Origin: Bacteroidales bacterium
Lineage (GTDB): Bacteria > Bacteroidota > Bacteroidia > Bacteroidales > VadinHA17
Length of the DNA: 44,414 bases
Direction of reading: 5' to 3'
Assembly (NCBI GenBank): GCA_003162595.1
Contig: PMNJ01000345.1
Span: forward strand, 1 to 44,414
The notes beneath the pieces were generated by a model. That model saw nothing but the letters and a program-made list of their open reading frames with translations. It did not search any database and was not told the origin of the DNA. The position numbers and the translations under genes are program-made. Numbering within the stretch: position 1 is the first letter of the stretch; each line of letters starts with the position of its first letter. Below are positions 1 through 44,414 of this stretch, one piece after another.

Positions 1-476
1 ATTTTTGAGACCCATGGCTGGTCGATCCAGCCGCCTGCCAGGCATAACCTGTAAGGGAACCTCATATCTCTCTTTGTTGCTGAACTTGAACGGTCAGGTA
101 AGCCGGGTTCAGGTATCCTTTCCAGTATCATATACTGAATCCCGTTCATTTTGCAGAGAGCTTCTTTATCGGGAGTATGTCCATCACTGTTTACGACAAA
201 AATGTCAGGTTTTAATCTGATTAAATCAGGTTCAAAATCAAGCATTCCTCTTCCGGAAGCAAGAAAAGCATCATAAACATACCGGATTGATTTTACTGTA
301 AATAATCTTTCCTCTTCTGAAAAAACGGGTCTTTTACCTTTCAGCAAAAGAAGGTTTTCATCTCTTCCTATACTAACATAGAGATCACCAAAAGTTGCTG
401 CTGTTTTAAAAAAGGCAATATGCCCGCCATGAAGCAGGTCATAACATCCGCTTACCAGAACTTTTTTGCGTTTCAT
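1..476 (-). CDS. Cytidylyltransferase-like (HxGH) nucleotidyltransferase domain fused to the start of a GHMP-kinase-like domain. Partial: the 3' end runs off the window.
   Basis: It is absent from the ORF track because it has no stop in the window. Reverse-complement translation from the ATG at 476-474 gives MKRKKVLVSGCYDLLHGGHIAFFKTAATFGDLYVSIGRDENLL..., a TagD-like CYDLLHGGH motif. After about 130 aa it reads ...RFPYRLCLAGGWIDQPWVS, resembling the R-x-x-LAGGW-x-D N-terminal motif of fucokinase-type GHMP kinases. The ATG lies 13 nt downstream of the epimerase stop on the same strand. Confidence 0.65.
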   Translation of the reverse strand, partial: MKRKKVLVSGCYDLLHGGHIAFFKTAATFGDLYVSIGRDENLLLLKGKRPVFSEEERLFTVKSIRYVYDAFLASGRGMLDFEPDLIRLKPDIFVVNSDGHTPDKEALCKMNGIQYMILERIPEPGLPDRSSSATKRDMRFPYRLCLAGGWIDQPWVSK

Positions 477-489
477 CTGACGAGATCTC

Positions 490-1491
490 TTATTTATTGA
501 ACTTGTTGTACCCTTTTTTTCTTCTACTCTCATCTACAACCTGTTCACTTATCCAGTTATACGTTTTTTTCATACCTTTCCTGAGAGGAATAGAAGGTTC
601 CCAACCGAGATATTTTTTAATAAGGGTGTTTTCCGAATTACGTCCTCTCACACCTTTGGGAGCTTTCAGATCATATATTCTGTTAAGTTTATAACCTGCT
701 ATATCTTCAACTATATCAACAAGCTGGTTAATTGATACCATTTCGCTGCTTCCAAGATTGAGTGGTTCCTCAATATTGCTGTACATAATATCCTGTATGC
801 CCTTAATGCAATCATCTATGTACATAAAGCTCCTGGTTTGAAGGCCATCGCCCCAGATCACTATCTCCTTTTTCCCGGTAATACCGGCTTCAATTACTTT
901 ACGGCTGATAGCTGCAGGTGCTTTTTCACGGCCACCGTCAAAAGTCCCGCATGGACCATAAACATTATGGAACCTGGCAACTCTTGTAGTAAGACCAAAA
1001 TCTTCCCTGAAATGACGGCACATACGCTCGCTGAATAATTTTTCCCATCCATAACCATCCTCTGCCAATGCCGGGTAAGCATCAGATTCTATCAGGCCCG
1101 GATTATGCGGATCGGTCTGCTTTTCACCATTATAAACACAGGCAGACGAGGCATAGAAAAACCTGTCTATACCGCAATCCTTTGAAGCAAGAAGAAGGTG
1201 TGTATTTATCAGAACGCTGATCATACATGCAGCCTTGTTATTTTCAATAAATCCCATCCCTCCCATATCTGCAGCCAGGTTAAAAACTTCATTGTACCCA
1301 TTTACAGCTTTGTAACAGTTTTCTCTCAGACGAAGATCCAGAACGAGGTTATCTGCATCACCAGAAACTTGATACCATTCGTTAAGAGGTTTTAAATCTA
1401 CTGCCCGGACACTGTTACCCTTTTTAATCAGTTCTTTTACAAGGTGTCCACCAATAAAACCTCCTGCACCTGCTACAACAATCTTTTTCAT
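490..1491 (-). CDS. gme: GDP-mannose 3,5-epimerase homologue (extended SDR, NAD-dependent epimerase)
   Basis: 333-aa ORF with an N-terminal Rossmann motif, VVAGAGGFIGGHL. It carries a run of blocks I recall from plant GME: FNLAADMGGMGFI, RFFYASSACVY, RFHNVYGPCGTFDGGREKAPAA, WGDGLQTRSF, GVRGRNSENTLIKKYLGWEP. Confidence 0.75.
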   Translation of the reverse strand: MKKIVVAGAGGFIGGHLVKELIKKGNSVRAVDLKPLNEWYQVSGDADNLVLDLRLRENCYKAVNGYNEVFNLAADMGGMGFIENNKAACMISVLINTHLLLASKDCGIDRFFYASSACVYNGEKQTDPHNPGLIESDAYPALAEDGYGWEKLFSERMCRHFREDFGLTTRVARFHNVYGPCGTFDGGREKAPAAISRKVIEAGITGKKEIVIWGDGLQTRSFMYIDDCIKGIQDIMYSNIEEPLNLGSSEMVSINQLVDIVEDIAGYKLNRIYDLKAPKGVRGRNSENTLIKKYLGWEPSIPLRKGMKKTYNWISEQVVDESRRKKGYNKFNK

Positions 1492-1690
1492 AATTTTTAA
1501 ATTTTAATACTTACTTACACGGTAACTTTCGCGATTACTTTAAAATATAAAAGTAGTTGTTTTTTCCACTCCGGCAAATTCTTTTAAAACATTTTTGACT
1601 GAATTTGACTTTTCTGAGAAATTCGATGTTTTCCTTCTATTTAAGTTTTACCCGAATTCAAAAAATCTTCCAATATTTTTCTTCTTTTCT
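1491..1690. repeat. Intergenic repeat family, copy A (longest, composite copy)
   Basis: 1491-1550 matches 32101-32160 at 57/60 ungapped positions. The core AACTTTCGCGATTACTTTAA (1524-1543) matches 15834-15853 at 18/20. 1639-1680 matches 7238-7280 with 39 identities in a 44-column alignment containing two 1-nt indels. CAAATTCTTTTAA (1575-1587) recurs at 32184-32196. Confidence 0.8.
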
Positions 1691-1867
1691 AAGTTTATGT
1701 GACTTCTATTTAACATCATTAGCGTCCATTAAAAACTAATGATAAATTATATTATATTTAGTTTGGGCTCCCCTTTTGGTAACATTACAATAGACAATTG
1801 AAATTGAAACAATCTCACACATATAAATTAACTACTTTTGAAAAGGAATTATCAAATCCATTAACTT

Positions 1868-3643
1868 ATGTTAGAAGAAAATCTTATGATACCATCTATG
1901 GATATTAAAAATGGGGACAATTTTTTGAATTCACAAACAGATTCCGAAGGTCAAAGGGACCATCGAATGGGTGGAACAAGTCGACTGACACTCTCAGAAT
2001 TCGCTAAGCTTAAAGAGCATCCTGACCTTTCCGTTCTTATTGTGGGCGGTGGCATTAATGGAATCGGCCTCCTGCGAGAGCTAGCATTACAGGGAATAGA
2101 CACTTTACTGGTTGACAAGTCCGATTTCTGCTCTGAAACCAGTGCAGCCATGACCCGTGTGATTCATGGGGGTCTCCGGTATCTTGAAAACGCTGAATTG
2201 CGTCTTGTACGTGAGTCCCTGCGTGAGCGTAACCTGCTATTGCAGAACGCTCCACACTACGTCAAGCCATTGGCAACGACTATTCCAATTTTCAGTTTGA
2301 CTTCTGGCATTATTCCTACTATCCGTAATCTTCTGGGATGGAACGCACGGCCGGGCAACAGGGGAGCATTGCTAATAAAAGCCGGCCTTACGCTGTACGA
2401 TTTGCTTGCAGGAAAGAAGTCTCCTCTTCCCAGGCACAGGTTCCGCTTTCGTCGCACAATTTTTGCACTACGGCCGGCTCTAAACCCCGGAGTGATCTGT
2501 ACCGCAACTTACTACGACGCAAGAATCACTTATCCTGAGAGGTTGTGCCTCGAATTGATCCAAGACGCAGAAGCGTCATTTCCCGAGGCACGAGCACTGA
2601 ATTATGTTAGCCTCCAGAGCGCCATAGGGAAAACTGTGGTACTGCGCAATGAGCTATCCGGCGAAACAACTGAAGTTAGGCCCAGAATTGTCATTAACGC
2701 AACGGGCGCATGGATCGATTTCACCAACCATAGCCTGGGGCAGAAGTCCTGCTTTATAGGCGGAACTAAAGGTTCCCACATTGTACTCAACCACCCTGGA
2801 CTTGTGGAAGCAACAGGCGACGAAATGATCTACTTCGTAAACCTGGACGGACGTATCTGCATCTTCTACGCAGTCGGCAGTAAAATTATCGCCGGCGCAA
2901 CCGATATCCCTACTGAAGACCCTGATGCAGTCTGTGACGAGGCTGAGGTAGATTACATTCTTGAGGCTCTGCAGCAGGTATTCCCTTCAATCCAAGTTGA
3001 TAGGTCACATGTAGTTTATCGGTTCTGTGGCGTTCGGCCATTGCCTCAAAGTAATACCTTAACACCAGGCCAGGTCAGCCGTGACCATAGCTTTCCGGTA
3101 CTGATCCCAGGAAACGGAATTGATTTTCCAATCTACTCCCTTGTCGGCGGAAAATGGACAACCTTCCGTGCACTGGCTGAGCAAGTAGCAGACGAGATTT
3201 TACGAGTTCTTGGACACCCTCGAATCTGCGATTCCGCGAATATTCCCATCGGTGGAGGCAAAAATTACCCCCCTAAGATGAATGAGCGGGAGGGAATACC
3301 CCGCCATCGGTTTGTAGAGCTCATAGAACGCTATGGCTCAAGGGCAGAAAAAGTCGCTACCTATCTACAGGCGGGTCCTGATGCTCTGTTGACCTATCAT
3401 AGCGGTTATTCCCGGCGGGAGATTGAATTCATAGCACGATACGAGAGAGTAGCTCACCTTGACGACCTGATCCTGAGACGAACATTAATGGGTATACTGG
3501 GTGAAGTGAGCCTGGCTTTGCTGGAAGAACTGGCAGCAATTATTTCACCGGTGCTTGAATGGTCTCCGCAGGAATCGAAAGCCGAGGTTGTACGAACCGT
3601 GGAGCTTCTTCAGAGAGTTCACGGTGTGATGCTGGCCAGGTGA
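1868..3643 (+). CDS. FAD-dependent glycerol-3-phosphate dehydrogenase family protein (GlpD/EryB-like polyol-phosphate dehydrogenase)
   Basis: Collinear with remembered E. coli GlpD blocks: LIVGGGINGIGLL, TSAAMTRVIHGGLRYLENAELRLVRESLRERNLL, INATGAWIDF, GSHIVL, CGVRPL, GGKWTTFRALAE. The start is uncertain. The first ~25 codons are AT-rich, and the ATG at 1967 (MGGTSRL...) is an alternative. This is the only supported plus-strand gene. Confidence 0.85.
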   Translation: MLEENLMIPSMDIKNGDNFLNSQTDSEGQRDHRMGGTSRLTLSEFAKLKEHPDLSVLIVGGGINGIGLLRELALQGIDTLLVDKSDFCSETSAAMTRVIHGGLRYLENAELRLVRESLRERNLLLQNAPHYVKPLATTIPIFSLTSGIIPTIRNLLGWNARPGNRGALLIKAGLTLYDLLAGKKSPLPRHRFRFRRTIFALRPALNPGVICTATYYDARITYPERLCLELIQDAEASFPEARALNYVSLQSAIGKTVVLRNELSGETTEVRPRIVINATGAWIDFTNHSLGQKSCFIGGTKGSHIVLNHPGLVEATGDEMIYFVNLDGRICIFYAVGSKIIAGATDIPTEDPDAVCDEAEVDYILEALQQVFPSIQVDRSHVVYRFCGVRPLPQSNTLTPGQVSRDHSFPVLIPGNGIDFPIYSLVGGKWTTFRALAEQVADEILRVLGHPRICDSANIPIGGGKNYPPKMNEREGIPRHRFVELIERYGSRAEKVATYLQAGPDALLTYHSGYSRREIEFIARYERVAHLDDLILRRTLMGILGEVSLALLEELAAIISPVLEWSPQESKAEVVRTVELLQRVHGVMLAR

Positions 3644-5145
3644 TCGAAGTCACCCTTCAAGTGTTCGTAAATGTCCAGGAACACCTGATAGCTCAGCATA
3701 TACCTTTTATGATTCTCCTCGTTTGGTTCGAAGCGTCTGTCAAGATGCACCATTTCCGTGAGTGATTTACGGATATCCGGAAAGATTCCGGTGCCCATTC
3801 CCGCAAGGACAGCAGCTCCGAATGGTGAACCTACCGAGGTGCGAGGCAGCAATAAAGGAAGTCCCAACACATCCGCCTTAATCTGATTCCAAAGATCGCT
3901 GCGGCTGCAGCCGCCAACGCTCCTCACTTCCCTGACTTCTGCACCTGCTTTCATTGCCACCTCTATATTGTGGCGGAGCGCAAATGCCGTGCCTTCTAAA
4001 ATAGAACGCACAAGCGCAGCTTTGGAGGTGGCAAGCGACAAACCGAAAAACACCCCGCGGGCATTTGTATGCCATAGGGGTGATCGTTCCCCCATCATAT
4101 AAGGAAGAAAAATAACACCGTCGCTGCCAGGCTTAATACCTGCTGCTTGTCCAGTAAGCAGATCAAATGCATCAGTCTTATTCTCAGATGCTGTATGTAC
4201 TTCAATTTGTCCCAACTGATCCCGGAACCAGCGCAGGCATCCTCCCGATGCGACCATTGCTCCCAACAGCAAATGGATTCCAGACAAGGCGTGCGGCATG
4301 GCGATCAGTGCCGGCTCTGTCAGGCCTTTATCATTAGGCATGATGATCACCGTTGAAGTACCTGTCATTTCGACTGCGATACCTGGTTCAACCACTCCTG
4401 CCTCCAGAGCAGCCGAGGCACTGTCTACTGTCCCTGCCATAACAGGAGTACCGGTTTTTAACCCGGTTGCCTCCGACGCCTCCGCAGTTACCCTACCCTG
4501 AATCAAATGTGCCGCCATAACCTCAGGGAATTGCGAAGTCTTTATTCCGCAGATATTGCAAAGAGCTTCAGACCATTCATCCTTCTGATAATCGCGCAAT
4601 TGCATAAGCGCAGCATTAGAGGGATCCAGGGTAAGCCGTCCTGTAAGCCGGTAATTAATATAGCTGTTTACTTGGACAAACTGCCAGGTTTTCTTTAAAA
4701 CTTCAGGTTCATTATTCTGAAGCCATAGAAGCCGGGCCGCAAGATAAAAAGCATCCGGACGGTTACCTGTTATCCTGTAGATTTGATCTGCTCCCAGCAT
4801 CTCCGTCAGCCGGATAGTCTCAGCTTCCGCACGACGGTCCATCCAGATCATCGCGGGACGCAAAGGTTTTCCGGAATGATCCAGTGCCAGAAGAGCAGGT
4901 GCCTGGCAACTTACTGCAAGTCCAATAACACTTTCTGCACTGTCTGGAACCTTTGAAAGCGCCTCTTTTACGGCCTTGCAGGTTCCATGCCACCAATCCT
5001 CAGGATCCTGCTCAACCCAGGCAGGTCGGATGTGGTGCAGTGGATATTCCGCCTGCCCATCTGCAAGAAGGTTTCCTCTTTTGTCAATAAGAACAGCTTT
5101 GACGGAACTGGTTCCTACATCGATACCAAGCAATAGTGATCCCAT
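3619..5145 (-). CDS. FGGY-family carbohydrate kinase (xylulokinase-like)
   Basis: The N-terminus reads MGSLLLGIDVGTSSVKAVLIDKRGNLL...PAWVEQDPEDWW, typical of XylB-like FGGY kinases. I trimmed the start from the track ORF (5292) to the ATG at 5145. The extension overlaps the transporter gene and precedes the conserved GIDxGT phosphate-1 motif. Confidence 0.85.
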   Translation of the reverse strand: MGSLLLGIDVGTSSVKAVLIDKRGNLLADGQAEYPLHHIRPAWVEQDPEDWWHGTCKAVKEALSKVPDSAESVIGLAVSCQAPALLALDHSGKPLRPAMIWMDRRAEAETIRLTEMLGADQIYRITGNRPDAFYLAARLLWLQNNEPEVLKKTWQFVQVNSYINYRLTGRLTLDPSNAALMQLRDYQKDEWSEALCNICGIKTSQFPEVMAAHLIQGRVTAEASEATGLKTGTPVMAGTVDSASAALEAGVVEPGIAVEMTGTSTVIIMPNDKGLTEPALIAMPHALSGIHLLLGAMVASGGCLRWFRDQLGQIEVHTASENKTDAFDLLTGQAAGIKPGSDGVIFLPYMMGERSPLWHTNARGVFFGLSLATSKAALVRSILEGTAFALRHNIEVAMKAGAEVREVRSVGGCSRSDLWNQIKADVLGLPLLLPRTSVGSPFGAAVLAGMGTGIFPDIRKSLTEMVHLDRRFEPNEENHKRYMLSYQVFLDIYEHLKGDFDHLASITP

Positions 5146-5159
5146 ACAACAATTAATGG

Positions 5160-6200
5160 TTATTGGATAGCGTAGAGAGGGGCGATTGAAACCAGTATCA
5201 GACCCGCCAGATAAAACAGGAACATGAGAACAAGCAATCGGGTTACACGTGGTCCGCCTCCTGCGAACTCCTTCCAGGCAAGAACGCCCCAAAGGGCTCC
5301 AACCATGGTTGAGCCTTGCCCGATAGCGTAGCTGATCGCCGGTCCAATCTGTAAAGCCTTAGGTGCGCTGGCAGCGACGAAGTTTGACAAAGAACCGGTA
5401 ATCCAGATCAGGCCACCTAAAATCCCAAGAAAGTGAACCCAAGCATTGCCTTTCAGATAATCTTTGAAAGTCAACCGTGAGCCCTCAATCGGGTATCGCA
5501 TAAAATAAAGATTAAGAAAGAAAACAGAAACCAATACACCCAGACTAAAAATGAATCCAACAGCATAAGGACCCAATCCGCTTTCTCCCTTCTTACCGAT
5601 TTCGACAAGCGGGTAGAAAGTACCCATCAATAAACCTCCAATTATAGCAAGCTTAATCCCCTTCCAGGTGGAGGCTTTCCTGGCGATGACATCTGCCTTA
5701 TCGCCAGTATCACTTTTACTGGCTGCAAGTGCCCGGTAAGCGATGGCATCCACGATGATAGCAGCCACAACCAGTGCAACACCGGCAAACAGTAAATAAG
5801 GATTTCCCTGCGGGTTAACAATGTAATTCCAGATAACCCCAACTACCAGGGCAAGTCCAACACCTATGGGAAACCCCACACCCATCCCAGCTACAGCAAT
5901 GGCGCCCACTACAAGGATGTTCGAGAGATTAAAAATGACACCACCTGCGAAACCGCAAATTATATTAATAGTTCCCGCGTGTGAAAGATCATTAACAAAG
6001 GTGAGTCCGCCGGCTCCCCATGTACCGAATGTCAATCCGGCAAGAAGTGCACCCAGCGCCACTCCGATTGAGTAGTCATAGTAGAGGAGTTCAAAACGCC
6101 AGCCTTTAGCAAACTTTAGCACATTAGTCCATGATCCCCAGCAGATCATGGTCAGAATAGTGAGCATCAAAACCATCAGATAAGTGTGTGGAAGAGTCAT
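5160..6200 (-). CDS. Polytopic sugar transporter of the DMT superfamily (GRP / RhaT-like, about 10 TM)
   Basis: 346 aa, almost entirely hydrophobic segments. It has an N-terminal CWGSW motif and a central charged loop (ASKSDTGDKADVIARKAS) splitting two 5-TM halves, as in GRP-type glucose/ribose porters. Substrate unknown. Confidence 0.65.
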   Translation of the reverse strand: MTLPHTYLMVLMLTILTMICWGSWTNVLKFAKGWRFELLYYDYSIGVALGALLAGLTFGTWGAGGLTFVNDLSHAGTINIICGFAGGVIFNLSNILVVGAIAVAGMGVGFPIGVGLALVVGVIWNYIVNPQGNPYLLFAGVALVVAAIIVDAIAYRALAASKSDTGDKADVIARKASTWKGIKLAIIGGLLMGTFYPLVEIGKKGESGLGPYAVGFIFSLGVLVSVFFLNLYFMRYPIEGSRLTFKDYLKGNAWVHFLGILGGLIWITGSLSNFVAASAPKALQIGPAISYAIGQGSTMVGALWGVLAWKEFAGGGPRVTRLLVLMFLFYLAGLILVSIAPLYAIQ

Positions 6201-6352
6201 AATATGTACTTTTTATGGTTAAATATATTTGATATAGAAAACTGTTTCAATTACTAACTTTGTTTATTATGATATTCTTCAAATATTTAATATAATACTT
6301 TTAATGAATATTTATAAGAGTTCCTAATGAACAAAGAGTAAATGTGAAATTA

Positions 6353-6667
6353 CTAATTTTCAAGTTTCGAATTTTTAATATCTTCAAGATATTGTTTAAT
6401 TTTTTGATTTTCCTCTTTCCTGATGATGAGAAGGGCATCGAAGGTATCCACAACAATATACTCGTTCAACCCTTGCAACAGAGCAATTTTTGGGTGGTAT
6501 GCTTATTAAATTCCCTTTACTGGCTTAAGTAAAGACTTTACCACATACTATTCATTTTCATTATCATCGATGGTTGTTTGCACGTACAGCGAACCCCATG
6601 CACCAAGATCGGACCATCCCATTTCTGCAGTTGTTCCAATAAAAATCACCACTTTTAAAAAGTGCAT
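6353..6667 (-). pseudogene. Decayed 3' fragment of a mannose-1-phosphate guanylyltransferase gene (manC-like)
   Basis: A single minus-strand frame reads MHFLKVVIFIGTTAEMGWSDLGAWGSLYVQTTIDDNENE*YVVKSLLKPVKGI**AYHPKIALLQGLNEYIVVDTFDALLIIRKEENQKIKQYLEDIKNSKLEN*. The GWSDLGxWxSLY and IVVDTxDALLI blocks are hallmarks of the C-terminal third of ManC-type enzymes. There are three in-frame stops, and the N-terminal two thirds are missing. Confidence 0.6.
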
Positions 6668-6681
6668 TTGCCAGATTCCTA

Positions 6682-7089
6682 TCAGGCTTCCCGGTAATTT
6701 TTTTTAATTTGTCCGCTTATGGCCATGAATTCTTTTTTCTGGTCCATTTCATAAATACGTTCCATTAATATCCACTTACTTCCGGCAGAAGAATCAATGC
6801 TGGTATTCTGAAACCTAGAGACGAAACTTTCCCATTCTTTTTGTCTTGGTTTGGACGCAAGTTCCAGCATATTTTTATTATGGTCAAAATCTGCCACGGT
6901 ATCCATAATCATAAATAATATGTTCCCATGAATATATATCTCCATATCAATAATACCGACTTCTTTCATTCCCTGAGTAATTTCGGGCCACGCCTTATTT
7001 ATTGCATGAACTTCTTTATACTGGCTGAGAAGCTCAGGATCATCTTTCAGAGTAAGGATTTTGCAATATCGTTTAAATAAATATTCCAT
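6682..7089 (-). CDS. L-rhamnose mutarotase family protein (RhaM/DUF718-like deoxy-sugar mutarotase)
   Basis: 135 aa. The pattern YKEVHAINKAWPEITQGMKEVGIIDMEIYIHGNILFMIMDT...KEWESFVSRFQ parallels E. coli RhaM ([28 protein letters not shown]...LLFAMVE...RWWKYM). Specificity (rhamnose versus fucose) cannot be decided. Confidence 0.7.
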   Translation of the reverse strand: MEYLFKRYCKILTLKDDPELLSQYKEVHAINKAWPEITQGMKEVGIIDMEIYIHGNILFMIMDTVADFDHNKNMLELASKPRQKEWESFVSRFQNTSIDSSAGSKWILMERIYEMDQKKEFMAISGQIKKNYREA

Positions 7090-7237
7090 AATTTTCTGAA
7101 TTTTATAGTATTTGATTTTAGTTGAATAAACTTTAACTGTTATTTAAGCTTGGGATTGCGTGTAAGTTCATATATTTCCTTGCGACCTCTCATCCTCTCA
7201 ATACTTCACTTTTATCTTCACAGCTCCCGGCACCTTC

Positions 7238-7280
7238 ATTTAAGTTTTACCTGGATTCAAAAAATCTCCAAATATTTTTT
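7238..7280. repeat. Intergenic repeat family, copy B (distal motif)
   Basis: ATTTAAGTTTTACCTGGATTCAAAAAATCTCCAAATATTTTTT versus 1639-1680: 39 identities in 44 columns. It lies between the GH29 stop (7309) and the mutarotase start (7089). Confidence 0.7.
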
Positions 7281-7308
7281 TGGCTTTTTCTGTTTAAACA
7301 GCATTTTA

Positions 7309-8715
7309 TTAAATGCGAAATTGTTTGTAAGGACCTTTGTATTTTATAACAATTATATTATCAATTGAATCAATTGGTTGCTCGGGTAGATAGATCATCA
7401 AACCCTGAGAATGAACATCTACTTTTAATGGTTTCTTTTCTTTATCCGCAAGTAAATAAGCATTATTAAATTCATTGACAAAATCATTCAGGTAGAGCAT
7501 ATTATCCCCCGGCCACCGGAACAGGTGCAGATACAAAGTATTGGGTTTTGCTGTAATCCCGCTGATACTGTTATTCCATCTTACCGATGGTCCACCGCTT
7601 GTTGTGCCATATATAGCTTCACCATTTACAGAGAGCCAATTTCCTACTTTTTTCAAAATTGCCTGTGCTTTTTCGGGCATTACTCCCTCGCTTGTAGGGC
7701 CGACATTTAAAAGATAATTGCCACCTTTTGATGCTATGTCTACCAGATTAGAGATTACCTCATCTGCACTTTTAAAAGTAGTATCGGTTTTATTATATCC
7801 CCAGCTTCCGTTCAAAGTCATGCAAACTTCAAATGCAGTGCTTTGAGAACCGCCAGGTATTTCCTGTTCCGGAGTCCCATAATCTGCTCCGATGCCTCCC
7901 ATCCGGTTGTTAATAAGGCATTTGGGTTGCCATTTATGGATGGAATCAACCAAAGCTAAAGCCATTTCACGGTTCTGCAATTCATCCGGATCAAATGCCG
8001 GACCAGACCAATCCCACCAGATAATACCAATATCACCATAGTTTGTAAGAAGTTCCTTTACCTGACCTTCGAGATATGCGAAATACTTTTTATAGTCGGC
8101 ATCGCGATTGGGGAACCCATGAAATCCTTCTGGATACTGTTTGGTATGGTAAGTATATTTTACCGGAAACTGAGGATGGTGCCAATCCTTTACTGAATAA
8201 TAAAAGCATAATTTCAATCCCTGTTTTCTGCATTCTTCAGCAAGCGCTTTCATTGGATCCTTCCCATATGGTGTGGCATCTACAATATTATAATTCGTCA
8301 GTTTTGAATCGAACATGCAAAAGCCTTCATGGTGTTTGGCGGTTATGACTATATATTTCATACCTGCTTGTTTTGCCATTGACACCCATTCTTTAGCAAT
8401 AAACCTGACCGGATTAAATTGTTTTGCAAGTTTTTCATATTCCTCACCGGGAATATTGGCACTATATTGTATCCATTCCCCGTAATTTTTTCTCCCATTC
8501 CATTCGCCGGCCGGTACGGAATAAAGTCCCCAATGGATAAACAGACCAAATTTTGCTTCCTGGAACCATTCTAATTTCTTTGACGAATCAATGGCTGAAT
8601 CATTCTTGGCTGATTCGTTTTTTTTAAGGTTACAGGATAATAAACTTACTGAAAGCCAAACACTGATTATAACCAGTTTTAAATATGTTTTATAATTCAT
8701 ATGTTCTATTGTCAT
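7309..8715 (-). CDS. GH29 alpha-L-fucosidase, probable lipoprotein
   Basis: LEWFQEAKFGLFIHWGLYSVPAGEW, AKHHEGFCMFDS and IIWWDW blocks are typical of GH29. The signal peptide ends in LLSC (lipobox-like). An alternative start is the ATG at 8700. Confidence 0.9.
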   Translation of the reverse strand: MTIEHMNYKTYLKLVIISVWLSVSLLSCNLKKNESAKNDSAIDSSKKLEWFQEAKFGLFIHWGLYSVPAGEWNGRKNYGEWIQYSANIPGEEYEKLAKQFNPVRFIAKEWVSMAKQAGMKYIVITAKHHEGFCMFDSKLTNYNIVDATPYGKDPMKALAEECRKQGLKLCFYYSVKDWHHPQFPVKYTYHTKQYPEGFHGFPNRDADYKKYFAYLEGQVKELLTNYGDIGIIWWDWSGPAFDPDELQNREMALALVDSIHKWQPKCLINNRMGGIGADYGTPEQEIPGGSQSTAFEVCMTLNGSWGYNKTDTTFKSADEVISNLVDIASKGGNYLLNVGPTSEGVMPEKAQAILKKVGNWLSVNGEAIYGTTSGGPSVRWNNSISGITAKPNTLYLHLFRWPGDNMLYLNDFVNEFNNAYLLADKEKKPLKVDVHSQGLMIYLPEQPIDSIDNIIVIKYKGPYKQFRI

Positions 8716-8774
8716 TTTATTTAGTATCAGTTTAACTTATAATCAGTGCCAAAATTATTGTCACTTTAGGATTG

Positions 8775-10562
8775 TTAGTACTTCCATGGACTATTAGGTG
8801 TACCAAAATCTGAAGCCAATGGTCTCTGATTAAATGGCACAATTTTACCGGAATGGACATCTAATAATCGCTTGTTCGTTGCTTTAACGGCTTCCACCAT
8901 TTCCTTATATGGACGGTCATTGCCATCAATAAGTCCAATATTATAGTTCTCCCCATCGCCACGTCCCAATACCGGTTCGTCGCCCCATGCGAACCAATGG
9001 GCACCAAGGAAGCAACCAACCGATGCAGCCTGCTCCATATAATATCGGTATGCTTTCCCACGTTCAATCTGGTCCCTGGCCTGTACCAACCCGGCTCCAA
9101 GTCCGTTGGCCGGCACTCCTATATGGAACTCTCCGATTAAAATCGGGCGCCCGGTATAGCGGTATGACCTGTCAAGTTGCGCCATTGGCTCATACTCATA
9201 TACATTGATGCTGCAAACATCGAATTTCCTTCCTGTGCGGAGCAATGCGTCTGATGTCTCACCACCAAAACGTATTCCTAAATTTATATGATTCGGATCG
9301 TACTTCTTCATCGCAGCAATTGCCATATCAAGATATTTTTCGAATGAATTCATTACAAAATCAACACGACGTTTTGGAGTATCTCCCTTGGCAAGATATT
9401 CTTTGAGTTTATCCTGAATCGGTGCTTTGGGGCCGGCAAGGATCATGTCTACAACTTCACTTTCGCGGCCATCAAAGGCCGGTTCATTGCCCACGAAATA
9501 TCCTATTAAAAGAGGATCGTCCTTTAGTGCCGTACACTGAGTTTTTGCTGCCTCATCAATTACACTGGCAAAGTCTTCTGAATAAACATCAGGAAGACCA
9601 AAGATATTAATTCCCGTTTTCGGCCAGCGCATCATAGCTGTGTATGGTCTTCCCTTACCCCCTGTGGTCATCCCCCATGCCTTGAGGCGAGGAGTGGTTC
9701 TATCGACAACAGTTGCATCTTCCTGACCTCCTGGTCGTCCACTAAAACCTGCACCGGCACCATTAGCACCGGTAGATAGGTAGAGATGTCCGTGCGGATC
9801 AACAAACCACCACTTCCCGTCAATCTCTTCGACGTGGAAAAAGCCGGTAGCTTTCGCTTTGGTATCTTTATACGCGCCATATTCACAATAATTGAATTCA
9901 GCAGCGCTACTTTCCCATGTTTTTTCTTCGTCAGCAAGTTCTTTGGCGAGTTGTTCCTTACTTTTGATTTTCCCAGGCCAGTCGGCCCACTTCCACTGGT
10001 TAAATTCATCAAGTACCGGGGTCTTTTCAAGAAATTCTGATCCCTCATCCTGCTTTGAAAGATGCACCGCCCTTATCTCAACAACAGGCTTATTGATAGG
10101 ATACGGCATTGCAAATCCAAGGTATTCAATATTATTCAGACCTCCGAATGGCCCTGCTATTGAATACCAGAAAGAATTGGTCCGGCGGTTGGTTGCCGAG
10201 GCCAGATCAGTTCCGGTTTTGTCCATGCTTAGAAAATATTTAACAGGTACACAGGCTCTGAACCAGATATTCTGACCAAATGGCTGGATTTTAATACGCC
10301 CGGGTGTTCCATCACTCCTGTAGAGCCATAAACTAAACCTTTGGGGAGAAGTAGTTCTCATATCCATCACCAGATAGGTATAACCTGACCAATCTGACGG
10401 CATTGCCGGATTTAGATCTTTGATTGGGATCTTGAATTCACTGAGTGATCCATTAAATGCAAGTTTCCTGACTTCCTGCGCATTTGATATTGTAGAAAGA
10501 AGTATTATCAACTGTAAGGAAATCAATAAATTTCGCAGATTGGTTTTAAATAGATTGCACAT
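8775..10562 (-). CDS. Secreted protein with a clan-GH-A-like (beta/alpha)8 glycosidase signature; family not assignable
   Basis: 595 aa with a signal peptide (LLSTISNAQ). It has an N-terminal region of ~170 aa of unknown fold, then GFFHVEEIDGKWWFVDPHGHLYLSTG. A candidate acid/base lies in YFVGNEP (aa 356-361) and a candidate nucleophile in ILIGEFH (aa 474-480), about 118 aa later. It ends with GENYNIGLID..DRPY. The spacing and motif style fit clan GH-A, but I cannot name a family. Confidence 0.5.
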   Translation of the reverse strand: MCNLFKTNLRNLLISLQLIILLSTISNAQEVRKLAFNGSLSEFKIPIKDLNPAMPSDWSGYTYLVMDMRTTSPQRFSLWLYRSDGTPGRIKIQPFGQNIWFRACVPVKYFLSMDKTGTDLASATNRRTNSFWYSIAGPFGGLNNIEYLGFAMPYPINKPVVEIRAVHLSKQDEGSEFLEKTPVLDEFNQWKWADWPGKIKSKEQLAKELADEEKTWESSAAEFNYCEYGAYKDTKAKATGFFHVEEIDGKWWFVDPHGHLYLSTGANGAGAGFSGRPGGQEDATVVDRTTPRLKAWGMTTGGKGRPYTAMMRWPKTGINIFGLPDVYSEDFASVIDEAAKTQCTALKDDPLLIGYFVGNEPAFDGRESEVVDMILAGPKAPIQDKLKEYLAKGDTPKRRVDFVMNSFEKYLDMAIAAMKKYDPNHINLGIRFGGETSDALLRTGRKFDVCSINVYEYEPMAQLDRSYRYTGRPILIGEFHIGVPANGLGAGLVQARDQIERGKAYRYYMEQAASVGCFLGAHWFAWGDEPVLGRGDGENYNIGLIDGNDRPYKEMVEAVKATNKRLLDVHSGKIVPFNQRPLASDFGTPNSPWKY

Positions 10563-10598
10563 AATTCATTGTGTTAAGGTTTTTATTAAGTCAAATGG

Positions 10599-13500
10599 TT
10601 AAAGTTGCCCCAGAGAGATTTTAGCCCATAGGTTACTTACTGATAAATCAACAGCTTTTTTCAAGTTTTCCTTTGCCAGATCGCTGCTGCCAAGTCCCGT
10701 ATAACCTAGTCCTTTAAGCAGATAAGCATTTGATAACCTGACATTGTCAGACTCGTGTTCTCCGAACTTGGCAAAGAAATCAACATCGGCGGATGACCCA
10801 TTGTTAATTTGTTTCTCGCCATCTGCAATCAGAGAGTTGAAAATTTCAGCCGCTTCAGCCTTTTTACCAAGCTTAAGACAGCTCATGCCCTGGTAAAAAC
10901 TTATGTAATCCGAACTGCCTGAACCAGGTTCTGCACTTAAAGTAAAATATTTCTTTGCTTCTGATTTACTTCCCATTGCTTCATGGGTAATACCAATAAA
11001 ATAGTTTACCTGAATATTTCTGTTGTTTGATCTGTTTCCGCTTGCTTCTTCTTCAGGTACCTGGCCCAGTATAAAGTTCTCCAACGCTTTCTGATAATTT
11101 TTTTCTTCCAGATCTTTTAAACCAAGTGTCAGATAAGCGTCAATAATTATATCCCTGACTCTTGAGTTTCCCTCACGGTAATTGAATTGCTTTCCGGCTA
11201 AATATTCTACTGCTTTATCAGCTTTCCCTCCGAGAGTCAGCACTGCGATCTGACTTGCAAATGCGTTGTCACGTTTACTGACAATTTCATTCTTCCCTTC
11301 AAATAATTTGAGTCTTTTTTCAATGGGTGCATTGCTCATCGCATACAGATCTTCAAGCTCTTCATAATAAATTGGCTCATCTTTTTTAAGTTCAACTGCC
11401 TTTTCATATTCAGCTATTGCCTTATCTCTGTCGCCCTGGCACTGATAATATCCCCAACCCAGGTTGCGATGGGCGATAGCCATACCGGGATCATATTTCA
11501 CGGCATTTTCCCAATATCCGAGTGCTTTTTCAGGTTGTTTATCGTATAAAATGTTACCCAGATAATAATATGCTTTAGAGTCGGAGGAATTATATTTTAA
11601 AGCTGTTTCGAGTACTCTGATAGTTTCGAGACGGAACGGGAAGCAATAATCAACAGATTGCCCGGACCCGCTTTTGAAGTATTTTTCAGATTCTGCCTTG
11701 TTGCCTTTTTTATCTGAGAGATATCCCAGATAATAAGTTACGATCGGATCTTTTCCATTAAAACGAAGAAGGACATCTCTGGCTTCCTCATCTAATCCGT
11801 CGTTGATATATCCTACCGCAAGTTCAAGGTAATTCTGGTCAAAATCTCTCATTTTAGTTGTTAATGAGGTTAACTCCCTGTCTGAAACCTGGGTGTTGCC
11901 GGATTCTTTAGCTATCAGATATTTTTCGTTGTCTAACCTGAAATCCAGCGGATCAGTTTCAGTAACAGGAGCCAGAGTTGCAGAAGCATCCTTGTAATTT
12001 TTCATTTTTCTCAGGATGGATGCTTTAAGACCGATAGCGCTGTTGTTCCTCGAATTGGTCGTAAGTGACTCATTTATCTCATCCAGAGCCCTGGCAAAAT
12101 TTCCATTTATGGATGATATCCTTGCAAGTTCAAGATATGCTGCCGAATGATAGGCATAATCCCAGGTTGCACGGTAAAGCGTATCGATTGCCTCATCATA
12201 AAGCCCCAAAGCCTTTAATGTAAGCCCCTGAAGATAAAGAGCTTCGCATGTTGAGGGTCGGGTGTAATCTTTGGTTATCCTTTTTATGGCCTTACTAAAA
12301 TAGCTTCTTGCTTTTATGTAATCACCATTTTTAAGATATGTATTACCAACTGCGATATTAGTCCTTATATCGGACGGGTCGCGAAGCAGGGCTTCTTTAT
12401 AGTAATCCATCGGATTTATCGTAGGATTATAAAACTGTTCAATCCTGTTGCCTGTTAAATACAATTCTTCAATAGTGGCAATATTCTTGGGCAATGGAGG
12501 ACTTTCAACTATATCTGGAAGTTTTTCCTCGTACTTTTGTTCAACTGGTTGATAAGAAACCAGTACTTCGCCTGTTTCCGTATTGACCATTTCGGTGTAG
12601 AGATCCGTCAATTTGTAGATACCATCCATTTTTACTGACTGGGTGAAACCTGCTACAGGAGAAATCTCCAAATTCTTTTCAAAAATAACTTTACCGCTGT
12701 TTTTGAGGATAATTTTTGCTTTACTCACTTTCTGAGTGGAATAATAACCCAGAAATACAGTATTTTTTTCTCTTGATTCAAGATTAACTGCTCCGTTAAG
12801 GTTTGCATATTTGAAACCCTGTATATCTTTAATCGGGTACCAGTACTGTTTAAATGATTTTACTTCATAAGGCTTGATCCAGCTATAGTCAGGCTGATTA
12901 TCGGAAAATGCACCAACCATAATTTCCACATATGGTCCAGCATTCTCGGTCAGTCTGCTTTCAGTCGCCTGGCCGCGAGCACCTGATCCCCATTCCCATA
13001 ATTTTGCTCCTTTGACTATATTATGATCCCCGATATGAACCGTGCCTGTTTCCTTTCCATGATCGTATGCGCCCATAAAATCTTCTTTCAGGTCATAAGC
13101 AAAATATGAGTTTGCGCTAATTGTGTTTTTCCACCAACTTATATCGACACCTTTGGTAAAATCCTGTCCACGGTATACTTCCTTTGAAATAGGCCAGTGG
13201 GTAAAGTCGTTTTTAGCATGATAAGTTGCAAACTGCACACTGGGAGGGAAGATTACCTGATAATCTTTATCTGTATGGGCTGCCACATTGGCCCAATTTA
13301 AAAATGAATGAATATAAGGAGTTGGATTTAGTATTTTGACCTCCGCCTGAAAATAGGATTTCCCCGGAAATGCCGTAATCCCTATGGTCCATCTCATACG
13401 TTGCCGTGGTTCTGTTTCCCCGATCCAAATTGTTTTACTACCGTCCTTATTTTCAACCAGATCATAATCAACGGGTAAAAAGCATGAGGCTCTGTGATGA

Positions 13501-13952
13501 TGGAGTACGCACCATTCAATTCCTCCCGAGACCCAGGCTCCTGTCATCCCTATGTTGGTTGGTTTAACTACATCGTTTTTATAAACGAAATTATAATTAT
13601 CGGTCTTATCTGTTGCATAGTATAACTTCCCACCAATTTCAGGGGTAACACATAGTTTAATATATTCGTTTTCAAGCAATAAAGCTTTCCAGGCCTGATC
13701 TGTTTTTTTGTCGGAAATAACATCGTTTAATGCATATGGATAGATATATCTTGACGCTCCCTGGTAAGACTCATTCTTAAAGAATGCAGGATTTTTGTCT
13801 GGAGGCTCAACCTTATAAGTTGGAATAACCCATTGCTGTTCTGACATAGTAACTTGTGCCATCAGGTGATTCCCGATACAGGTAAAGAACACTGCAAGGA
13901 TAATGAGCTTCGAAAATCCTTTCCGGTAAAAAACACAAAAGTTATCTTTCAT
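10599..13952 (-). CDS. DUF5107-type N-terminal domain fused to a long TPR array (1117 aa, secreted)
   Basis: It has a signal peptide. The N-terminal ~470 aa (…LLENEYIKLCVTPEIGGKLYYATDK…GAWVSGGIEWCVLHHHR…) match my recollection of DUF5107, a mutarotase/supersandwich-like fold. The C-terminal ~640 aa show many 34-residue TPR-like units, for example AYYYLGNILYDKQPEKALGYWENAVKYDPGMAIAHRNLGWGYYQCQGDRDKAIAEYEKAVEL. Confidence 0.7.
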   Translation of the reverse strand: MKDNFCVFYRKGFSKLIILAVFFTCIGNHLMAQVTMSEQQWVIPTYKVEPPDKNPAFFKNESYQGASRYIYPYALNDVISDKKTDQAWKALLLENEYIKLCVTPEIGGKLYYATDKTDNYNFVYKNDVVKPTNIGMTGAWVSGGIEWCVLHHHRASCFLPVDYDLVENKDGSKTIWIGETEPRQRMRWTIGITAFPGKSYFQAEVKILNPTPYIHSFLNWANVAAHTDKDYQVIFPPSVQFATYHAKNDFTHWPISKEVYRGQDFTKGVDISWWKNTISANSYFAYDLKEDFMGAYDHGKETGTVHIGDHNIVKGAKLWEWGSGARGQATESRLTENAGPYVEIMVGAFSDNQPDYSWIKPYEVKSFKQYWYPIKDIQGFKYANLNGAVNLESREKNTVFLGYYSTQKVSKAKIILKNSGKVIFEKNLEISPVAGFTQSVKMDGIYKLTDLYTEMVNTETGEVLVSYQPVEQKYEEKLPDIVESPPLPKNIATIEELYLTGNRIEQFYNPTINPMDYYKEALLRDPSDIRTNIAVGNTYLKNGDYIKARSYFSKAIKRITKDYTRPSTCEALYLQGLTLKALGLYDEAIDTLYRATWDYAYHSAAYLELARISSINGNFARALDEINESLTTNSRNNSAIGLKASILRKMKNYKDASATLAPVTETDPLDFRLDNEKYLIAKESGNTQVSDRELTSLTTKMRDFDQNYLELAVGYINDGLDEEARDVLLRFNGKDPIVTYYLGYLSDKKGNKAESEKYFKSGSGQSVDYCFPFRLETIRVLETALKYNSSDSKAYYYLGNILYDKQPEKALGYWENAVKYDPGMAIAHRNLGWGYYQCQGDRDKAIAEYEKAVELKKDEPIYYEELEDLYAMSNAPIEKRLKLFEGKNEIVSKRDNAFASQIAVLTLGGKADKAVEYLAGKQFNYREGNSRVRDIIIDAYLTLGLKDLEEKNYQKALENFILGQVPEEEASGNRSNNRNIQVNYFIGITHEAMGSKSEAKKYFTLSAEPGSGSSDYISFYQGMSCLKLGKKAEAAEIFNSLIADGEKQINNGSSADVDFFAKFGEHESDNVRLSNAYLLKGLGYTGLGSSDLAKENLKKAVDLSVSNLWAKISLGQL

Positions 13953-14114
13953 AGAAGTGGTATTTAATTTATTTATCTGAATTAATTAAAATTTAATTTG
14001 AAAAGATTGCTCAGGATATATAATAAGATGCTGAATAAAGAATTTTCCCCAACTACATAATTTAATTTATAGTTGTAATAATAATCGTCAGGGTTAATCA
14101 CAGAATATATCTAT

Positions 14115-15743
14115 TCATTTCCCCGATATTTTTAATACATAAGCATATTGACAAGGTTGCGAAGCAGGTAACTGAACTGTAAGACCCTTCTCATTTTGAA
14201 CCCATTTTAATAAATCTTTTGAACCAAGCATTTGAATATCTCTTATTTCTCCAAACCAGAGCGCTTTTCCTTTATGCAATGATTTTATTGTGACCTCTTT
14301 CCCGGGCCAGGCCATCAGAATGGCATAAATACTTTTGCCCTTGGTTGTAAACCTGATGTCTTCAGCAGTGTATTCTTTTGGCCGGTTGCTTTGATTTCCT
14401 CTTACTTCCTGTACCTTAGTGGGTCCTTCTCCCATAATTTCCCATGGCCGTGTCCCGTGAATGGCCTCGCTGTTTACGGCCATCCATTGCGCCATTTCAT
14501 CAAGGAACTTATAGTAAGCATCAACGATGGTACCATCGGCACGAAGGTTAATATTTAGCAACAGATTCCCATTTTTACTTACTATATCCACCAGTTGTAA
14601 TACTACATCCTTTGTAAGGATGGGGCCTCTTCCCGAATATATGAGATACATGGGATTGATATAGAAAAATCCATCAAGGCCAGTATCAGTTTGCCAGGGA
14701 TATTTTCTTGGTATATCGCTCTGTGCGTTTTCAAGATCCAAAACAAGTGCTTTCTGCTGTTCTTCCGAACGCGATCCTTTAACATTAATTACAATCTCGT
14801 TTTTGCCGTTGTTCCATTTTTGACTTTGATTATAATAATAAGAGGCCATATCCAACCTGCGGAAAGGAAGACCGCCATCGTAATAAATCAGGTCAGGGTG
14901 ATAGTTGTCTATCAGGTCGACCATGCGGTTTATAAGAATCTGTTTAAAAAGTGAATCGGGTTGATCACCGTCATCACCAGGGAAAGGGCCTGAATAGGCT
15001 CCCTGCTTAGATCCTTTATGAGGCTGCCCGTATAAATCCCGCGGATCATACCCTTCCCACCATTTGCCTTTACCATCGGCCTTTGTCATCCATCCATCAT
15101 ATGGAACTCCTTTCAATGGTCCTGTTGTATCGGCCATGCGGGAAATCTCCCAGTATCTCCAGGTGCCTTCCCCATGATTTGAGACACCGAATTTCATGTT
15201 ATTATGTTTTGCAGCATTCTGCCATTCCTTCACTATATCCCTTTTAGGGCCCATATTCACTACATTCCATGGCTGATATTTGGAGTTCCACATATCGAAG
15301 TTATCGTGATGCATAGCCATGGACACAAAATATCGTGCGCCTGCCTTGTAGTAGAGTTTCATTAAAGCTTCGGGATCCCATTTAGCGCACGTGAATAAAG
15401 GAATTAAATCCTTAAACCCAAATTCAGAAGGGTGACCATATTTAATCAGGTGATAAGAGTAAGCGGGTATCAAATCAGGGAACGCCCAATTATTATCCTG
15501 TATATACAGTCGTCTGGGAAACCAGTCCCCGTACTCTGCCACACTGTTCGGACCCCAATGGGCCCAGATTCCAAACTTGGCATCGCGGAACCAATCGGGG
15601 CAATCGTATTGTTGGGAAAGCGATTCCCATGTCGGTTCAAAAGGTCCGGTTTTCGGCAGAAGCGGCTGTGCGGAACTGACAATGGACATTACCACAAAAA
15701 GCATACTGCATAGGCTAATTCGTGTAACAACATTCATTTTCAT
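14115..15743 (-). CDS. GH29 alpha-L-fucosidase (second, divergent paralogue)
   Basis: DWFRDAKFGIWAHWGPNSVAEYGDW, MAMHHDNFDMWNS and LIYYDGG blocks. SPI-type signal peptide (IVSSAQP). Confidence 0.9.
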   Translation of the reverse strand: MKMNVVTRISLCSMLFVVMSIVSSAQPLLPKTGPFEPTWESLSQQYDCPDWFRDAKFGIWAHWGPNSVAEYGDWFPRRLYIQDNNWAFPDLIPAYSYHLIKYGHPSEFGFKDLIPLFTCAKWDPEALMKLYYKAGARYFVSMAMHHDNFDMWNSKYQPWNVVNMGPKRDIVKEWQNAAKHNNMKFGVSNHGEGTWRYWEISRMADTTGPLKGVPYDGWMTKADGKGKWWEGYDPRDLYGQPHKGSKQGAYSGPFPGDDGDQPDSLFKQILINRMVDLIDNYHPDLIYYDGGLPFRRLDMASYYYNQSQKWNNGKNEIVINVKGSRSEEQQKALVLDLENAQSDIPRKYPWQTDTGLDGFFYINPMYLIYSGRGPILTKDVVLQLVDIVSKNGNLLLNINLRADGTIVDAYYKFLDEMAQWMAVNSEAIHGTRPWEIMGEGPTKVQEVRGNQSNRPKEYTAEDIRFTTKGKSIYAILMAWPGKEVTIKSLHKGKALWFGEIRDIQMLGSKDLLKWVQNEKGLTVQLPASQPCQYAYVLKISGK

Positions 15744-15833
15744 AATCTCTTAAATATTAAAATATATAGAATACAATTTAAAAACCTTTTAATAATTCAA
15801 TAACCGGATAACCTGATTACTTATTCTATTTAT

Positions 15834-15916
15834 AGCTTTCGCGGTTACTTTAATAATAAAATTAATTAGTTTCCCTCTTTTAAATTTCTTTTCAATATTA
15901 ATTTAATTCAAAAAGG
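15834..15916. repeat. Intergenic repeat family, copy C
   Basis: AGCTTTCGCGGTTACTTTAA (15834-15853) is 18/20 identical to 1524-1543. It is followed by TCTTTTAAA and AATTCAAAAAGG segments in the same order as copy A. It lies between the beta-helix gene stop (15959) and the GH29 start (15743). Confidence 0.6.
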
Positions 15917-15958
15917 ATCCGGGCAGGTCTGTAATCAGCCCTGGAACCTGAAATACAA

Positions 15959-17704
15959 TTATTTAACCGGAACCAGATTGACTTTTACCAGCACTATACC
16001 TGCCGGGCCCCTCTGTTCGGGATCTTCAGAAAGAATAGGTTTCCCCTGATCCGCAATAATGTTATTTACAATCTGATTTCCGGTTGAAGTAAGTCTTCGA
16101 CCTCCCAATGAACGATCTGTTGCTACCATGCACACTACCTGCTCTTCAGAAACGTTAGCCAACAAATTATGCGCTATAATGGCGTTATCAGTATCAGCGA
16201 GACGTACACCTTCTCCATCGACATTCCAAAGGATATTATTATCGACCATATTTAGTACCTGTGATGCCTCAATGAAAATAGCCCCCTGCACTGTATTTAT
16301 GTCTAGAAGTACATTTCTTGTGACTCGAGAATTCTGATTAGCAAAATCCAGCCAGATTCCGCAACCACCCTGTATGTGCGAAATATAATTATTCTTTACC
16401 AGTGTCCCGCTGGCACCAAGTAGTTTAATCCCGGCAACTTCCCAATGAAACTCAGCATCCTGCCACCCACAATCAGAGACATTATTTTCCTCAACTATTG
16501 CGTTTGATGTACCGAGACCCCGTATTCCAGCTGTACCGCAACCGCAAACGACATTTCGTCGTACGATATAGTGCCCTATGTTCAAATCCACGGATCGATT
16601 GGCAGGTTGTTCCTGTCCTTGTGCAGGAGGTTGACCTTGTCCTACCACGTTTCGGGGATTCCTCGAATCTTTACCCTCGTAAGCCCGATCACCCATCTCT
16701 ATCCCTAATGAGTTGACGTTCCGTACTGTATTTCCCTCTATAATCCAATGATGTCCACCCATAGTAAAGAGTGCTCCTTCTCCAGTGCGAAGAAATCCAT
16801 TGGCGCAATGCTCTATAATCAATCCGCTAATTCGAATATATCCTAAACCAATAGATTGGGGCTGAATTATATGATGTTGCACGGCGATTTCAAACAACTG
16901 ATTATTCGGATTTTTATTACCAAATGGATGAATATGAATAGTCTTACAATCGGGCCCTACCCAGTAAGAGCCGGGTAAACGAACTAGGTCCTCATACACA
17001 GCTAATTGTGACATACGTCGTCCTTCCTGGAACAGTAAACAGCGTGGAAGTATATATGGTATGCGACCTTTCCACCTTGATGCCCAGTTCATCATCTCGA
17101 ATTCTGCGTCAGTAGTGTTAGGGGTCTTTAACGGGAAGTAACCGTTTTCAAACATATTATCAGGCAGTATCGTCATCAGAATTTGCTTTGAATATGAGTT
17201 AGCAGGAAAACCCAATTCTATGTTTAATTTCAGGCTGCCTGAGGCGGCAAGCGAATCATGAGGATCGACAGATAATACCCACTTCGAAGTAATCACACGC
17301 GAGCCCCGTATTATTACCTGTTCGCCCGGTGCGGCCTCGTATGATATCATTTTGTCAGGTCCTTCTCCAGAATGGAGTGGCCGGACTAATTCCCTGTAGG
17401 TACCTGAATGTATGTAAACCCGTTCGCCAGGCTTCACAACCTGCGCGGCGTGGTTTATAGTCAGAAAAGGGTGTTCTTCTGTCCCATCATTTTCGTCAGA
17501 CGCCTTTGGGTCATTCTGGCTTACGTGATAGGTTCTGGTATAGGTTGTCTGATCGCTCCAACTCATAAATGGGGTCCCGTCAGGCAGTAAAGTTTGCGAA
17601 ACTAAAGGCTGGTAATTTACATCCTTCCTGATCTGCGCCTTTGAAACAAAACTATATGATAATAAAATAAAAGCTAATACAAAAAAAACGGCGATCTTTC
17701 TCAT
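15959..17704 (-). CDS. Secreted right-handed parallel beta-helix repeat protein (pectate-lyase fold; GH141-like or PL-like, unassigned)
   Basis: It has a signal peptide. An N-terminal cap motif, NDGTEEHPFLTINHAAQVVKPGERVYIHSGTYRE, is typical of this fold. Later coils are periodic: IIEGNTVRNV, IVRRNVV, IVEENNVSDC, LVKNNYISHI, VTRNVLLDIN, MVDNNILWNV, IIAHNLLANV. A Gln/Pro/Gly-rich insertion, VVGQGQPPAQGQEQPA, lies at about nt 16592-16684. Confidence 0.7.
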   Translation of the reverse strand: MRKIAVFFVLAFILLSYSFVSKAQIRKDVNYQPLVSQTLLPDGTPFMSWSDQTTYTRTYHVSQNDPKASDENDGTEEHPFLTINHAAQVVKPGERVYIHSGTYRELVRPLHSGEGPDKMISYEAAPGEQVIIRGSRVITSKWVLSVDPHDSLAASGSLKLNIELGFPANSYSKQILMTILPDNMFENGYFPLKTPNTTDAEFEMMNWASRWKGRIPYILPRCLLFQEGRRMSQLAVYEDLVRLPGSYWVGPDCKTIHIHPFGNKNPNNQLFEIAVQHHIIQPQSIGLGYIRISGLIIEHCANGFLRTGEGALFTMGGHHWIIEGNTVRNVNSLGIEMGDRAYEGKDSRNPRNVVGQGQPPAQGQEQPANRSVDLNIGHYIVRRNVVCGCGTAGIRGLGTSNAIVEENNVSDCGWQDAEFHWEVAGIKLLGASGTLVKNNYISHIQGGCGIWLDFANQNSRVTRNVLLDINTVQGAIFIEASQVLNMVDNNILWNVDGEGVRLADTDNAIIAHNLLANVSEEQVVCMVATDRSLGGRRLTSTGNQIVNNIIADQGKPILSEDPEQRGPAGIVLVKVNLVPVK

Positions 17705-17736
17705 AGCAAATTGAGTTATTTACTTTATATTCATGG

Positions 17737-19029
17737 TTAATCGGAAATTGACTGAAAGACAAGGTTTTTGAACTTGCCGATCAGATTTTCACTCCAGTAA
17801 TTATCTACCTGCGACATAAAAATTCCGATTAGATCTTCCTTCGGATCAACCCAGAAGCGAGTATAGAATGCTCCATCCCATCCGAATGTTCCGAGCGACT
17901 CGAGTTCATCAAATATTCCTCTTTCGGTACGTATCCCAAATCCATAACCGAATTTATCTCCCATTATCCCGTTGTGGGCAAAAGAAGTAAAAATGAAGAT
18001 ATTGCCTATAGAATTTGTAGTCATTAATTCAACACTCTTCCGGCTTAGTATCTGTTTCCCTTCCAGTTCCCCCTTATTCAATAACATTTGCGCGAATCTT
18101 GCATAATCAGTGGCAGTAGAAACCAGGCCGGCTCCGCCTGAAAAATAGGTCTGAGGTTCAGGGTATTGAAAATACTTGGTAACCTTTTCAAGTTTGCCAT
18201 TGGCTCCCATTATGTATAAAGTGGCCAGTCGTGGGAACTTATCACGGGGAAGGGTAAAATATGTATCCTGCATTTTCAAAGGTTCAAAAATCCGTTTCCT
18301 CATGAATTCATCCAGTGGCATCTTGCTTACCACCTCAATGAGATAACCGAGCACATCGACAGACATGCCATAATTAAATTCTTCTCCTGGTTGTGAAACA
18401 AGTGGTAATGGTCCCAGATTTTTTATCATATCGCCTATTGTCCCTTTGGTAGGCAGCAATCCGACTGTCATTCCTGCCTGCCTGTAATATATTCCCTGCA
18501 AAGCGCTGCCATAAGTAATGCCGGAGGTATGGTTAAGCAGTTCCCGTATGGTAATTTCACTTTTTGCAGGTACGAGAATAATACTGTCAGATGTGGGAGA
18601 TCTCTCAGCCACCTTAGGGTTCTTAAACTCAGGTATGAATTTTGAAACAGGATCGGTAAGAAGAAAATAGCCTTCCTCATATAAAGTCATTACGGCAACT
18701 GAAGTTATTGCTTTAGTCATTGAAGCTATCCGGAATATAGCGTCATTTGTCATTGGTTTTTTTTCTTCAATATCCTTCAACCCGAAAGATTTGAAATACC
18801 CTACTTTGCCATGACGAATCACCATAGCTACTGCACCTGGCAATTTCCCTTGTTTTATATAATCGTTTAACACCGTATCTATCCGGTTTAACCTTTCAGA
18901 AGAGAGACCTATTTTTTCAGGAACAGTGGCAGGAAGTCCCTGCCCCGGAGCAATCCATGCTGTAGATAACAGTATTAAAAAAAAGAGGATCATTTTATAA
19001 GTTACTGTAATGAAATGATTTCGTATCAT
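17737..19029 (-). CDS. Beta-lactamase-fold serine hydrolase (class C/PBP4-like; candidate esterase)
   Basis: An S-x-x-K motif occurs in FRIASMTKAITSVAVM about 90 aa from the N-terminus. Signal peptide present. Length (430 aa) and overall pattern are typical of 'serine hydrolase domain-containing' proteins. Confidence 0.8.
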   Translation of the reverse strand: MIRNHFITVTYKMILFFLILLSTAWIAPGQGLPATVPEKIGLSSERLNRIDTVLNDYIKQGKLPGAVAMVIRHGKVGYFKSFGLKDIEEKKPMTNDAIFRIASMTKAITSVAVMTLYEEGYFLLTDPVSKFIPEFKNPKVAERSPTSDSIILVPAKSEITIRELLNHTSGITYGSALQGIYYRQAGMTVGLLPTKGTIGDMIKNLGPLPLVSQPGEEFNYGMSVDVLGYLIEVVSKMPLDEFMRKRIFEPLKMQDTYFTLPRDKFPRLATLYIMGANGKLEKVTKYFQYPEPQTYFSGGAGLVSTATDYARFAQMLLNKGELEGKQILSRKSVELMTTNSIGNIFIFTSFAHNGIMGDKFGYGFGIRTERGIFDELESLGTFGWDGAFYTRFWVDPKEDLIGIFMSQVDNYWSENLIGKFKNLVFQSISD

Positions 19030-19066
19030 TATATTTCGTTTCTAAATTGAAATCTCTAATTCTTGG

Positions 19067-21196
19067 TTATGGGGTCAATTTGTTTTTATCAACACAGGTA
19101 ATGATTACGCTTGCGCTCTGTAATCCAGGAGACGAAGCGGTTACCGTAATAACTCCCGGGGAATATGACCTCATGGTCATCCTTGCCATACCATACCGAA
19201 TACATCGTGTATCAGGAGAGGTAGCATTGTTAAAGGACATTGAAGAACCAGTAGGAAAATATCCGACACCTGAGGTTACTGTAAGAGTTATGGTGGGATT
19301 ATTATCTATTGGAGTACCGTTTGCATCCGCGATTTGAGCAGAAAGCTCGCAATCGTCCATACCGTCGTTTCCAATGATGAGGGTATCCGCAGTTAGGATT
19401 ATTTTAGCAGCTATACCGGCTACGGGCAATTTATAGGGAGTCCCCAGATTTTCCATCCGGTACTGATACCACTCTGGACCAGGAATTCTATAATAATCGA
19501 CCACGCCGCCCAGTCCGCCATAATCACTTAGAAACGAGCCGTAGCCGTAGCCTACCCATCTGACTTGTCCTGCCCGCCAGGGATATTTCGCAACGCCGTT
19601 ATGGTCGTAGTACTCGGTTATCAAACTGGGCTTCCCGGGGTTTTGATAGGTAGAGATGGTCGCTCCATCCCCATTATATCCGATGATAGGGGCCAACTGA
19701 TCAAAACCACTTCGCTGTGCGCCGCCCACTGCAGACTCCCTTGAAGGATCGAGAGAATGTACAAGAGCCACCAGAACCTTATAGAAAGCTTTGCACTTGG
19801 TCATGGGTGTTCCATCTGGCACATCGAACGTTTCGTTTCCCATGCTCCAAATAATAATGCTTGGATGGTTTCGTCTTTCCCGAATAAATTCCGTTAATTG
19901 TTGCTTTAAATTTTCTTCAAACGGTTGCTCATCCTGAGTTTTGGTAGGATAGGAGCTTTGTCGCCAGCCACCGTCTTCGCTGGTGTTAAATCCGCCTACG
20001 CCCCAGAAAGAATTTTCTGCCCATGCAAGGATCCCCAACTGGTCGGTCGCATCATTCCATGAAACATCATGAGGGTTATGGCATTCCCTAATGAGATTGA
20101 AACCGGCCTCCTTCATAAGTTTTACGTCCCTTCGAAATCCCGCATTGGTCTGTGCAATCCCCCAGCCCGCACGATCGTCGTGGGCATTCACGCCATTGAT
20201 CAAAACATGCTTTCCATTCAGAAAGAACCCCTGATCGGCTGTCCACTCGATTGATCTGATGCCTAGCGGACTCTCGTAATTATCCACTACGCCATGTCCA
20301 TCCGATGCTGTGGTTAGCACCTTATACATATAGGGCATTTCGGGAGACCATAGATGTGGATTGGCAATGGGCTCACTGGTTTGGTCAAACTCATAAATTG
20401 TCCCTGCCATTATCGACTGAGTGCTTACCATGGATGTCACTATCGTATTGGTTGCATCTATGATGGTTGTCTTTACAGTGCAGTTTACCGGTTTAGCGTT
20501 TTCGTTTTTTATTTCCGTTTTTACCTTGACAGTTGCCTGAGACGCTGAAACCTGAGGAGTGGTGACAAATGTACCGTACCAAGTCACATGAAGCGGATTG
20601 GTAATAACAAGATATACGTCCCTGTGGATACCTCCTAAAAACAACCAGTCGGCCCCACGTGGGGCGATTTGCGGGTCCCACTTATTATTCACCCGTACTG
20701 CAATGACATTATCTCCTTCGGAGACTGCATTGGTGATATCGAAATAAAAACCTGTAAATCCGCCCTTATGGACCCCCATCAGTATCCCATTGACGTACAC
20801 CTCCGCTACCTGGAAAGCTGCCTCGAATTCCAGAAAGATTTTTTTTGAGTCTTTCCATTCAGCCCTCACGTTAATATGCCTCCTGTACCAACCGTATCCT
20901 ACATACCAGAAGGTCCCTTTTTTAAGTGAATAATAAGGAATATCAAATACATGGGGCAAGTTTACTTTAGTCCATTTAGCGTCGTTGTAACCGGTCGCTT
21001 CTGCACCGGTCATGTCTCCTTTATAAAATTTCCAGTCAGAATTCAGGATGATTTTTACCCGCTCGGCATTGAGAACGTTTGCCACGGCGGGAAGTTCTTT
21101 CGTATTGCACGAAGCAAGAAATGCCACTGAAACGATAAATGAAAATGCAAATACTGATATTAATAGTCTTTTTTTTATGAATTTCCTGTTAAACAT
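19067..21196 (-). CDS. GH2 glycoside hydrolase (beta-galactosidase/beta-glucuronidase-like) with a C-terminal Ig-like domain, probable lipoprotein
   Basis: GH2 sugar-binding domain pattern: WKFYKGD, FEAAFQVAEVYVNGILMGVHKGGFTGFYFDITN, GGIHRDVYL. Candidate catalytic residues sit in WSMGNETF and ITEYYDHNG. The C-terminal ITLTVTSG...VITVTASSPG looks Big_2-like. I set the start to the ATG at 21196 (MFNRKF...LASCN) because the track start at 21214 is a TTG. Confidence 0.85.
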   Translation of the reverse strand: MFNRKFIKKRLLISVFAFSFIVSVAFLASCNTKELPAVANVLNAERVKIILNSDWKFYKGDMTGAEATGYNDAKWTKVNLPHVFDIPYYSLKKGTFWYVGYGWYRRHINVRAEWKDSKKIFLEFEAAFQVAEVYVNGILMGVHKGGFTGFYFDITNAVSEGDNVIAVRVNNKWDPQIAPRGADWLFLGGIHRDVYLVITNPLHVTWYGTFVTTPQVSASQATVKVKTEIKNENAKPVNCTVKTTIIDATNTIVTSMVSTQSIMAGTIYEFDQTSEPIANPHLWSPEMPYMYKVLTTASDGHGVVDNYESPLGIRSIEWTADQGFFLNGKHVLINGVNAHDDRAGWGIAQTNAGFRRDVKLMKEAGFNLIRECHNPHDVSWNDATDQLGILAWAENSFWGVGGFNTSEDGGWRQSSYPTKTQDEQPFEENLKQQLTEFIRERRNHPSIIIWSMGNETFDVPDGTPMTKCKAFYKVLVALVHSLDPSRESAVGGAQRSGFDQLAPIIGYNGDGATISTYQNPGKPSLITEYYDHNGVAKYPWRAGQVRWVGYGYGSFLSDYGGLGGVVDYYRIPGPEWYQYRMENLGTPYKLPVAGIAAKIILTADTLIIGNDGMDDCELSAQIADANGTPIDNNPTITLTVTSGVGYFPTGSSMSFNNATSPDTRCIRYGMARMTMRSYSPGVITVTASSPGLQSASVIITCVDKNKLTP

Positions 21197-21251
21197 ATTG
21201 GTATATTTTCGCAATTAACTATTTCTAGAAAATATTATAAATCCACTTTTT

Positions 21252-24170
21252 TCAATTTCCATTACGATCCTGTCGATGGCCAGAGATACGGGCCAGAATC
21301 CGATCAAGAGCAACCGCATCAAAATATTCCTGATCCTGATTCTCGTAAGGTACATCAACCATTATAGGTACTTTAGGCTTCAGGCTGATAAATTTAACCA
21401 GTTCTTCCTCATGGTTCGATCCTGCGATCGGTCCGTAAACATTCCATCTCAGGCCTTCAAGGTCATAAGCCGAAGTACTAACAATCCACATGCCAATATG
21501 CTCTATGATCTCAGACGTGATTTCCTTTGGATCGGTCTTTGAGTCCATCAGCAGTGCAGTGCTAGGCGCAAGTTTCAGATTGGGGGCCCCTACCCTTTTG
21601 AGGAATTGCATCGCCTCAATCAGGTCGCTTGGCGGTCTGTTGGGCGCCAGACGAAGATAGACCGTTATATTACGCAATTCTGCTTCGCGACAAATTTTAG
21701 CAATAGTAGTATCATAACTCTTCCATGTGGCCTCATGTGAAATATTATTTTCGACGTATCTCTGAAGCGGAATCAGCAGATCATGTGCACCCAGAATTTC
21801 CATTTTCTCCACAACGTCGAGAATGCTTGCCACACTTTGTTTATATTCCGGTTCTATGTTGTTCACGATCCTGAGATCGGGAAAAAGGTTGATTCCCGAT
21901 GTCAGATCCACCATAACCCTTACCTTTTGCAACCCAAGCCAGCCTGCTTCCTGTTTAAGGGTCGATTTCTCAAGATGGGCTAAGTATTTCCAGTCTACGG
22001 TAACTCCGTCATAATGCTGGAAGAAGGTCGGCCTTGTAAGTATCTCATCCTGTATATTAACGGGTCCATGCAATGGAAGAAAACGATTTTGGGGATTAGC
22101 CGGAGGAGTAATATGAGCAATTTCTTCTACCCCTTCCTCCTTCACCCTGATATGGAAGATCCGGATATCACCGCCAGCGATAGTGTTCTTTCCGCTCGTG
22201 CCGATAATTGCATTCTCAAAGCCTTCCGGTAAATAACCGATGGCTTTTTTCTCAGACTGATCAAGCGGCATTTCATCAATTGTTTGTATCGGTCCAACTT
22301 TCGATACGATCCTTAATGGCAATTCCGTCAATGAGTTATTGGAAATACCGAGAGTGTAGTCGCCAGTCCCGCGCCGGCATACGATCAGTGAAAGCCCATC
22401 ACCGGCATCGAACAATTTCAGGCTCTGAAAGGCCTGATCCAGAATATCCCGGACATGATGCAGAATAGGATATGGATTTACTAACGGCTTATCTACAGGG
22501 CTTACTATTGGTTCCTTAACAGTGGTTTCTGCTCCAATCCCAAAGGGACTTGCAAACACCGTAATCATACCATTGCCCAGCGGCATCCTTATTACCGCCG
22601 GTGTCCCGTTCACACTGGCCAGAATCTGCGCTCCGGCAGGAACACTCAGGGGTAACAGTTCAAATGGCTGGCCCTCTGTGATCGAACCAGATCCAATAGA
22701 AATCTTTTGCTCACCGCTGAAAAGTCTGGCATGTCCTTCACTTTCAATACCAGCCAGACCACCTGGCAGATTCCGGAGACTGCCGGCCGTGATTAACAGA
22801 TTTCCGCCATGTTCAGCATAGGTACGGAGTTTGTCGCGAACCTCTGCCCCTCCGGAAAGTTCTCCTGCTACAATCATTAACGGATACCTCTCCAGAAGCC
22901 ACTCCGGTGCATCACTCAGGATGACATCAGATGCATCTCCATAGGGTGTGCTCGTTGCGAAACCTGTTTCGTCGTGAAAAAATGAAGAGTTCTGGTAGCC
23001 CGGGTAAAGCATATCAAAAATATTGTTTGTGAGATAATCTCCGCTGCCGTACGGAAGATTTCCCCACACACGGTAAAGGATATTATCGTAATCCGGAAAA
23101 ATCCAGCCCATATAGAAATCCATCATAATACATATCGGCGTTTGCATTACGCCGGGTTGGCCATTTACCCTGACCCATCTCTGGGCCGACTGCTGAATTT
23201 TACCGATAGGTGATAAGCTGTCGCCAGCGAACCATTCATTCTCGAAACCTACCAGCATTGAGTTATATAAAATGTGGCTGTAAAGAAGACGTTTCAGAAG
23301 ACTGAGACTGGTTCCCTTTGTGGGACTGCTTCTGGTGTCACCATAGCTCTTTCCTCCCCAGCGATTATAAATTGAGGCATTACCGAACCACGGCACACCA
23401 TACTCTTTACCTGCACCACGGTCAAACGCGTAAAACACCTGGGCATTTGGGTGTTCCTGCGCTGCCTCGGAACCTACTAATGTATATAACCCCTCCTTTA
23501 AAAAATAGTGCCCGTATGTAATAGCCGTAAGAGCGGCCATTTTGTTTCCGCACTCACTTGTTATCTTCTCCATATGCCTGTGAAAATTCAGATATTGCTG
23601 GGGCCGGTTAGCTGACGAAGGATACATCTGGCTGGCATAAGCTATAACGTAGCGTCCATCCTGTTCTCCCATATCCATGCCCAGCCAGTGGTCTCCGAGT
23701 TTTGTCTCAAACAAGCTTGATATCTCGGGAGTTAAGCCAACTTGCTGCCACTGCCCACCAGAGCCTGAACCCGGAACATAGCCCCATATCTCATACAAGA
23801 ATAGGTCACGCTTTTTTATTTCGTCTACCAGATCGGGGATGTTTTTAGCAACAAGGAATGAATTATTCGGCCAGATGAAATCGCCCAGATCAAATGTCTT
23901 TGTAAAACGCTCTATCTCCTCAGCGTAACCGGTAAGTTGTCCGTTTACCACACGAAATTGTCGCAGCGTTGTGAAATGCGTCCGGTCACCCATGAGGTTC
24001 CAATCCGGTGGCTTCACATGCCTGCGGGCATCATCCGGGTATTCGCGTGGATTGAGTAATTGCCCGTAAACCTTTAACCTGGCAGTGTGGATTGTCTGTG
24101 CACGCAGTGGTTGAACAATAACTAAAGTCAATATGAAGGCAATGGAAAGTCCAGATATCATTCTATTCAT
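21252..24170 (-). CDS. Large secreted multidomain protein of unknown family (GH42-like architecture plus an extra C-terminal TIM-like domain, by inference)
   Basis: 972 aa with a signal peptide (VQPLRAQ). aa ~25-410 contain MDMGEQDGRY and LVGFENEWF motifs. aa ~415-480, YPLMIVAGELSGGAEVRDKLRTYAEHGGNLLITAGS, resemble the GH42 middle (trimerisation/glutamine-amidotransferase-like) domain. aa ~590-680 look like a beta-sandwich. aa ~700-960 resemble a xylose-isomerase-like TIM barrel. I recognise no family-diagnostic motif. Confidence 0.55.
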   Translation of the reverse strand: MNRMISGLSIAFILTLVIVQPLRAQTIHTARLKVYGQLLNPREYPDDARRHVKPPDWNLMGDRTHFTTLRQFRVVNGQLTGYAEEIERFTKTFDLGDFIWPNNSFLVAKNIPDLVDEIKKRDLFLYEIWGYVPGSGSGGQWQQVGLTPEISSLFETKLGDHWLGMDMGEQDGRYVIAYASQMYPSSANRPQQYLNFHRHMEKITSECGNKMAALTAITYGHYFLKEGLYTLVGSEAAQEHPNAQVFYAFDRGAGKEYGVPWFGNASIYNRWGGKSYGDTRSSPTKGTSLSLLKRLLYSHILYNSMLVGFENEWFAGDSLSPIGKIQQSAQRWVRVNGQPGVMQTPICIMMDFYMGWIFPDYDNILYRVWGNLPYGSGDYLTNNIFDMLYPGYQNSSFFHDETGFATSTPYGDASDVILSDAPEWLLERYPLMIVAGELSGGAEVRDKLRTYAEHGGNLLITAGSLRNLPGGLAGIESEGHARLFSGEQKISIGSGSITEGQPFELLPLSVPAGAQILASVNGTPAVIRMPLGNGMITVFASPFGIGAETTVKEPIVSPVDKPLVNPYPILHHVRDILDQAFQSLKLFDAGDGLSLIVCRRGTGDYTLGISNNSLTELPLRIVSKVGPIQTIDEMPLDQSEKKAIGYLPEGFENAIIGTSGKNTIAGGDIRIFHIRVKEEGVEEIAHITPPANPQNRFLPLHGPVNIQDEILTRPTFFQHYDGVTVDWKYLAHLEKSTLKQEAGWLGLQKVRVMVDLTSGINLFPDLRIVNNIEPEYKQSVASILDVVEKMEILGAHDLLIPLQRYVENNISHEATWKSYDTTIAKICREAELRNITVYLRLAPNRPPSDLIEAMQFLKRVGAPNLKLAPSTALLMDSKTDPKEITSEIIEHIGMWIVSTSAYDLEGLRWNVYGPIAGSNHEEELVKFISLKPKVPIMVDVPYENQDQEYFDAVALDRILARISGHRQDRNGN

Positions 24171-24325
24171 GAGTTCGTCTTTGATATTTTTAATATAATA
24201 ATTAAACAGATCTACCAGGCTTCTATAGATAGTATATATAAAATCCTGTTACTGATAGAAACTGAAAAAGAAAATAATAAACCTTGCAAACAGATTTGGA
24301 AACTGAAATTCAGGTATTCTTATAT

Positions 24326-24365
24326 ATAAAAAAATGATGGAGGTTAAGAAGTCTCAACCTCCATC
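24326..24365 (-). terminator. Intrinsic terminator immediately downstream of susD
   Basis: The minus-strand RNA reads GAUGGAGGUU-GAGACUUCUU-AACCUCCAUC followed by AUUUUUUUAUAUA. The stem is a perfect 10 bp (24336-24345 / 24356-24365) and the U7 tract corresponds to 24328-24334. It starts 7 nt after the susD stop codon (24372-24374). Confidence 0.7.
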
Positions 24366-24371
24366 AAATAA

Positions 24372-26156
24372 CTAATTCCATCCCGGGTTTTGAACAAGCT
24401 TTGTATTAAGCGTAAGCTGATCTAATGGAAGTGGATAAAGATACAGCTTTTCATCCCATGTGCGCGATGCAACTGTATATGGCTGCAGCAGTTTTTTTGT
24501 TTTACCGTCCCAGTCAGTTATGGTCAACAGTGGTCTTCCGGAAAACTGATCTAATCCATTATTGTAATATTTATACCTAGCTATAACACCAGAATCGACC
24601 ACAAGGCCTACCATTGTTTTAGGATTCTCAATGAGTTTACCGGCATGCCAACGAACAATATCATCCCAGCGAAAACCTTCAAAAGCAAGCTCTATCCTGC
24701 GCTCACGCCTTAATTCATATATAAGAGGGGATACAACATATCCGTACCGTGGCTGGCCATTTATAAGCGCATTCGGATCGGTTGGGGGATTTAGTGTTAA
24801 ACGACCCATTGTAAAATTTCCGGGTTCATCCAGTCTGGCACGAAGCAAATTAATGGAATTGTCCAGATCGCCCTGTGTAATGGTGCCCAGTTCAGCTTTT
24901 GCCTCAGCAAATGTTAACAGAACTTCGGCATACCTGAAAATAAACCAGTCATCAGTTGTCGCATTAGCATCATTCTCTTTTACTATAGGATCTCTGAATT
25001 TAGCCATAAGATATCCTGTCGGACATATACTCCCAGTAACCGGAGTCACTGGGTACGTAACAAGATCAGCTCCGTTCATAAACATTGGCAGGAATTTATT
25101 ATCAATCATGTTCCTTAATCGGGGATCCCTATGAGCCATTTCCATCCACACAGAGTCATCGCCAAGATATAACGGGCTAAGTGAAATTGGCAAACCATCT
25201 GTGCAAAGGAATGACTCGATGAAATCTTTGGTTACCCCATATCCTGCTCCAAATCCACTTCCTGATTCTCTGTTTGTTACAATACCAAGTATATAAATGC
25301 GGGGAAGCACACACTCAGGATTGGATGTCAAATCTTCCTGTATAAATTGTTGCTTATAATACAAGGGATAACCCTGAAAGGAATAAGGACCAGTTCCTTT
25401 CACAATATTATAACCTCCGTTAGTCATTATGTCTTGAGCAGCAGAAACTGCTAATGTCAAATAAGGTTCCCATCCGCTGATATTTCTATATTTCAGATAG
25501 GTTCCCTCGTAAAGACAAACACGCGCCAACATCTGCAATGCGGCATAATGGTGCAATCTTCCAAGATCTACCTTTGCAGGGATATGAAGATGTGAAACGG
25601 CAAATTGAAGATCGGTAATAATACTATCTACCACCGTCTTCATTGGAGTACGGGCAGCGAATAAAATAGAATTGTCCGTTACATTAAGATTTTTGTCTAT
25701 CCAGGGAACATCTCCGAAGGTTTTAACTTTATTGAAATATTCATTAGCCCTGAAGAACCTGATTTCTCCGATATATTGATTAATATCTGCCGTATCACCA
25801 ACAACCGTCTTATAATGACTTAAAGCGTAATTCAGATTTCTGATATTTGACCAGTCGGTGTAACTCCAGCCGCCACCAGATGGAGGCACTGCCATTGCAT
25901 CAAAAAGAAGTGGATCTGGTGTACTTGCGAGAAGGTTATCGCTGGGAGAGTCGTAAAAAACCTGGTATGTGGAATTAGCAGCTGGCCCTGGAAGAGTGGT
26001 ATAAAAACCGTTAGCAAACAACTTCATATCAGCTGGAGTTTTCCAGAAGTTTAAATCGGTAATTGAATCCTGAGGAATAGTATCGAGTACTTTTTTACAA
26101 GAAGAAATAGCGACTAGTATTCCTGCTATAATAATTATATAATGTTTAATTTTCAT
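24372..26156 (-). CDS. susD: SusD/RagB-family nutrient-binding outer-membrane lipoprotein
   Basis: 594 aa with a lipoprotein signal, MKIKHYIIIIAGILVAISSCKK. It lies directly downstream of susC (20-nt gap). The C-terminal ...RRERRIELAFEGFRWDDIVRW... block is typical of SusD-like proteins. Confidence 0.9.
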   Translation of the reverse strand: MKIKHYIIIIAGILVAISSCKKVLDTIPQDSITDLNFWKTPADMKLFANGFYTTLPGPAANSTYQVFYDSPSDNLLASTPDPLLFDAMAVPPSGGGWSYTDWSNIRNLNYALSHYKTVVGDTADINQYIGEIRFFRANEYFNKVKTFGDVPWIDKNLNVTDNSILFAARTPMKTVVDSIITDLQFAVSHLHIPAKVDLGRLHHYAALQMLARVCLYEGTYLKYRNISGWEPYLTLAVSAAQDIMTNGGYNIVKGTGPYSFQGYPLYYKQQFIQEDLTSNPECVLPRIYILGIVTNRESGSGFGAGYGVTKDFIESFLCTDGLPISLSPLYLGDDSVWMEMAHRDPRLRNMIDNKFLPMFMNGADLVTYPVTPVTGSICPTGYLMAKFRDPIVKENDANATTDDWFIFRYAEVLLTFAEAKAELGTITQGDLDNSINLLRARLDEPGNFTMGRLTLNPPTDPNALINGQPRYGYVVSPLIYELRRERRIELAFEGFRWDDIVRWHAGKLIENPKTMVGLVVDSGVIARYKYYNNGLDQFSGRPLLTITDWDGKTKKLLQPYTVASRTWDEKLYLYPLPLDQLTLNTKLVQNPGWN

Positions 26157-26176
26157 CTTATTATGATTTTAATAAT

Positions 26177-29100
26177 TTAAAATGTAACGCTAATACCAAA
26201 ATCGTACGATGAAGGTATCGGATATGAATTGGATGAATTGGCTTCAGGATCATAAAGTTGAGTGAGTTTGGTAAAAGTCAGAACGTTCTGCATTGTAAAA
26301 TAAACCCTTAAGTTACTTATTGATACCTTTTTTACTATTTCTTCCGGTATTGTATACCCTAGGGTTAACTGCTTAAGTCTCATATAAGCTCCATTCTGAA
26401 GATACCTTCCACAAATCTGTCTGTTTCCATGTCCTCCATCGCCCCATCCACTTAGATAATTATTGGGGAAATAAGCATTCGGATTTTGAGTTGTCCAGTA
26501 GTCCATGGCATATTTCGAAGGAGCAAATCCAGAAGTCCCATTAGTTCCAAAAAAGCGATCCTGATCAGCCCAGTCTAGATTAGGCCAAATATCTCTTTTC
26601 CCTACGCCCTGTAGAAATAAACTTAGATCAATTCCTTTCCATGCACCATTCATTGTCACACCGTACAGATATCTGGGTGTACTGTTACCGATAATATGCT
26701 GGTCCCCCGGATTGGATAGTGTATTGTTTCCAAATGTAATTTTGCCATCACCGTTCCTGTCGACATATTTTACATCACCAGGATTCCATGTTCCCGCATA
26801 TAACTGAGATTGGTCAGGCGAGGAAGCTATTTGAGCACTAGATTGAAACAATCCGGCTGCGTCAAATCCCCATATATCTCCAATTTTTTCACCTGCATAA
26901 TAACTGCTCAACAGACCGCTAGGATTCGAATACTTTGTAATTTCAGATTGAGCATCAGATAAGTTGGCCGAGATACTATAGGAAAAATCTCCGATGTGGT
27001 CCTTCCATGTAACATCAAAGTCCCAACCATAGGTTTTCAAATTGGCAGCATTTTGATTGGGAACTGCTGCACCAAGCACCGCTGGAAGAGTTTCTCCTGG
27101 CGTAAGCATTCCTATTGTGGCTCTATTGTAGTAGTCATAGCTTACTGATAATTTATCCTTAAAGAAGCCTAAATCAAAGCCTATATCCCATTGATTTACT
27201 TTTTCCCAAGTTAAAGAAGGGCTGACCAGACTGCCTGCCTGCATGGTGACGGGCGTAGCTCCTCCAAGTATGTATGAGGCTATATTGCCTGCTGCTCCCG
27301 GACTTGTAGGGGCAGTAGTAATAATATAGGAAGAAACATAAGGGAAGTTCCCTGGAACATTCTGGTTACCTAAAGATCCGTATGAGCCCCTGATTTTGAG
27401 AACATCGACGTAAGATTTCAGATTATCCCAGAAAGCTTCTTTCGATATAAGCCAGCCTCCTGATACTGAAGGAAAGAAAGCGTACCTGTCATTTGTCGGA
27501 AATTTCGAAGAACCATCATATCTTCCATTAAGTTCTAATAGATATTTACCGTCATAATCATAATTAAATCTGAAGAACTCTCCCTGAACCGCCCAGAGTG
27601 TATTACTTCCATTGACAGTCGCTATCCCTGTTGCCGCGTTTATAGCTGGAAGATCATTATCAATCAGGTTTAATCTTTGCGCACTAAAGAACTGTGTGCT
27701 TTGGGTTTCCTGGTTATATCCTACCAGAATTTTAAAATTATTTTTTGAAAAGCTCTTTGAATAATCCGCATATATATTTACTGCATTGTAGAAACGAAGA
27801 GTATTATCATCTGTAATGGAATTTGGATTTGTCCAGGGATAAAGAGCTGTTGTTCCATCTGCTCTTGGTTCATAATACTCACGAATATAAAGGTCATGAT
27901 TTTGATTATACGGATTAAAGGTATAATCTGCATTAATATTTAAGTCTTTTATAGGGCGGATTGTAATAGTACCTGTCAAAAACAAATCATTGGTCTTAGT
28001 ATGATCCCAACCACCTTCTGCAGCATTAGAAAATGGATTAGTAAAATGTCCTTCTCCAGACCATGAACCGTCAGGAAGTTTTATAGGAATCAGGGGGGAG
28101 ATGTCCCAATTTTCGTATCCCATTGAGGTATTTTGTGAAGGATGATCCTGATAACCATTTGAATATTTTGTTCTTCCTGAAACCGTCAACCAATTAGATA
28201 AATCAGAGGTGACATTAATACTTATGTTATGCCTGTTATATAAATCATTATATGGAGTCAAATTTCCGGTCTGGCCCATTAAACCATAGGAAACATAGTA
28301 TTGGGTCTTCGCCGAACCTCCAGACAGACTGATATTTAATTGTTTCACTGCACCATTTTTATAAAGTGCATCAGCCCAATTAGTATTAGCACAGTAATTA
28401 TATACTCCGGTAAGATCAATTGAGGGATCATAGAAAACATCCGAATTATGAGCAGGATCATTATAATAAGCTAGAATATGCTGCGTAGTTCTTTGATCAA
28501 ACTGTAATACTCCAGTTGTATTCATACTGGCTTGATTAACAAAATCAAGATACTGCTTGCTATCAGCCATTTGTGGAACATTGGTCGGATGTTGGATAGA
28601 ATAAGAGCTTGAAATCGTTAAAGTCGATTTCTGATCTTTTTTACCTTTTTTTGTAGTAATAAGTATCACACCGTAAGCAGCTCTTGCTCCATAAATTGCA
28701 GCCGATGAAGCATCCTTCAGTACTGTGACGCTTTCAATATCCTTAGGATTCAGTGTATTTGGATCTGCTACAACGCCATCTATCAGGACGAGAGGGCTGC
28801 CCCCATTTATAGATGTATAACCCCGGATATTGAATGCTGCTCCGGATCCTGGTGAATAACTGCTCTGAGATACCTGTAGGTTTGAAATAGTACCCTCAAG
28901 GCCTTGTCCTAGATTGACGAGCGGACGACTTTCTAAAACCGTAGAATTTACCTGAGCTACTGCGCCTGTAAGATCTGCTTTTTTCTCTGTTCCGTAGCCA
29001 ACTACGACCACTTCATTAAGTCCGACAGCCGCTTCTGCCATTATTACATCTACTTTTGTTCTGCCATTTAAGGGAATTTCCTGTGTGGCCATTCCTATAA

Positions 29101-29653
29101 AAGAGAATATTAACGTAGCGTCCTGAGGAACATCATTTAAAATGTATTTACCTGACGCGTCAGTAAGAATTCCGTTAGTGGTTCCTTTGATAAGAATGGT
29201 AACACCCGCCAACTTGTTCCCTGATTCATCGGTAATGGTTCCCGTAATTTGTTTTTGTTGATATTCTGAAAGTATTTCAGATTGGTCATCTGAGGTGAGA
29301 ACAACCTGACGGTCAAAAACAGCAAACTTAACTTTCTTATCAAACAGATTGCTTAAAATGTCTTTGATTGTTTCGTTCTCCGCATCAATATTTACTTTCC
29401 TTTCAACATCGATTAGTTTAGGACTGTAAAGAAAATAGAACTCACTCTGATTTTCAATCTCCTTCAGTGCATCTGAGATTTTAACATCTTCAAGCTTTAG
29501 GGTTAGCTTAGTCATCTGAGAATATGTTTCAGTTGCCCAGAGCTGAGAAATTGTCAGGATAGATAATAGTAGGGTTAGTTTCATGACATTGATTGTTTTT
29601 TTTGAAAAGAATCCAGAAAGGTTCCTTTCACAATAATCTCGAAATTTTTTCAT
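26177..29653 (-). CDS. susC: SusC/RagA-family TonB-dependent transporter with an N-terminal STN signalling domain (transducer type)
   Basis: Domains in order: an STN-like segment (LKLEDVKISDALKEIENQSEFYFLYSP...FAVFDRQVVLT); a carboxypeptidase-D-regulatory-like domain (ITGTITDESGNKLAGVTILIKGT); a plug (VVVVGYGTEKKADLTGAV); and a C-terminal ...SYDFGISVTF ending in an aromatic residue. I chose the ATG at 29653; the ATG at 29584 is also possible, and the track start at 29731 is probably an over-extension. Confidence 0.9.
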   Translation of the reverse strand: MKKFRDYCERNLSGFFSKKTINVMKLTLLLSILTISQLWATETYSQMTKLTLKLEDVKISDALKEIENQSEFYFLYSPKLIDVERKVNIDAENETIKDILSNLFDKKVKFAVFDRQVVLTSDDQSEILSEYQQKQITGTITDESGNKLAGVTILIKGTTNGILTDASGKYILNDVPQDATLIFSFIGMATQEIPLNGRTKVDVIMAEAAVGLNEVVVVGYGTEKKADLTGAVAQVNSTVLESRPLVNLGQGLEGTISNLQVSQSSYSPGSGAAFNIRGYTSINGGSPLVLIDGVVADPNTLNPKDIESVTVLKDASSAAIYGARAAYGVILITTKKGKKDQKSTLTISSSYSIQHPTNVPQMADSKQYLDFVNQASMNTTGVLQFDQRTTQHILAYYNDPAHNSDVFYDPSIDLTGVYNYCANTNWADALYKNGAVKQLNISLSGGSAKTQYYVSYGLMGQTGNLTPYNDLYNRHNISINVTSDLSNWLTVSGRTKYSNGYQDHPSQNTSMGYENWDISPLIPIKLPDGSWSGEGHFTNPFSNAAEGGWDHTKTNDLFLTGTITIRPIKDLNINADYTFNPYNQNHDLYIREYYEPRADGTTALYPWTNPNSITDDNTLRFYNAVNIYADYSKSFSKNNFKILVGYNQETQSTQFFSAQRLNLIDNDLPAINAATGIATVNGSNTLWAVQGEFFRFNYDYDGKYLLELNGRYDGSSKFPTNDRYAFFPSVSGGWLISKEAFWDNLKSYVDVLKIRGSYGSLGNQNVPGNFPYVSSYIITTAPTSPGAAGNIASYILGGATPVTMQAGSLVSPSLTWEKVNQWDIGFDLGFFKDKLSVSYDYYNRATIGMLTPGETLPAVLGAAVPNQNAANLKTYGWDFDVTWKDHIGDFSYSISANLSDAQSEITKYSNPSGLLSSYYAGEKIGDIWGFDAAGLFQSSAQIASSPDQSQLYAGTWNPGDVKYVDRNGDGKITFGNNTLSNPGDQHIIGNSTPRYLYGVTMNGAWKGIDLSLFLQGVGKRDIWPNLDWADQDRFFGTNGTSGFAPSKYAMDYWTTQNPNAYFPNNYLSGWGDGGHGNRQICGRYLQNGAYMRLKQLTLGYTIPEEIVKKVSISNLRVYFTMQNVLTFTKLTQLYDPEANSSNSYPIPSSYDFGISVTF

Positions 29654-29803
29654 AGATTTGAATGGATTAAGTTTACTTAAGTTTTTTAACAGAAATCTAG
29701 TTCTTAGTCTGGCGGGATTGTGTGGTAGCACTATCCCGCTTTTTTCATAATTAGCTTTGTTTCATAAGCATATCATTTTATTGGTTAGGATCATGTTCGT
29801 ATT

Positions 29804-30892
29804 CTATTTGTTCTTGTAACTCAGGATGATTTTTCTCTTGGAAAAGGTTCCCGAACTTATTTCTTTCCTATTTGAAATAGAATATTTCACCGGGGACACA
29901 AGGGCAATAAGCTCCATTACCTGAGGTAGTGTTTCATGAACAAACGTAGCGGTATAGTTAAGATCAAGTAATTCGGGATCTTTTATCTGAATATCAACAT
30001 TAAACCATCTGCTTAGTTTTTTAACAACTTCTCCAATTGGTTCCTTATTAAATACAAGTTTCCCGTCTTTCCACGAAAAATACCTGTCATCATTGATAGT
30101 TCTGGTACTGATTTCGTTATTACTGATATGAAAAACAGCCAATTCAGTCGGTGTCATTCTTGACAGAGTGATTATCTTCCCATCTGGCTGAGTTTGTTGT
30201 AACTCAACGTAACCTTCTATAAGTGAAGTTTCTATTCTGTCTTCGTCAGGATAAGACATTATATTAAATGTAGTCCCAACAGCTTTAATCTGAATTTTTC
30301 CCGTTTTTACGATAAAAGGGATTTTTGGATTATGAGCTACTTTAAAATATCCTTCTCCGGTAAGCTCAACTGTCCGGATATCTCCATGAAAGATTGCCGG
30401 ATATTTTAATGAACTGCTATGGTTCAGCCAGACTATTGAACTATCAGGCAAAACAACTTTAGTAATCGCATCTGCAGAAGAAAAGACCTCATTATATGCC
30501 TGAGTTATAAAAATCTGATTATGCCTGGTTGTCCGGTATTTAGAAGAGATGTACAAACCATATGTCAAAACCGGAATCATAAGTATTGCTGCAGCCTTTG
30601 TAAGAATATTTAAAAAATGCTTTCTCCTGTTATACTTTATTAAATTCTGATCAGCTTTCTCAATAAGCTTTTTCGATTGGCCCAGATTGACTTTGTGGTG
30701 AATTTTGTCCAGAATAAAATCAAAATCTGTTTGTGGGTTACTCTCCTCATCAGACAATTCTTCCCATATACTCAATAAAAGAGCTTTGCTTTCAGAGATA
30801 CAGGCAGAGCTATTAAACCATTCTAAAACCGATTTCAACTCTTCTTCTGAGCATGTATTATTACAATAATTTTCCAATAATTTTTTATCCAT
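29804..30892 (-). CDS. FecR-family anti-sigma factor (single-pass membrane sensor)
   Basis: 362 aa. It has an N-terminal cytoplasmic segment (MDKKLLENYCNNTCSEEELKSVLEWF), one TM helix (ILTKAAAILMIPVLTYGLYI), then FecR and C-terminal domains (VVLPDSSIVWLNHSSSLKY...GEGYFKVAHNPKIPFIV). It sits between the ECF sigma gene and the STN-SusC gene. Confidence 0.9.
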   Translation of the reverse strand: MDKKLLENYCNNTCSEEELKSVLEWFNSSACISESKALLLSIWEELSDEESNPQTDFDFILDKIHHKVNLGQSKKLIEKADQNLIKYNRRKHFLNILTKAAAILMIPVLTYGLYISSKYRTTRHNQIFITQAYNEVFSSADAITKVVLPDSSIVWLNHSSSLKYPAIFHGDIRTVELTGEGYFKVAHNPKIPFIVKTGKIQIKAVGTTFNIMSYPDEDRIETSLIEGYVELQQTQPDGKIITLSRMTPTELAVFHISNNEISTRTINDDRYFSWKDGKLVFNKEPIGEVVKKLSRWFNVDIQIKDPELLDLNYTATFVHETLPQVMELIALVSPVKYSISNRKEISSGTFSKRKIILSYKNK

Positions 30893-30915
30893 TTCTTAAA
30901 AATATTTTAGGCAAA

Positions 30916-30946
30916 AAGCACTTCCGGTCCTATACCGGAAGCGCTT
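30916..30946 (-). promoter_or_regulatory. Stable hairpin with a U-rich tail in the sigma/anti-sigma spacer (candidate attenuator or terminator)
   Basis: The minus-strand RNA reads AAGCGCUUCCGGU-AUAGG-ACCGGAAGUGCUU followed by UUUGCC. The stem is 13 bp including one G-U pair, which would be an A-C mismatch on the opposite strand. It lies 24-54 nt upstream of the fecR-like ATG (30892). Confidence 0.35.
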
Positions 30947-31134
30947 CATTACCCTTAACTAACCTGACAACTAACCAAACATAATCCCAAAAACCCAATC
31001 TGTATCCGTATAAAAGTAGTATTGACTTCAACTGATTAGCCGGGCTTTTCAATAGTAAGACGTAGTAAAAGGTAATAACCACTACCTGGAAAATAAATTT
31101 ATATAAATTAATTTTATTACTTTGAATATCAATA

Positions 31135-31722
31135 CTATACAAAAAGATGCAAAAAGAGTATTGCAATGAGAGAATAATTGCCCAGTTTTTTACGGATAGT
31201 TTTTAGTGCCCGAGACATATGGTTTTCAATAGTATTTACAGAAATATCTAAGAGTACTGCAATTTCGCTATATTTCAGGGCTTCAACCTTATGCAGCAGA
31301 TAAACCTCTTTTTGGCGCTGAGGTAATGCGTATACAATTTCATTTATTTTATTTGTCAACTCAGTATATTCAAGTTCCATATTGACAGGCTTCTCGTAGA
31401 TTATTTGCAGAGACTTCAAATATTCAACAAACTTAGATTCCATCGCTTTTTTACGGAGAATGGAAATAGCTGAATTATAAGTTATAGCGAATATATAGGA
31501 TTTAATTGATGAGTCCTTCTCAACTTTATGTCGATTTTCCCACAAATTAAGAAAAACATCCTGAACAAGGTTCTCTGTCTCTTCATGTGATTTAAGAAGA
31601 GAATAACCAAACTTATAGAGCTTTTTACTATACTTTTTATATATAAGATCAAAAGCAAACATATTGTCAGCCTTGATTTCCCGCATTAATTCTTCATCAC
31701 TATATAAAATAAGTTCTTTCAT
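31135..31722 (-). CDS. ECF-type RNA polymerase sigma-70 factor (Bacteroides PUL-associated type)
   Basis: 195 aa. Region 2: FDLIYKKYSKKLYKFGYSLLKSHEETENLVQDVFLNLW. Region 4 HTH: RQKEVYLLHKVEALKYSEIAVLLDISVNTIENHMSRALKTIRKKL. It lies directly upstream of the FecR-like gene. Confidence 0.9.
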   Translation of the reverse strand: MKELILYSDEELMREIKADNMFAFDLIYKKYSKKLYKFGYSLLKSHEETENLVQDVFLNLWENRHKVEKDSSIKSYIFAITYNSAISILRKKAMESKFVEYLKSLQIIYEKPVNMELEYTELTNKINEIVYALPQRQKEVYLLHKVEALKYSEIAVLLDISVNTIENHMSRALKTIRKKLGNYSLIAILFLHLFV

Positions 31723-31777
31723 ATAAGGTGACTTAAAATATCAATGTAAAATAATTAACTTATTTCGCTTCGGTTAT

Positions 31778-31785
31778 CAAAAATA
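31778..31785 (-). promoter_or_regulatory. Candidate Bacteroidota -7 promoter box (TAnnTTTG) for the sigma factor gene
   Basis: The minus strand reads TATTTTTG, an exact match to the TAnnTTTG consensus, 56-63 nt upstream of the ATG at 31722. A TTTG lies 12 nt further upstream, which is shorter than the usual -33 spacing. Confidence 0.3.
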
Positions 31786-32100
31786 CAACTCTTTATTCAA
31801 ATCCAAATATAATATACTAAGCGCTTTAAGATTAAATTTTGATAAATTACATGCTAACAGTGGCTCCTTTTTTCTTGCATTATCTTGCATCTATCTGAAT
31901 TTTGCCATTCGGATATTTTTTTGCAATCATTATAATCCCAAGCTAATAAATTTTTGTTACATATGGAAAATATAAATGATTCAAAAAAGTGATGAAATCT
32001 CTTCTTATTTAATATACCTTCGAATAAAAACCATTCTTTTAGGTAAGGGCTTAATTTCCTTCAGCATATGTCGTATATTCGTGCCTTTATCAGTAAAAAA

Positions 32101-32220
32101 TAATTTTTAAATTTTAATATTTACTTACACGGTAACTTTCGCGATTACTTTAAAGCATAAAAGTAATATTATTCTTACTATAACAAATTCTTTTAAGAAA
32201 TAATTTGATTTTTCAAAGAA
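32101..32220. repeat. Intergenic repeat family, copy D (orphan copy of the region that precedes the gme-like gene)
   Basis: 32101-32160 versus 1491-1550: 57/60 identical. Collinear weaker similarity continues through CAAATTCTTTTAA (32184-32196), and TAATTTGATTTTTCAAAGAA (32201-32220) versus GAATTTGACTTTTCTGAGAA (1601-1620) is 16/20 identical. It abuts the isomerase stop codon at 32221. Confidence 0.8.
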
Positions 32221-33633
32221 CTAGCAAACGCGTACAAACGGAATACCAAGTATGCAAGACAGTTTATTCAGCTTATTGGCGATGTGGCCCACGCCGATGG
32301 CACAATGATGAGCCGGTCCTTGTTTTGACCAACAGTTCACGAAATCTTTTGCACCGATTGAAAATCTGTATCGGCTGTTCGTATTCCCAATTTCGAGCAC
32401 AGGTCCAGGTACCGATTCACCTTCGGCAACAAGTAGAAATAAACCCTCTTTATTCTCTACCACAGAAAGCAGTGTGACCGGTCCATGCTTAACAGTCATC
32501 TGAATGGACAATCCTTTGCCTGGTTTTCCATGAAAGACAGGAAGCGGAACCAGTTTTACCTGTCCTTCGGCAATGGCAAAGTGAGCCGGGCCATCATGTC
32601 CCAGAATAATTACATCATCTTTAAAATCCATCAGGTAAAATTCGGAAAATGATCCACCGGCTCCAAATTCGGCTAAGATTTTCATTGCTTGCGCATTTTT
32701 TACTTCACATTCGCCAGCTACGGGAATGTTTTTTCCTGTCAGTAGTGTATTTCCGGCAATGACTGATGTAGCGATGTTTTCATAATCGTTACCCGACACG
32801 CCTTCGTAGTAATAAGCCATCGAGCCAAGATTATGGGCCTCTATAATTTTGTCAAGCGAAACGGATGTCTGAGCTGCGCGAACAATTTCATCCTTCCCGC
32901 ATTCCGGAACTACCTCAAATACGGTTTGAAACTCATTGATCTTGGCATCTATTTCTGCACTTGAAACTTCGTCCCGGTATTTCTTAAGTTCGCACATTTC
33001 AAGTAGTTCAATATGGGTCCCGAATATGACAGATTGTTTGGTGAGGTCGGTATAAACATCCAACATTCCACAGTAATAATGCCCTAAAACTCCGAGACGG
33101 TTTTTGCGCATGGCAACAGCTACCCTGGCAGCTTCAGTCCATGCCTGAATTTCATGCCAGGCATCATTATCTTGCAGATAGCCAGTTACTAAATCGTACT
33201 GGATTTCCGAGCGGTTGAATACACTGGCTATTTCGGGAACCGAGCAGGCCTGGCAATGCTCGAGCCATACTCCGGTCATTTTCCCACGATCACCCAACTT
33301 GTTGAAGCTTTTATAGTCGAGCTGGGCAACCGGTTGCATGTTGAGAATAATCACAGGTACTTTCACTTTCGCTGCCACAGCCAAAACAGTGGATGAAAGG
33401 GCATATGTGGATACATATAGAAAGAGTATTTCCACATCGCTGCTCTTTAATAATAATGCAGCATCCTGTGCTTTCATGGGATTGTCTACCATGCCAGCAT
33501 CTATTACTTCAACGCCATAACCGGCAATCCTGTTTTTAATCTGTTCCTGATATGCTTTCAGTTTGTCATATAGTCCTTTGAATTGTCCCCAGTATGTATC
33601 CAGTCCAATTCCAAATAAACCCACTTTTGTCAT
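32221..33633 (-). CDS. L-arabinose/L-fucose isomerase superfamily protein (AraA-like aldose-ketose isomerase, specificity unknown)
   Basis: The N-terminus, MTKVGLFGIGLDTYWGQF..., has an AraA-like fold pattern. Also present are VAGECEVKNAQAMKIL (compare AraA GEGDWKTAALLRI), ILGHDGPAH (compare GSHMLE) and a C-terminal GPAHHCAI (compare GGAHHTV). I trimmed the start to the ATG at 33633. Confidence 0.75.
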   Translation of the reverse strand: MTKVGLFGIGLDTYWGQFKGLYDKLKAYQEQIKNRIAGYGVEVIDAGMVDNPMKAQDAALLLKSSDVEILFLYVSTYALSSTVLAVAAKVKVPVIILNMQPVAQLDYKSFNKLGDRGKMTGVWLEHCQACSVPEIASVFNRSEIQYDLVTGYLQDNDAWHEIQAWTEAARVAVAMRKNRLGVLGHYYCGMLDVYTDLTKQSVIFGTHIELLEMCELKKYRDEVSSAEIDAKINEFQTVFEVVPECGKDEIVRAAQTSVSLDKIIEAHNLGSMAYYYEGVSGNDYENIATSVIAGNTLLTGKNIPVAGECEVKNAQAMKILAEFGAGGSFSEFYLMDFKDDVIILGHDGPAHFAIAEGQVKLVPLPVFHGKPGKGLSIQMTVKHGPVTLLSVVENKEGLFLLVAEGESVPGPVLEIGNTNSRYRFSIGAKDFVNCWSKQGPAHHCAIGVGHIANKLNKLSCILGIPFVRVC

Positions 33634-33712
33634 TTTCAATAAATTAAGTTTTTTAAAAATATGTTCTTCTATTAAAGACACATAGCAGTAAAATTAAATT
33701 AGTTTTACGAAG

Positions 33713-36493
33713 TTATTTAGTTATCCTGAAGGAATACTTTCCCGACCCGATATAGCATATAAGTTGTCCATTCCCCCTTTTCAAAACCTGAACATCGGAA
33801 GATTTCCCTAATACTTTGTCCCCTTCCGTAACGATTGAGGTTTCATTTACAGGAAGAAACAATGTTGCTGATGAATTAGCAGGAATTTCAACGTTAATAA
33901 GGGTAAAATCCTTTCGTTTTTCCCAGTTACATATAATTTGGCCATAAGGTGACTGATACGAAGTGTTTGCAAAATTAATATCTCCAACCATTTCAGGCTT
34001 TATAAGTATTTCTTTGAAACCATAGGAATTTGACTGTTGATCAATTCCGCCTAAGCTTTCATAAAACCACTCCATCAAGTGGCCTAACATCATATGATTG
34101 TTAGAGGATATTTCATTTGCTGACCAGGATTCGGTTAATGAAGTTGCTCCTCTTTTTAATTGGAAACCATATCCGGGAACATCGTCGCGTGCGTTCATTT
34201 CGAATAACAACTGTGATTTTCCGTTTTTTGTCAGAGCTTCAATAAGGTAATGAAATCCAATATCTCCTGCGGTGAGGGCCTTATTGCCGGTAATGATTGA
34301 ATCAACCAGGTTATTCAGAACTTGTTCTTTGATCTTTTCATCAACCAGTCCAAAACAAAGTGGCATCGACATGGCTGTCTGGCTTCCGGTTGAATATACG
34401 TTGGTTTTAGTATTAAAGAATTTATTATTGAAAGCTAGTTTCACTTTCTCTGACCAATCAAAATAAAAGCTTTTCTCCTGGTCTTTATGGAGTACTTCTG
34501 CCATTTGTGCGAGCAATTTAAGATCGTAATAATAAATTGCGGTTGCCGTAAGCTCGCGTGGAGTGAGCTGTGCCGGTCCGGGATCTTTAGGCCCCAGGTC
34601 GTACCAGTCACCAAGGCCGTACGAGAGAATATGATTATTTGCCTTGGTTCCCAGGTATTTTACATAACGGGTCATCATTGGCCAGGCCTTTTCCATAACC
34701 GACTGATCTCCATACCATTTATGTACCAGCCATGGTAAAATAACAGAAGCGCTTCCCCATTCGGGAGAATCACGGAAGCCATCTCCAAATGGCACATATT
34801 CCGGAGCGATATCTGGCACGAGGCCATTCTCCAATTGAGAATCCGACATATCGTTCACAATCTTTTTGTATAGGTGCAAAATGTCGAAATTAAAATTCAC
34901 GGAATTCCCCATCAGAAAAGTTTGTTCGAGCCATCCCAGTTTTTCCCTATGGGGACAGTCAGTAACTATACTTTGGAAGTTGCTTTTTATGGCCCAGTTT
35001 ATTAAGGTATAGATGCGGTTAAAAAGTTCGTTTGAGCATTGAAAAGAACCATTCTGCGGACTGGAGTTTCGGGTATGCATTAAACTTAAAGAAATAACCG
35101 CAGGAAGTTCGCCTGGTGATTTGGATGTATCGGGGATTGCTCCTTCAACCATTACATAGCGGAAACCATAATAGGTAAATTTCGGCCTCCAGGTTTCAAC
35201 TCCGTCTCCTTTGAGGGTATAGTTAAAATAGTATGGCTCTCCGCTGGCTTTCTGATTAATTTCTTTTTGAGGTGTAAGTAATTCCCCGGGAATGAGTTTA
35301 ATTACCTGTCCTTTTTTCCCTTTAACCTTCAATTCAATAATACCTGAAGCATTTTGACCAAAATCGTATAAATATTTTCCGGTTTCATTCTTTTGGATAG
35401 CCTTTGTATTAAATGTTTCCTCAACAGTAACTGAATAATCCTGTTCAGCCTTAAGAGTCCCTTTTGGCACATGTGGAAGGATTGCTGCTTTCCAGATACG
35501 ATCATCGAACCCTTGTCTCTCCCAGCCTTTTTGCTCGAGACGGGCATCGTAATCTTCACCACCGTAAATACTGGAATAGGTAATTGCCGAAGGAGCTGTT
35601 TTCCAGTCAGCCCCGGAAACAATATTTTCCTCTGAACCATCGGAATAGGTGATCTTTAGTTTGCATATCATCTTAGGCATGCCATAAGCAATAATCAGTT
35701 TCCAGTACCGCTCGCGGTTAATATTATAAAAACCGTTGCCAACAATCGCTCCAATAACATTTTCCCCTGTCTCAAGGTTTTTAGTTACATCATATGTATT
35801 ATATAAAATAGTTTTATCATAACTTGTCCATCCGGGAGTTAAAAAGCCTTTCCCTATTTTTGTACCATTCATGTAAACTTCGTATTGACCTAACCCGGTG
35901 ATAAAAAGACTGGCAGAGGCAATTTTCCTGCTGAGTTCAAATTCTTTTCTGAACAAAGGAATAACAGGCCTCTGCAATGCTTTATTCCCTATATTGTTTT
36001 GAACTGAGGCCATGCCAGGGACAACTCTCATGGAATCGGGTAAATCTTCATAGCCAATCCATTGGGCGTTGCTCCAGTCGCCCGCGTTCATCAGCCCCAT
36101 TCCCCAGGTTGCAGATTCGCTCCATCCTGTAGTTTTGCCCGAATCATCCCAAACCATTACCTTCCAGAAATAGCGTTTTGAGGATTGTAACGGTACTCCC
36201 TTATATGGAATAAGGATAGATGCGCTTGAGTTAATTTTTTTACTATCCCATACATTTCCAAGTTCAGCAGAAAGTTTATTGGGATTGTCGGATACGATTA
36301 TCCTATAGGCAGACTGTTTAAAATTTCTGATTTCTGATTGTATTTGCCAGCTTAAAACAGGATGCAGAGCATCAATACCCAGGGGGTTGATGAAATTTTC
36401 ACATTTCAGGTTTGTAACCTTAATGTAATTTTTTTCTGGTGCATTTGAAGTAAATACAATGAGTACCAGACAAATGGTTACTAAAAATTTCAT
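33713..36493 (-). CDS. GH78 alpha-L-rhamnosidase
   Basis: N-terminal signature: LKCENFINPLGIDALHPVLSWQI...SAYRIIVS. Also LFITGLGQYEVYMNGTKIGKGFLTPGWTSYDKT and the catalytic-domain hallmark DCPHREKLGWLEQ. I trimmed the start to the ATG at 36493 (MKFLVTICLVLIVF... signal peptide). Confidence 0.9.
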   Translation of the reverse strand: MKFLVTICLVLIVFTSNAPEKNYIKVTNLKCENFINPLGIDALHPVLSWQIQSEIRNFKQSAYRIIVSDNPNKLSAELGNVWDSKKINSSASILIPYKGVPLQSSKRYFWKVMVWDDSGKTTGWSESATWGMGLMNAGDWSNAQWIGYEDLPDSMRVVPGMASVQNNIGNKALQRPVIPLFRKEFELSRKIASASLFITGLGQYEVYMNGTKIGKGFLTPGWTSYDKTILYNTYDVTKNLETGENVIGAIVGNGFYNINRERYWKLIIAYGMPKMICKLKITYSDGSEENIVSGADWKTAPSAITYSSIYGGEDYDARLEQKGWERQGFDDRIWKAAILPHVPKGTLKAEQDYSVTVEETFNTKAIQKNETGKYLYDFGQNASGIIELKVKGKKGQVIKLIPGELLTPQKEINQKASGEPYYFNYTLKGDGVETWRPKFTYYGFRYVMVEGAIPDTSKSPGELPAVISLSLMHTRNSSPQNGSFQCSNELFNRIYTLINWAIKSNFQSIVTDCPHREKLGWLEQTFLMGNSVNFNFDILHLYKKIVNDMSDSQLENGLVPDIAPEYVPFGDGFRDSPEWGSASVILPWLVHKWYGDQSVMEKAWPMMTRYVKYLGTKANNHILSYGLGDWYDLGPKDPGPAQLTPRELTATAIYYYDLKLLAQMAEVLHKDQEKSFYFDWSEKVKLAFNNKFFNTKTNVYSTGSQTAMSMPLCFGLVDEKIKEQVLNNLVDSIITGNKALTAGDIGFHYLIEALTKNGKSQLLFEMNARDDVPGYGFQLKRGATSLTESWSANEISSNNHMMLGHLMEWFYESLGGIDQQSNSYGFKEILIKPEMVGDINFANTSYQSPYGQIICNWEKRKDFTLINVEIPANSSATLFLPVNETSIVTEGDKVLGKSSDVQVLKRGNGQLICYIGSGKYSFRITK

Positions 36494-36537
36494 AGGGTTT
36501 TCAATAAATTTATGACTGAGCTTAGTTATTATCGCTA

Positions 36538-37080
36538 TCATTTGATTTCTATTTTAAATGCAATGGACGATGAATTCATTAAGCCACCAGAAAAAACAAT
36601 TTTCCAAACAGGGATTTTTACATCAGTATATCTTTCGGGATTCGATTCTATCTGGATCGCTAAAACCTCAATTCCGTTAACCCATACTTTTGGCCTCGAA
36701 ATGGATTGAATGAACATTGATTGAACTCCCGGAGGTGCCATAAACCTATACCATCCGAATTCTCCTTTTGATTGTGAGAAGCAATTAAAAGCAAGTACGG
36801 ATGGTTTAAGGTACCATTCTGTCGCGAGTTGAACTGGCTGTTTCCATTCTGAGGTTAGTTGGTTATCTTTGAAAACAAAATACCCACGACCCACAGCATT
36901 ATACTTCAAGATAACAGGATTGCTGCCAGATTTCAGTTCAACTCAATTCTGTACGTTTGGTAGTAACGCATGATTCAAATAGACTTTTACTGGCAATAAT
37001 CCGTTCTTGCTAATTTTTGCCTTCATTTGTTTTAGTACTGTAACCGTCTACCACAAATAATAAACTGAACCTTCTTTTTC
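36538..37080 (-). pseudogene. Decayed remnant of a glycoside-hydrolase C-terminal beta-sandwich (jelly-roll) domain
   Basis: The track ORF 36538-36909 begins at a TTG with no plausible ATG. Its translation, ...GEFGWYRFMAPPGVQSMFIQSISRPKVWVNGIEV..., resembles the accessory jelly-roll domains of GH2/GH106-type enzymes. The same frame continues upstream through an in-frame TGA (36943-36945): ...AKISKNGLLPVKVYLNHALLPNVQN*VELKSGSNPVIL. Further upstream, GSVYYLW / VVDGYSTK lie in different frames, implying a frameshift. Confidence 0.4.
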
Positions 37081-37126
37081 AGCTCTCAGAGGATAAACAG
37101 GTGCAGATTTATTTTACTTATCAGAC

Positions 37127-37155
37127 ATAAAAGAGGAGGCTTACCATATCTCCTC
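37127..37155 (-). terminator. Weak candidate intrinsic terminator after the GH31 gene
   Basis: The minus-strand RNA reads GAGGAG-AUAUGGUAAGC-CUCCUC-UUUUAU: a 6-bp stem, an 11-nt loop and a U4 tract, about 30 nt downstream of the stop at 37185. Confidence 0.3.
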
Positions 37156-37184
37156 AATTAAGAGACGCCTTATTATTGGTTTGA

Positions 37185-39578
37185 TTATTTTTTAATTTTA
37201 ATTTCTTTCCCGTTATACTCGACAATCTCTGCCTTTTTAGCCGGTTCTACTCCGGTGCCATTATTACTATTAACCAAAACAATTTTAAATGTTCTTTTCT
37301 CCAACATCCCGGGGAATTTACCATTTCTGTCATTTATTGTAAAGGTTTTTTCAGCTTCATTCCAGTTCATGGCAATTGTGGAATACTTTCCTGATTCGTA
37401 ATTATAGGTATCGTTTTCATCCTCATAAAGAACGAATTTGGCATCAGCGCCAGTATAGATACGGATTTCGATTGGGTCTGCAGCTTTTTCAGTAGCATAC
37501 TGAAGGTAGGGTCCCATTGGGATAATTGAACCGGCCCTTATATAAAGAGGAATGGTTTCGATTGGAGCATCAGCATCTATTGTTTGTCCGCCGGTAATCA
37601 ATTTACCTGTCCAGAAGTCGTACCAATTTGCCATTTTCGGAAGATATACCTTTCTGGTTTTCTTAATATCCTTGTTATTTGAAAGACTATATAAACTCTT
37701 TGTGACCGGGCTCACCATAAAAGCCGGACCAAACATATACTGATCAGGAATTGATTTAATAGCAGCATCATCAGGAAAATCGAAAGCAAGCGATCGCATA
37801 ATGGTATAGCCTTCGCTGGTTACTTTCCAGGCAAGCGAATAGATGTAAGGTAAAAGCCGGTAGCGTAAATTGTCGTAATTCAACAATATAGATTTCGTTG
37901 TGGCATCCCAGTTGTCGGAGAATAGAGCCCTCTCGCCTTTTCCGTGAATTCTGAAAATGGGGCTGAATGTTCCGAACTGAAACCATCGTGTAAATAACTC
38001 ACGGTTATTCGGTGTTGACCAATCAGGAGCCTGCCAGTGAAAATGGTAGCCGCCAATATCTGAAGTCCAGTAAGGAATACCCGATGCACATGCATTAATC
38101 CCCTGAGGTACCTGGTTCCTGTAAGCATTCCATGTGCAGGTAACATCTGACGACCATAATGTTGCAGCATTTCTTTGCTGCCCTGCAAATGCCTGACGGA
38201 TAAGGAAAAAGGCTCTTTTTTCCGGAATATCTCTTCTCCAGTTATTGTATAAACCGGTAGCATGCATTAAGGAATAAGTATTCATGTAATCTATACCCCT
38301 TCCAATAGCAAAATTGCTTTTTCTTCTTGCATCAAGATCGCCTCCGTTATCGGGTTCGCACTGGTCAATCCACCATGCATCCCAGCCGTAACGCCCTATC
38401 AGACTGTCGTATGCCTGTTTCCAATATAGTGCTCGGGCCTGAGGGCTGTGAGCATCATAATAACTATCCATAATATGGGTCATTGCATTATCCCATAAAA
38501 TATCTGTCATTCCTCCGGAATGAGTCATCTGGTCAAATGTCTTTGTCCCTTTTGAGAAAACAGGCCAGATGGAAATCATGGCATGAATATTTGCCTTATG
38601 CAATTCATCGACCATTGCTTTTGGGTCGGGGTATCTTTCGGGCCACATTACGTGCGATCCAATAACATTTGGTTCCCAGTAGAACCAATCCTGGACAATA
38701 CAATCAACAGGGATTTTGTTAATACGGTATTTATCTTTAACCGATAAAATTTCTGCCTGACTTTTGTACCTGTCCTGCGACTGGAAAAGGCCAAATGACC
38801 ATTTCGGGAACATTGGGGCGGTTCCCGTGGCATTGCGGTAAGAAGCTACTATATGATCGAAATCGGGGCCATAGATTAAATAATAATCGACCATATTACC
38901 ACTTTCCGATACATATTTGAATTTGGTATTTGCAGCCTCAGCACCAAAGAAGCTGGCAACCGAGTAATTATCCCACATAAGGCCATAACCTCTGGTAGAG
39001 AGAAGTACCGGAATTGCACCAGTCATATACTTGATAGCCATTTCCTGATTCCGGCCTTTATAGTTTATCGAAAGAGAATCTTCAGGATGACATCCCAGAC
39101 CATAAAGTGATTCATCTGCCGGAGAATCAAACTGAGTTGTGCAACTATAAACCGGAATACCGGCAACTGTAGCCTCTGACATCGATTTACCATTCAATTC
39201 ATCCTCGCTAAGAATAAGATTTCCTTTTAGATCTGTGTATTTGACAAAATTGCTAATCTTGTTTACTATTACCTTTAACTGGGCTGTACTTATGATAATT
39301 TCGCTGGTATTCTCATTTATTGTGAAGCCAGGAGTGATTTTCCATTCATTTGTGATTACCAGTGAAGGTTTGTCAAGGAATAATGGCAACGAAGTGTATT
39401 TTACCTCAACAATATTGTCCGTGCATATTTTCACTTTCATCATTCCTTTGTCCAGTATGCAGGTTATCCCATCGTTGTTTTTTGTAAATGATACAACTTT
39501 TGCCTGAGTTGCAACAGAGAAGATAACTAATGCCAGTACTGACAGGAGTTTTTTGGTTTTAAAAGCCGTAAGTTTCAT
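37185..39578 (-). CDS. GH31 glycoside hydrolase (alpha-xylosidase/alpha-glucosidase type)
   Basis: 797 aa with a signal peptide. GH31 patterns: IPVDCIVQDWFYW, a nucleophile region DAWWIDQCEPD, an acid/base region TLWSSDV...YWTSDIGGYH, and RWFQFGTFSPIFRIHG. Confidence 0.9.
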   Translation of the reverse strand: MKLTAFKTKKLLSVLALVIFSVATQAKVVSFTKNNDGITCILDKGMMKVKICTDNIVEVKYTSLPLFLDKPSLVITNEWKITPGFTINENTSEIIISTAQLKVIVNKISNFVKYTDLKGNLILSEDELNGKSMSEATVAGIPVYSCTTQFDSPADESLYGLGCHPEDSLSINYKGRNQEMAIKYMTGAIPVLLSTRGYGLMWDNYSVASFFGAEAANTKFKYVSESGNMVDYYLIYGPDFDHIVASYRNATGTAPMFPKWSFGLFQSQDRYKSQAEILSVKDKYRINKIPVDCIVQDWFYWEPNVIGSHVMWPERYPDPKAMVDELHKANIHAMISIWPVFSKGTKTFDQMTHSGGMTDILWDNAMTHIMDSYYDAHSPQARALYWKQAYDSLIGRYGWDAWWIDQCEPDNGGDLDARRKSNFAIGRGIDYMNTYSLMHATGLYNNWRRDIPEKRAFFLIRQAFAGQQRNAATLWSSDVTCTWNAYRNQVPQGINACASGIPYWTSDIGGYHFHWQAPDWSTPNNRELFTRWFQFGTFSPIFRIHGKGERALFSDNWDATTKSILLNYDNLRYRLLPYIYSLAWKVTSEGYTIMRSLAFDFPDDAAIKSIPDQYMFGPAFMVSPVTKSLYSLSNNKDIKKTRKVYLPKMANWYDFWTGKLITGGQTIDADAPIETIPLYIRAGSIIPMGPYLQYATEKAADPIEIRIYTGADAKFVLYEDENDTYNYESGKYSTIAMNWNEAEKTFTINDRNGKFPGMLEKRTFKIVLVNSNNGTGVEPAKKAEIVEYNGKEIKIKK

Positions 39579-39708
39579 TTTTAAGTTTTAAGTTTCAAAT
39601 ACTAATTAGTCTGGATAATTATAAATATTTACCTGTATTATTGTTCATTTAGTCCAGCAAATGTAAAGAATTGAGCAGTGTTTTCAAAGTGATTCTGTTA
39701 TTATTCCA

Positions 39709-41373
39709 TCATCGTTCATAAGAAACTGTTTTGAAATGGAATATGGCTGATTCTGAGGGATAAGCACGGTATTTCCCAATTCTGTAAACCGGATCGCCAC
39801 TGCTCAAAAATCCTGCTTCATCACCATTATGGAGTACGATTGGTTTCCATAGACCATTTACATATGTTCCTTCCCAGGCGTCTTTCAACCATACTTCCTT
39901 TTTAGGGTTTGTGGAGTAAGTACTGACAGCAAGGTTCATCCCTGCTACAATAAACTCGTTCTCACCGGTCTGTATAAAAATGCCATAACAGGCAGGATTT
40001 CTCGGCCTTGCAAAAGGATTATTTGGTTCAGCAACAGGTGGACGACGGAAGAATGGCCTCTGAAACTTTATTGAGACTGTAATATCGCTGTTTAATTTGA
40101 TATCGCGACCAATAGTATCGCCCTGACTTTTATAAAGCCCGAACATTTTACCACTACCCTGATATTTGGTAATCAGTGGCATCAACCTGGTTAACAGCTC
40201 ATACTCATTAGCCATAACATTCCCCTGGTTATCAATACCAAAGGGAGAAAAGCAGATGGCATCGTGTTCGGCAAAAGCGTAAGTCCCCGGACCATCGGTA
40301 GTATTCGTTTCCGGTATAAACAAGGGGTTATCGGCCCTGTGAAAAAATCTGGCCTCATCCTTGAAATCACCGCCATAAAGGTCGGGTGACAGTATATCAA
40401 TTGACGGCGCACCTTCCTTCCAGATGTCATGCACGGTCAAAATAGGGCCGCCACTAGGGTAATTTCCCGGTTTTCCAGGATTCGGCCGTGGGTTGGGCAT
40501 CCAGCAGTTTGCATACATTGGAATATTGTAGGCTTTTTTCCCAGATTCAGCAACTGCGTTTAAATAACGGGAATAATTCCAGGCCATAAAGAATAAATCG
40601 GCATCATCATTCTTCCCAAATATTTCAGCCCAGGTACCTTTTGTTTTGGAACCATTACTCTCCCAGACAGTTTTCAGTTCAATCTGCAGGGTCTGCCTGT
40701 TTTTTATCATGTATTGAATAAGTTCTTCGGGTACCTGCGATTCAAACGTTTTATTGGCTTCTGAACTGAAGTCCCTCGTCTGACCAAGTGTTCCCACTTC
40801 ATTTTCAACCTGAATCACAAGGATAGTGTTCTCTTTACTATCAACTTCAGCTATATGCTTCATCAGTGCATTGAACGCTTTGGCATCAGCATCACAGGTT
40901 GCAGCGCATAGGGGAGTAAGAGTACGTGTATTTTCACCCTTGTCGTTCTTAACCCTTGCAAACCGTTTGGTATCGCTTATTACCCATACAGGTGCGTAAG
41001 GTGAAAGACCATTTTTCCATGTACCAAACCACAAAATTCCCAGTTTCATATCATTTTCACGGGCAACTCTTATGAGTTCATCCACTGAGGTAAAATCAAA
41101 TATGCCTTCTTTTGGTTCAATAATTTCCCAGGAAACAGAAACCAGAACCGAATTCAGATTAGCATCGTGCAAGTCCTTCATTGTTTTTGCCATATAGGGA
41201 ATATTGGAGCCCGATGAATTATTTACTTCACCGGCCAGCATTAAAAATGGCTTTCCATGAACAATTAACTGAATTGCACCGTAATCATTTTTCTTAAGAG
41301 CAGGGATCTGTGCATTTGCTGCATTGAAGAAAATAAGACCTACCAGAATAAGTATTGAATTTTTCATTTTCAT
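39709..41373 (-). CDS. GH35-related beta-galactosidase-like protein with a DUF5597-type C-terminal domain
   Basis: IQLIVHGKPFLMLAGEVNNSSGS...SVSWEIIEPKEGIFDFTSVDELIRVARENDMKLGILWFGTWKNGLSPYAPVWV matches my recollection of the GH35/DUF5597 family. A candidate acid/base lies in IQVENEVG and a candidate nucleophile in FIPETN. I trimmed the start to the ATG at 41373 (MKMKNSILILVG...). Confidence 0.8.
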   Translation of the reverse strand: MKMKNSILILVGLIFFNAANAQIPALKKNDYGAIQLIVHGKPFLMLAGEVNNSSGSNIPYMAKTMKDLHDANLNSVLVSVSWEIIEPKEGIFDFTSVDELIRVARENDMKLGILWFGTWKNGLSPYAPVWVISDTKRFARVKNDKGENTRTLTPLCAATCDADAKAFNALMKHIAEVDSKENTILVIQVENEVGTLGQTRDFSSEANKTFESQVPEELIQYMIKNRQTLQIELKTVWESNGSKTKGTWAEIFGKNDDADLFFMAWNYSRYLNAVAESGKKAYNIPMYANCWMPNPRPNPGKPGNYPSGGPILTVHDIWKEGAPSIDILSPDLYGGDFKDEARFFHRADNPLFIPETNTTDGPGTYAFAEHDAICFSPFGIDNQGNVMANEYELLTRLMPLITKYQGSGKMFGLYKSQGDTIGRDIKLNSDITVSIKFQRPFFRRPPVAEPNNPFARPRNPACYGIFIQTGENEFIVAGMNLAVSTYSTNPKKEVWLKDAWEGTYVNGLWKPIVLHNGDEAGFLSSGDPVYRIGKYRAYPSESAIFHFKTVSYER

Positions 41374-41521
41374 TAGAATATTATGAATTGTAAATATTTT
41401 TGAAACATCAAAGGGAAAACTGAACAAAATAACAAACTCATCCAATTCGATGGACCAGGTAACAGGCTAACCATTTTGAGCTTTTTCATGATGATAGAGT
41501 TCATTTATTATTCATGCTTGT

Positions 41522-43936
41522 TTACTTAATATTCTGCCACTCTATTTCCATCTTTTGTCCTTTCTTCAGAATAACTTCCTTTTGTTTGTTGCCACATATC
41601 AGTAAGGTCTTCCCATCTGCTTTTGCATAAATAACAAGGTTTTTCAATTTTTTTTGTGCCCAATCCATTGAAATCTCGTAGCCTCCCCTGGCACATATCC
41701 CTTTTACTGAACCACTTTCCCATGCGTCAGGAAGCGCCGGAAGAAGTCGTATTTCATTTTCTGACGATTGAAGCAGCATTTCAACCACCGCGGCGGAGCC
41801 GCCAAAATTACCATCAATCTGAAAGGGCGGACAAGCGTCAAATAAATTGGCATATGTGCCGCCTCCTTCTGAATAGTACGGATCGTCGCTATTAACTGCG
41901 ACATATTTCAGCAATTCACGATACATTTTATAAGCATGGTTTCCATCACCAAGCCGTGCCCATAGATTTATACGCCAGCCTTTGGACCAACCGGTAGTCT
42001 GATCACCTTTTATTTCCAGGGTTTTCCGGCAGGCATTTGCCAGTTCGGGTGTTTGTACCAGGTCTATCGAATGGCCGGGATAAAGACCAAAGAGGTGAGA
42101 CTGATGACGATGTTGCGGGTCTTCATCTTTCCAATCATAATACCATTCCTGCAGATTCCCGTTCTTACCTATCATATAAGGATGTAAACGGGCCAGAGCA
42201 TCTTCAAGTTTTGTTCTGAAATCTACATCAGTATTTAAGATACGGGATGCTCTGATTGTCTGGGCAAAACATTCACGTATCATTGCCAGATCTGCTGTTC
42301 CACCATATAAAGTTGCCCCATGATATCCCTTATCTGTAATGTACCTGTTCTCCGGTGAAGTTGACGGAGAGGTGATTAATTTACCGTCTTTGTCTTCTAC
42401 AAGCCAATCGAGGCAGAACTGAGCAGCGCCCTTCATGAGAGGATATCCACTATTTTTAAGAAAATCAATGTCTTTTGTGAAAATATAGTGTTCCCATAAA
42501 TTGGTGCTCAGCCAGGTTCCTCCCATGTTCCAGTTGGCCCAGGAAGGATCTCCTGATCCGAAATTACCAACAGGGTTGCTCATGGCCCAGATGTCGGAAT
42601 TGTGGCAGAGTACCCATCCATTGCAGCCATAGAAAGTTTGTGCCGTTATCGCTCCGGTTACCGATGCATTCTTAATAAAAGTCAGCAATGGCCGGTACAT
42701 CTCTGAAAGATTGCTGTTCTCAGACAGCCAGTAGTTCTCCTCTAAATTTATGTTTGTGGTATAGTTACAGCTCCATGGCGGACGAAGGTATGGGTTCCAC
42801 ATTCCCTGCAGATTAGCCGGCACTCCCGGAGTACGTGAACTGCTGATAAGCAAGTACCGGCCATACTGGAAATAAAGTATCTCCAGGGTTTTATCTTCTT
42901 TCCCTTCCGAATACCGCTTTAGCCTTTCATTTGTTGGTAAATCGGGAGCATCAGTTTTTCCAAGTGTCAGACTTACGCGGTTAAAATATTTCTGGTAATC
43001 GGCCAGATGGGATGATTTCAACTGCTGAAACGATTTTGGAAAAGCTTTTCCCATTTGCCCTTTGGCAAGACTTTCATCATTCAGACCCTCTGATGCCGGG
43101 TCCTTATCAAAGCCGTTAAAGCTGGTAGCTATTGATACATAAACCAATGCTTCAGTAGCATCTTTAACTCCAAGTGTACTGTCTGAAGTAACAATTCTTC
43201 CGTCGCTGTTTTTAATTTTAAAGAGGGCCGTAAAGCGTGTTCCCTTTTTTTCATTAAAAACTATTGCATCAGGAATATCTCCCAAATAGTTTGGAACTGC
43301 ATGCATGGGCGCATATCCTTCTGCTTTTAAATCAGAATTTTCAAGTGATATTTTATATTTCAAAAGGCTGTTGAACCTGATACTGAAATTTAAAGCTGCC
43401 TTTTTCGAGCTTGCAAGCCTGATGATCATTACCTGATCGGGATAAGAAATGAAGTATTCGCGAGTATATGTAATACCATTAATATCATACTTCACTTTAG
43501 AAACTGCATCCCCAATATTCAACTCACGGTAATAATCCTTTGGTTCACCATTTTGTTTCATATCAATAAATAAAGTGCCCAGCGGACAATATGATTCTGA
43601 AAATTTACCCTGTAATTTGTGCTGCAACTGATCGGCCAGTTTATAATCGTCATTTTTCAGGGCCTCCCTTATGGCTGGCAGGTTTTTATATGCTTCCGGA
43701 TTCATATTTGCGTCTACCGGACCACCTGACCATAATGTTATATCGTTCAGATAAATTTTATCGGAGTTTATACCTCCAAATACCGATGCACCCATTTTAC
43801 CATTCCCCAGCACCAGACTTTCTTCAAAATACCGGGCAGGCTGGTCGTACCAGAGGGTGTTTCCCGATTGCGCAAGAATATTGGTTGTTTCCGATATAAT
43901 CAGCGACAGAGTAATAACTGCAATTGCTTTTTTCAT
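41522..43936 (-). CDS. GH95 alpha-L-fucosidase / alpha-L-galactosidase family protein
   Basis: The N-terminal [28 protein letters not shown]...ITLWSGGP and the catalytic-domain [24 protein letters not shown] are classical GH95 blocks. 804 aa with a signal peptide. Confidence 0.9.
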
Positions 43937-43979
43937 TTGTTATACATATTAGCAGATTTACAACACTTCAGACTTAATC

Positions 43980-44414
43980 TCATTGCAGAACTTTAATTCT
44001 TATGACTGAAAATGAATATGGTGCAAGTACCTGATTTACAGCACTCCCTTTGAGCACAATCTCGCTTTCAACCGGACTTATCAGGGTTGGCTGTTCCAGC
44101 GAATTGACCTTATTAAGGTCTTCGCTTTTCAGAACTATCATTTTAGCTTTTGTCCCCAGCTTTTTGGAGCTTTTAAGAACGATATCAGCAGCCTGAGCCT
44201 TCTGATCCGAATTGACCAGTTTCAAGATAATTTCATTTGAATTTTTATCGTAAGCGGCCGAAGCAAACAGTCCATTTTGTCCTGTCAGAGGTTTGTCTTC
44301 CCGGAGCATTGGCAAAACCTCTGTTCCCTTATTATTGGAAAATAATTTCTGAACATAATAATTTGGTGTTCCGTATGATCTCAGATTATCAAACCATATG
44401 AGATCAGGTGTCCA
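43980..44414 (-). CDS. GH51 alpha-L-arabinofuranosidase, C-terminal part. Partial: the 5' end is beyond the window.
   Basis: The frame is open to the window edge. Translation from 44414 reads WTPDLIWFDNLRSYGTPNYYVQKLFSNNKGTEVLP..., a hallmark of the GH51 C-terminal region. It ends ...NSLEQPTLISPVES...LAPYSFSVIRIKVLQ*. Confidence 0.85.
   Translation of the reverse strand, partial: WTPDLIWFDNLRSYGTPNYYVQKLFSNNKGTEVLPMLREDKPLTGQNGLFASAAYDKNSNEIILKLVNSDQKAQAADIVLKSSKKLGTKAKMIVLKSEDLNKVNSLEQPTLISPVESEIVLKGSAVNQVLAPYSFSVIRIKVLQ

Follow-up and report, generated by a model that had tools for sequence, protein, structure and literature searches.

Introduction

GDP-mannose 3,5-epimerases (GME) described so far are assigned to biosynthesis, leading to ascorbate, cell wall, LPS or antibiotics. 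L-Galactose is found in plant pectin (RG-II), some xyloglucans and red-algal galactans. One bacterial GDP-Man 3,5-epimerase whose activity was verified biochemically is 50.5% identical to plant GME, and the published equilibrium of the reaction, 80:15:5, favours GDP-Man (PMC6678494). A bifunctional enzyme, FKP of Bacteroides fragilis, converts L-fucose and, weakly, L-galactose to the corresponding GDP-sugar (for L-galactose to GDP-L-galactose: PMC11982464, PMC6678494); the residues that bind L-fucose and catalyse its phosphorylation are R592, W599, D601, T602, Q761 and D762 (PMC11982464). At the level of the hydrolases, BpGH29 has been described as an exo-alpha-L-galactosidase with Asp327 as ligand of O6 (PMC9774334). 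The bacterial routes of L-galactose catabolism found in the literature searched are oxidative and proceed through L-galactonate and D-tagaturonate to end in cleavage of KDG (PMC12632266). Within that literature, whose coverage was incomplete, we found no bacterial L-galactokinase, no Leloir-like, phosphorylative or GDP-dependent route for L-galactose, and no GDP-L-galactose in PULs.

Results

A GME-like gene and a fusion gene in a plant-glycan PUL

The window, i.e. the whole stretch of 44,414 nt that was analysed, derives from a peat-soil Bacteroidales bacterium, and the gene pair studied here is located inside a plant-glycan-degrading locus (Table 1). SusC/SusD, glycoside hydrolases of families GH2, GH29, GH31, GH35, GH78 and GH95 and a dedicated regulator are all present in the window, so that this region is a PUL and the GH29/GH95 surroundings pointed out in an earlier note on this DNA are real. 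Neither sulfatases nor GH16/GH86 porphyranases are present here, and the bacterium lives in freshwater peat or fen. The module occurs in about 300 species-level genomes, and all carriers found are uncultured MAGs. Synteny was counted in 80 species loci among the matches listed, out of ~300 carrier genomes.

Table 1. Coordinates of features in the window.
Feature	Position	Strand	Remarks
Fusion gene, first 158 codons	1..476	(-)	ATG at 476; remainder beyond window start
Spacer between GME and fusion genes, 13 nt	477..489	(-)	from sequence
SDR/GME gene, 333 aa, ATG start	490..1491	(-)	ORF; phmmer against PDB
Putative GME operon promoter/leader, AT-rich	1492..1640	(-)	promoter assigned from sequence
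28-nt element GTAATCGCGAAAGTTACCGTGTAAGTAA, candidate operator	1511..1538	(-)	20-47 nt upstream of GME ATG
RhaM-family sugar mutarotase, 135 aa	6682..7089	(-)	Pfam PF05336; = L002:4403-4810; context gene
GH29 alpha-L-fucosidase, ordinary fucosidase type	7309..8715	(-)	Asn at BpGH29 Asp327 position; context gene
GH29 with WQTDT motif	14115..15743	(-)	Asp at O6-binding position of BpGH29; context gene
SusD	24372-26156
SusC	26177-29731
ECF sigma/anti-sigma	29804-31722
Duplicate of ~130 nt of GME leader	32080-32230
28-nt element, second exact copy	32121..32148	(-)	inside GME-leader copy
GH95 (alpha-L-fucosidase/alpha-L-galactosidase family)	41522..43936	(-)	PUL context gene

The SDR belongs to the GME family

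The 333-aa SDR had been proposed to be a homologue of plant GME, and this was borne out by a phmmer search against the PDB, in which the Arabidopsis GME structures 2c59 and 8sg0 were matched at E~1e-94 (2c59: 8e-95, 321 bits). The next families were GDP-fucose synthase (6e-28, 101 bits) and GalE/UXS (5e-26), so that the match to GME far exceeds what chance would give. AtGME and the SDR are 49% identical, a value comparable with that of the verified bacterial enzyme. Pfam assigns Epimerase (1.7e-36) and GDP_Man_Dehyd; a GME model does not exist in NCBIfam, where the best match is Fcl at 119 bits versus a cutoff of 500. The NAD-binding motif GxxGxxG is present as GAGGFIGG (residues 7-14) and aligns with that of AtGME. 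In the alignment to AtGME all eight fingerprint residues, as listed in PMC8787198, are kept: S116, C118, Y147, K151, N176, K190, R220 and R284 correspond to S143, C145, Y174, K178, N203, K217, R243 and R306. Among these are the catalytic triad Ser143/Tyr174/Lys178 (S116, Y147, K151) and the acid-base pair Cys145/Lys217 (C118, K190), together with the equivalents of Arg306, which acidifies the Cys (R284), of Arg243, which contacts the diphosphate (R220), and of Asn203 (N176). A Lys instead of a His in the acid-base pair separates GME from GDP-fucose synthase. By all three measures, E value, identity and fingerprint, the protein groups with GME and not with GalE or dehydratases, which the earlier note had named as the point to check. 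Judged by its sequence, the SDR is a member of the GME family (extended SDR, CEP1), with predicted enzyme activity.

The fusion protein combines an HxGH nucleotidyltransferase with a shortened GHMP kinase

As had been read from the sequence, a second gene follows thirteen nucleotides downstream of the SDR gene, a distance too short for a promoter or terminator of its own, from which we infer co-transcription of both genes. Its full-length product was read from contig L002, whose sequence matches the window at 100% identity along 11,491 nt. The protein comprises 378 aa, an HxGH nucleotidyltransferase (NT) domain (~1-135) being followed by a shortened GHMP kinase (~240 aa, from ~140). The visible 158 codons contain LLHGGH at residues 14-19 and CLAGGWIDQP at residues 145-154, the motifs behind the earlier assignment of an N-terminal HxGH nucleotidyltransferase and a fucokinase-like LAGGWxD site; both assignments stand.

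The NT domain exceeds the cutoffs of Pfam PF01467 CTP_transf_like (44.6 bits, cutoff 21) and NCBIfam TIGR00125 (43.8 bits versus 27.7), and its motifs H16-G-G-H19 and R129-SSS-ATK135 do not vary within the clade. On these matches it is a member of the cytidylyltransferase-like (HxGH) nucleotidyltransferase family, with predicted activity. The best NCBIfam match is rfaE_dom_II, the HldE adenylyltransferase domain (TIGR02199), at 45-48 bits versus an equivalog cutoff of 181.5; score, kinase type and gene context all speak against membership in HldE/RfaE domain II. A heptose (HldE-like) pathway was considered and rejected, given the fucokinase-type Trp/Asp sugar site and a score of 59 bits of the SDR against heptose 6-epimerase (cutoff 275). 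No gmhA or gmhB was found near the module, either on the locus contigs or among the recurrent neighbours in 80 loci. By fold (Foldseek on the AF2 model), the NT domain resembles TagD, ECT, Fom1 and HldC. These nearest solved relatives use CTP (ECT, TagD, Fom1) or ATP (HldC), and no GTP-using enzyme was found among the solved relatives, so that formation of GDP-L-galactose by this domain would be without precedent. Cluster look-up of ten NCBI-sourced homologues returned no functional name beyond 'cytidyltransferase-like protein'.

The C-terminal part proved to be homologous to GHMP kinases once the full length was available, as the earlier note had called for. A profile of close homologues alone matched only the NT domain in the PDB, plus a non-significant mevalonate kinase (E 1.4), and no Pfam GHMP model matched the isolated C-terminal 238 aa even at E<=1. 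By the kinase family profile, the closest solved relative is FKP of B. fragilis, through its fucokinase domain (E 1.8e-14), followed by HddA (2.4e-7) and WcbL (3e-4), and the relatives P0128, P0158 and P0206 pass PF08544 (GHMP_kinases_C). An AF2 model of the fusion reached pLDDT 92 with a 49-sequence alignment that included homologues of 30-55% identity, versus pLDDT 40 with 19 sequences at ~80% identity. With this model, Foldseek recovered TagD/HldC-type nucleotidyltransferases and the kinases WcbL, FKP and HddA, the latter three at probability 1.00 and with TM ~0.5 over the whole two-domain model.

Motif I, P141-Y-R143-LCLAGG-W150-I-D152-Q-P, aligns with FKP 589-602, R143 and D152 being at least 90% conserved in 49 diverse homologues. 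Between motif I and the P-loop (motif II), ~85 residues are missing from the domain, whose ATP site is predicted. Motif II occurs as the variant R178-SGLATSS-R186 (versus PxGSGLGSS) with nearly invariant G180, S184 and R186 and aligns with the HddA P-loop region in the match to 3k85 (profile positions 38-232). The G-x-Q-D motif is G223-S-Q225-D226, and motif III (GAGGGG) is S353-GCGGGY359. Five of the six FKP residues for L-fucose binding and catalysis are kept: R592, W599, D601, Q761 and D762 correspond to R143, W150, D152, Q225 and D226, all invariant in the clade, while T602 is replaced by an equally invariant Gln153. Since FKP-type residues fit either sugar, sequence cannot decide between L-galactose and L-fucose.

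Synteny places the gene pair in a degradative context

GME is located directly upstream of the fusion gene in 76/80 loci. In 47 of these loci a GH29 gene (GH29b) follows, in 33 a LacI regulator, and the recurrent neighbours comprise GH29, LacI, GDSL esterase, GH27, GH31, GH51 and a fucP-type MFS permease. Genes for glycosyltransferases, flippase/polymerase or export were found neither among these neighbours nor in the window or on L002. The pair thus lies outside a capsule/LPS cluster, a possibility raised when the genes were first noticed. On the 100%-identical contig, the operon goes on with fucP (415 bits, cutoff 280), the RhaM mutarotase, a ManC guanylyltransferase domain, LacI and GH29. 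ManC is part of the operon in only 4/80 loci, and a 99.97%-identical strain (L004) has none; the exit step of the pathway proposed below would therefore depend on unlinked genes.

More distant homologues (39-45% identity) adjoin genes for transketolase subunits, SDRs and GT2 glycosyltransferases, and glycosyltransferases are found as fusion partners of some mini-kinase domains (P0180, P0218). RhaM, NT and kinase also occur together in a natural triple fusion, which adjoins an MFS gene and a GH29 gene and has no adjacent GME. The distant homologues and the triple fusion suggest general sugar activation as the function of the whole family, and salvage for glycosylation is a possible role for the module described here, too.

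The syntenic GH29 resembles an exo-alpha-L-galactosidase

The best solved relative of GH29b is BpGH29 of the B. plebeius porphyran PUL (PDB 7LJJ/7SNK), matched at E~1e-97, with the next match at 5e-61. The O6-binding Asp327 is kept in 43/43 GH29b orthologues, and GH29b also has His68, Trp335 and Asn366. Compared to BpGH29, Glu80 is replaced by Asp and Val141 by Met; L-galactosidase activity is predicted.

The GME leader shares an element with the PUL regulatory genes

A Bacteroidetes-like box of the TAnnTTTG type, TATATTTT, is located in the GME leader just upstream of a conserved 28-nt element. The 17-nt core of this element occurs at the same position with up to 4 mismatches in 26/72 related loci, with diverging flanks. 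Exact matches to the 28 nt number two, versus 0 expected by chance. The second lies in a duplicated part of the leader, ~400 nt upstream of the ECF-sigma/anti-sigma/SusC/SusD genes and with no ORF after it. No Rfam family was found in the GME leader or the 28-nt element. When the element was compared with a classic LacI palindrome, symmetry was confined to short GTAA/TTAC arms and a TCGCGA core, so that its assignment as an operator stays tentative. The operon is probably controlled by a LacI-family repressor, and the shared element provides a handle on possible co-regulation of the PUL and a cytoplasmic sugar pathway.

Discussion

From the enzyme families, conserved catalytic residues, conserved synteny and degradative context we infer a sugar, a nucleotide, a direction of flux and a mode of regulation for the module. 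The earlier note had suggested that released L-galactose or L-fucose is salvaged into an NDP-sugar and handed to GME; this idea is supported, and the chemistry it predicts fits the synteny well. In our main reading, held at a probability of roughly 0.55, GME and the fusion protein form the core of a module by which L-galactose released by GH29/GH95, possibly also L-fucose, would be converted via nucleotide sugars into mannose metabolism. A retaining GH29, an alpha-L-galactosidase of the BpGH29 type, would free alpha-L-galactose, which would be imported by the FucP-type permease and converted to the beta-anomer by the RhaM-type mutarotase. The shortened GHMP kinase would then phosphorylate O1, as does the fucokinase domain of FKP, to yield beta-L-galactose-1-phosphate, and the fused HxGH domain would form an NDP-sugar, presumably GDP-L-galactose. 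Epimerisation at C3 and C5 by GME would give GDP-D-mannose, from which ManC, encoded in this operon or as a housekeeping copy, could release Man-1-P in reverse with PPi under regeneration of GTP, and Man-1-P would be converted to Fru-6-P. Overall, alpha-L-Gal would pass through beta-L-Gal, L-Gal-1-P and GDP-L-Gal to GDP-Man (and on to Man-1-P) at a net cost of one ATP and redox-neutrally, which is a Leloir/Isselbacher-type logic for an L-sugar. The operonic linkage of GME to kinase/NT, permease, mutarotase, LacI and GH29 implies the reverse direction for GME, from L-galactose to mannose. Further points in favour of the main reading are the triple fusion beside an MFS and a GH29 gene and the copy of the leader element ahead of the PUL sigma and SusCD genes. 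The evidence leans towards L-galactose rather than L-fucose as substrate. We rejected L-fucose as the principal substrate of the module as a whole, since 3,5-epimerisation of GDP-L-Fuc would presumably lead to GDP-D-rhamnose, which has no known catabolic exit. The wider claim, that Bacteroidales (anaerobic; with some Ignavibacteria/Calditrichota) possess a new redox-neutral 'L-Leloir' route from L-Gal via beta-L-Gal-1-P, GDP-L-Gal, GDP-D-Man and Man-1-P to Fru-6-P with a guanylyl-specific NT domain, is tentative and, in our estimate, falls slightly short of even odds.

The same genes might instead serve an FKP-like salvage, in which scavenged L-fucose and/or L-galactose would be activated to GDP-sugars for the cell's own surface glycans; GME would balance the GDP-Man and GDP-L-Gal pools or supply GDP-L-Gal, and central metabolism would not be fed. 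The closest characterised relative of the kinase domain is indeed a salvage enzyme, ManC is seldom linked, and both the triple fusion without GME and the association of distant homologues and mini-kinases with glycosyltransferases would suit this role. However, glycosyltransferase, flippase and polymerase genes are missing from the recurrent neighbours of the GME-linked clade (80 loci), and a LacI-type regulator, exo-glycosidases, permease and mutarotases coupled to the module are typical of a catabolic operon. The tight adjacency of GME and the fusion gene would be needless for pure L-fucose salvage. Since the equilibrium of GME lies strongly towards GDP-Man, L-galactose activated beside it would mostly be drained to GDP-Man, and on balance we regard salvage for surface glycans as unlikely. 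A capsule or LPS pair that makes GDP-L-Gal from GDP-Man for O-antigen and lies next to the PUL by accident would agree with published proposals for bacterial GME, which are biosynthetic and concern LPS and antibiotics (PMC6678494, PMC8787198). This reading was already disfavoured and has very little probability left: conservation of the synteny with GH29 and LacI extends over dozens of species, the recurrent neighbours in 80 loci are degradative with zero glycosyltransferases, the leader element is shared with the PUL regulatory and SusCD genes, and de novo synthesis from GDP-Man would need neither a free-sugar kinase nor a permease nor mutarotases.

The architecture might also perform other chemistry, yielding a CDP- or ADP-sugar or acting on a similar sugar such as D-arabinose, L-gulose or a 6-substituted L-galactose, with the SDR shifted to match. 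Every solved relative of the NT domain transfers a cytidylyl or adenylyl group, with an HldE adenylyltransferase domain as best NCBIfam match, FKP T602 is replaced by Gln153, and D-arabinose is also accepted by FKP (PMC11982464). Such a shift is rather improbable given that the SDR resembles plant GME as closely as the verified bacterial enzyme does (49% and 50.5%; PMC6678494) and has retained the Arg that binds the diphosphate and every catalytic residue, that a ManC-type guanylyltransferase is encoded in the same operon of this organism, and that the GH29 found in synteny belongs to the L-galactosidase type.

If conversion of L-galactose to mannose metabolism by the module is correct, GME would gain a catabolic function, and a large protein family now annotated only as 'cytidyltransferase-like' would be assigned a function. 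Among proteins of its fold, the NT domain would be the first that is guanylyl-specific, and the fusion would be a new compact FKP analogue of HxGH nucleotidyltransferase and shortened GHMP kinase that is covered by no Pfam model. Fermentative Bacteroidales dominate carbon turnover in peat and fen, and a redox-neutral route at the cost of one ATP would suit them. GDP-L-Gal is a costly nucleotide sugar, as is GDP-L-Fuc; a 378-aa one-pot enzyme for their formation and a soluble bacterial GME could be useful for L-sugar and glycoside biocatalysis.

Comparison with known systems

Plant GME and the SDR are both extended SDRs with GxxGxxG motif, S/Y/K triad, Cys/Lys pair, acidifying Arg, diphosphate Arg and orange-wall Asn in common, but the SDR (333 versus 377 aa) is devoid of the N- and C-terminal extensions of the plant enzyme. 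Unlike known GMEs, it is operonic with a sugar kinase/NT, permease, mutarotase, LacI and an exo-L-galactosidase-like GH29. With FKP, the fusion protein shares the layout of one polypeptide with N-terminal NT and C-terminal GHMP anomeric kinase, and the kinases are homologous, with R, W, D, Q and D in common. The earlier description as an Fkp-style enzyme built from different parts is thus correct for the type of nucleotidyltransferase, whereas the supposed difference in order does not hold, since B. fragilis FKP has the same arrangement (PMC11982464). The NT domain of the fusion is an HxGH/CTP_transf_like Rossmann fold of ~135 aa, that of FKP an NTP_transferase with left-handed beta-helix of ~500 aa; the kinases comprise ~240 and ~430 aa and the whole proteins 378 and 949 aa, respectively. 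With PF01467 in place of NTP_transferase/beta-helix, the fusion is an analogue of FKP and not a member of its family.

HldE/RfaE and HldC provide a precedent for an HxGH nucleotidyltransferase that acts on a sugar-1-phosphate and is fused to a kinase of the same pathway. In HldE, however, the kinase is of the PfkB/ribokinase type and N-terminal, while here it is of the GHMP type and C-terminal. The heptose kinases WcbL and HddA are nearest to it in fold by Foldseek. The oxidative L-galactose pathways of Bacteroides vulgatus (Bvu0219-0222), of the same phylum as the carrier described here, and of Luteolibacter LG18 (lgu genes), a member of Verrucomicrobiota, start from the same presumed substrate but, unlike the proposed route, involve neither a free-sugar kinase nor a nucleotide sugar. 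The logic of the Leloir/Isselbacher pathway (GalM, GalK, GalT or UDP-sugar pyrophosphorylase, GalE) would be matched step by step, from mutarotase through GHMP anomeric kinase, nucleotidyl transfer and SDR epimerase to a hexose-1-phosphate, with one ATP net and redox neutrality in both. The proposed route would differ in using an L-sugar, GDP (presumed) in place of UDP, 3,5- in place of 4-epimerisation, a RhaM mutarotase and a kinase fused to its nucleotidyltransferase, and the likeness to the Leloir pathway is a functional analogy rather than family membership.

Gene pair at the contig start

A homologue of GME (GDP-mannose 3,5-epimerase) closely followed by a nucleotidyltransferase (NT) gene had been described in the earlier note, and ORF and Pfam analysis recovered both genes with the described spacing on the minus strand. 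The visible part of the second gene product carries the motifs LLHGGH (residues 14-19) and CLAGGWIDQP (residues 145-154), and its reading frame matches CTP_transf_like with 44.6 bits (cutoff 21). In public records this fusion protein is named only 'cytidyltransferase-like' or 'adenylyltransferase/cytidyltransferase family' protein.

In a search of all PDB sequences, the first gene product, an SDR protein, matched best to Arabidopsis GME (AtGME) entries and one further GME, at E 8e-95 to 1e-93 (approximately 320 bits). GDP-fucose synthase was the next family (6e-28), and GalE and UXS followed at approximately 5e-26, placing the protein with GME rather than with GalE or GDP-fucose synthase. GMEs use a Lys base and an Arg where GDP-fucose synthase has His and Lys. 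The SDR is 49% identical to AtGME over 315 columns, the same level as the GME of Methylacidiphilum (50.5%), the sole biochemically characterised bacterial GME (PMC6678494). All eight GME fingerprint residues (AtGME S143, C145, Y174, K178, N203, K217, R243 and R306; PMC8787198) are kept in the alignment, as S116, C118, Y147, K151, N176, K190, R220 and R284, respectively. By family assignment from sequence, the SDR is a GME.

The 17-nt core of a 28-nt element in the GME leader is conserved at this position in 26 of 72 loci, while the flanks diverge. Its second copy, 30 kb away, lies within a duplicate of the promoter/leader located approximately 400 nt upstream of ECF-sigma/anti-sigma/SusC/SusD genes, with an isomerase-like gene on the other flank. 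The duplicate stops exactly where the GME ATG would stand, and no ORF follows. No Rfam family matched the GME leader. The element may represent a shared operator or promoter tying the cytoplasmic module to the polysaccharide utilisation locus (PUL); alternatively, the duplicate could be a remnant of a rearrangement.

Features of the gene pair, its leader and the surrounding locus
Feature	Position	Strand	Basis or remark
Fusion ORF, 158 codons visible	1-476	-	Translation; start at 476, leaves window at its start
Spacer SDR/fusion, 13 nt	477-489	-	Sequence
SDR (GME) ORF, 333 aa	490-1491	-	ORF call; Pfam Epimerase/GDP_Man_Dehyd
GME promoter/leader	1492-1640
28-nt element GTAATCGCGAAAGTTACCGTGTAAGTAA	1511-1538	-	20-47 nt upstream of GME ATG
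Glycerol-3-phosphate-dehydrogenase-like flavoprotein	1868-3643	+	Divergent; within high-G+C segment
High-G+C segment	2000-5300		~50% G+C vs ~38% around
Xylulokinase-like FGGY kinase	3619-5145	-	TIGR01312, 381 bits, just above cutoff
RhaT/GlcU-like transporter	5160-6200		~48% G+C; adjoins high-G+C segment
GH29, ordinary-fucosidase-like	7309-8715	-	Comparison; Asn at BpGH29 Asp327 position
PUL protein, 595 aa	8775-10562	-	No Pfam or NCBIfam match
PUL protein, 1117 aa	10599-13952	-	DUF5107 + TPR repeats
Second PUL GH29, 'WQTDT' motif	14115-15743	-	Comparison; Asp at BpGH29 O6-binding position
PUL protein, 972 aa	21252-24170	-	Only a sub-threshold xylose-isomerase-like TIM-barrel match
Leader duplicate, ~130 nt	32080-32230
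Second exact copy of 28-nt element	32121-32148	-	Exact match search; none expected by chance

A predicted GHMP-type kinase domain in the fusion protein

Longer contigs were found by exact-sequence look-up of the SDR. One of these, L002 (ENA ERZ19984763), spans 127 kb; it agrees with the window at 100% identity across 11,491 nt and was therefore taken as its continuation. The full-length fusion encoded there has 378 aa. Residues ~1-135 comprise an HxGH nucleotidyltransferase in which H16-G-G-H19 and R129-SSS-ATK135 are invariant among homologues. No Pfam model matched residues ~140-378, even at E<=1. This C-domain contains the GHMP-like motifs RSGLATSS, GSQD and SGCGGGY. Among 1.8 billion representatives searched, 222 relatives were obtained at E<=1e-30, including stand-alone ~240-aa C-domains and other fusions, and three relatives pass Pfam GHMP_kinases_C. 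A C-domain profile of 18 diverse sequences matched the fucokinase domain of FKP, the bifunctional kinase/pyrophosphorylase of B. fragilis, at E 1.8e-14, with lower matches to HddA (2.4e-7), WcbL (3e-4) and mevalonate kinase (6e-4). In Foldseek searches with an AlphaFold model (pLDDT 92, 49-sequence alignment), the N-domain matched TagD, ECT, Fom1 and HldC and the C-domain WcbL, FKP and HddA, all with probability 1.00. The full-length partner thus does carry the GHMP-type kinase domain that had been suspected from its visible part, a predicted kinase with a putative ATP site.

In FKP, R592, W599, D601, T602, Q761 and D762 bind L-fucose and catalyse phosphoryl transfer according to crystallography and mutagenesis (PMC11982464). 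They align with R143, W150, D152, Q153, Q225 and D226 of the fusion; five of the six are identical (T602 being replaced by Q153), and the clade shows no variation at any of the six positions. Compared with the FKP kinase, the fusion lacks a stretch of approximately 85 residues separating motif I from the P-loop, indicating a shortened ('mini') GHMP kinase. The assumption that the domain order differs from that of FKP was wrong, since in both proteins the NT precedes the kinase; that of different parts holds for the NT fold, which is unrelated to that of FKP.

Mini GHMP kinases form a broad family without a matching Pfam model. Among relatives P0122, P0133, P0158, P0178, P0180 and P0218 and at loci L090 and L092, the ~240-aa domain also occurs alone or joined to two NT domains, to a PNP_UDP_1 phosphorylase and NT, to GT2, or to a TcdA/TcdB-like glycosyltransferase. 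Relative P0125 (593 aa, L087:8001-9782) is a natural triple fusion of RhaM mutarotase, HxGH NT and mini GHMP kinase; its gene is followed by MFS permease and GH29 genes, and no GME is adjacent.

Operon and conservation

Further along the same strand of L002, separated by short gaps, come genes for a permease that exceeds the fucP equivalog cutoff (415 against 280 bits), for a mutarotase of the RhaM family, for a mannose-1-phosphate guanylyltransferase domain of the ManC type, for a regulator of the LacI family and for a GH29. In L004, from a strain 99.97% identical over 11.5 kb, the order is GME, fusion, LacI, GH29, and the fucP-rhaM-manC cassette (L002:12153-15178), located between fusion and LacI, is absent. 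This difference is a strain-level indel inside the operon.

A scan with one genome per species detected the fusion gene in 302 genomes, and neighbours were counted in the best 80 of these loci. Of these 80 carriers, nearly all are Bacteroidales/Rikenellaceae that are uncultured and come from fens, peat, soils and lake sediment, and a few belong to Melioribacter/Ignavibacteria and Calditrichaceae. GME lies directly upstream of the fusion in 76 of the 80 and the L002-type GH29 directly downstream in 47, while LacI (33/80) and fucP-type MFS (12/80) genes occur nearby. No glycosyltransferase turned up among the recurrent neighbours in these 80 loci, whose other recurrent genes encode a GDSL esterase, a TIM protein resembling xylose isomerase, an FAD oxidoreductase, amidohydrolases, GH27, GH31 and GH51. 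A fusion homologue of 55% identity has a GME orthologue (69% identical) approximately 1 kb away.

In 17 of the 80 loci (L058:653-1732, L048 and others), an Amidohydro_2 protein is encoded approximately 3.7 kb upstream of the fusion. In the work of Hobbs et al. this is reported to be the family of the L-fucono/L-galactono-1,5-lactonases, a hint that in some genomes the GDP-sugar module may be accompanied by an oxidative branch for L-Fuc/L-Gal. Fusion copies of ~71% identity are present in MAGs that bear the labels delta proteobacterium, Chloroflexota and Bathyarchaeota (L063/L064 on contig CAVPSX010000021.1, L067, L068); on one contig there seems to be an additional GME copy, oppositely oriented and no more than ~10 kb away. 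Such copies could stem from contamination during binning, from horizontal transfer or from an inverted duplication.

GH29 enzymes and the PUL

The surrounding 44 kb form a Bacteroidota PUL with SusC/SusD, an ECF sigma/anti-sigma pair and GH2, two GH29, GH31, GH35, GH78 and GH95, together with three large proteins that largely lack an assignment, in agreement with the GH29/GH95-bearing locus noted earlier. The closest solved structure to the syntenic, L002-type GH29 is BpGH29 (E~1e-97; next match 5e-61), the exo-alpha-L-galactosidase from the porphyran PUL of B. plebeius. PDB entries 7SNK and 7LJJ are both this enzyme (PMC12316285), whose Asp327 fixes O6 of L-galactose (PMC9774334); Asp327 is kept in 43 of 43 orthologues of the syntenic GH29. 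By the same residue, the second GH29 of the PUL may be a further alpha-L-galactosidase. The high-G+C segment could have arrived by horizontal transfer as a cassette serving another sugar or a polyol.

A putative route for L-galactose

GH29 enzymes act with retention and set free the alpha-anomer, and the syntenic enzyme would release L-Gal in this form. FKP-type kinases take the beta-anomer and yield the beta-L-sugar-1-phosphate (PMC11982464), which would explain the mutarotase: it would turn the alpha- into the beta-anomer, and the kinase domain would form beta-L-Gal-1-phosphate. The NT domain would convert this product to GDP-L-Gal, GTP being the presumed nucleotide. HldE is a precedent for an HxGH nucleotidyltransferase acting on a sugar-1-phosphate and fused to the pathway kinase. 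GME would link GDP-L-Gal to GDP-Man, which is favoured at its equilibrium of 80:15:5 (PMC6678494). From GDP-Man and PPi, ManC would then form Man-1-P, with regeneration of GTP; this exit step is rarely linked to the fusion (4 of the best 80 of 302 loci), a caveat on the route. The analysis shows the family identities, intact catalytic motifs, synteny and degradative context; sugar, nucleotide, flux direction and role of the regulator we infer. L-fucose is less likely as main substrate of the complete module, because no catabolic exit is known for GDP-D-rhamnose, its 3,5-epimerisation product.

The main rival is FKP-like salvage for glycosylation in this clade. Distant fusion homologues (39-45% identity) adjoin genes for GT2 glycosyltransferases, SDRs and split-transketolase subunits, and some mini-kinases are fused to glycosyltransferases, suggesting that the family at large is a generic activator of sugars to NDP-sugars. 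With the degradative neighbours of the close homologues also in view, we consider salvage unlikely but a serious competitor. Use of a different nucleotide or sugar appears more doubtful still; it is favoured by the solved relatives of the NT domain, among which there is no GTP user. The degradative neighbours and the lack of recurrent glycosyltransferases in the best 80 of 302 loci all but rule out an ordinary LPS/capsule cluster.

In the literature searched, no bacterial L-galactokinase or GDP-sugar route for L-Gal use was described. The bacterial L-Gal catabolism described in 2025 follows oxidative routes (PMC12632266), and bacterial GMEs have been discussed solely as biosynthetic enzymes (PMC6678494, PMC8787198). 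An FKP analogue on a different NT fold and a GME in a probable catabolic setting would be new here. The proposed route would spend one ATP without a redox step and would suit fermenters. From mutarotase through kinase, NT and GME to ManC, the chain would resemble the Leloir/Isselbacher pathway in its logic, with L-galactose as substrate.

Follow-up and report, generated by a model that had tools for sequence, protein, structure and literature searches.

The window, the whole 44,414-nt stretch of Bacteroidales DNA analysed here, holds two almost identical non-coding spacers. Copy A lies between the gene of a GDP-mannose-3,5-epimerase-like protein on the minus strand and a GlpD-like gene on the plus strand, and so in a divergent spacer, not at the same-direction operon junction at which the preliminary description had placed it. 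Copy D lies directly past the stop of an isomerase-like gene (32221), with its operator block 398 nt upstream of an ECF sigma gene (31135-31722). The two are direct repeats flanking 30.6 kb. The ungapped identity of 57/60 reported for 1491-1550 and 32101-32160 was reproduced, the mismatches falling only at 1510, 1545 and 1546. A repeat finder gave 63/66 identical positions (95%) over 1490-1555 and 32100-32165, and with BLAST the alignment lengthened to about 97 nt, at 86% identity. The 18-mer core CTTTCGCGRTTACTTTAA occurs three times in the window (at 1526, 15836 and 32136), each time on the minus strand, where shuffles lead one to expect 0.00 occurrences. A search of the 3.73-Mb genome, of the kind that the preliminary description had proposed, added no match to these three at up to one mismatch. 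A further good copy, which that description had overlooked, is found on another contig (C355:3273-3293).

The element had been described as having three parts that recur at four gene junctions, and this picture did not hold. Copy B is without the core, copy C has the first operator site only, and the shorter pieces are at chance level when taken alone: the 'middle' piece TTCTTTTAA was found twice against 1.5 expected and the 'distal' piece ATTCAAAAA five times against 2.3. The suspicion that similarities outside the A/D pair might be no better than chance is therefore partly borne out, with B a relic of duplication and C reduced to one operator site beside pieces at chance, but the operator site of C is a real, weaker copy. 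The features are collected in Table 1.

Table 1. Predicted promoter-operator features and neighbouring remnants in the window.
Feature	Position	Strand	Remarks
Copy A, -33 element TTTG	1575-1578	-	Read from sequence; 19 nt upstream of -7 box; core of the 'middle piece' AAAAGAATTTG of the preliminary description
Copy A, -7 box TACTTTTA	1548-1555	-	7/8 positions of sigma-A consensus TAnnTTTG
Copy A, 30-nt operator block AAGTAATCGCGA/AAGTTACCGTGT/AAGTAA	1511-1540	-	Strict motif 1513-1533
Copy A, AT-rich untranslated leader	1492-1510	-	Runs to epimerase ATG (1491-1489)
Copy D, -33 element TTTG	32184-32187	-	18 nt upstream of -7 box
Copy D, -7 box TACTTTTA	32158-32165	-	
Copy D, operator block	32121-32150	-	Same sequence as copy A; strict motif 32123-32143
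Copy C, -7-like box TAATTTTA (15857-15864) and single operator site AAGTAACCGCGAAAGC (15835-15850)	15835-15864	-	nhmmer E = 0.022
Distal piece, copy A	1639-1697	-	150-205 nt upstream of epimerase ATG; outside promoter-operator module
Distal piece, copy B	7238-7296	-	Starts 12 nt past stop of first GH29 gene
3' end remnant, paralogue of nucleotidyltransferase/kinase fusion gene	7141-7237	-	90% identical to the gene end in G148 (L045 1293-1389)
manC fragment (mannose-1-phosphate guanylyltransferase)	6359-6631	-	tblastn 48% identity over residues 267-358

Copies A and D fit the pattern of a Bacteroidota sigma-A promoter, with a -7 box of the TAnnTTTG type and TTTG about 19 nt upstream as the -33 element. 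The consensus used for scoring the box was taken from PMC7366714. The perfect box TATTTTTG stands at the equivalent place in more distant species. A generic scan for sigma-70 promoters and terminators gave results at chance level and is uninformative for Bacteroidota. The operator block consists of two CG-centred 16-bp sites, AAGTAATCGCGAAAGT and AAGTTACCGTGTAAGT, set 12 bp apart, an arrangement that describes it better than the GTAA-N9-TTAC and TCGCGA symmetries pointed out in the preliminary description, which do not organise it. Both sites of A and D, which form class 1, are centred on CG but are poor palindromes, with 3/8 symmetric positions per half-site pair, and the combined weight matrix resembles a 12-bp direct repeat (AAGTWAYCGYGW) as much as it does a LacI palindrome, for which 14-20 bp around a central CG would be expected. 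The block is nearly invariant upstream of the epimerase gene across about 40 species. The leader varies among species, yet is 18/19 identical between A and D, and the D spacer TTATAGTAAGAATAATAT is like the epimerase promoters of the relatives G020 and G010. That A and D are alike outside the operator too, in leader and -7 region, is due to recent duplication of the module or recombination between its two copies.

Copy C, the weaker third copy (15835-15853), precedes the second GH29 gene (ATG at 15743) by about 90-105 nt and is missing the second operator site. Its score with the position weight matrix is 15.7, whereas A and D reach 24. It is kept only in the relative G148, where an extra 12-nt unit has been inserted.

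The distal piece has a different history. Its two copies, the only ones in the genome, match over 59 nt at 81%, or over 42 nt at 90%. It was not found upstream of the epimerase gene in relatives, and the rest of the genus yielded no more than a partial homologue, 3' of a GH29 orthologue. The first half of copy B belongs natively to the sequence that follows the first GH29 gene, with a homologous flank at the GH29 orthologue of G151. Neither a terminator nor a structure was found in the distal piece on either strand. Immediately beside copy B is the remnant of a paralogue of the fusion gene, of which the last 11 codons and stop (VPGAVKIKVKY*, 7233-7198) survive together with the spacer beyond them; a likeness was also seen to the terminal part of the intact gene on contig C67. 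The manC fragment nearby has 68% nucleotide identity to the intact manC on C67. The two fragments belong to one decayed duplicate of the epimerase operon, and the distal piece that A shares with B is a rearrangement relic beside this decayed copy and not a functional component. The interval from copy D to the ECF sigma gene contained no remnants of an epimerase gene. A, B and D also form a mosaic: A resembles copy II of G148 in its promoter and copy I in its coding region, and D resembles G020 in its spacer.

We surveyed 212 genomes of the genus, uncultured Bacteroidales of peat and wetland, with the reversed motif as control. The strict 21-nt motif CGNGWAAGTWNNCGNGTAAGT has 66 matches in 53 of the genomes; the reversed motif has 0. 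All 65 distinct sites are intergenic and directed at the downstream gene, which belongs to a GDP-mannose-3,5-epimerase-like operon in 40 cases, encodes a GH27-like enzyme in 15, GH95 in three, ECF sigma in two, LacI in two (G164 and G065, where the motif stands directly upstream of the LacI gene itself) and GH31 in one, and is unassigned in two. The distance from site to ATG is mostly 14-25 nt; smaller clusters lie near 47-53 and 73-77 nt, and a few sites are farther away, up to 400 nt. Conservation of the sequence, bias in position and orientation and the gene content of the regulon are shown by these counts. A TAnnTTT(A/G) box lies within 20 nt upstream of the operator at 62/65 sites, against 6% at random positions, and TT(T)G is found 16-22 nt upstream of the box at 25 of these 62, against 13% in the control at random positions. 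The predicted box ends in A, not G, at 48/62. In 46/62 the box ends either 2 or 14 nt before the first CG, two preferred distances that differ by one 12-nt unit. The class-2 sites of the genus, including that on C355 here, have the perfect palindrome TACACGTGTA, and there the block overlaps the -7 box itself.

A selfish intergenic repeat of the REP or MITE type would show numerous scattered copies without a set orientation to genes, and terminal inverted repeats or target duplications. Such a repeat, considered in the preliminary description, does not match this distribution, with only 3-4 copies per genome and 65/65 sites in the genus co-oriented with the downstream gene. The suggestion of a promoter or operator shared by a regulon is supported by the comparison for the proximal and middle pieces, a -33/-7 promoter with an operator that is gene-oriented in the 53 genomes, and fails for the distal piece, which is outside the module.

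The epimerase operon begins at copy A and carries on in contig C67, where it includes a LacI-family gene (C67:3711-4730) with the Pfam domains LacI and Peripla_BP. A LacI-family gene lies in or adjoins the epimerase operon in every relative examined. Motif and LacI orthologue occur together in 48 genomes of the genus, the motif alone in 5, LacI alone in 13 and neither in 146 (Fisher p = 1e-29), a co-occurrence that is confounded as both travel with the epimerase operon. One of the five genomes with the motif and without a detected orthologue is 99% complete. The regulator falls under the cut-off of all named NCBIfam equivalogs, the best being PurR with 202 bits against a cut-off of 501.

More distant lineages bear on what this protein recognises. 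Ignavibacteriota have orthologous LacI-epimerase-fusion operons, at 55-58% identity and with the same recognition helix, VSRVT(V/I)SKALR. These are preceded by a canonical CG-centred palindrome, ACTTACACGAGTAAGT, which has its half-site in common with the genus motif and lies directly 3' of TTGACT-N17-GATACT; one locus has an additional CGAGTAAGT 12 nt on. In Prolixibacteraceae, the negative control, a non-orthologous LacI (35% identity, helix VSISTVSRALK) goes with another palindrome, CGCAAAGCTTTGCG, upstream of the epimerase gene. Recognition helix and operator change together across lineages. From these comparisons we infer that the LacI-family protein of the epimerase operon is the repressor acting at the operator.

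It seems probable, at about 70%, that A, D and, in weakened form, C are one promoter-operator module, bound by the LacI repressor of the epimerase operon and co-regulating fucose/L-galactose operons. In the mechanism that we propose, a Bacteroidota-type promoter for the housekeeping sigma factor (-33 TTTG, 18-19 nt, -7 TACTTTTA) would be followed by the 30-nt operator and an AT-rich leader to the start codon. The repressor would occupy the operator, on or just past the presumed transcription start, and so block RNA polymerase. Its effector would be a sugar or sugar nucleotide, probably a derivative of L-fucose or L-galactose, that releases it. Three units are the predicted targets: the epimerase/salvage operon with the gene of the repressor itself, the ECF sigma/anti-sigma/SusC/SusD locus that follows copy D, and the GH95 and GH27-like operon on C355; the second GH29 gene, behind copy C, may be a fourth. 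Two observations weigh against the module at copy D, which is 398 nt from the ECF sigma start and into which metatranscriptome contigs read through from the isomerase gene, so D need not be the sole promoter there. In kind, this is an ordinary local repressor-operator system for sugar use.

The look of the block invites another interpretation. LacI dimers are not known to read direct repeats, and the weight matrix is dominated by AAGT...CGNG...AAGT. One species (L049) has a perfect tandem of two AAGTTATCGTGT units, and the 12-nt insertion in copy C of G148 and the five motif genomes without a detected LacI orthologue point the same way. Direct-repeat motifs are typical for the HTCS and SusR regulators of Bacteroides (PMC3878776). 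The block might then be read in 12-bp phase by a different DNA-binding protein, an AraC-type, OmpR-type or other response regulator encoded elsewhere, with LacI a bystander or partial binder. We think this unlikely. No other regulator gene is consistently linked in the loci examined, whereas the LacI orthologue operons of Ignavibacteriota have a CG-centred palindrome built on the same half-site, the class-2 sites are perfect palindromes, and the recognition helix shifts along with the operator from lineage to lineage.

An action of the block as RNA in the 5' leader, whether as riboswitch, attenuator or landing site of a small RNA or RNA-binding protein acting on translation or stability, is a good deal less probable still. 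The block is predicted to be transcribed, since it is located between the -7 box and the ATG, and its short repeated motifs could suit an RNA-binding protein. Peat metatranscriptomes, available as strandless assembled contigs from which 5' ends cannot be mapped, show that the genes and spacers are transcribed. Two of the contigs extend into the block as far as 1532/1533; as a hint of the start site these ends are only suggestive, and the A/D repeat also breaks assemblies there. However, the whole window is without an Rfam match at the gathering score, the minimum free energy of the leader, -3 kcal/mol, is no better than that of shuffled sequences (z = +0.76), and an RNAalifold alignment of 30 sequences gave a helix of 4 bp at -1.8 kcal/mol with 0 compensatory changes. 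The RNA processing or stability element that the preliminary description had listed among its candidates, proposing structure and covariation as the check, thus finds no counterpart in these predictions. Two hairpins considered individually, GTAAT..GTTAC and CGCG..CGTG, were rejected: the few one-sided changes that fit the pairing are matched by as many that break it, compensatory pairs are absent, and the energies are not better than those of shuffles. At the class-2 sites the overlap with the -7 box leaves part of the block untranscribed, and the homologous Ignavibacteriota site abuts the -10 box.

The ECF sigma gene downstream of D raises the question of whether the block is that factor's own promoter, autoregulated and also driving the epimerase and GH29 genes; transcription would then start 6-8 nt downstream of CGTGTAAGT. 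Factors of this class usually control their own genes. D has counterparts upstream of ECF sigma genes in two relatives: in G187 the element stands 147-149 nt upstream of the orthologous gene (72% identity), and in G036 a related element stands 127 nt upstream of another one. For Bacteroides loci, little is known of ECF promoters (PMC3878776, PMC7366714). We nevertheless give this explanation very little credence. Only 2/65 sites precede an ECF sigma gene, and most genomes have the motif at epimerase, GH27-like or GH95 genes without an ECF gene nearby. Conservation runs unbroken over 30 nt, not in two short boxes around some 16-17 nt of free spacer, and the box spacings do not fit. A housekeeping -33/-7 promoter stands ahead of the block, as a sigma-70-type -35/-10 promoter does ahead of the homologous site in Ignavibacteriota.

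It is equally improbable that the copies have no present function, with A and D the ends of a recent segmental rearrangement, B and C debris and the whole a small non-autonomous or relic repeat: A and D are alike even in the species-variable leader, the D spacer resembles one epimerase-promoter lineage and that of A another, which suggests recombination, and the distal piece and B are genuinely debris, but the operator is kept at orthologous positions in dozens of species and before the orthologous ECF sigma gene of G187, where it matches the epimerase copy at 27/30 positions while the flanks have mostly diverged, and genomes have only 3-4 copies, all gene-co-oriented.

The repressor-operator reading provides a regulatory map for an uncultured peat and wetland genus, in which glycoside hydrolases, a SusC/D locus and a cytoplasmic pathway would be switched together, and it points to a likely regulator. 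Searches with the motif could be used to annotate the regulon in at least 50 metagenome-assembled genomes. The motif connects enzymes of the GH95, GH29 and GH27-like kinds with a GDP-sugar operon built around the epimerase, and the system would be an example of a monosaccharide-type repressor ahead of a locus controlled by ECF sigma and anti-sigma. A bolder idea, which we offer as tentative and on balance doubtful, is that the operator marks a multi-phylum regulon for an undescribed nucleotide-sugar route of L-galactose or L-fucose. In such a route the cytidylyltransferase-like/GHMP-kinase-like fusion would make a GDP-sugar, the GDP-mannose-3,5-epimerase homologue would turn it into GDP-mannose, and ManC would lead on to central metabolism; a cytoplasmic LacI would stand above the trans-envelope ECF sigma/anti-sigma switch and, in this genus, read an unusual operator, double and half-degenerate, in 12-bp register.

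Among known systems, the HTCS and SusR operators of Bacteroides polysaccharide utilisation loci (PMC3878776) share with ours the look of direct repeats and the position before glycan-utilisation operons. Their motifs pair two sites across a long stretch that is not conserved (about 21 bp, or 67-77 bp from centre to centre) and serve for activation from a position upstream of the promoter (PMC3878776), whereas the units here abut, lie at or past the predicted start and occur in a locus with no HTCS or SusR gene. The promoter part resembles the sigma-A (sigma-ABfr) promoters of Bacteroidota, A being TTTG-N19-TACTTTTA and D TTTG-N18-TACTTTTA, with TATTTTTG in distant species and an AT-rich leader without Shine-Dalgarno; it differs in the A that ends most predicted -7 boxes (48/62) in place of G.

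The closest likeness is to the local LacI/GalR sugar repressors with their autoregulated catabolic operons (PurR, RbsR, GalR/GalS, CcpA-cre), and the Bacteroides regulons KdgR, UxaR, UxuR and UxmR known from comparative genomics (PMC3878776) are among the closest to the present system. Like them, it has a full-length putative regulator with an HTH_LacI domain and a periplasmic-binding-protein-like sugar domain, a regulator gene inside the predicted regulated operon, a central CG in the operator, an overlap with the predicted promoter or start region, and a few sugar-utilisation operons held in common; the class-2 and Ignavibacteriota sites are canonical palindromes, as in these systems. Unlike them, it has a double operator with sites 12 bp apart, the left half-sites of the window copies are degenerate, which gives the look of a 12-bp direct repeat, and the putative regulon takes in an ECF sigma/anti-sigma locus together with a GDP-sugar epimerase operon.

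The source genome is a metagenome-assembled one of 3.73 Mb in 372 contigs, with 38% G+C; the window takes up nearly all of its contig C333. By Pfam and NCBIfam, the minus strand of the window carries nearly all of its genes, a fucoside and rhamnoside utilisation locus. In this locus the preliminary description had placed one intergenic element at four gene junctions, as copies A to D. The identity claimed for A and D (57 of 60 positions) is exact; the repeat finder aligned 1490-1555 with 32100-32165 (66 nt, 95%), and by BLAST the pair reaches about 97 nt at 86%. Three matches to the 18-mer core were counted in the window (at 1526, 15836 and 32136), all on one strand, against 0.00 expected, and no further site with up to one mismatch was found elsewhere in the genome. 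The core is thus real, but the short pieces that had been used to link the four places recur at chance level (TTCTTTTAA, two matches against 1.5 expected; ATTCAAAAA, five against 2.3), and copy B lacks the core. The junction at copy A is not co-directional: it is a divergent spacer beside the plus-strand GlpD-like gene. The ORF of this gene overlaps that of the FGGY kinase tail to tail by 25 nt (3619-3643), leaving no space for terminators between them.

Features of the locus and of the element copies, by position in the window
Feature	Position	Strand	Remarks
GH95, GH35/42-like, GH31, GH78, isomerase-like gene			first group of the locus
Copy D	32101-32220	minus	
ECF sigma	31135-31722		then FecR-type anti-sigma, SusC with STN domain, SusD
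Several hydrolases			after SusD, before GH29 14115-15743
Copy C	15834-15916	minus	
Copy C, -7-like box TAATTTTA	15864-15857	minus	
GH29	14115-15743		then DUF5107-TPR protein, unassigned 595-aa protein
GH29	7309-8715		then RhaM mutarotase, permease, FGGY kinase
Copy B	7238-7280	minus	
GlpD-like gene	1868-3643	plus	convergent
Copy A	1491-1690	minus	
Copy A, TTTG	1578-1575	minus	then 19-nt spacer
Copy A, TACTTTTA	1555-1548	minus	then TATTTTA
Copy A, block AAGTAATCGCGA AAGTTACCGTGT AAGTAA	1540-1511	minus	
Copy A, AT-rich leader, 19 nt		minus	between block and epimerase ATG (1491)
NAD-dependent epimerase, GDP-mannose-3,5-epimerase type	490-1491		then cytidylyltransferase-like gene cut at contig end

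Searches of relatives showed that about 40 species of the genus to which the source genome belongs have the core as a conserved region ahead of their epimerase gene. The TTTG and TACTTTTA of copy A fit the Bacteroidota housekeeping promoter, with TTTG at -33 and TAnnTTTG at -7 (PMC7366714), which makes the 'middle piece' of the preliminary description the -33 region. More distant species have a perfect TATTTTTG at the position of the -7 box, and copy D has the same layout as A with a spacer of 18 nt. While the flanks drift between relatives, the 30-nt block that follows the promoter is almost invariant. In one relative (G187), the blocks of the epimerase copy and a second copy are alike at 27 of 30 positions and the two have little else in common.

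The strict motif CGNGWAAGTWNNCGNGTAAGT, taken from the block, was searched in 212 species-level genomes of the genus, which are uncultured Bacteroidales from peat, fen, lake and soil metagenomes. It gave 66 matches in 53 of them, while its reversed control gave none in the same 212. Every match was fetched, leaving 65 distinct sites. The random distribution over genes and strands that had been set as a refutation test was not seen: all 65 sites are intergenic and oriented toward the downstream gene. Their distance to its ATG is mostly 14-25 nt; lesser clusters are seen at about 47-53 and 73-77 nt, and a few sites are more remote. That gene encodes the epimerase at 40 sites, a GH27-like alpha-galactosidase at 15, GH95 at three, an ECF sigma factor at two, a LacI-family regulator at two and GH31 at one; two are unassigned. 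A TAnnTTT(A/G) box lies no more than 20 nt upstream of 62 of the 65 sites, compared with 6% of random genome positions, and ends either 2 or 14 nt before the first CG, a difference of one 12-nt unit. Contig C355 of the source genome has a further site (3273-3293), whose downstream neighbours are a GH95 gene, 18 nt away, and then a GH27-like gene.

In the relatives, the element is followed by the epimerase gene and one for a 378-aa cytidylyltransferase-like fusion, and then, in variable order, by genes for GH29, a FucP-type permease, RhaM, ManC and a LacI-family regulator; some species have LacI at the head of the operon, with the element immediately upstream. The window's own operon resumes on contig C67 with the 3' part of the fusion gene, FucP, RhaM, ManC, LacI (3711-4730) and GH29; the operon behind copy A comprises window 3-1491 and C67:1-6298. 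The gene set suggests a GDP-sugar route, for the salvage or catabolism of L-galactose or L-fucose. Epimerase identity is 68-79% across many phyla. The fusion has a cytidylyltransferase-like N-terminus and a C-terminal half that is GHMP-kinase-like by eye, with no Pfam call. LacI HTH and sugar-binding domains were recognised in the regulator, which matched no named equivalog. Across the genus, motif and LacI orthologue occur together in 48 genomes, the motif only in 5, LacI only in 13 and neither in 146 (Fisher p = 1e-29), a co-occurrence confounded by the fact that both travel with the operon.

Several genomes have in-frame stops in the LacI orthologue (G185:C4, G018:C2, G029:C14, G026:C25, G188:C2), and G185 also has a truncated epimerase ORF (132 aa) behind the operator. 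Some lineages seem to be losing the regulon, with its operator still recognisable. In the source genome, a single good operator-like site, ATTTAAACGTGAAAGT (C195:13196, minus strand), has a LacI paralogue about 2 kb away (C195:15396-15725; N-terminus 40-46% identical, cut by the contig end), and the two may represent a sister regulon.

The most telling clue to the binder lies in another phylum. Three Ignavibacteriota loci carry an orthologous LacI-epimerase-fusion operon (55-58% identity) with the same recognition helix, VSRVT(V/I)SKALR. There a canonical CG-centred LacI palindrome, ACTTACACGAGTAAGT, directly follows a TTGACT-N17-GATACT promoter, and at one of the loci a second CGAGTAAGT stands 12 nt beyond it. 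Within the genus, no part of the block is better conserved than the right half-site, CG(A/T)GTAAGT. The more palindromic class-2 sites of the genus, including that on C355, read ATTTACACGTGAAAGTACACGTGTAAGT, containing the perfect palindrome TACACGTGTA, and interchange with the window-type class-1 sites upstream of the epimerase gene between species. Prolixibacteraceae provide a negative control: their LacI is non-orthologous (35% identity, helix VSISTVSRALK) and divergently transcribed, and the palindrome before the epimerase gene differs (CGCAAAGCTTTGCG). This evidence suggests that the LacI-family protein would be the repressor of the regulon and the block its double operator, placed on the start site or directly downstream of it. 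In six Prolixibacteraceae loci (L074, L075, L079, L080, L083, L084), CGCAAAGCTTTGCG or tandem CAAACCTTTGCG units sit between epimerase and LacI, some 100-130 nt ahead of the epimerase gene; here the same operon seems to have a LacI operator of independent origin.

The class-1 sites of the window are poor palindromes, and pooling the sites gives a matrix that looks like a 12-bp direct repeat, AAGTWAYCGYGW. The block may therefore be read by some other protein that binds direct repeats, or in an unusual mode. A structured RNA is not supported: there was no Rfam match, the sole consensus helix is one of 4 bp (-1.8 kcal/mol) lacking compensatory changes, and shuffled sequences fold as well as the leader does. 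An ECF-sigma promoter was rejected on the continuous conservation and gene association, and a selfish repeat on copy number and orientation.

Among the copies read as LacI operators, D lies just past the isomerase-like gene and 398 nt upstream of the ECF sigma gene. In G187 the element is 147-149 nt upstream of the orthologous sigma gene (72% identity), and in G036 it is 127 nt upstream of a different sigma/anti-sigma/SusC/SusD locus, so the association is recurrent and no accident of assembly. Peat metatranscriptome contigs of independent studies span the 5' end of the epimerase gene, the spacer from D to sigma and the ECF sigma gene itself (1274-1533, 31860-32354), indicating that the locus is expressed in situ. 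Two of 259 nt stop at 1532 and 1533, within the operator. Transcript contigs also run from the isomerase gene into D, so D is transcribed, and it is a candidate start. Copy C (E = 0.022 genome-wide), which has a counterpart only in G148, retains the first site, AAGTAACCGCGAAAGC, and has lost the second; the odds that it is a weak operator are about even. The G148 orthologue of 15835-15864 (L139, on C137) has an extra 12-nt unit, GAGCAACCGGGA, exactly in the repeat register, which suggests that operator units are gained and lost by slippage.

The identity of A and D extends into the leader, a part that differs from species to species. The -33/-7 spacer of D resembles the epimerase promoters of G020 and G010, while the spacer of A and the 60 nt upstream are closer to G148's second epimerase locus. 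From this mosaic, two copies of the module seem to have recombined or been duplicated recently. The distal piece has two copies in the genome (1639-1697 and 7238-7296; 59 nt, 81%), and none upstream of the relatives' epimerase genes. At B it abuts the last 11 codons and stop of a fusion-gene paralogue (VPGAVKIKVKY*, 7233-7198) and its downstream spacer, a remnant 90% identical to G148. An intact RhaM paralogue (76% nucleotide identity to that of C67) lies between this remnant and a manC fragment, the C-terminal third of the gene (6359-6631; 68% against C67). B thus marks a decayed second epimerase operon that has lost, by deletion, its promoter, its epimerase gene and most of its fusion gene. 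G151 shows the first half of the piece to be native to the GH29 3' flank, and neither strand has significant structure. We read the piece as a relic of rearrangement. It may keep some residual function, since a duplication of the same age as the RhaM paralogues, if that is its age, would make 81-90% a high identity for neutral DNA.

The feature is real and looks functional, a putative LacI-class operator of an ordinary kind. It would work as the site of a local LacI/GalR sugar repressor, like those of RbsR, GalR, PurR and CcpA-cre, and it resembles the LacI-family KdgR, UxaR, UxuR and UxmR regulons inferred in Bacteroides by comparative genomics (PMC3878776). It differs from these in its double operator in 12-bp register and in the degenerate half-sites of the window copies. 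The regulon is also unusual, bringing together an epimerase-centred GDP-sugar operon, GH95, GH27-like and GH29 genes and an ECF sigma/anti-sigma locus.

Follow-up and report, generated by a model that had tools for sequence, protein, structure and literature searches.

Positions 1,967–6,200 of the window (the whole 44,414-nucleotide Bacteroidales contig analyzed here) probably hold a laterally acquired, self-contained three-gene catabolic cassette that would take its substrate through import, phosphorylation and oxidation beside the cell's own glp genes, a reading to which we assign a probability of about 0.6.

Layout of the Cassette

Pfam and NCBIfam profile matches resolve the block delimited in an earlier sequence-only reading (1,868–6,200) into a dehydrogenase, a kinase and a permease gene, all three intact; the proposed FGGY kinase, GlpD-like dehydrogenase and GRP transporter are thus all present, but the dehydrogenase had to be reassigned to the strand opposite the other two. 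The GlpD-family FAD dehydrogenase (ORF 1,868–3,643, plus strand; Pfam DAO, 134 bits, and DAO_C, 68 bits) likely starts at the ATG at 1,967, because the first 33 codons of the ORF are interrupted by a stop codon in the closest relative, and is 558 aa long when counted from there. It converges on the gene for an FGGY carbohydrate kinase (508 aa; 3,619–5,145, minus strand; FGGY_N, 204 bits, and FGGY_C, 119 bits), the two coding ends overlapping tail to tail by 25 nt (3,619–3,643); a longer, TTG-initiated kinase ORF reaching 5,292 finds no support among the homologues. The kinase gene in turn lies 14 nt downstream of that for a Ureide_permease-like permease of the GRP/DMT superfamily (346 aa; 5,160–6,200, minus strand), with which it is probably co-transcribed. 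An Rfam search gave no match, and promoter and terminator scans gave signals at background level only.

The block is bordered by an AT-rich, host-type region upstream of the dehydrogenase (1,492–1,966, plus strand; ∼26% G+C) and by a host-type intergenic region (6,201–6,681, minus strand; 30% G+C) between the permease and a RhaM-family mutarotase gene (6,682–7,089, minus strand; Pfam rhaM, 90 bits), beyond which lies a GH29 gene (7,309–8,715, minus strand), also on the same strand upstream of the kinase and permease. The mutarotase had been mentioned along with the module and does sit upstream on the kinase/permease strand, but its tie to the module is weak: its composition is host-like (G+C 0.355, GC3 0.36) and it adjoins the cassette only in two Bacteroidales genomes. 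It is a host-native neighbor and not part of the transferred cassette. The sister genome L001, an independent Bacteroidales metagenome-assembled genome (MAG), carries the cassette at 90% nucleotide identity with the same right-hand neighbors, similarity between the two loci starting at 1,817, and has an intact 359-aa NTP_transferase gene between permease and RhaM. In the window, the corresponding 6,201–6,681 region contains a minus-strand reading frame that includes MGWSDLGAWGSLY (at about 6,550–6,640) and appears to hold a decayed fragment of that nucleotidyl-transferase gene, an identification based on position and on an unaligned reading of the frame.

The Three Genes Travel Together across Four Phyla

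The arrangement dehydrogenase → ← kinase ← permease recurs at 72–95% identity in Bacteroidales, Opitutae, Opitutaceae, Tepidisphaeraceae, Bryobacterales, Acidobacteriaceae and Granulicella, with protein identities of 72–83% for the Opitutae, Tepidisphaeraceae, Bryobacterales and Acidobacteriaceae copies. Taken singly, the dehydrogenase is 72–90% identical to its cassette homologues from four phyla (a search with it returned ∼8,000 related proteins, the best 120 of which are 72–100% identical), and the permease is 69–93% identical to its cassette counterparts. All three Bacteroidota-type copies, together with those of Opitutae, Opitutaceae, Tepidisphaeraceae and L077, share an overlap of exactly 25 nt between dehydrogenase and kinase genes; the Bryobacterales copies overlap by 46–52 nt, and the two Acidobacteriaceae loci have no overlap. 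The permease-kinase gap is 13–33 nt in most loci, and the genes flanking the cassette are different and unrelated from host to host. These data support the view that the three genes function together and have been inherited jointly, as one fixed cassette, in four phyla.

Two further features of the loci bear on function. The cassette has secreted GH35 (DUF5597-type) β-galactosidases next to it in 10 of 22 loci, and a more distant variant has an SDR dehydrogenase inserted between the dehydrogenase and kinase genes. It had been suggested that the substrate is released by the PUL in the window; this link is weak, as in other phyla the cassette lies among unrelated genes, the GH35 association being what recurs. 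Of the 301 genomes sampled from the class to which the Bryobacterales MAG G004 belongs, only 4, that MAG included, have the kinase, and the cassette is therefore patchy everywhere; at this frequency it is too rare for an anticorrelation with GlpK across the class to serve as a test.

Composition and Lateral Transfer

A deviating G+C content had been inferred from a few hand-counted lines, and windowed G+C and ORF composition analyses show it to be extreme. Positions 2,001–6,000 have 49.8% G+C (genome, 38.2%) and rank first among the 1,547 4-kb windows of the genome (mean 38.0%, SD 2.4%), while the intergenic flanks of the block are at 26–30%. The three cassette genes have a G+C content of 0.48–0.51 and a GC3 of 0.46–0.47, compared with genome ORF means of 0.391 (SD 0.030) and 0.349 (SD 0.040), respectively. 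In each of GC1, GC2, GC3 and amino-acid make-up the cassette genes are outliers in the genome: the G+A+R+P content of the proteins is at or above the 99th percentile, and for the dehydrogenase and kinase the F+Y+M+I+N+K content lies no higher than the 0.2 percentile.

Might such a block be an assembly or binning artifact? The MAG is fragmented (372 contigs, 85.6% complete, 4.7% contamination) and the block starts 1.9 kb from a contig end; however, the genes on either side of it in the same contig are of host type and low in G+C, the same cassette is found in the independent L001 MAG and in a Logan contig, and its GC3 has already been ameliorated to 0.47, from ∼0.80 in donor-type copies. We regard an artifact as scarcely credible.

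Lateral acquisition by this Bacteroidales lineage, as the sequence-only reading had surmised, is well supported, because the cassette is conserved elsewhere, because its G+C content there matches that of its flanks (the cassette is higher in G+C than its flanks by 0.09 in three low-G+C hosts, but by only 0.00–0.04 in high-G+C hosts) and because the dehydrogenase is absent from all 300 other sampled genomes of the order (208 genera), a sample that includes two genomes of the same genus that are 98–100% complete. In a concatenated dehydrogenase + kinase tree, the Bacteroidota copies form a clade (support 100/100) nested inside the PVC group (93/89), with which they share the identical 25-nt overlap. 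A tree with the Bacteroidota at the base is not rejected (AU p = 0.10), and the direction of transfer is thus not proven by topology alone; the donor was most probably of PVC type, i.e., from Planctomycetota or Verrucomicrobiota. No repeats bracketing the block were found, nor any integrase or transposase among the annotated ORFs near it, and the same-genus genomes offer no clean empty site, the flanks being 69–71% identical there and located on other contigs.

The cassette would then have arisen, and would still circulate, in soil and peat bacteria of high G+C content (Acidobacteriota, Verrucomicrobiota and Planctomycetota); after its entry into a Bacteroidota lineage it would have been partially ameliorated and retained by purifying selection. 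dN/dS values against the sister genome are 0.09–0.15 across the cassette genes (0.13 for the kinase), supporting a cassette that is functional in its new host.

The Kinase Forms a Clade of Its Own

The kinase had been judged nearer to xylulokinase than to glycerol kinase, and HMM scores agree: it just passes the XylB cut-off (TIGR01312; 381.3 bits, cut-off 380.25) and falls far below that for GlpK (TIGR01311; 215 bits, cut-off 590). In the kinase tree, however, it belongs to a separate, uncharacterized clade (100/100), apart from GlpK, XylB, LsrK, FucK/RhaB and EryA/LyxK. The catalytic Asp is retained, and the substrate loop reads S-C/S-Q-A-P (S-C-Q-A-P in this protein), compared with N-Q-R-E-T in GlpK and G-Q-M-H-G in XylB; the glycerol-binding Arg83-Glu84 pair of GlpK is replaced by Ala-Pro, invariantly across the cassette-kinase clade.

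The marginal XylB score, together with the name 'glycerol-3-phosphate dehydrogenase/oxidase' that public records give to the dehydrogenase, would fit an ordinary xylulokinase and an ordinary GlpD that are mere neighbors without a shared pathway. We consider this improbable, given that transfer has kept the two genes together, with their 3′ ends overlapping, in four phyla, that the kinase lacks the QMHG motif, and that the genome's true XylB, encoded on another contig (C96), groups with E. coli XylB (99/98), which the cassette kinase does not.

Besides this XylB, the genome encodes FucK, AraB and a RhaB-like kinase, as well as a canonical glpD-glpK-glpF set on contig C66, the GlpK of which scores 830 bits. 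With its kinase outside the glycerol kinases and a glp set elsewhere in the genome, the cassette is supported as distinct from a housekeeping GlpK/GlpD pair, the alternative named in the sequence-only reading. It would work beside, rather than replace, the cell's glpFKD, xylB, fucK and araB.

A rival reading is a second glycerol system, in which a proton-coupled permease would stand in for GlpF, a non-orthologous FGGY kinase would make sn-glycerol-3-phosphate and the GlpD-type enzyme would convert it to DHAP, perhaps for high-affinity scavenging or for glycerol from the β-galactosyl-glycerol of plant galactolipids. We hold it to be somewhat unlikely. The kinase argues against it, both by the loss of Arg83/Glu84 and by its position outside the GlpK clade, as does the presence of a bona fide GlpK in 9 of the 11 cassette-bearing genomes, the present one included; in its favor, the other two carriers, both Acidobacteriaceae, lack a detectable GlpK.

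The Dehydrogenase Belongs to a Long-Loop GlpD Subfamily

The best NCBIfam match of the dehydrogenase is GlpD (NF008899), at 245 bits and thus below the 360-bit cut-off. Its DAO + DAO_C architecture comes with conserved FAD- and phosphate-binding residues: it retains all 46 columns that are invariant in a 31-row GlpD-family alignment, including H50, H233, R317, R332 and K354 (E. coli numbering). It also carries a 19-aa insertion common to a whole 'long-loop' subfamily, in which Chloroflexota enzymes with ∼50% identity adjoin true GlpK genes and are probable glycerol-3-phosphate (G3P) dehydrogenases. Retention of every invariant GlpD residue and kinship with these GlpK-linked enzymes speak for the second glycerol system; against it, at motifs that the GlpK-linked enzymes conserve, the cassette enzymes show specific substitutions (E. 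coli S45 → M, 'FEN' → 'FVN', T270 → A). Long-loop relatives in Rhizobium and Sinorhizobium adjoin FGGY kinases and fructose-bisphosphate-type aldolases, which fits a ketose-1-phosphate product.

Two potential guides to the substrate were set aside. The invariant residues are common to GlpD, EryB and the cassette enzyme and therefore define only the common CHOH-CH2-OP head group, not what separates G3P enzymes from others. In the dehydrogenase phylogeny, the cassette clade forms a three-way polytomy with the GlpK-linked and the LyxK-like-linked clades, and AU tests placing the cassette enzyme nearer to the GlpK-linked or to the aldolase-linked enzymes are uninformative (p = 0.45 and 0.40).

Transporter and Proposed Function

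The dedicated DMT/GRP transporter proposed from sequence is borne out by a PF07168 match (53 bits, cut-off 27) and by its place as a fixed partner gene in the cassette. It matches TIGR00776 (RhaT/GlcU) weakly (29 bits, cut-off 320) and has at least 8 hydrophobic segments in a crude hydropathy scan. These features agree with a GRP/DMT sugar porter of the TC 2.A.7 type; the partner of the enzymes is thus a GRP/Ureide_permease-like DMT protein and not an MIP facilitator, the MIP gene of this genome being part of the glp set on C66.

The identities of the genes, their conservation, their transfer and their separateness from GlpK, XylB and EryA are established. The best-supported mechanism is that the substrate is imported, phosphorylated at a terminal position and then oxidized beside the phosphate; we infer this reaction order, the position of the oxidation, the link to membrane and quinone and the class of substrate. 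The secondary permease would import a small polyol or polyol-like compound, the kinase would phosphorylate its terminal hydroxymethyl group, and the flavoenzyme, membrane-associated and quinone-linked, would oxidize the adjacent secondary alcohol. The predicted product has a keto group next to the phosphate (a 'ketose-1-phosphate' type) and would be DHAP if the substrate is glycerol. Because the cassette has no aldolase or isomerase, this product must either be a central metabolite, which favors glycerol as the substrate and DHAP as the product, or be processed by enzymes whose genes lie elsewhere.

We see a nearly even chance that the substrate is a C4–C6 or deoxy polyol, a lesser but real chance that it is glycerol or a very close analogue, and a small remaining chance that it is something else. 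The second glycerol system would explain why the cassette is autonomous, occurring in unrelated contexts and with no downstream enzymes, since glycerol alone among polyols gives a product that requires no further enzyme, and the adjoining secreted GH35 enzymes also speak for it; the variant with an inserted SDR dehydrogenase counts against it. More speculatively, and at somewhat less than even odds, the cassette may represent an undescribed catabolic route for a polyol or deoxy-polyol derived from plants, mosses, lichens or fungi, possibly an aglycone freed by GH35. In that case its kinase and its dehydrogenase would each have a new specificity, among the FGGY kinases and in the GlpD subfamily, respectively, and it would be a plug-in module traded between Acidobacteriota, Verrucomicrobiota, Planctomycetota and Bacteroidota. 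A full-text literature search found no published description of the cassette, of a substrate of its clade or of the DUF5597 association.

A kinase that barely clears the xylulokinase HMM cut-off may well be called a xylulokinase by annotation pipelines; should the cassette act on a different compound, metabolic reconstructions would misread a carbon-use trait that is common among the Acidobacteria, Verrucomicrobia and Planctomycetes of peat and soil. The cassette is also a clean example of an entire small pathway that has crossed phylum boundaries, with an amelioration that can be traced in GC3 (∼0.80 to 0.47) while amino-acid make-up remains donor-like. Its three-gene size makes it easy to test in the laboratory, and such work could extend two thoroughly studied enzyme families by a new specificity.

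Comparison with Known Systems

The module had been likened to the EryA/EryB pair of erythritol catabolism in Brucella, a pair that the Rhizobium ery locus also encodes. Both systems have the same logic, an FGGY kinase and, after it, a flavoenzyme of the GlpD family that oxidizes, or in the cassette would oxidize, the carbinol next to the phosphate, and peat and lichen habitats could plausibly offer erythritol and other polyols. Compared with the Rhizobium johnstonii ery locus on pRlX3, however, the kinase is only 24% identical to EryA, which groups with LyxK (99/98) in a different FGGY clade, and the dehydrogenase 31% identical to EryB, which is sister to E. coli GlpD (100/99) and separated by a long branch from the cassette subfamily. 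Orthology is largely refuted by these data, and the likeness comes down to analogy. The genome (85.6% complete) yields no EryC homologue, the Pfam-annotated cassette loci no eryC/tpiB/rpiB-type genes (EryC, EryH(TpiB), EryI(RpiB)), and the cassette itself no EryC, EryD, TpiB or RpiB partners; an erythritol pathway is thus very improbable. The transporters differ as well, ABC in the ery locus and GRP/DMT in the cassette. Like the cassette, the ery erythritol locus is horizontally mobile (PMC3599248).

Among solved structures, the kinase best matches E. coli XylB (PDB: 2itm; E = 1e-64), from which it differs in clade and in the S-C-Q-A-P loop that replaces G-Q-M-H-G. Uncharacterized clusters on S. 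meliloti pSymB and R. johnstonii pRlX3 encode dehydrogenases of the same subfamily (44–46% identity, with the 19-aa insertion) that are likewise paired with FGGY kinases, but these kinases are LyxK/EryA-like, belong to another clade and are ∼30% identical to that of the cassette; the rhizobial clusters also include genes for an aldolase, an ABC transporter and a regulator of the SorC/DeoR type, whereas the cassette carries no aldolase. The glpF-glpK-glpD system, in E. coli as on contig C66, follows the same logic of uptake, FGGY kinase and DAO + DAO_C FAD dehydrogenase. The cassette differs from it in having a GRP/DMT permease in place of an MIP channel, a dehydrogenase of the 19-aa-insertion subfamily that is only 27–30% identical to classical GlpD, and genes that are convergent and overlapping rather than arranged in a glp-type operon, and it co-exists with a canonical glp set in the same cell.

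Results

The sequence-only reading had picked out an FGGY kinase, a GlpD-like dehydrogenase and a GRP transporter in a G+C-rich block, and all three genes are indeed there and intact (1868–6200; hereafter the cassette), in a MAG of 3.73 Mb (38.2% G+C, 372 contigs, 85.6% complete). The nearest public relative of the window is labelled Bacteroidales. The dehydrogenase, a GlpD-family flavoenzyme with DAO and DAO_C domains, lies on the + strand in an ORF open from 1868; because the 33-codon extension carries a stop in the closest relative, ATG 1967 is taken as the conserved start. Its gene is convergent with that of the 508-residue FGGY kinase (3619–5145, − strand), with an overlap of 25 nt, and a 346-residue GRP/Ureide_permease-like permease (5160–6200, −) lies 14 nt upstream of the kinase.

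The window's flanks carry SusC/SusD-type PUL genes. Upstream of the permease, the − strand carries a RhaM-family gene, a GH29 fucosidase and then a large PUL with a second GH29, GH78, GH31, GH2 and a GH35 of the Bgl35A/DUF5597 type (best PDB matches 8z47, 3u7v, 7kmn and 5jaw). The PUL (7309–43936, −) also holds a beta-helix protein, a DUF5107 protein and an arabinose/fucose-isomerase-like protein, a gene set compatible with degradation of fucosylated xyloglucan or pectin side chains. Between permease and RhaM, a short in-frame fragment (6550–6680, −; ...MGWSDLGAWGSLYVQTTIDDNENE, then a stop) appears to be what is left of a sugar-1-phosphate nucleotidyl-transferase gene; in the other Bacteroidales MAG with the cassette (the sister genome), such a gene of 359 codons is intact at this position (locus L001, 14475–15554).

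In composition, the block stands apart from its genome. The G+C richness first proposed from hand counts holds up in a windowed analysis: at 49.8% G+C, the segment 2001–6000 is the highest of 1547 4-kb windows genome-wide (mean 38.0%, SD 2.4%). The deviation extends to GC3 (0.47 for kinase and dehydrogenase versus a genome mean of 0.349, SD 0.040) and to codon positions 1 and 2, and the overall G+C of these two genes exceeds that of each of the twelve highest-GC3 ORFs listed (at least 300 residues). The G+A+R+P content of the cassette proteins is at or above the 99th percentile of the genome, and for dehydrogenase and kinase the F+Y+M+I+N+K content falls below the 0.3 percentile; with such outlying amino-acid contents, the cassette proteins resemble those of a high-G+C organism. 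The intergenic regions bordering the cassette have 26–30% G+C. A GH2 gene and an adjoining gene for a 972-residue protein with a weak AP_endonuc_2/xylose-isomerase-like TIM match (19067–24170, −) are nearly as deviant (G+C 0.46–0.47, GC3 0.46) and, by this measure, may form a second foreign block within the same PUL.

An assembly artefact is ruled out by an independent MAG (90% nucleotide identity, similar setting) and a Logan contig that both carry the cassette; its ameliorated GC3 also speaks against one.

The cassette is widespread. A dehydrogenase search returned ∼8,000 related proteins, the best 120 of them 72–100% identical, and the order dehydrogenase → ← kinase ← permease recurs in another Bacteroidales MAG (89–95% protein identity), in Opitutae (81–83% for the three proteins) and, in genome records, in Opitutaceae, Tepidisphaeraceae, many Bryobacterales, Acidobacteriaceae and Granulicella. 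A third low-G+C cassette contig has SusC/anti-sigma neighbors; elsewhere these include spermidine-synthase-like, TPR, penicillin amidase, KAS and UbiE genes, among others, and since the neighbors change completely between hosts, the three genes constitute a conserved unit. Conservation extends to the tail-to-tail overlap, which measures exactly 25 nt in copies from Bacteroidota and PVC (Planctomycetota/Verrucomicrobiota) hosts and 46–52 nt in those from Bryobacterales, and is lost in the two Acidobacteriaceae loci. The only split pair among the loci seen is in a Granulicella MAG, where a 3-kb insertion (L016, 9692–12679) encoding a 603-residue ORF without a Pfam match separates dehydrogenase and kinase.

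Lateral acquisition, as originally suggested, is borne out by composition, by absence from the other sampled genomes of the order and by the shared 25-nt overlap. At E ≤ 1e-120, 300 further genomes sampled from the window's order (208 genera) all lack the dehydrogenase, among them two same-genus genomes that are 98–100% complete; the kinase occurs in 4 of 301 sampled genomes of the class of a Bryobacterales MAG that carries it, this MAG included. In hosts with 58–66% G+C, cassette minus flank G+C is 0.00 to +0.04, and in three hosts of ∼40% G+C the cassette lies 0.09 above its flanks; GC3 is ∼0.80 in the high-G+C copies versus 0.42–0.47 in those of Bacteroidota. A concatenated dehydrogenase and kinase tree (1058 columns, LG+C20) nests the Bacteroidota clade (support 100/100) within a Tepidisphaeraceae/Opitutae group (93/89) that is sister to an Acidobacteriota group (99/96). 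An AU test does not reject the alternative with Bacteroidota basal (p = 0.10), so that the direction of transfer rests mainly on composition and the shared overlap. Neither repeats bracketing the block nor, among the ORFs annotated near it, an integrase or transposase were found.

A dN/dS of 0.09–0.15 for the cassette genes of the two Bacteroidales genomes indicates that these genes are in use. Synonymous divergence between 1967–6200 and the other Bacteroidales copy (L006) spreads four-fold, with dS lowest in the kinase (0.17), intermediate in the dehydrogenase (0.37) and highest in the permease (0.74), which hints at recombination inside the cassette. The left flank (1–1565; epimerase and cytidylyltransferase-like genes) was compared with sister-genome segments G001:C91:5748-7311 and G001:C137:36444-37997; it is 85% identical to a different contig of that genome but only 76% to the copy near the cassette there. 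At the left junction (∼1566–1816), the two genomes thus differ by a rearrangement or by an exchange of paralogues.

The module also differs from the housekeeping glycerol and xylulose genes. The window's genome has a canonical glpD-glpK-glpF operon on another contig (C66; L076, 4564–8449, −), with a GlpK scoring 830 and 753 bits, well above cut-offs, a MIP channel (178 bits) and a GlpD that shares only 27% identity with the cassette dehydrogenase; it further encodes a true XylB (C96), FucK (C107), AraB (C318) and a RhaB-like kinase (C171). Bona fide GlpK is present in 9 of 11 cassette-bearing genomes. In an FGGY tree with E. coli GlpK, XylB, LsrK, LyxK, FucK and RhaB and rhizobial EryA as references, the cassette kinases form their own clade (100/100), outside that of GlpK. 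The catalytic Asp is retained, and the substrate-binding loop, N-Q-R-E-T in GlpK and G-Q-M-H-G in XylB, is an invariant S-C/S-Q-A-P in the cassette clade. Given this loop and the separate clade, the XylB HMM, whose cut-off the kinase barely clears (381.3 versus 380.25), probably overstates the likeness to XylB.

The dehydrogenase belongs to a "long-loop" GlpD subfamily with a 19-residue insertion after E. coli Pro90, whose three branches form an unresolved polytomy. The first consists of Chloroflexota enzymes, presumed G3P dehydrogenases, whose genes adjoin those of genuine GlpK. The second comprises enzymes of Sinorhizobium pSymB, Rhizobium pRlX3, Parapedobacter, Acidisoma and an Anaerolineaceae MAG that adjoin LyxK/EryA-like kinases and, at two rhizobial loci, class I or class II fructose-bisphosphate-type aldolases; these aldolases fit a ketose-1-phosphate product. 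The third is the cassette clade, including a more distant Acidobacteriota variant with an inserted SDR gene. The two rhizobial clusters (L080, 8908–14729, S. meliloti pSymB; L081, 7404–12951, R. johnstonii pRlX3) are uncharacterized; each combines a long-loop GlpD-like dehydrogenase, a LyxK/EryA-like FGGY kinase and a fructose-bisphosphate-type aldolase, with a GMC oxidoreductase in the former and a sugar-phosphate isomerase in the latter, which lies directly beside the ery locus.

All 46 invariant columns of a 31-row alignment are kept in the cassette dehydrogenase, including H50, H233, R317, R332 and K354 (E. coli numbering), consistent with an enzyme that would recognize a CHOH-CH2-OPO3 head group and oxidize the carbinol beside the phosphate. 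Invariant substitutions specific to the cassette clade (S45 to M, "F-E-N" to "F-V-N", T270 to A) affect motifs that are polar in GlpK-linked enzymes.

Discussion

As far as sequence comparison can tell, the cassette is a distinct, foreign "phosphorylate then oxidize" module, a variant pathway of a known type. The leading candidate for its substrate is a C4–C6 or deoxy polyol, with a probability of roughly 45%. Glycerol or a close analogue is a somewhat weaker candidate: the cassette is autonomous, carrying no downstream enzyme, and 10 of 22 cassette loci have a secreted GH35 beta-galactosidase as a neighbor, each with a signal peptide; one is found in the window's PUL too. This would suit release of glycerol from galactosyl-glycerol. 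However, the cassette sits alongside canonical glp genes in the same genome, its dehydrogenase bears the clade-specific substitutions, and its kinase has lost the glycerol-binding residues; in E. coli GlpK structures, Arg83 and Glu84 bind glycerol. A substrate outside both the polyol and glycerol classes seems unlikely. The cassette proteins are probably mis-annotated, and the cassette should be easily testable at the bench.

The sequence-only reading had likened the module to EryA/EryB of erythritol catabolism and tentatively linked it to the local PUL. The distinct, foreign module stands; the PUL link was overstated, and the EryA/EryB affiliation does not hold. Our reference was the complete ery locus of R. 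johnstonii plasmid pRlX3 (eryA-eryB-eryC-eryD, deoR-tpiB-rpiB and divergent eryEFG), a layout that agrees with that published in PMC3599248. No EryC homologue was found in the window's genome (85.6% complete). EryA is 24% identical to the cassette kinase and groups with LyxK (99/98). EryB shares 31% identity with the cassette dehydrogenase and has E. coli GlpD as its sister (100/99), a long branch away from the cassette enzyme's subfamily. With such low identities, different clades and no EryC, the resemblance to the erythritol pathway is one of logic, an analogy rather than family kinship.

Follow-up and report, generated by a model that had tools for sequence, protein, structure and literature searches.

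The 44,414-nucleotide stretch of DNA analysed here (the window), from an uncultured member of the Bacteroidales, contains a PUL of the sigma/anti-sigma type set within a larger island of CAZyme genes (Table 1). An ORF check of the window returned all of the PUL genes on the minus strand, at the same coordinates as in the original prediction, and Pfam confirmed the order ECF sigma, FecR, SusC and SusD; the STN part of SusC is seen only as a weak, sub-cut-off match at residues 100–131 (23.1 bits against a cut-off of 28.4). Eight of the nine same-strand genes expected downstream lie inside 7309–24170, but the ninth, encoding the mutarotase, falls beyond the range first assigned to the locus. The GH2, GH29 and deoxy-sugar mutarotase assignments all hold, as does the absence of a sulfatase among the large ORFs of the window (Pfam). 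Upstream, CAZyme genes continue on the same strand for more than 20 kb and include two copies of GH95 together with GH27, GH2, an esterase, GH51, a GH35-like gene, GH31 and GH78.

Table 1. Genes and features of the PUL, in order of transcription
Feature	Position	Strand	Supporting match
ECF-type sigma factor, 195 aa	31135..31722	-	Pfam Sigma70_r2 E 1.1e-11, Sigma70_r4_2 E 1.1e-15
FecR-type anti-sigma factor, 362 aa	29804..30892	-	Pfam FecR E 3.8e-14, FecR_C E 3.1e-20
SusC-like TonB-dependent transporter, 1184 aa, N-terminal extension	26177..29731	-	CarbopepD_reg_2, Plug, TonB_dep_Rec_b-barrel
SusD-like glycan-binding lipoprotein, 594 aa	24372..26156	-	SusD_RagB E 5.1e-38, SusD-like_3
Putative terminator-like hairpin, 14-bp stem and T-run, between susD and enzyme genes	24335..24366	-	Consensus scan
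972-aa protein	21252..24170	-	Pfam AP_endonuc_2 alone, 26.1 bits, below cut-off
GH2 glycosidase, 715 aa	19067..21214	-	Pfam Glyco_hydro_2_N, Glyco_hydro_2, Glyco_hydro_2_C, C5 domains
β-Lactamase-fold serine hydrolase, 430 aa	17737..19029	-	Pfam Beta-lactamase E 2.9e-67
581-aa right-handed β-helix protein, distant GH120 member	15959..17704	-	phmmer against PDB 3vst (XylC) E 2.7e-34
GH29 α-L-fucosidase, 542 aa	14115..15743	-	Alpha_L_fucos E 9.8e-82, Fucosidase_C
DUF5107-TPR protein, 1117 aa	10599..13952	-	Pfam DUF5107 E 1.6e-57, TPR families
595-aa distant GH50 (clan GH-A) member	8775..10562	-	phmmer against GH50 agarases 6xj9, 4bq2
GH29 α-L-fucosidase, 468 aa	7309..8715	-	Alpha_L_fucos E 1.7e-98
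RhaM-family deoxy-sugar mutarotase, 135 aa	6682..7089	-	Pfam rhaM E 1.3e-25

Two of the classifiable enzymes can be described a little further from their sequences. The best NCBIfam matches of the GH2 protein are GalA, GalB and LacZ4, all below cut-off, which points to an enzyme of the β-galactosidase or β-glucuronidase type. The 430-aa protein has methyl acetate hydrolase AcmB as its closest NCBIfam match (E 2.8e-53, also below cut-off) and is probably an esterase or deacylase.

Divergent members of GH120 and GH50

Four large proteins had been described as secreted and as having no assignable CAZy family. By inspection, all four begin with a hydrophobic stretch that resembles a signal peptide and has AQ as its last residues. 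The second part of the claim stands for the 972-aa and DUF5107-TPR proteins, but fails for the 581-aa and 595-aa proteins, which score to the characterised families GH120 and GH50 with their catalytic residues kept. With two of the four, rather than all or none, assigned in this way, the view that unassignable proteins dominate the enzyme arm was overstated.

The 581-aa protein shares its right-handed β-helix with the GH120 β-xylosidase XylC of Thermoanaerobacterium saccharolyticum. The phmmer alignment preserves equivalents of the XylC residues E353, K358, D382 (nucleophile) and E405 (acid/base), although only two segments align (59–140 and 255–494) and the region between them is unrelated. 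The −1 subsite is altered, with XylC H352 replaced by W, H360 by L and W383 by F; because these three sugar-contacting residues differ, the specificity may not be for xylose. The protein is a distant member of the family, presumably a divergent GH120-type retaining β-helix glycosidase.

The 595-aa protein seemed an orphan because it has no match in Pfam; NCBIfam likewise returned nothing. Against PDB sequences, phmmer nevertheless finds the GH50 β-agarases 6xj9 (E 1.9e-44) and Aga50D (4bq2, E 1.8e-43), with which it would share the clan GH-A barrel and both catalytic motifs: N359-E360 falls on the NE acid/base motif, and E478 takes the position of the nucleophile. It is shorter than these enzymes (595 residues against about 750–765), differs from them in its N-terminal part and resembles them mostly in three segments. 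We place it as a distant member, presumably a divergent GH50-type clan GH-A glycosidase. Nothing in the gene content of the locus points to agar as substrate, and GH50 also holds a β-galactosidase and β-1,3-glucanases, so that specificities within the family vary (PMC11079163).

Two widespread families without a characterised member

The 972-aa and DUF5107-TPR proteins belong to large, widespread families that have no characterised member. The possibility of a new GH family in this PUL accordingly narrows to one strong candidate, the 972-aa protein, and a weaker one, the DUF5107-TPR protein.

The first ~700 residues of the 972-aa protein matched nothing in Pfam, NCBIfam or PDB sequences. Its AF2 model (pLDDT 80, pTM 0.82) predicts a (β/α)8 barrel at ~60–400, a Rossmann/GATase-like domain at ~410–560, a β-sandwich at ~590–700 and, at ~700–972, a degenerate xylose-isomerase-like TIM barrel. 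Foldseek matches the model to GH42, GH35 IaSGT and GH164 at E ~1e-13 with probability 1.0. The predicted TIM barrel, GATase-like domain and β-sandwich of residues ~60–700 are common to all of these, as is a conserved Glu after each of predicted strands 4 and 7. There the likeness ends: no sequence or profile similarity is detectable, identity in the structural alignments is 10–12%, Gly-Glu stands where clan GH-A usually has Asn-Glu at the acid/base, and the C-terminal barrel is an extra 270 residues. Direct profile comparison of the family with the GH35-like protein of the window and with a GH42 gave no match.

The two Glu residues are E169 and E310, in a regular barrel whose strands were assigned from the order of secondary-structure elements alone, not from coordinates, and which includes stretches of pLDDT below 50 (134–141, 211–216, 230–233, 269–285 and 355–374). 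Among 96 divergent relatives, less than 50% identical to one another, E169, D171 and E310 are conserved in 96–99%; E169 is kept in 95 and E310 in 92, a further 3 having Asp at the latter position. This N-terminal barrel is where most invariant residues fall. The most likely identity of the protein is a retaining glycoside hydrolase from an undescribed family, built on a clan-GH-A-like (β/α)8 barrel, in which E169 would be the acid/base and E310 the nucleophile. The family comprises 1240 clusters at 50% identity and reaches across the Acidobacteriota, Planctomycetota, Verrucomicrobiota, Bacteroidota, Clostridia and further groups. Fusions to CBM_4_9, a ricin-B lectin (RicinB) or a dockerin occur in some relatives. 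In four other Bacteroidota loci the homologue directly follows susC/susD, and in two more loci it is preceded by outer-membrane proteins of the TonB-dependent type.

The DUF5107-TPR protein consists of an N-terminal mutarotase-like supersandwich (~35–470) followed by a long TPR solenoid. Its one relative of solved structure is BDI_1685 of Parabacteroides distasonis (PDB 5cd6, from structural genomics; E 3.5e-22, profile E 4e-31); characterised relatives were not found. BDI_1685 has the same order of DUF5107 and TPR repeats, but is only 580 residues long and carries I-S-H where the family has H-H-H. AF2 and Foldseek recover 5cd6 along with the aldose-1-epimerase-like 3ty1, the supersandwich fold being held in common with such proteins, whereas sequence similarity to true mutarotases is absent. 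E146, H151-H152-H153-R154, E179, E181, D297, E343 and N352-W358 are among the residues invariant in the family, and homologues lie among CAZyme genes in four other loci. The mutarotase fold, the His/acid cluster and the TPR scaffold make a sugar-acting enzyme or a sugar-binding module of the periplasm the most likely reading.

Alternative readings and a proposed mode of action

How much of this is new depends in part on how far failed searches can be trusted. All four proteins could belong to established CAZy families, the 972-aa and DUF5107 proteins to recent ones that lack both a Pfam model and a structure, in which case the PUL would be an ordinary one. Two of the four were indeed assigned once PDB sequences were searched, and Pfam had missed the GH50 member entirely, which makes an absent Pfam match weak evidence of novelty; some CAZy families, moreover, have no solved structure. 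Yet the 972-aa family also lacks a match in Pfam-A (2025), NCBIfam release 20 (June 2026) and PDB sequences, by single sequence and by profile, every source name among the 120 homologues listed is "hypothetical" or "TIM barrel protein", and among about 8 million papers DUF5107 turns up in a single one, on an unrelated subject; we consider this reading unlikely. We are equally disinclined to see one or both proteins as non-enzymes, that is, glycan-binding, scaffolding or chaperone-like accessory proteins; examples would be a TPR solenoid organizing a periplasmic enzyme complex or a catalytically dead GH42-like barrel. TPR solenoids are typical protein–protein interaction modules, 5cd6 carries just one of the three HHHR histidines, the neighbours of DUF5107 genes are very heterogeneous and often not CAZymes, and the C-terminal barrel of the 972-aa protein lacks canonical metal ligands. 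Against this, near-invariant charged residues occupy catalysis-typical barrel positions in such divergent relatives of the 972-aa protein, fusion to CBM and dockerin modules is typical of enzymes, and DUF5107, 45–50% identical across phyla, has an invariant His/Glu/Asp cluster that looks more like an active site than a binding surface. Action through the C-terminal barrel, as a sugar isomerase, an epimerase or a keto-glycoside lyase of oxidative, non-hydrolytic glycoside cleavage, is very unlikely. The weak AP_endonuc_2 match and the fold of this domain, which resembles ketose 3-epimerases (D-psicose 3-epimerase, TMt 0.73), would fit such a role, and 972-aa homologues in two loci, one of them among those with a TonB-dependent-type protein, adjoin stand-alone AP_endonuc_2, GFO/IDH/MocA, SDR or 3-keto-disaccharide-hydrolase genes, with similar neighbours for DUF5107 homologues in two of the four CAZyme loci. 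However, these oxidoreductase families are so abundant in Planctomycetota and Verrucomicrobiota that the adjacency may be chance, and none of their genes lies within the window. Profile alignment with D-tagatose 3-epimerase puts Arg840, a Pro/Ser and a hydrophobic residue at the three positions which we take to be its Glu, Asp and His metal ligands, and only P714 and D755 of the domain reach at least 90% conservation in the 96 relatives. With the ligands lost, the C-terminal barrel is probably non-catalytic.

A separate matter is whether the locus forms one regulon, as the original prediction had it, which the sequence does not establish. The sigma/anti-sigma pair might control susC and susD only, the eight or nine enzyme genes then being a separately transcribed, mosaic CAZyme island directed at several substrates. 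The strong hairpin directly after susD and gaps of 160–220 bp at four points in the enzyme arm, before the 972-aa gene, the first GH29, DUF5107 and rhaM, are in keeping with this and leave co-regulation unproven; so are the same-strand CAZyme genes running on upstream and a gene order that is kept in near-identical metagenome contigs only and not in other lineages. But all of the genes are co-oriented, five intergenic junctions of the PUL measure only 32–59 bp, and the 972-aa homologue recurs directly behind susC/susD elsewhere. Bacteroides PULs, moreover, commonly have a hairpin behind susD that attenuates transcription without ending it. Such a division of the locus is somewhat doubtful.

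The explanation that we favour, at a little better than even, is a sigma-type PUL whose enzymes act stepwise on a fucosylated heteroglycan, with the 972-aa protein as a retaining GH of a new family and the DUF5107-TPR protein as a sugar-acting or sugar-binding module. By analogy with known systems, SusC/SusD would bind the glycan and take it up, and the N-terminal extension of SusC would signal this uptake to FecR and then to the ECF sigma factor. Periplasmic enzymes would strip the glycan stepwise, among them presumably the two GH29 fucosidases, the GH2 enzyme, the β-lactamase-fold esterase and the divergent GH120-type and GH50-type glycosidases. The heterogeneous gene neighbourhoods of both uncharacterised families give no pointer to a substrate; the fucose-decorated complex glycan proposed earlier remains a reasonable guess, and our best guess is a fucosylated heteroglycan with galactose and/or xylose, possibly acylated. 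The searchable literature yielded no characterised PUL with the same gene set. Bacteroidota PULs under ECF-sigma/anti-sigma control, such as the host-glycan PULs of Bacteroides thetaiotaomicron, have in common with it the sigma factor, FecR, extended SusC, SusD and co-oriented glycosidases including fucosidases, whereas GH20, GH33, GH18 and sulfatase are absent here and GH120-like, GH50-like, DUF5107 and 972-aa proteins are added, in an uncultured Bacteroidales host. On the predicted fold and conserved residues, the 972-aa protein can credibly be put forward as a candidate prototype for a new glycoside hydrolase family.

Layout, regulation and genomic setting of the locus

The locus is an ordinary, well-known type of system. 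From 31722 to 6682 all large ORFs lie on the minus strand, and the presence of adjoining susC-like and susD-like genes, co-oriented with genes for a GH2, two GH29 and other enzymes, identifies a polysaccharide utilization locus (PUL). ECF sigma and FecR genes directly upstream of susC place it in the class controlled by sigma/anti-sigma pairs. ORF calling combined with Pfam and NCBIfam scans bore out the anatomy given in the original prediction (sigma factor, FecR, SusC and SusD followed by same-strand enzyme genes), and also its statement that there is no sulfatase, none having been found by these scans among the ORFs of the window. The gene set was likewise correct, but the start assigned to it, 7309, leaves the gene for the RhaM-family mutarotase just outside. 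The SusC-like transporter has an N-terminal extension of ~160 residues ahead of its CarbopepD_reg domain, in which the STN match is weak (23.1 bits against a Pfam cut-off of 28.4, E 6.3e-5). All four of the proteins that had been singled out as lacking a family (those of 972, 581, 1117 and 595 residues) open with N termini that, by inspection, are signal peptide-like. Among NCBIfam entries, the beta-lactamase-fold hydrolase comes nearest to methyl acetate hydrolase AcmB, at E 2.8e-53 and with a score under the cut-off. To our knowledge this fold is not among the CAZy esterase families, which makes it the fifth gene of the enzyme arm without a CAZy assignment.

Features of the locus and of its flanks, with coordinates in the window
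Feature	Coordinates	Strand	Basis
ORF at window edge	43980-44315		C-terminal end of a GH51 arabinofuranosidase gene
486-aa isomerase	32221-33681	-	
ECF sigma factor	31722-31135	-	Sigma70_r2/r4_2 domains, Pfam
FecR anti-sigma factor	30892-29804	-	FecR/FecR_C domains, Pfam
SusC-like transporter	29731-26177	-	Pfam/NCBIfam scans
SusD-like protein	26156-24372	-	Pfam/NCBIfam scans
Terminator-like hairpin	24366-24335	-	
972-aa protein	24170-21252	-	Sub-threshold Pfam match only
GH2	21214-19067	-	Pfam/NCBIfam scans
Beta-lactamase-fold hydrolase	19029-17737	-	Pfam/NCBIfam scans
581-aa beta-helix protein	17704-15959	-	Beta_helix, Pfam
GH29	15743-14115	-	Pfam/NCBIfam scans
DUF5107-TPR protein, 1117 aa	13952-10599	-	Pfam
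595-aa protein	10562-8775	-	No Pfam match
GH29	8715-7309	-	Pfam/NCBIfam scans
RhaM-family mutarotase	7089-6682	-	Pfam/NCBIfam scans
Glycerol-3-phosphate dehydrogenase	1868-3643	+	

By analogy with known systems, the sigma/FecR/SusC arrangement supports trans-envelope signaling. Six bases past the susD stop codon, and ~165 bp ahead of the gene for the 972-aa protein, lies a strong terminator-like hairpin with a 14-bp stem, six GC pairs and a T-run, which may attenuate transcription between the transporter and enzyme genes. Gaps of 160-220 bp precede the genes for the 972-aa protein, the first GH29, the DUF5107-TPR protein and RhaM, the other junctions being 32-59 bp. Co-regulation of the whole enzyme arm would be plausible. 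A promoter scan with the sigma-70 consensus, which is not that of the Bacteroidota, returned 59 sites against 48.7 expected and was uninformative.

The carrier is an uncultured bacterium. The same or near-identical proteins are found on many metagenome contigs and in one Bacteroidales MAG (accessions MGC139207x), and the locus is embedded in a larger island of CAZyme genes. Upstream on the same strand are genes for an AraA-like isomerase, a GH78, a GH31, a GH35-like/DUF5597 protein and a GH95. Beyond the window edge the island continues for at least another 10 kb (L048) with a GH51, an esterase, a LacZ-type GH2, a GH27 carrying NPCBM and a second GH95. The isomerase encoded directly upstream of the sigma gene is distant both from L-arabinose isomerase (E 4.6e-15) and from the sulfoquinovose isomerase SftI (E 9.4e-14), each match falling far under the respective cut-off. 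Downstream of the locus are genes for a RhaT/GlcU-like symporter and for a xylulokinase-type FGGY kinase, whose score coincides with the XylB cut-off. At positions 2001-6000 GC content reaches 0.49-0.505, as against ~0.38-0.44 elsewhere in the window. This stretch spans the kinase gene, on the minus strand, and the glycerol-3-phosphate dehydrogenase gene that converges on it.

The 581-aa and 595-aa proteins

The proposal that four large proteins of the enzyme arm have no family proved half right. Two can be assigned, to GH120 and GH50, and the other two, the 972-aa and DUF5107-TPR proteins, are truly uncharacterized when compared with Pfam, NCBIfam and the PDB. A phmmer search of PDB sequences aligned the 581-aa protein, which also has a Beta_helix Pfam match (E 1.2e-15), with the GH120 beta-xylosidase XylC (3vst) over two segments at E 2.7e-34. 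In XylC, Asp382 is the nucleophile and Glu405 the acid/base, and xylose is contacted in the -1 subsite by W113, Q289, E353, K358, H360, W383 and R450 (PMC3507262). Asp382 aligns with the aspartate of WLDF and Glu405 with the glutamate of IFIEAS in the 581-aa protein, in which Glu353 and Lys358 are also kept. His352 is replaced by Trp, His360 by Leu and Trp383 by Phe, and the remaining positions of the subsite lie where the alignment is poor or missing; the full -1 subsite for xylose is not retained in the alignment with 3vst. These changes bear on specificity and not on membership of GH120, and the retention of the catalytic residues together with replacement of pocket residues argues for a GH120 catalytic apparatus with a remodeled sugar pocket. 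Matches to pectate lyase-type proteins were weak and confined to the N-terminal cap. On its alignment, the 581-aa protein is a distant member of GH120; in all likelihood it is a retaining glycosidase, though it need not be a xylosidase.

The 595-aa protein matches the GH50 agarases 6xj9 (E 1.9e-44), 4bq2 (E 1.8e-43) and 5z6p (E 5e-34). Its N359-E360 pair aligns with the Asn-Glu acid/base motif of clan GH-A, and E478, in a GEFH motif, with the nucleophile in GEFH of 6xj9. Judged from sequence, it is thus a distant member of GH50; its earlier description as clan-A-like stands, and the absence of an assignable family does not. GH50 is not made up purely of agarases, as one beta-galactosidase and beta-1,3-glucanases are known (PMC11079163). 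The GH120-like and GH50-like proteins of the locus probably both have non-canonical specificities.

The 972-aa protein and its family

The sole Pfam match of the 972-aa protein is to AP_endonuc_2, the group of xylose isomerase-like TIM barrel enzymes with conserved Glu/Asp/His/Glu metal-binding residues, over residues 758-893, at 26.1 bits against a cut-off of 31.1. The NCBIfam scan gave no match, nor did a search of PDB sequences with the single sequence, and a profile of 30 family sequences retrieved from the PDB only marginal matches to ketose epimerases, in the C-terminal domain. Residues 1-700 matched no Pfam, NCBIfam or PDB sequence whether searched as a single sequence or as a profile. 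The family is large: a word-indexed search returned more than 1000 homologues, many of them 50-55% identical in other phyla, and an exhaustive search resolved 1240 clusters at 50% identity. Genomes with homologues belong to the Acidobacteriota, Planctomycetota, Verrucomicrobiota, Hydrogenedentota, Nitrospiraceae, Kiritimatiellae, Spirochaetales, Clostridia and Bacteroidota, and include those of the isolates Aquisphaera insulae and Parabacteroides leei; across the Bacteroidota, Acidobacteriota, Planctomycetota and Verrucomicrobiota identity is 45-55%. MAGs with members come from soil, sediment and gut, and among the matches listed all source names were 'hypothetical' or 'TIM barrel protein'. 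Some distant members carry CBM_4_9, ricin-B lectin, Big_2 or dockerin modules as fusions, a feature characteristic of secreted enzymes that act on carbohydrates.

AlphaFold2, given the alignment of the family, produced a model (mean pLDDT 80, pTM 0.82) that matched, in a Foldseek search of the PDB, the GH42 structures 5xb7, 8ibr and 4ucf, the GH35 transglycosylase IaSGT (7vl3) and the GH164 beta-mannosidase 6t7g, all with E ~1e-13, probability 1.0, TMt of 0.44-0.51 and identity of 10-12%. In this predicted model the matched architecture is a (beta/alpha)8 barrel followed by a GATase-like domain and a beta-sandwich. The predicted order of secondary structure is that of a regular (beta/alpha)8 barrel, with strands at ~65-70, 98-102, 123-129, 162-166, 211-216, 262-265, 306-309 and 346-350. 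In clan GH-A the acid/base follows strand 4 and the nucleophile follows strand 7. By predicted secondary-structure order, E169 (in the motif G-E-Q-D-G) would follow strand 4 and E310 strand 7, with GE in the position of the NE motif of clan GH-A. Among 96 aligned family representatives, all pairwise less than 50% identical, E169 and D171 are each conserved in 95, and E310 in 92 with Asp in three more; H221, E401, D415 and D420 are at least 90% conserved.

Two other readings of this protein have to be weighed against that of a glycosidase of its own family. The last ~270 residues of the model match D-psicose/tagatose 3-epimerases (8xiv, TMt 0.73), which would allow the C-terminal barrel to be a catalytic isomerase or lyase. 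In a profile alignment, however, the positions that we take to be the Glu/Asp/His metal ligands of D-tagatose 3-epimerase are occupied in the family by R840, by Pro/Ser and by a hydrophobic residue, and only two positions of this barrel are at least 90% conserved among the 96 representatives. With its ligands replaced and its conservation low, the C-terminal barrel is unlikely to be catalytic and is read as an accessory domain. The structural matches could alternatively mark a remote member of GH42 or GH35; hhalign comparison with the GH35-like protein and one GH42 gave a probability below 1%, and the profile search of PDB sequences likewise found nothing. The best reading, with the fold taken from the predicted model and the catalytic roles suggested by the conserved residues, is a retaining glycoside hydrolase of a family undescribed in Pfam, NCBIfam and the PDB, the collections compared. 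Of the two proteins that stay unassigned, this one has good support as a candidate for a new family of glycoside hydrolases.

Gene neighborhoods were compared at 35 genome loci and seven metagenome contigs carrying homologues of the 972-aa protein. The synteny that the original prediction had hoped to exploit does not extend far: the gene order of the window recurs only in contigs that are 99-100% identical (L005-L008), homologues at 56-73% identity lie in unrelated contexts, and conserved order was accordingly set aside as a guide to substrate. The gene directly follows susC/susD in four other Bacteroidota loci, among them one in Chitinophagaceae with sigma/FecR genes and with a GH95 gene following it, and another (L032) in the cultured Parabacteroides leei GYB001. 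A TonB-dependent receptor gene lies one gene upstream of an acidobacterial homologue (L004), and a TonB-dependent-type outer-membrane beta-barrel protein is encoded directly upstream of the homologue in L129. In a Pfam census of 100 flanking proteins the neighbors were a scatter of exo-glycosidases; the commonest families, GH106 and GH20, were each found three times, GH95, GH29 and BNR sialidase-like proteins twice, and GH123 and GH89 once. Tandem paralogues are present in two ruminant-gut Clostridia MAGs recovered from the rectum of roe deer and goat, three in L040 (2227-5076, 8972-11851 and 12878-15730) and two in L042 (2541-5417 and 10344-13202). Between them lie genes for GH20C-type hexosaminidases, joined in L042 by those for a GH109-like oxidoreductase and a sialate O-acetylesterase. 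This arrangement looks like a host-glycan signature, and the census as a whole hints, not decisively, at deoxyhexose-rich or hexosamine-rich glycans. Genes for URO-D-like proteins (uroporphyrinogen decarboxylase/methyltransferase-type) adjoin homologues of both families, accounting for two of the 100 neighbors of the 972-aa family (loci L009-L043), with a further case in L131 (8480-9649), and for five of 109 neighbors of DUF5107 (loci L049-L128).

The DUF5107-TPR protein, the substrate and the value of the locus

Pfam assigns residues 1 to ~470 of the 1117-aa protein to DUF5107 (E 1.6e-57); TPR makes up the remainder. A profile search of the PDB with DUF5107 found only 5cd6 (BDI_1685 of Parabacteroides distasonis), a structural genomics entry with no assigned function, and our literature search found DUF5107 named in a single paper, on an unrelated subject. 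The AlphaFold2 model (pLDDT 75) is poor past residue ~885, a region that the alignment did not cover. Foldseek again retrieved 5cd6 and matched the beta-domain to the aldose-1-epimerase-like 3ty1 (E 3.9e-8, TMt 0.54), and the predicted model shows the beta-supersandwich of the mutarotase superfamily. Between family members from Bacteroidota, Planctomycetota, Acidobacteriota and Fidelibacterota, identity is 45-60%, and the invariant polar residues include E146, H151-H152-H153-R154, E179, E181, D297, E343 and the segment N352-Q-P-D-Y-S-W358. The structure 5cd6 differs in having I-S-H at the position of the triple His, which marks it as a divergent branch. A conserved cluster of His and acidic residues on a mutarotase fold suggests sugar catalysis, for example epimerization or anomerization and conceivably hydrolysis or elimination; alternatively, the protein may bind its partners or serve as a scaffold.

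Homologues of the DUF5107-TPR protein were collected at 84 loci. On four contigs the surroundings are rich in CAZyme genes, and on one of these a GH50-like gene, at 40% identity, adjoins. A functional pair of DUF5107 with GH50-like or GH35-like proteins, as suggested by L047 and L044, was dropped on the finding of GH50-like genes at three and a GH35-like gene at one of 80 further metagenome loci, where GH2 is present at eight and GH29 at three. The Pfam census of flanking ORFs revealed no dominant partner family, the immediate neighbors being heterogeneous. The nearest thing to a shared module is the Bacteroidota PUL of L047 (435-14915), in which the GH50-like gene is directly beside a DUF5107-TPR gene that is 60% identical, together with two sulfatases, two beta-helix proteins, a GH43 and a Glyco_hydro_cc protein; a sulfated substrate is associated there. 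In the long contigs L044 (8001-11394) and L045 (8001-11640) the homologue is called as two adjoining genes, encoding DUF5107 plus TPR (~800-820 aa) and then TPR only (307-387 aa), which together align with the full 1117-aa protein and are either split genes or frameshifts.

Gene context at the 972-aa and DUF5107 loci does not identify the substrate. Within the locus the clues are the two GH29 fucosidases and the deoxy-sugar mutarotase, a GH2 of galactosidase/glucuronidase type, an esterase, and the relatives of beta-xylosidase and of beta-galactan/beta-glucan hydrolases; the island adds the downstream xylulokinase and GH95, GH31, GH35-like, GH51, GH27 and GH78 proteins. The putative substrate to which these point is a fucosylated heteroglycan that would contain galactose, xylose or both and might be acylated; it could come from plants, algae or microbes. 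Marine fucoidan PULs include GH120, given there as a putative xylosidase, and the lack of sulfatases in the window argues against classical fucoidan. Our literature search found no described PUL combining GH120, GH50 and GH29, and the confinement of the gene order to near-identical contigs, together with the varied neighbors elsewhere, argues that the combination is specific to this lineage.

A joint reading, which we advance tentatively and would not put as high as an even chance, is that the 972-aa protein is the first-noticed member of a new glycoside hydrolase family (more than 1,200 clusters at 50% identity in many phyla), having a clan-GH-A-like barrel unrecognizable by sequence and a unique degenerate C-terminal TIM barrel and serving as lead enzyme of several sigma/anti-sigma PULs, and that DUF5107-TPR is a second new catalytic family, on a mutarotase fold. 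New CAZy families are found mainly as 'hypothetical' genes within PULs, and each opens a linkage class to annotation in thousands of genomes; the value of the locus is as a defined place to start, with genes that can be cloned. For DUF5107, which has had a crystal structure but no assigned function since 2015, the gain in annotation would be similar to that of the 972-aa family, if less certain. As the 972-aa family is large, conserved and widespread, assigning its activity would improve the annotation of carbohydrate turnover well beyond this locus.

Follow-up and report, generated by a model that had tools for sequence, protein, structure and literature searches.

A probably periplasmic DUF5107-TPR protein in a fucosidase-rich PUL belongs to an uncharacterised family of possible carbohydrate-active enzymes

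What does a secreted protein with a long array of TPR repeats do in a locus for glycan use? The question is raised by one reading frame of the window, by which we mean the whole 44,414-nucleotide stretch of Bacteroidales DNA analysed here. The original prediction described, at positions 10599..13952, a 1117-aa protein that joins a DUF5107 supersandwich to about 640 aa of TPR repeats inside a PUL, and thought of it either as a new catalytic fold or as a scaffold for surface enzymes. The reading frame is complete, with an ATG start and 1117 codons plus a stop, but its strand had to be corrected, as it lies on the minus strand (the strand of every other feature given below). Since full-length orthologues at 55-99% identity occur in hundreds of genomes, it is far beyond a chance reading frame, and the orthologues at 99% and 85% identity (P0001 and P0002) are also 1117 aa long. 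We favor the view that the protein is soluble and periplasmic, belongs to the DUF5107-TPR family and is an uncharacterised carbohydrate-active enzyme, most likely glycoside-cleaving, and put the chance that this is right at about even.

The surroundings are those of a PUL, as had been proposed. A SusD-like gene (24372..26156) and a SusC-like gene with an STN domain (26177..29731) form the defining pair, and co-directional CAZyme genes surround the DUF5107-TPR gene. Direct reading of the translations, together with the STN domain of the SusC-like protein, points to genes for an ECF sigma factor (31135..31722) and an anti-sigma factor (29804..30892), and this putative pair is taken to regulate the PUL. 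The order is ECF sigma, anti-sigma, SusC, SusD and then ten co-directional genes; six lie between the SusC/SusD pair and the DUF5107-TPR gene, and two more follow the latter. The array is rich in fucosidases and contains a GH2 gene, two GH29 genes, a GH50-like gene and a gene for a beta-helix protein. Upstream, at a distance of 162 nt, is a GH29 alpha-L-fucosidase (14115..15743, Pfam), and a second GH29 alpha-L-fucosidase (7309..8715, Pfam) is the array's final glycosidase gene. The downstream neighbor (8775..10562, 595 aa) had no match in Pfam and NCBIfam searches and is a distant homologue of the GH50 beta-agarase family (PDB 6xj9 and 4bq2, E 2e-44).

The gap to this downstream gene is indeed 36 nt. 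Tight coupling with the neighbors had been read from it; the spacing holds, and the coupling has modest support, as no more than 4-5 of the 84 loci have a homologue of the downstream gene next to the DUF5107-TPR gene. Such a homologue adjoins the DUF5107-TPR gene in L076, L048 and L062 and is present in the L070 locus. A constant operon partner was sought and none emerged; the commonest neighbor, a convergently transcribed 1,255-aa LacZ-type GH2 gene (20 of the 84 loci), probably reflects lineage synteny. Most Bacteroidales orthologues stand alone or beside this GH2 gene. Immediate neighbors in Bacteroidota are enriched in GH2, sulfatase, GH88, GH28, GH106 and GH123, and overall the neighboring genes are heterogeneous, with many orthologues standing alone.

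The fusion to TPR repeats had been regarded as an oddity, which it is not: members of the family as a rule join DUF5107 to about 620-640 aa of TPR. Clustering at 50% identity divides this family into about 3,500 clusters, and its members come from at least seven bacterial phyla. The best 120 matches share 68-99% identity across 97-100% of the query, and among the best 150 listed most have a length of about 1,100 aa. Orthologues in Bacteroidota have 55-99% identity, full-length relatives at 26-50% identity come from Firmicutes, Planctomycetota, Acidobacteriota, Chloroflexota and others, and 57 diverse full-length representatives range from 26 to 66% identity to the query. The 1117-aa protein is an ordinary full-length orthologue of a catalogued but uncharacterised family. 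In structure it is the same as the rest of the family, and what sets it and its 85% relative apart is the fucosidase-rich PUL setting. A homologue with a published function had been named as a possible refutation; we found no published biochemical function or functional study for DUF5107 (PF17128), including its structurally solved relative.

That relative is BDI_1685 of Parabacteroides distasonis, a structural genomics entry named a TPR-domain containing protein (PDB 5CD6), in which a homologous DUF5107 supersandwich is followed by TPR helices. It was the sole match when the PDB was searched with the family profile (E 7e-37), and phmmer (E 3.5e-22) and Foldseek (E 3e-23, TM 0.64, 24% identity) also link it to the query. 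However, at 580 aa it is half as long as the query (1117 aa), its TPR part is much shorter, and it has ISH where the query has HHH, so that H152 is missing, as is the NQPD block described below. We therefore regard it as a divergent subfamily and not as an orthologue.

Pfam PF17128 matches as a full-length domain, as the original prediction had it (E 1.6e-57, 195.3 bits against a cut-off of 24.4, aa 70-374, profile positions 6-310 of 310). Together with AlphaFold and Foldseek results this places a galactose-mutarotase-like beta-supersandwich at aa ~35-375 (12828..13850). A small all-beta, Ig-like domain at aa ~385-470 (12543..12800), seen as DSSP strands in model m664c6f79ecb7, sits between the sandwich and the TPR array. 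Pfam, the model, Foldseek and conservation delimit the TPR solenoid at aa 494-1117 (10602..12473), in line with the 640 aa claimed. Pfam TPR families match from about aa 515 (TPR_2 at 85 bits against a cut-off of 27, with TPR_16, TPR_12, TPR_1 and others likewise above cut-off), and NCBIfam shows a weak TPR resemblance, to BcsC and PilW among others, with every score far below cut-off.

In the full-length AlphaFold model, built with 27 close orthologues, the solenoid has about 36 helices, or 17-18 hairpins, at aa 494-1116, with pLDDT mostly 80-95. The pLDDT of the sandwich is below 50 in this model, which makes its sandwich-TPR interface unusable. Judged by alignment, the TPR module is peculiar to this family and inherited as one orthologous unit, and is not a generic array; Bacteroidota and Paenibacillus members share 34% identity in it over 637 aa. 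Separate DUF5107 and TPR genes are annotated in Paenibacillus (L088) and Muricomes (L089), and could have supplied a Rosetta-stone argument. Six-frame inspection found that the junction motif EELYL.G.HLEQY runs on in another frame upstream of each annotated TPR start, so what looks like a natural split at these loci is a frameshift or a pseudogene, and we dropped the argument.

A separate AlphaFold model of aa 31-490, built from 126 diverse sequences, reached pLDDT 93 and pTM 0.92 and confirmed the predicted mutarotase-like supersandwich fold. After 5CD6, the Foldseek matches of this model are aldose 1-epimerases (GalM, PF01263), with more than 20 structures at probability 1.00, E 1e-11 to 1e-7 and TM 0.5-0.67 on the target. 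The shared fold comes with only 7-11% identity and no Pfam or hhalign match, and the query extends beyond these enzymes with its Ig-like domain and 620-aa TPR solenoid. Within the 1117-aa protein, Pfam found no PF01263 (Aldose_epim) match at E <= 0.01. We also compared family profiles by hhalign with E. coli GalM and with an alignment of six mutarotase sequences that we reconstructed from PDB alignments; the probability was below 1%, with a sensible pairing confined to the C-terminal Glu/NQP block.

Conservation is strongest in the sandwich domain. Among 58 full-length representatives at 26-66% identity, 25 columns are invariant, most of them in the sandwich and many of them polar, and 126 sequences from several phyla gave the same outcome. 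Across phyla, the polar residues that never or hardly ever vary are E94, N95, D115, E146, H152, H153, R154, N209, N222, H245, D297, K317, E343, N352, Q353 and D355, while W597 and R829 are invariant in the TPR solenoid. Mapping of conserved His, Glu and Asp residues had been suggested as a check on catalysis, and the outcome is consistent with it. The block quoted in the original prediction, GAWVSGGIEWCVLHHHR, corresponds to aa 138-154 and takes in His151-His152-His153 of GGIEWCVLHHHR (13494..13502). H153 is invariant in every alignment, and H152 is invariant in one (A4) and nearly so in two others (A2 and A3). A second block, YVEIMVGAFSDNQPD, runs from Glu343 to Asn352-Gln353-Pro354-Asp355 (12888..12926).

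Several of these residues recall GalM, whose catalytic residues we take to be His104, His175 and Glu309 plus Asp245 (E. coli numbering). We located these positions on the E. coli sequence and also compared PDB mutarotase alignments. At the motif level, E343-x8-N-Q-P...P361-x-E363 is similar to GalM E309-x8-N-H-P...P331-G-E333, and YD297H to GYD245H. The GalM Glu and Asp would thus correspond to E343 and D297, one His to H152 or H153, and His175, much less clearly, to either N222 or H245. The hhalign link to GalM being insignificant, this catalytic mapping rests on motifs.

Given the fold, these motifs at E343 and D297 and a neighborhood rich in fucosidases and galactosidases, the protein might be a specialised mutarotase or ring-opening isomerase/epimerase, acting for example on L-fucose or galactose by GalM-type Glu/His chemistry in periplasm or cytoplasm. 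We think this rather improbable. Asn222 may stand where GalM has its acid His175, the Aldose_epim match is absent, and the additional 750 aa, about 620 of them conserved TPR, would be hard to explain in a monosaccharide enzyme. In one locus such an activity would moreover be redundant with a genuine aldose 1-epimerase gene directly downstream. By tblastn, GalM homologues were not found in the 90-odd loci searched.

The N-terminus of the protein, MKDNFCVFYRKGFSKLIILAVFFTCIGNHLMA followed by QV, resembles an SPI-type signal peptide when read directly (aa 1-32, 13857..13952), with predicted cleavage between HLMA and QV, so the description as secreted was apt. No lipobox Cys is conserved in orthologues (consensus MK...L.AQVK), and Cys25 (FFTC) lies outside a lipobox context and is unconserved, so the protein lacks the mark of a surface lipoprotein or SGBP. 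Pfam found no T9SS C-terminal domain (Por_Secre_tail), and the TPR helices reach the last residue. With neither a conserved lipobox Cys nor a T9SS domain, secreted most likely means periplasmic.

This bears on the alternative of a non-catalytic glycan-binding or scaffold protein, in which the sandwich would bind sugar, like the CBM-like supersandwich domains of GH2, GH31, GH36 or YidC P1, and the TPR array would recruit periplasmic partner enzymes. By Foldseek, the long TPR solenoid matches structures of protein scaffolds such as Ctr9, Ski3, OGT and TTC7, and supersandwich domains are often accessory, as the further matches of the N-terminal model to GH2, GH36, GH38, PL17 and YidC illustrate. 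AlgK, PelB, BcsC and PgaA are known examples of periplasmic TPR scaffolds for polysaccharides, and the varying partner genes would suit an adaptor. Like these proteins and the TPR-like SusD fold, the query would apply TPR helices to glycans in the cell envelope; unlike it, they are export scaffolds or outer-membrane lipoproteins with no mutarotase-like domain.

A carbohydrate-active enzyme is favored over a surface scaffold because some 25 residues are invariant, mostly in the sandwich, and many of them are polar. There is more invariance among His, Glu, Asp and Asn residues than the fold requires, the TPR half co-evolves as a single orthologous module with an invariant Trp and Arg, and a scaffold would have no constant partner gene to work with. 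The scaffold for surface enzymes in the original prediction is disfavored for further reasons: the protein carries neither a lipoprotein nor a T9SS signal, roughly half of the family's long representatives leave no space for a signal peptide, and the genes of cytoplasmic members lie in ABC sugar operons. Overall we judge the scaffold reading unlikely.

The family is thus made up of exported and cytoplasmic members, both in sugar-utilisation loci. One cytoplasmic member is encoded with a histidine kinase/AraC-type response regulator, an ABC transporter and a GH42-like protein, a second with AraC, an ABC transporter and a melibiase-like protein, and a third with AraC, followed directly by the PF01263 gene mentioned above. 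In a fourth locus (L094), a LacI-type regulator, a solute-binding protein, two permeases and an alcohol dehydrogenase accompany the gene, and no product of this LacI-ABC operon other than the DUF5107-TPR protein is a candidate for glycan cleavage, which again argues against a scaffold.

An AraC- or LacI-type regulator adjoins the gene in six of the seven non-Bacteroidota loci inspected, and TPR-like sensor domains are known. By analogy with the superhelical sensor domain of MalT and with TPR-type RRNPP sensors, the protein could be a sugar-sensing regulator whose ligand-bound sandwich or TPR array modulates a transcription factor. This is very improbable. By Pfam the protein has neither a DNA-binding nor a kinase nor a membrane domain, family members in Bacteroidota are periplasmic while the PUL already has its own sigma/anti-sigma system, and a regulator beside catabolic enzymes is the norm and says little.

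If the protein is a glycoside-cleaving enzyme, it would act on oligosaccharides after their import by SusC/SusD. The supersandwich would retain a mutarotase-type sugar pocket, with Glu343 in place of the GalM catalytic base, as the motifs suggest, and the histidines and Asp297 may bind the sugar or perform acid/base chemistry at or beside the anomeric carbon. The TPR solenoid would be an extended glycan-binding groove or a lid, not a generic protein-protein adaptor. Likely substrates in this PUL would be oligosaccharides containing fucose and galactose, attacked alongside the GH29, GH95, GH2 and GH50-like enzymes. Against this reading stand the heterogeneous neighbors, the many stand-alone orthologues, the insignificant sequence link to GalM and the absence of H152 and the NQPD block from 5CD6.

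A mutarotase-like sandwich with a large alpha-helical hairpin domain is also found in GH15, GH65, GH94, GH95, PL8, PL15, PL17 and PL21. However, those enzymes have their active site in closed (alpha/alpha)n barrels or toroids, whereas the query has an open TPR solenoid and its strongest conservation in the sandwich. A closed alpha/alpha-barrel glycosidase was considered for the helical half and set aside, as the best 50 Foldseek matches of the full-length model, whose domain arrangement is of low confidence, are open TPR solenoids with no glycosidase barrel among them. We know of no glycoside hydrolase or lyase in which a mutarotase-like sandwich plus TPR forms the catalytic unit, and to our knowledge no carbohydrate-active enzyme has been described with a supersandwich catalytic centre and a TPR glycan platform. 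More tentatively, and with some doubt, DUF5107-TPR could found a new CAZyme family of hydrolases, lyases or phosphorylases with its catalytic centre (Glu343 and the His cluster) in the supersandwich and the TPR array as glycan platform.

The family is large, strongly conserved and recurrent in glycan-utilisation loci, and it is functionally unassigned despite the solved structure of a relative. Were its members enzymes, the CAZyme repertoire would gain a new catalytic architecture, and a gap in many PULs and in sugar operons of Gram-positive bacteria would be closed. It would then be easier to predict which substrates bacteria of gut, soil and sediment can digest. The copy studied here, in a fucosidase-rich PUL with a recurrent GH50-like neighbor, is a defined test bed. 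Outside bacteria, a DUF5107 orthogroup has been listed with digestive enzymes as an indicator of phagotrophic stramenopiles (PMC8163842).

The interest of the DUF5107-TPR protein lies in its family and not in this copy: the family is large, conserved, glycan-associated and function-less in the literature. The gene predicted at 10599..13952 is a real ORF of 1117 codons with an ATG start, its strand now corrected to minus. The original prediction had staked the DUF5107 assignment on a Pfam search, and PF17128 matched full-length (aa 70-374; E 1.6e-57; 195 bits, cut-off 24.4), a region holding the GAWVSGGIEWCVLHHHR block (aa 138-154). By sequence, the protein clearly belongs to the catalogued Pfam/NCBI 'DUF5107' family. 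The TPR array was also found, with many TPR families above the Pfam cut-off C-terminal to this domain; the TPR similarities in NCBIfam were all sub-threshold. The description 'domain of unknown function' holds in the literature searched, which may miss subscription-only papers: we found no published function for a homologue and no functional study of DUF5107, PF17128, IPR033396, 5CD6 or BDI_1685. A DUF5107 orthogroup is an indicator of phagotrophic stramenopiles, listed among digestive enzymes (PMC8163842).

A word-indexed search returned more than 5,900 relatives, and the best 120 are all 1,088-1,134 aa long with 68-99% identity over the whole length. When the N-terminal 446 aa served as query in an exhaustive search, the relatives fell into 3,516 clusters at 50% identity, 783 of which had E <= 1e-30; lengths of 1,000-1,170 aa predominate among the 150 best. 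More than 578 loci turned up in species-representative genomes. The 80 best of them belong to Rikenellaceae, Prolixibacteraceae, Tannerellaceae, Flavobacteriaceae, Cyclobacteriaceae and others, and the names of remoter DUF5107 members point to Planctomycetota, Acidobacteriota, Firmicutes, Chloroflexota and additional phyla. The TPR fusion, predicted to be unusual, is common across these relatives and not peculiar to this gene. To our knowledge, the sandwich and TPR architecture occurs in no known CAZyme. The TPR half is an orthologous module, with 34% identity over 637 aa between the window protein and its Paenibacillus counterpart. Genes seemingly split into DUF5107 and TPR parts in Paenibacillus (L088) and Muricomes (L089) are actually frameshifted within the conserved junction motif EELYL.G.HLEQY (at 9300-9540 and 9380-9680, respectively), suggesting sequencing errors or pseudogenes. 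Some genomes carry tandem same-strand DUF5107-TPR paralogues (L012, L073).

An AlphaFold model of the full-length protein, built with 27 close orthologues, gave a good helical half (~36 helices at aa 494-1116) and a sandwich with pLDDT < 50. Its top 50 Foldseek matches were all open TPR solenoids, such as Ctr9, Ski3, OGT and TTC7. With 126 diverse sequences, a second model limited to aa 31-490 came out at pLDDT 93 and pTM 0.92. Its top PDB match was 5CD6 (E 3e-23, TM 0.64), the deposited structure of a distant paralogue, BDI_1685 of Parabacteroides distasonis, a structural-genomics 'TPR-domain containing protein'. More than 20 aldose 1-epimerases came next (E 1e-11 to 1e-7, TM 0.5-0.67 on the target, 7-11% identity), followed by supersandwich domains of GH2, GH36, GH38, PL17 and YidC. 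The matches to 5CD6 and the aldose 1-epimerases confirm the mutarotase-like supersandwich that had been proposed. A small all-beta domain (aa ~385-470) joins it to the TPR array.

Conservation is concentrated in the sandwich. Among 58 full-length representatives that are 26-66% identical to the window protein, 25 columns are invariant, 23 of them in the sandwich: P55, P72, N95, P104, G108, P131, G135, G138, W140, S142, G143, H153, N209, N222, H245, P254, S282, G303, L334, Y341, E343, N352 and D355. The two in the TPR half are W597 and R829. Near-invariant residues include E94, D115, K116, E146, H152, R154, D297, K317, Q353 and E363. Mapping of His, Glu and Asp across homologues, proposed as a check, shows many to be conserved, mostly in the sandwich, and such a concentration of conserved His, Glu, Asp and Asn would be expected of a ligand-binding or catalytic site. 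E343-x8-N352-Q-P…P361-x-E363 is like E309-x8-N318-H-P…P331-G-E333 of the E. coli aldose 1-epimerase GalM, YD297H is like its GYD245H, and the HHH block may correspond to its His104. A profile-profile comparison of DUF5107 with GalM was not significant (probability < 1%), and we infer the residue mapping from motif likeness only. 5CD6 lacks H152 and the NQPD block, both of which are present in the window protein.

The N-terminus resembles an SPI signal peptide (…HLMA/QV). Its sole Cys is outside a lipobox and is not kept in orthologues, and Pfam found no T9SS tail. This combination makes the periplasm the most likely location, with the protein neither surface-attached nor released. In about half of the long representatives the conserved domain begins <=16 residues from the N-terminus, and, having no signal peptide, these proteins by their sequence must be cytoplasmic. 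A non-catalytic binding or scaffold role is unlikely, as it fits poorly with cytoplasmic operons and with the conservation pattern. The surface-complex form of the scaffold is disfavoured because there is no surface-targeting signal of any kind.

The gene does lie inside a PUL, surrounded by SusC/SusD and glycosidase genes. The minus-strand order is ECF sigma, anti-sigma (both assigned from reading ORF translations), SusC, SusD, a 972-aa protein, GH2, beta-lactamase-fold, beta-helix, GH29, DUF5107-TPR, a 595-aa protein and GH29. Farther upstream are GH95, GH35/42-like, GH31, GH78 and arabinose/fucose-isomerase-like genes, and the apparent target of the locus is a glycan with fucose, galactose and rhamnose. 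The upstream GH29 gene is 162 nt from DUF5107-TPR and the 595-aa ORF (8775-10562, minus) 36 nt, a tight spacing noted from the start; on the minus strand, the intervals between these three genes contain no terminator-like site. Neither Pfam nor NCBIfam has a match for the 595-aa ORF. It is a distant homologue of GH50, the beta-agarase family, matching PDB 6xj9 and 4bq2 (E 2e-44) and 5z6p (range over the three, 2e-44 to 5e-34), and it has two clan GH-A hallmarks, the GNEP and GEFH motifs. Because the PUL is fucosidase-rich and apparently non-agar, a specificity other than that of beta-agarases is suggested. Immediately downstream of SusD, the 972-aa protein with a signal peptide (21252-24170, minus) is another uncharacterised candidate enzyme; it has no NCBIfam or PDB sequence match, and its only Pfam match is a sub-threshold xylose-isomerase-like TIM-barrel (aa 758-893).

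In other Bacteroidota the genes around DUF5107-TPR differ from locus to locus. Orthologue P0002, 85% identical, keeps the window context, GH29-GH29-DUF5107-592aa, and GH50-like homologues (35-38% identity) adjoin DUF5107-TPR in three loci (L076, L048, L062), with one in the L070 locus. The commonest neighbour, in 20 of 84 Bacteroidota loci, is a convergent LacZ-type GH2 of 1,255 aa with a Laminin_G_3 insertion, immediately downstream (for example L001 13459-17232; L002 13493-17278; L084 4793-8554). Conserved synteny may explain this, or a functional tie to galactosides. Same-strand neighbours include GH28, GH106, GH123-like, GH5, GH42-like, sulfatase, SusC/D and PKD/BT_3987-like genes. In a sample of 97 immediate neighbours, GH2 (9-10), sulfatase (5) and GlcNAc-2-epimerase-like (4) are the families seen most often, with GH88, GH28 and GH106 at 3 each.

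Seven loci outside Bacteroidota were inspected. One has a histidine kinase/AraC-type response regulator, an ABC transporter and a GH42-like gene; another has AraC, an ABC transporter and a melibiase-like protein. A third joins a LacI-type regulator, a solute-binding protein, two permeases and a Zn-dependent alcohol dehydrogenase to DUF5107-TPR, there the sole candidate to cleave the imported sugar. The two frameshifted Firmicute loci each have a divergent AraC-type regulator, and that of Paenibacillus also has an ABC transporter and GH36 just upstream. One locus has no sugar-related neighbours. In the last, a genuine Aldose_epim gene comes straight after AraC and DUF5107-TPR. That DUF5107-TPR is itself a dedicated mutarotase or isomerase is improbable: this adjacent epimerase counts against it, as do 750 extra residues that it would leave unaccounted for.

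We put the chances at about even that DUF5107-TPR is an uncharacterised carbohydrate-active enzyme, probably glycoside-cleaving. Such an enzyme is favoured because Bacteroidota have the protein in the periplasm and many of the other sampled lineages have it in the cytoplasm, because sugar importers and AraC/LacI regulators adjoin, because one locus encodes a separate mutarotase as well, and because sugar-pocket-like residues are invariant. The supersandwich would provide the sugar pocket and acid/base residues, and the TPR solenoid would serve as substrate platform or lid. More tentatively, the protein may represent a new family of CAZymes, in which the catalytic domain has the mutarotase fold and the TPR array acts as a platform. 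A sensor role is very improbable, as the protein has no output domain.

Several minor features of the window were also seen. Among its glycosidase genes are a beta-lactamase-fold (serine hydrolase) protein (17737-19029, minus), also retained in the locus of the 85% orthologue (L086), and a right-handed beta-helix protein with a DUF1565/Pel9A-like N-terminus (15959-17704, minus); these may be an esterase and a GH141/PL-like enzyme, respectively. The arabinose/fucose-isomerase-like gene (32221-33681, minus), between regulator genes and GH78, has weak Pfam matches only, and a 62%-identical homologue adjoins DUF5107-TPR in L066. The mechanical ORFs at 3619-5292 and 5160-6200 (both minus) share 133 nt; the former, a 557-aa ORF that reads as sugar-kinase-like, probably has its TTG start placed too far upstream, with an internal Met as the likely true start. 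The 167-aa ORF at 24631-25134 (plus) is a shadow ORF within the SusD gene.

Follow-up and report, generated by a model that had tools for sequence, protein, structure and literature searches.

What does the gene that directly follows the susC/susD pair in this Bacteroidales contig encode? The earlier note on the window (the whole stretch of 44,414 nucleotides that was analysed) had singled out a 972-aa open reading frame (ORF) at this position as coding for an unfamiliar fusion of a glycosidase-like body with an isomerase/epimerase-like barrel. This ORF is a true gene and not a chance ORF, given that it has more than 1,000 homologues, the best 120 of which are 51-99% identical to it and mostly near full length. 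It is the next gene downstream of susD on the same strand, across a gap of 201 nt (Table 1); that this is the minus strand was not mentioned in the earlier note. The motifs by which the parts of the protein had been recognised by eye are all in place, namely MDMGEQDGRY (aa 165-174), GFENEWF (aa 308-314), YPLMIVAGEL (aa 429-438) and HGGNLLITAGS (aa 454-464), the last two located within nt 22779-22886 and thus inside the approximate interval 22731-22928 that had been proposed for the middle domain.

Table 1. Positions of the target gene, its parts and the upstream genes in the window
Feature	Position	Strand	Description	Basis
ECF sigma gene	31135-31722		further upstream of anti-sigma gene
Anti-sigma gene	29804-30892		further upstream of susC
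susC	26177..29731	(-)	upstream of susD
susD	24372..26156	(-)	upstream of target gene
Terminator-like hairpin	24335..24366	(-)	14-bp stem, then T-run	consensus scan only
Whole ORF	21252..24170	(-)	972 aa + stop, ATG to TGA; unnamed four-domain family member
Signal-peptide-like leader	24099..24170	(-)	aa 1-24, MNRMISGLSIAFILTLVIVQPLRA followed by QT	read from sequence
Domain A	22938..24086	(-)	aa 29-411, predicted (beta/alpha)8 barrel, putative catalytic	AlphaFold, Foldseek, conservation
E169	23664..23666	(-)	codon GAA, invariant G-E-Q-D-G motif, candidate acid/base	conservation, predicted strand
E310	23241..23243	(-)	codon GAG, G-F-E motif, candidate nucleophile	conservation, predicted strand
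Domain B	22533..22937	(-)	aa 412-546, alpha/beta, like GH42 'trimerisation' domain/GLMA second domain	Foldseek, Pfam
Domain C	22068..22490	(-)	aa 561-701, beta-sandwich	AlphaFold, Foldseek, conservation
Domain D	21273..22055	(-)	aa 706-966, xylose-isomerase-like TIM barrel fold	Foldseek, Pfam, conservation

The AlphaFold model of the full protein (pLDDT 85.3, pTM 0.86) and Foldseek searches reproduce the division into four parts, and the proposed layout, a GH42-like three-domain body followed by a xylose-isomerase-like TIM barrel, matches the Foldseek result, with weak Pfam matches in agreement. In PDB, the top matches comprise GH42 beta-galactosidases with an alpha-L-arabinopyranosidase (8ibt, 5dfa, 4ucf and 5xb7), the GH164 beta-mannosidase 6t7g, 7vl3 of GH35, and the GlmA-type entries 5gsm, 8oug and 6jow. 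The matches to the body cover ~750-900 aligned columns at ~10% identity (E 1e-15 to 1e-12, probability 1.00); for the GH42 three-domain fold, the values are E ~1e-15, ~800 columns and a target-normalised TM of 0.46-0.50. In a set of 40 relatives, the middle domain is matched by GLMA_2nd (27/40), DUF4350 (14/40, best 3.7e-5) and Glyco_hydro_42M (PF08532; 12/40, best E 0.0028), and all Pfam matches of the query in this domain are below the curated cut-offs. Domain C contains two near-invariant residues, N611 (75/75) and E633 (73/75); here and below, residue counts refer to 75 sequences, from 74 relatives at 26-48% identity.

The GH42 enzymes BiBga42A (8IBT), Gan42B (5DFA) and BlArap42B (5XB7) share with the window protein the order of barrel, alpha/beta domain and beta-sandwich and two conserved glutamates with a similar spacing; for the middle domain, relatives of the window protein give weak matches to Glyco_hydro_42M and GLMA_2nd. 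Nevertheless, the identity is ~10%, the Glyco_hydro_42 profile does not match, a Gly-Glu pair is present in the window protein, and the 260-aa C-terminal TIM barrel is an addition that GH42 enzymes lack. Characterised GH42 enzymes are mostly cytoplasmic, whereas the window protein is predicted to be exported. The fold match to the GH164 enzyme Bs164 (6T7G, Foldseek E 2.6e-15) is as good as that to GH42 and includes three shared domains. Domain A of Bs164 spans aa 22-389, with E160 as the acid/base and E297 as the nucleophile (PMC7105311); the window protein, with aa 29-411 and E169/E310, differs little from this, and Bs164, too, comes from a glycan-degrading context in Bacteroidota. However, the two proteins have no detectable sequence similarity, Bs164 has no fourth domain, and its beta-mannosidase specificity is not transferable. 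The beta-1,2-glucosyltransferase of GH35 from Ignavibacterium (7VL3) and the archaeal GlmA exo-beta-D-glucosaminidases (5GSM, 8OUG and 6JOW) are matched at Foldseek E values of 1e-14 to 5e-12, and GLMA_2nd is the Pfam model most often matched by the middle domain of the family; these proteins, however, also lack the C-terminal TIM barrel, and an hhalign comparison of domain A with a profile made from the GH35 gene of the window itself did not reach significance (E 0.2) and matched no more than the beta3 unit. When the alignment was forced to extend further, the catalytic residues of GH35 fell on other positions, but the confidence was zero and this version was set aside.

At the sequence level, no link of the protein to any GH family was found. 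PF02449 (Glyco_hydro_42) matches neither the query nor any of 40 family members at E<=1, Pfam detects nothing on domain A in any of these 40 members, and for domain A of the window protein, searches of Pfam, NCBIfam and PDB sequences return no match. A PDB sequence search with the whole protein and a 40-sequence profile yields marginal matches to domain D only (AsbF, E 0.009; D-tagatose 3-epimerase, E 0.026). In keeping with the view that the architecture is unfamiliar, no characterised relative was found in NCBIfam, among PDB sequences, in sequence databases or in the literature, and Pfam and NCBIfam profile searches do not place the protein in a known family with a known activity. Compared with Pfam, NCBIfam and PDB sequences, it appears well placed to represent a glycosidase family that is new. 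It could, instead, belong to a CAZy family with a known activity that is already defined but missing from Pfam, NCBIfam and PDB, given that some CAZy families have no structure or Pfam model. This is quite improbable, considering that more than 100 relatives in NCBI, IMG and UniRef-derived data are named only "hypothetical protein" or "TIM barrel protein", that NCBIfam release 20 has no match to the protein, that the N-terminal body has no sequence relative in PDB up to 2026, and that a full-text literature search returned no paper describing this architecture. Two families of "unpredictable" beta-galactosidases, GH165 and GH173, were also considered and rejected, the domain content of their founders being unrelated according to the respective paper (Cheng et al. 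2017), which likewise speaks against an existing CAZy family.

The family to which the protein belongs consists of at least ~1,700 clusters at 50% identity (1,706 counted) and is represented in Bacteroidota, Acidobacteriota, Planctomycetota, Verrucomicrobiota, Omnitrophota, Clostridia and other groups. Among its cultured carriers are Parabacteroides leei GYB001 and Aquisphaera insulae JC669. All four parts are present in 109 of the best 150 representatives, so that the fusion, the conservation of which the earlier note had proposed to check, is a stable feature. Among the same 150 representatives, a search for split versions found none and no stand-alone domain D; the short matches begin or stop within conserved motifs and are apparently fragments from the ends of contigs. 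Further fusions, with CBM_4_9 or with an alpha/beta-hydrolase, occur among family members and fit a link to carbohydrates.

Conservation is distributed unevenly over the protein. Among relatives 26-48% identical to the query, 38 of the 383 columns of domain A (9.9%) are at least 90% identical, compared to 2 of 261 (0.8%) in domain D; conservation is highest in domain A and lowest in domain D. Within domain A, E169 (kept in 74/75) is located at the C-terminal end of the predicted strand 165-169, and E310 (kept in 71/75) directly after the predicted strand 306-309. Given these positions at strand ends and a spacing of 141 residues, similar to that in GH164 (137, E160/E297) and in Rahnella GH42 (157, E157/E314), the two glutamates are the candidate catalytic pair; strand position and conservation, rather than structural superposition, suggest E169 as the acid/base and E310 as the nucleophile. 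The region of aa ~170-290 in domain A is modelled with moderate confidence (pLDDT 57-86 in the full AlphaFold model); a model of domain A only, built from a 15-sequence alignment, had a pLDDT of 44 and was not used for the fold search.

In most clan GH-A enzymes, an asparagine directly precedes the acid/base glutamate (Asn-Glu); the residue before E169 is Gly168. Together with the presence of a GH35 transglycosylase (7vl3, 7vkz) among the best fold matches and with the lack of a detected sequence link to a proven hydrolase, this replacement of the usual Asn-Glu by Gly-Glu would suit a non-hydrolytic protein built on a GH-like scaffold, that is, a transglycosylase similar to the GH35 beta-1,2-glucosyltransferase, a phosphorylase or an inactive binder. 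Such a protein is unlikely, because the two glutamates conserved at ~95-99% at the expected strand ends, along with many invariant polar and aromatic residues, favour an active enzyme, and a polysaccharide utilisation locus (PUL) with many exo-hydrolases favours degradation. Furthermore, the leader puts the window protein in the periplasm, where a phosphorylase yielding a sugar phosphate would be unusual.

The C-terminal domain D indeed has the fold that had been suggested for it from the sequence by eye. Foldseek matches it to 8xiv and 6wn6 with a target-normalised TM of 0.73 (E 6e-11 and 2e-10, respectively), and PF01261 (AP_endonuc_2) matches the query below its gathering score (26.1 bits against a cut-off of 31.1; E 8.4e-6) and 36/40 relatives at E<=1, the best with 1.4e-12. 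This fold is shared with ketose 3-epimerases (8XIV, 8XIX) and with YcjR, the 3-keto-D-glucoside 4-epimerase of E. coli (6WN6). Unlike these enzymes, domain D sits on a glycosidase-like body, is predicted to be exported in the window protein, is poorly conserved and differs at the metal or catalytic ligands. The alignment reaches three of the four residues in the Glu-Asp-His-Glu tetrad, which bind a divalent metal or act in catalysis, and none of the three is retained: R840 stands in place of the first Glu (R in 30 and Q in 23 family members), S870 in place of the Asp (N in 30, S in 17) and I896 in place of the His (L, V, W or I in the family). As for the fourth ligand, a Glu beyond the alignable region, there is no conserved Glu on the next strand. 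An hhalign comparison of the family with E. coli YcjR is weak (E 0.13) and serves as a cross-check of the Glu-to-Arg replacement only. Given the absence of the alignable metal ligands and the lowest conservation in the protein, a canonical isomerase or epimerase activity of domain D is unlikely; the reading of this region as an isomerase/epimerase-like barrel holds for the fold.

Across the wide family, only P714 and D755 of domain D are at least 90% conserved. Several other polar residues at the C-terminal ends of its strands are kept less strictly, namely D726 (55/75), H803 (56/75), E807 (50/75), D903 (56/75) and D939 (58/75), compared to 73/75 for D755, and this semi-conserved cluster on the catalytic face of the predicted barrel could be a functional site. 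The corresponding reading is that of a true bifunctional enzyme in which the body frees a sugar and domain D converts this sugar or the glycan at a non-canonical site. It is a modified form of an idea in the earlier note, and the conversion would be an isomerisation, epimerisation, dehydration or elimination. The fusion kept in most of the best representatives and in near-full-length close homologues, the ketose 3-epimerase/YcjR fold and the moderately conserved polar set all point in this direction. The replacement of all three alignable canonical ligands, the scarcity of highly conserved columns in comparison with domain A, the presence of the complete D-D-H-D-D set in only 32/75 sequences, with Q803 in the window protein where the family has His, and the lack of a consistent neighbourhood of oxidoreductases or other keto-sugar-pathway genes argue against it. 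Hence a bifunctional enzyme seems doubtful, and it is just as doubtful that domain D contains a second active or ligand site, either without a metal site or differently liganded (D726/D755/H803/D903/D939), that would make the protein a "cleave-and-convert" enzyme, exported or cytoplasmic.

The leader of the window protein has no lipobox Cys and is a plain signal peptide, which suggests export to the periplasm rather than attachment to the cell surface as a lipoprotein. Close homologues have a leader of the same kind, and ~40% of the full-length relatives have none at all. Genes directly after susD typically encode surface lipoproteins, either SGBPs or surface endo-enzymes. The plain leader and the numerous leaderless relatives fit an enzyme for small oligosaccharides that have been imported, such as those on which intracellular GH42 enzymes act. 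The suggestion of a key early step, drawn from the position of the gene right after susCD, loses its footing here. In addition to the leader and the leaderless relatives, a terminator-like hairpin lies immediately 3' of the susD stop codon and 5' of the target gene, and no neighbour is conserved over 44 loci.

The locus has the arrangement of a PUL, with genes for ECF sigma, anti-sigma, SusC, SusD, the target protein and GH2 on one strand, and the same arrangement is found in loci L001, L023, L025 and L031. The SusC/D locus of the window contains GH2, two GH29, GH95, GH78, GH31, GH35, GH50-like and GH120-like genes, and in other Bacteroidota SusC/D loci the neighbours include GH95, GH29, GH141, GH78, GH106 and GH123-like genes. 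Enzymes that cleave fucose or rhamnose abound in the local context of the target gene. A search for a conserved operon partner in the 44 loci (phmmer and all-against-all clustering) found none, the commonest neighbour being SusC/D in 5 loci. The genomic surroundings differ from phylum to phylum, so the substrate cannot be deduced from them. An involvement in the oxidative 3-keto-glycoside pathway was considered and dropped as anecdotal, with a GFO/IDH/MocA oxidoreductase, a stand-alone AP_endonuc_2 protein and a 3-keto-disaccharide hydrolase each present in 0-2 loci.

Taken together, these observations appear best compatible, with a likelihood somewhat above even, with a periplasmic, probably exo-acting, retaining glycosidase of an undescribed GH42/GH164/GH35-like (clan GH-A-like) family in which domain D does not function as an isomerase. 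The protein would found, or belong to, an undescribed GH family with a body composed of a barrel, an alpha/beta domain and a beta-sandwich. The reaction would be a double displacement on oligosaccharides imported via the adjacent SusC/SusD pair, with E169 (end of strand 4) as the acid/base and E310 (end of strand 7) as the nucleophile, in the setting of a PUL otherwise full of fucosidases, rhamnosidase, galactosidase and other exo-enzymes. Domain D, a permanently fused barrel without the canonical metal site, would most likely contribute to structure or to substrate binding, for instance by giving the active site its shape, similarly to the neighbouring protomer in GH42 and GH164 trimers.

With E169 and E310 as candidate residues, the glycosidase hypothesis is directly testable. 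If confirmed, it would add to the glycoside hydrolases a new family of at least ~1,700 clusters at 50% identity in many phyla, one that Pfam and NCBIfam annotation at present does not detect and for which the label "TIM barrel protein" is misleading. Such a family would also illustrate clearly how a degenerate barrel with an isomerase fold was recruited by a glycosidase as a permanent accessory domain; should domain D have a second site after all, the protein would represent a widespread two-step enzyme without precedent among CAZymes. For Bacteroidota of soil, sediment and gut, confirmation of the glycosidase would close a gap in the breakdown that is predicted for fucose- and rhamnose-rich glycans.

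The open reading frame that follows susD encodes a protein of 972 amino acids, which the earlier note had divided by eye into four parts. The ORF is real, with correct coordinates, and it contains all the quoted motifs, namely MDMGEQDGRY (aa 165-174), GFENEWF (aa 308-314) and YPLMIVAGEL...HGGNLLITAGS (aa 429-464, nt 22779-22886); residues are numbered here from Met1 of the full ORF, and numbers in the first alignment and the AlphaFold model, which lack Met1, are one less. A Pfam search started with this protein returned only two matches, both below the threshold: PF01261, the xylose-isomerase-like TIM barrel (aa 758-893, E 8.4e-6, 26.1 bits vs. a cut-off of 31.1), and GLMA_2nd (aa 426-461, E 0.19). 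There was no match in NCBIfam or in a PDB sequence search, and a profile of 40 sequences produced only marginal C-terminal PDB matches (AsbF, E 0.009; D-tagatose 3-epimerase, E 0.026). When 40 members were scanned singly, Pfam identified PF01261 in 36 (best E 1.4e-12), GLMA_2nd in 27, DUF4350 in 14 and Glyco_hydro_42M in 12, which strengthens the domain picture that is weak in the query sequence; the first 410 residues gave no Pfam family match in any of the 40.

A word-indexed search identified 1,047 homologues. The best 120 of these are 51-99% identical to the query, most of them about 930-1,010 aa long with nearly end-to-end coverage, and none bears a name beyond "hypothetical protein" or "TIM barrel protein". 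An exhaustive profile search over clusters at 50% identity detected 1,706 representatives at E<=1e-3 and 519 at E<=1e-30. Separate HMMs for each part found all four in 109 of the best 150 representatives; the remainder are mostly short pieces that start or end within conserved motifs and look like contig-end fragments, and no stand-alone C-terminal barrel was seen among the 150. Thus, the four parts are not split between genes, and their fusion is a fixed feature of the family. The carriers include Bacteroidota, Acidobacteriota, Planctomycetota, Verrucomicrobiota, Hydrogenedentota, Omnitrophota, Kiritimatiellae, Spirochaetales and Clostridia, with two cultured species, Parabacteroides leei and Aquisphaera insulae. 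A protein from a Bacteroidales MAG falls in the target's own 90%-identity cluster, which agrees with the window's origin in an uncultured member of that order.

The AlphaFold2 model built from the 40-sequence alignment is confident (mean pLDDT 85.3, pTM 0.86), with weaker stretches within aa ~170-290. A Foldseek search of the PDB with this model identifies GH42 beta-galactosidases and an alpha-L-arabinopyranosidase, the GH164 beta-mannosidase Bs164, a GH35 beta-1,2-glucosyltransferase from Ignavibacterium and archaeal GlmA glucosaminidases (E 1e-15 to 1e-12, probability 1.00, ~750-900 columns, ~10% identity). All these top matches share the order of barrel, alpha/beta domain and beta-sandwich. 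In lower-ranked rows, the C-terminal part matches the D-psicose/tagatose 3-epimerase 8xiv and E. coli YcjR (6wn6) with a TM-score of 0.73. Thus, at the level of the predicted fold, the by-eye layout is right, with domains A (aa 29-411), B (412-546), C (561-701) and D (706-966). The protein most likely works like an exo-glycosidase of the GH42/GH164/GH35 type.

Conservation was assessed by aligning the query with 74 full-length representatives that are 26-48% identical to it (n=75). The share of columns with at least 90% identity falls from 9.9% in domain A to 5.2% in B, 2.8% in C and 0.8% in D. The near-invariant polar residues are E169 (74/75), D171, E235, R251, K274, Y302 and E310 (71/75), followed by D351, W356, W369, E401, D415 and D420. 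E169 is the last residue of the predicted strand 165-169, and E310 comes immediately after the predicted strand 306-309. Domain A of GH164 covers residues 22-389 and carries the acid/base E160 on strand 4 and the nucleophile E297 on strand 7; the catalytic pair of a Rahnella GH42 enzyme is E157/E314 (PMC7105311). Because the strand-end positions and near-invariance of E169 and E310 parallel these pairs in a domain of similar extent, we infer a retaining mechanism in which E169 would be the acid/base and E310 the nucleophile. A comparison of the family with a GH35 profile using hhalign was not significant. E169 is preceded by Gly, in contrast to the Asn found before the acid/base Glu in most GH-A families. 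In the beta-sandwich, N611 (75/75, codon 22338-22340) and E633 (73/75, codon 22272-22274) are unexpectedly conserved at the level of the putative catalytic glutamates, given that this domain has no assigned function in GH42 or GH164; one possibility is that they extend to the active site or to the contact surface with domain D.

When domain D is aligned to D-tagatose 3-epimerase (HMMER) or to YcjR (hhalign), R840 falls in both cases at the first catalytic or metal Glu of the epimerases; the Asp corresponds to S870 and the His to I896. Across the 75 sequences these positions hold R/Q, N/S and L/V/W/I, respectively, and the fourth ligand lies beyond the alignable region, where no conserved Glu was found. 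Judging from these family-wide replacements, the canonical epimerase metal site is missing throughout, and domain D is by the same alignment under less constraint than any other part of the protein. D755 is nonetheless nearly invariant (73/75), and a strand-end polar set (D726, N761, K789, H803, E807, D903, D939, Y942 and D951) is kept in 50-64 of the 75 sequences, a pattern that a second, non-canonical catalytic site could explain. Such a site is unlikely, however, given the replaced ligands and low conservation, a D-D-H-D-D core that is complete in only 32/75, and Gln at codon 803 (21762-21764) of the window protein, where 56/75 distant and most close relatives have His. The preferred reading gives domain D an accessory role, structural or in substrate binding; it may stand in for the adjacent protomer by which the active site is completed in GH42 and GH164 trimers (PMC7105311).

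The locus order is summarized in the table. The susD-target gap is 201 nt long and AT-rich, with the hairpin inside it, before the target ATG; the GH2 gene starts 37 nt downstream of the target. Judging by the hairpin, transcription may partly terminate here, or the enzyme genes downstream may be transcribed separately. The leader of the target, MNRMISGLSIAFILTLVIVQPLRA followed by QT, is a plain signal peptide that lacks a lipobox cysteine, so the protein should be periplasmic, not a surface lipoprotein. A simple census of 77 full-length representatives found a hydrophobic leader in 38 and no N-terminal extension in 31; the site of action of the family is therefore periplasmic or cytoplasmic, consistent with small oligosaccharides as substrates. 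The plain leader, the leaderless relatives and the hairpin speak against the "key early step" that had been proposed from the position after susCD.

Features of the window around the target gene
Feature	Coordinates	Strand	Match or remark
486-aa protein	32221-33681	minus	weak matches only: L-arabinose/L-fucose isomerase C-terminal domains
ECF sigma factor	31135-31722	minus	upstream of target
Anti-sigma factor	29804-30892	minus	upstream of target
susC	26177-29731	minus	upstream of target
susD	24372-26156	minus	directly upstream of target
Terminator-like hairpin	24335-24366	minus	14-bp stem and T-run, directly after susD stop codon
Target	21252-24170	minus	972 aa; ATG 24170-24168, TGA 21254-21252
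Beta-lactamase-fold protein	17737-19029	minus	PF00144; mid glycoside hydrolase operon
Right-handed beta-helix protein	15959-17704	minus	GH120 beta-xylosidase XylC 3vst, E 3e-34
DUF5107 and TPR repeats	10599-13952	minus	window copy
GH50-like protein, 595 aa	8775-10562	minus	PDB GH50 beta-agarases 6xj9, 4bq2, E ~1e-44; no Pfam match
Rhamnose mutarotase, permease, FGGY kinase	3619-7089		

The window locus holds many exo-enzymes (GH95, GH35, GH31, GH78, GH2 and two copies of GH29) and also encodes an AraA/FucI-like isomerase, a beta-lactamase-fold protein, a GH120-like beta-helix protein, a DUF5107-TPR protein, a GH50-like protein, a rhamnose mutarotase, a permease and a kinase. The 486-aa protein may be a divergent deoxy-sugar isomerase partnering the mutarotase, permease and kinase, and the beta-lactamase-fold protein is probably a carbohydrate esterase, not a resistance gene. 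The match of the beta-helix protein is to GH120, rather than to a pectate lyase or GH141. The GH50-like enzyme sits in a Fuc/Rha locus that does not look marine. DUF5107-TPR proteins of ~1,050-1,120 aa occur near target homologues in three unrelated loci, the window and two relatives' loci (L032, 2344-5490; L044, 15330-17971). A minimal version in one Chitinophagaceae genome (L001) consists of sigma and anti-sigma factors, SusC, SusD, the target homologue, GH95 and ThuA; its GH95 (13098-15563), which lies downstream of the homologue, is called as two genes, a 287-aa N-terminal domain and a 489-aa catalytic part, which could be a frameshift, pseudogene or assembly error. Other Bacteroidota loci add GH29, GH95-like, GH141, GH78, GH106, GH123-like, GH89, GH9 and GH51 genes. 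Outside Bacteroidota the neighbours differ widely, and no recurrent neighbour was found in more than five of the 44 loci compared. Alpha/beta-hydrolase esterases adjoin a family member in a few loci and are fused in one member, and CBM_4_9 is present on two long members. Given the loci with glycoside hydrolases and these fusions, the tie to carbohydrate breakdown is solid. Since fucosidases and rhamnosidases recur nearby, one may speculate that the substrate is a residue exposed once deoxy-hexose caps are removed, e.g., beta-linked galactose.

The target thus resembles an exo-glycosidase body yet fails the sequence definition of GH42, GH164 and GH35, none of which has the fourth domain. Domain D has the xylose-isomerase-like fold but does not pass the metal-ligand test that defines the epimerases. 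The description of the protein as GH42-like with an isomerase-like barrel stands for the fold, and not for GH42 sequence membership or an epimerase metal site. The founders of GH165 and GH173 were compared as well and are unrelated. No structure, curated model or paper on the family was found in the PDB, NCBIfam or the full-text literature, and the impression of an architecture without known precedent agrees with the lack of a counterpart in Pfam (first 410 aa), NCBIfam, PDB sequences and the literature. Judged against Pfam, NCBIfam and the PDB, not CAZy/dbCAN, this is a candidate for a new family, clan-GH-A-like, whose fixed architecture is novel. It would represent a new principle only if the C-terminal barrel proves catalytic, which is unlikely; as it stands, it is a dark-matter CAZyme family that is well defined, abundant and open to testing.
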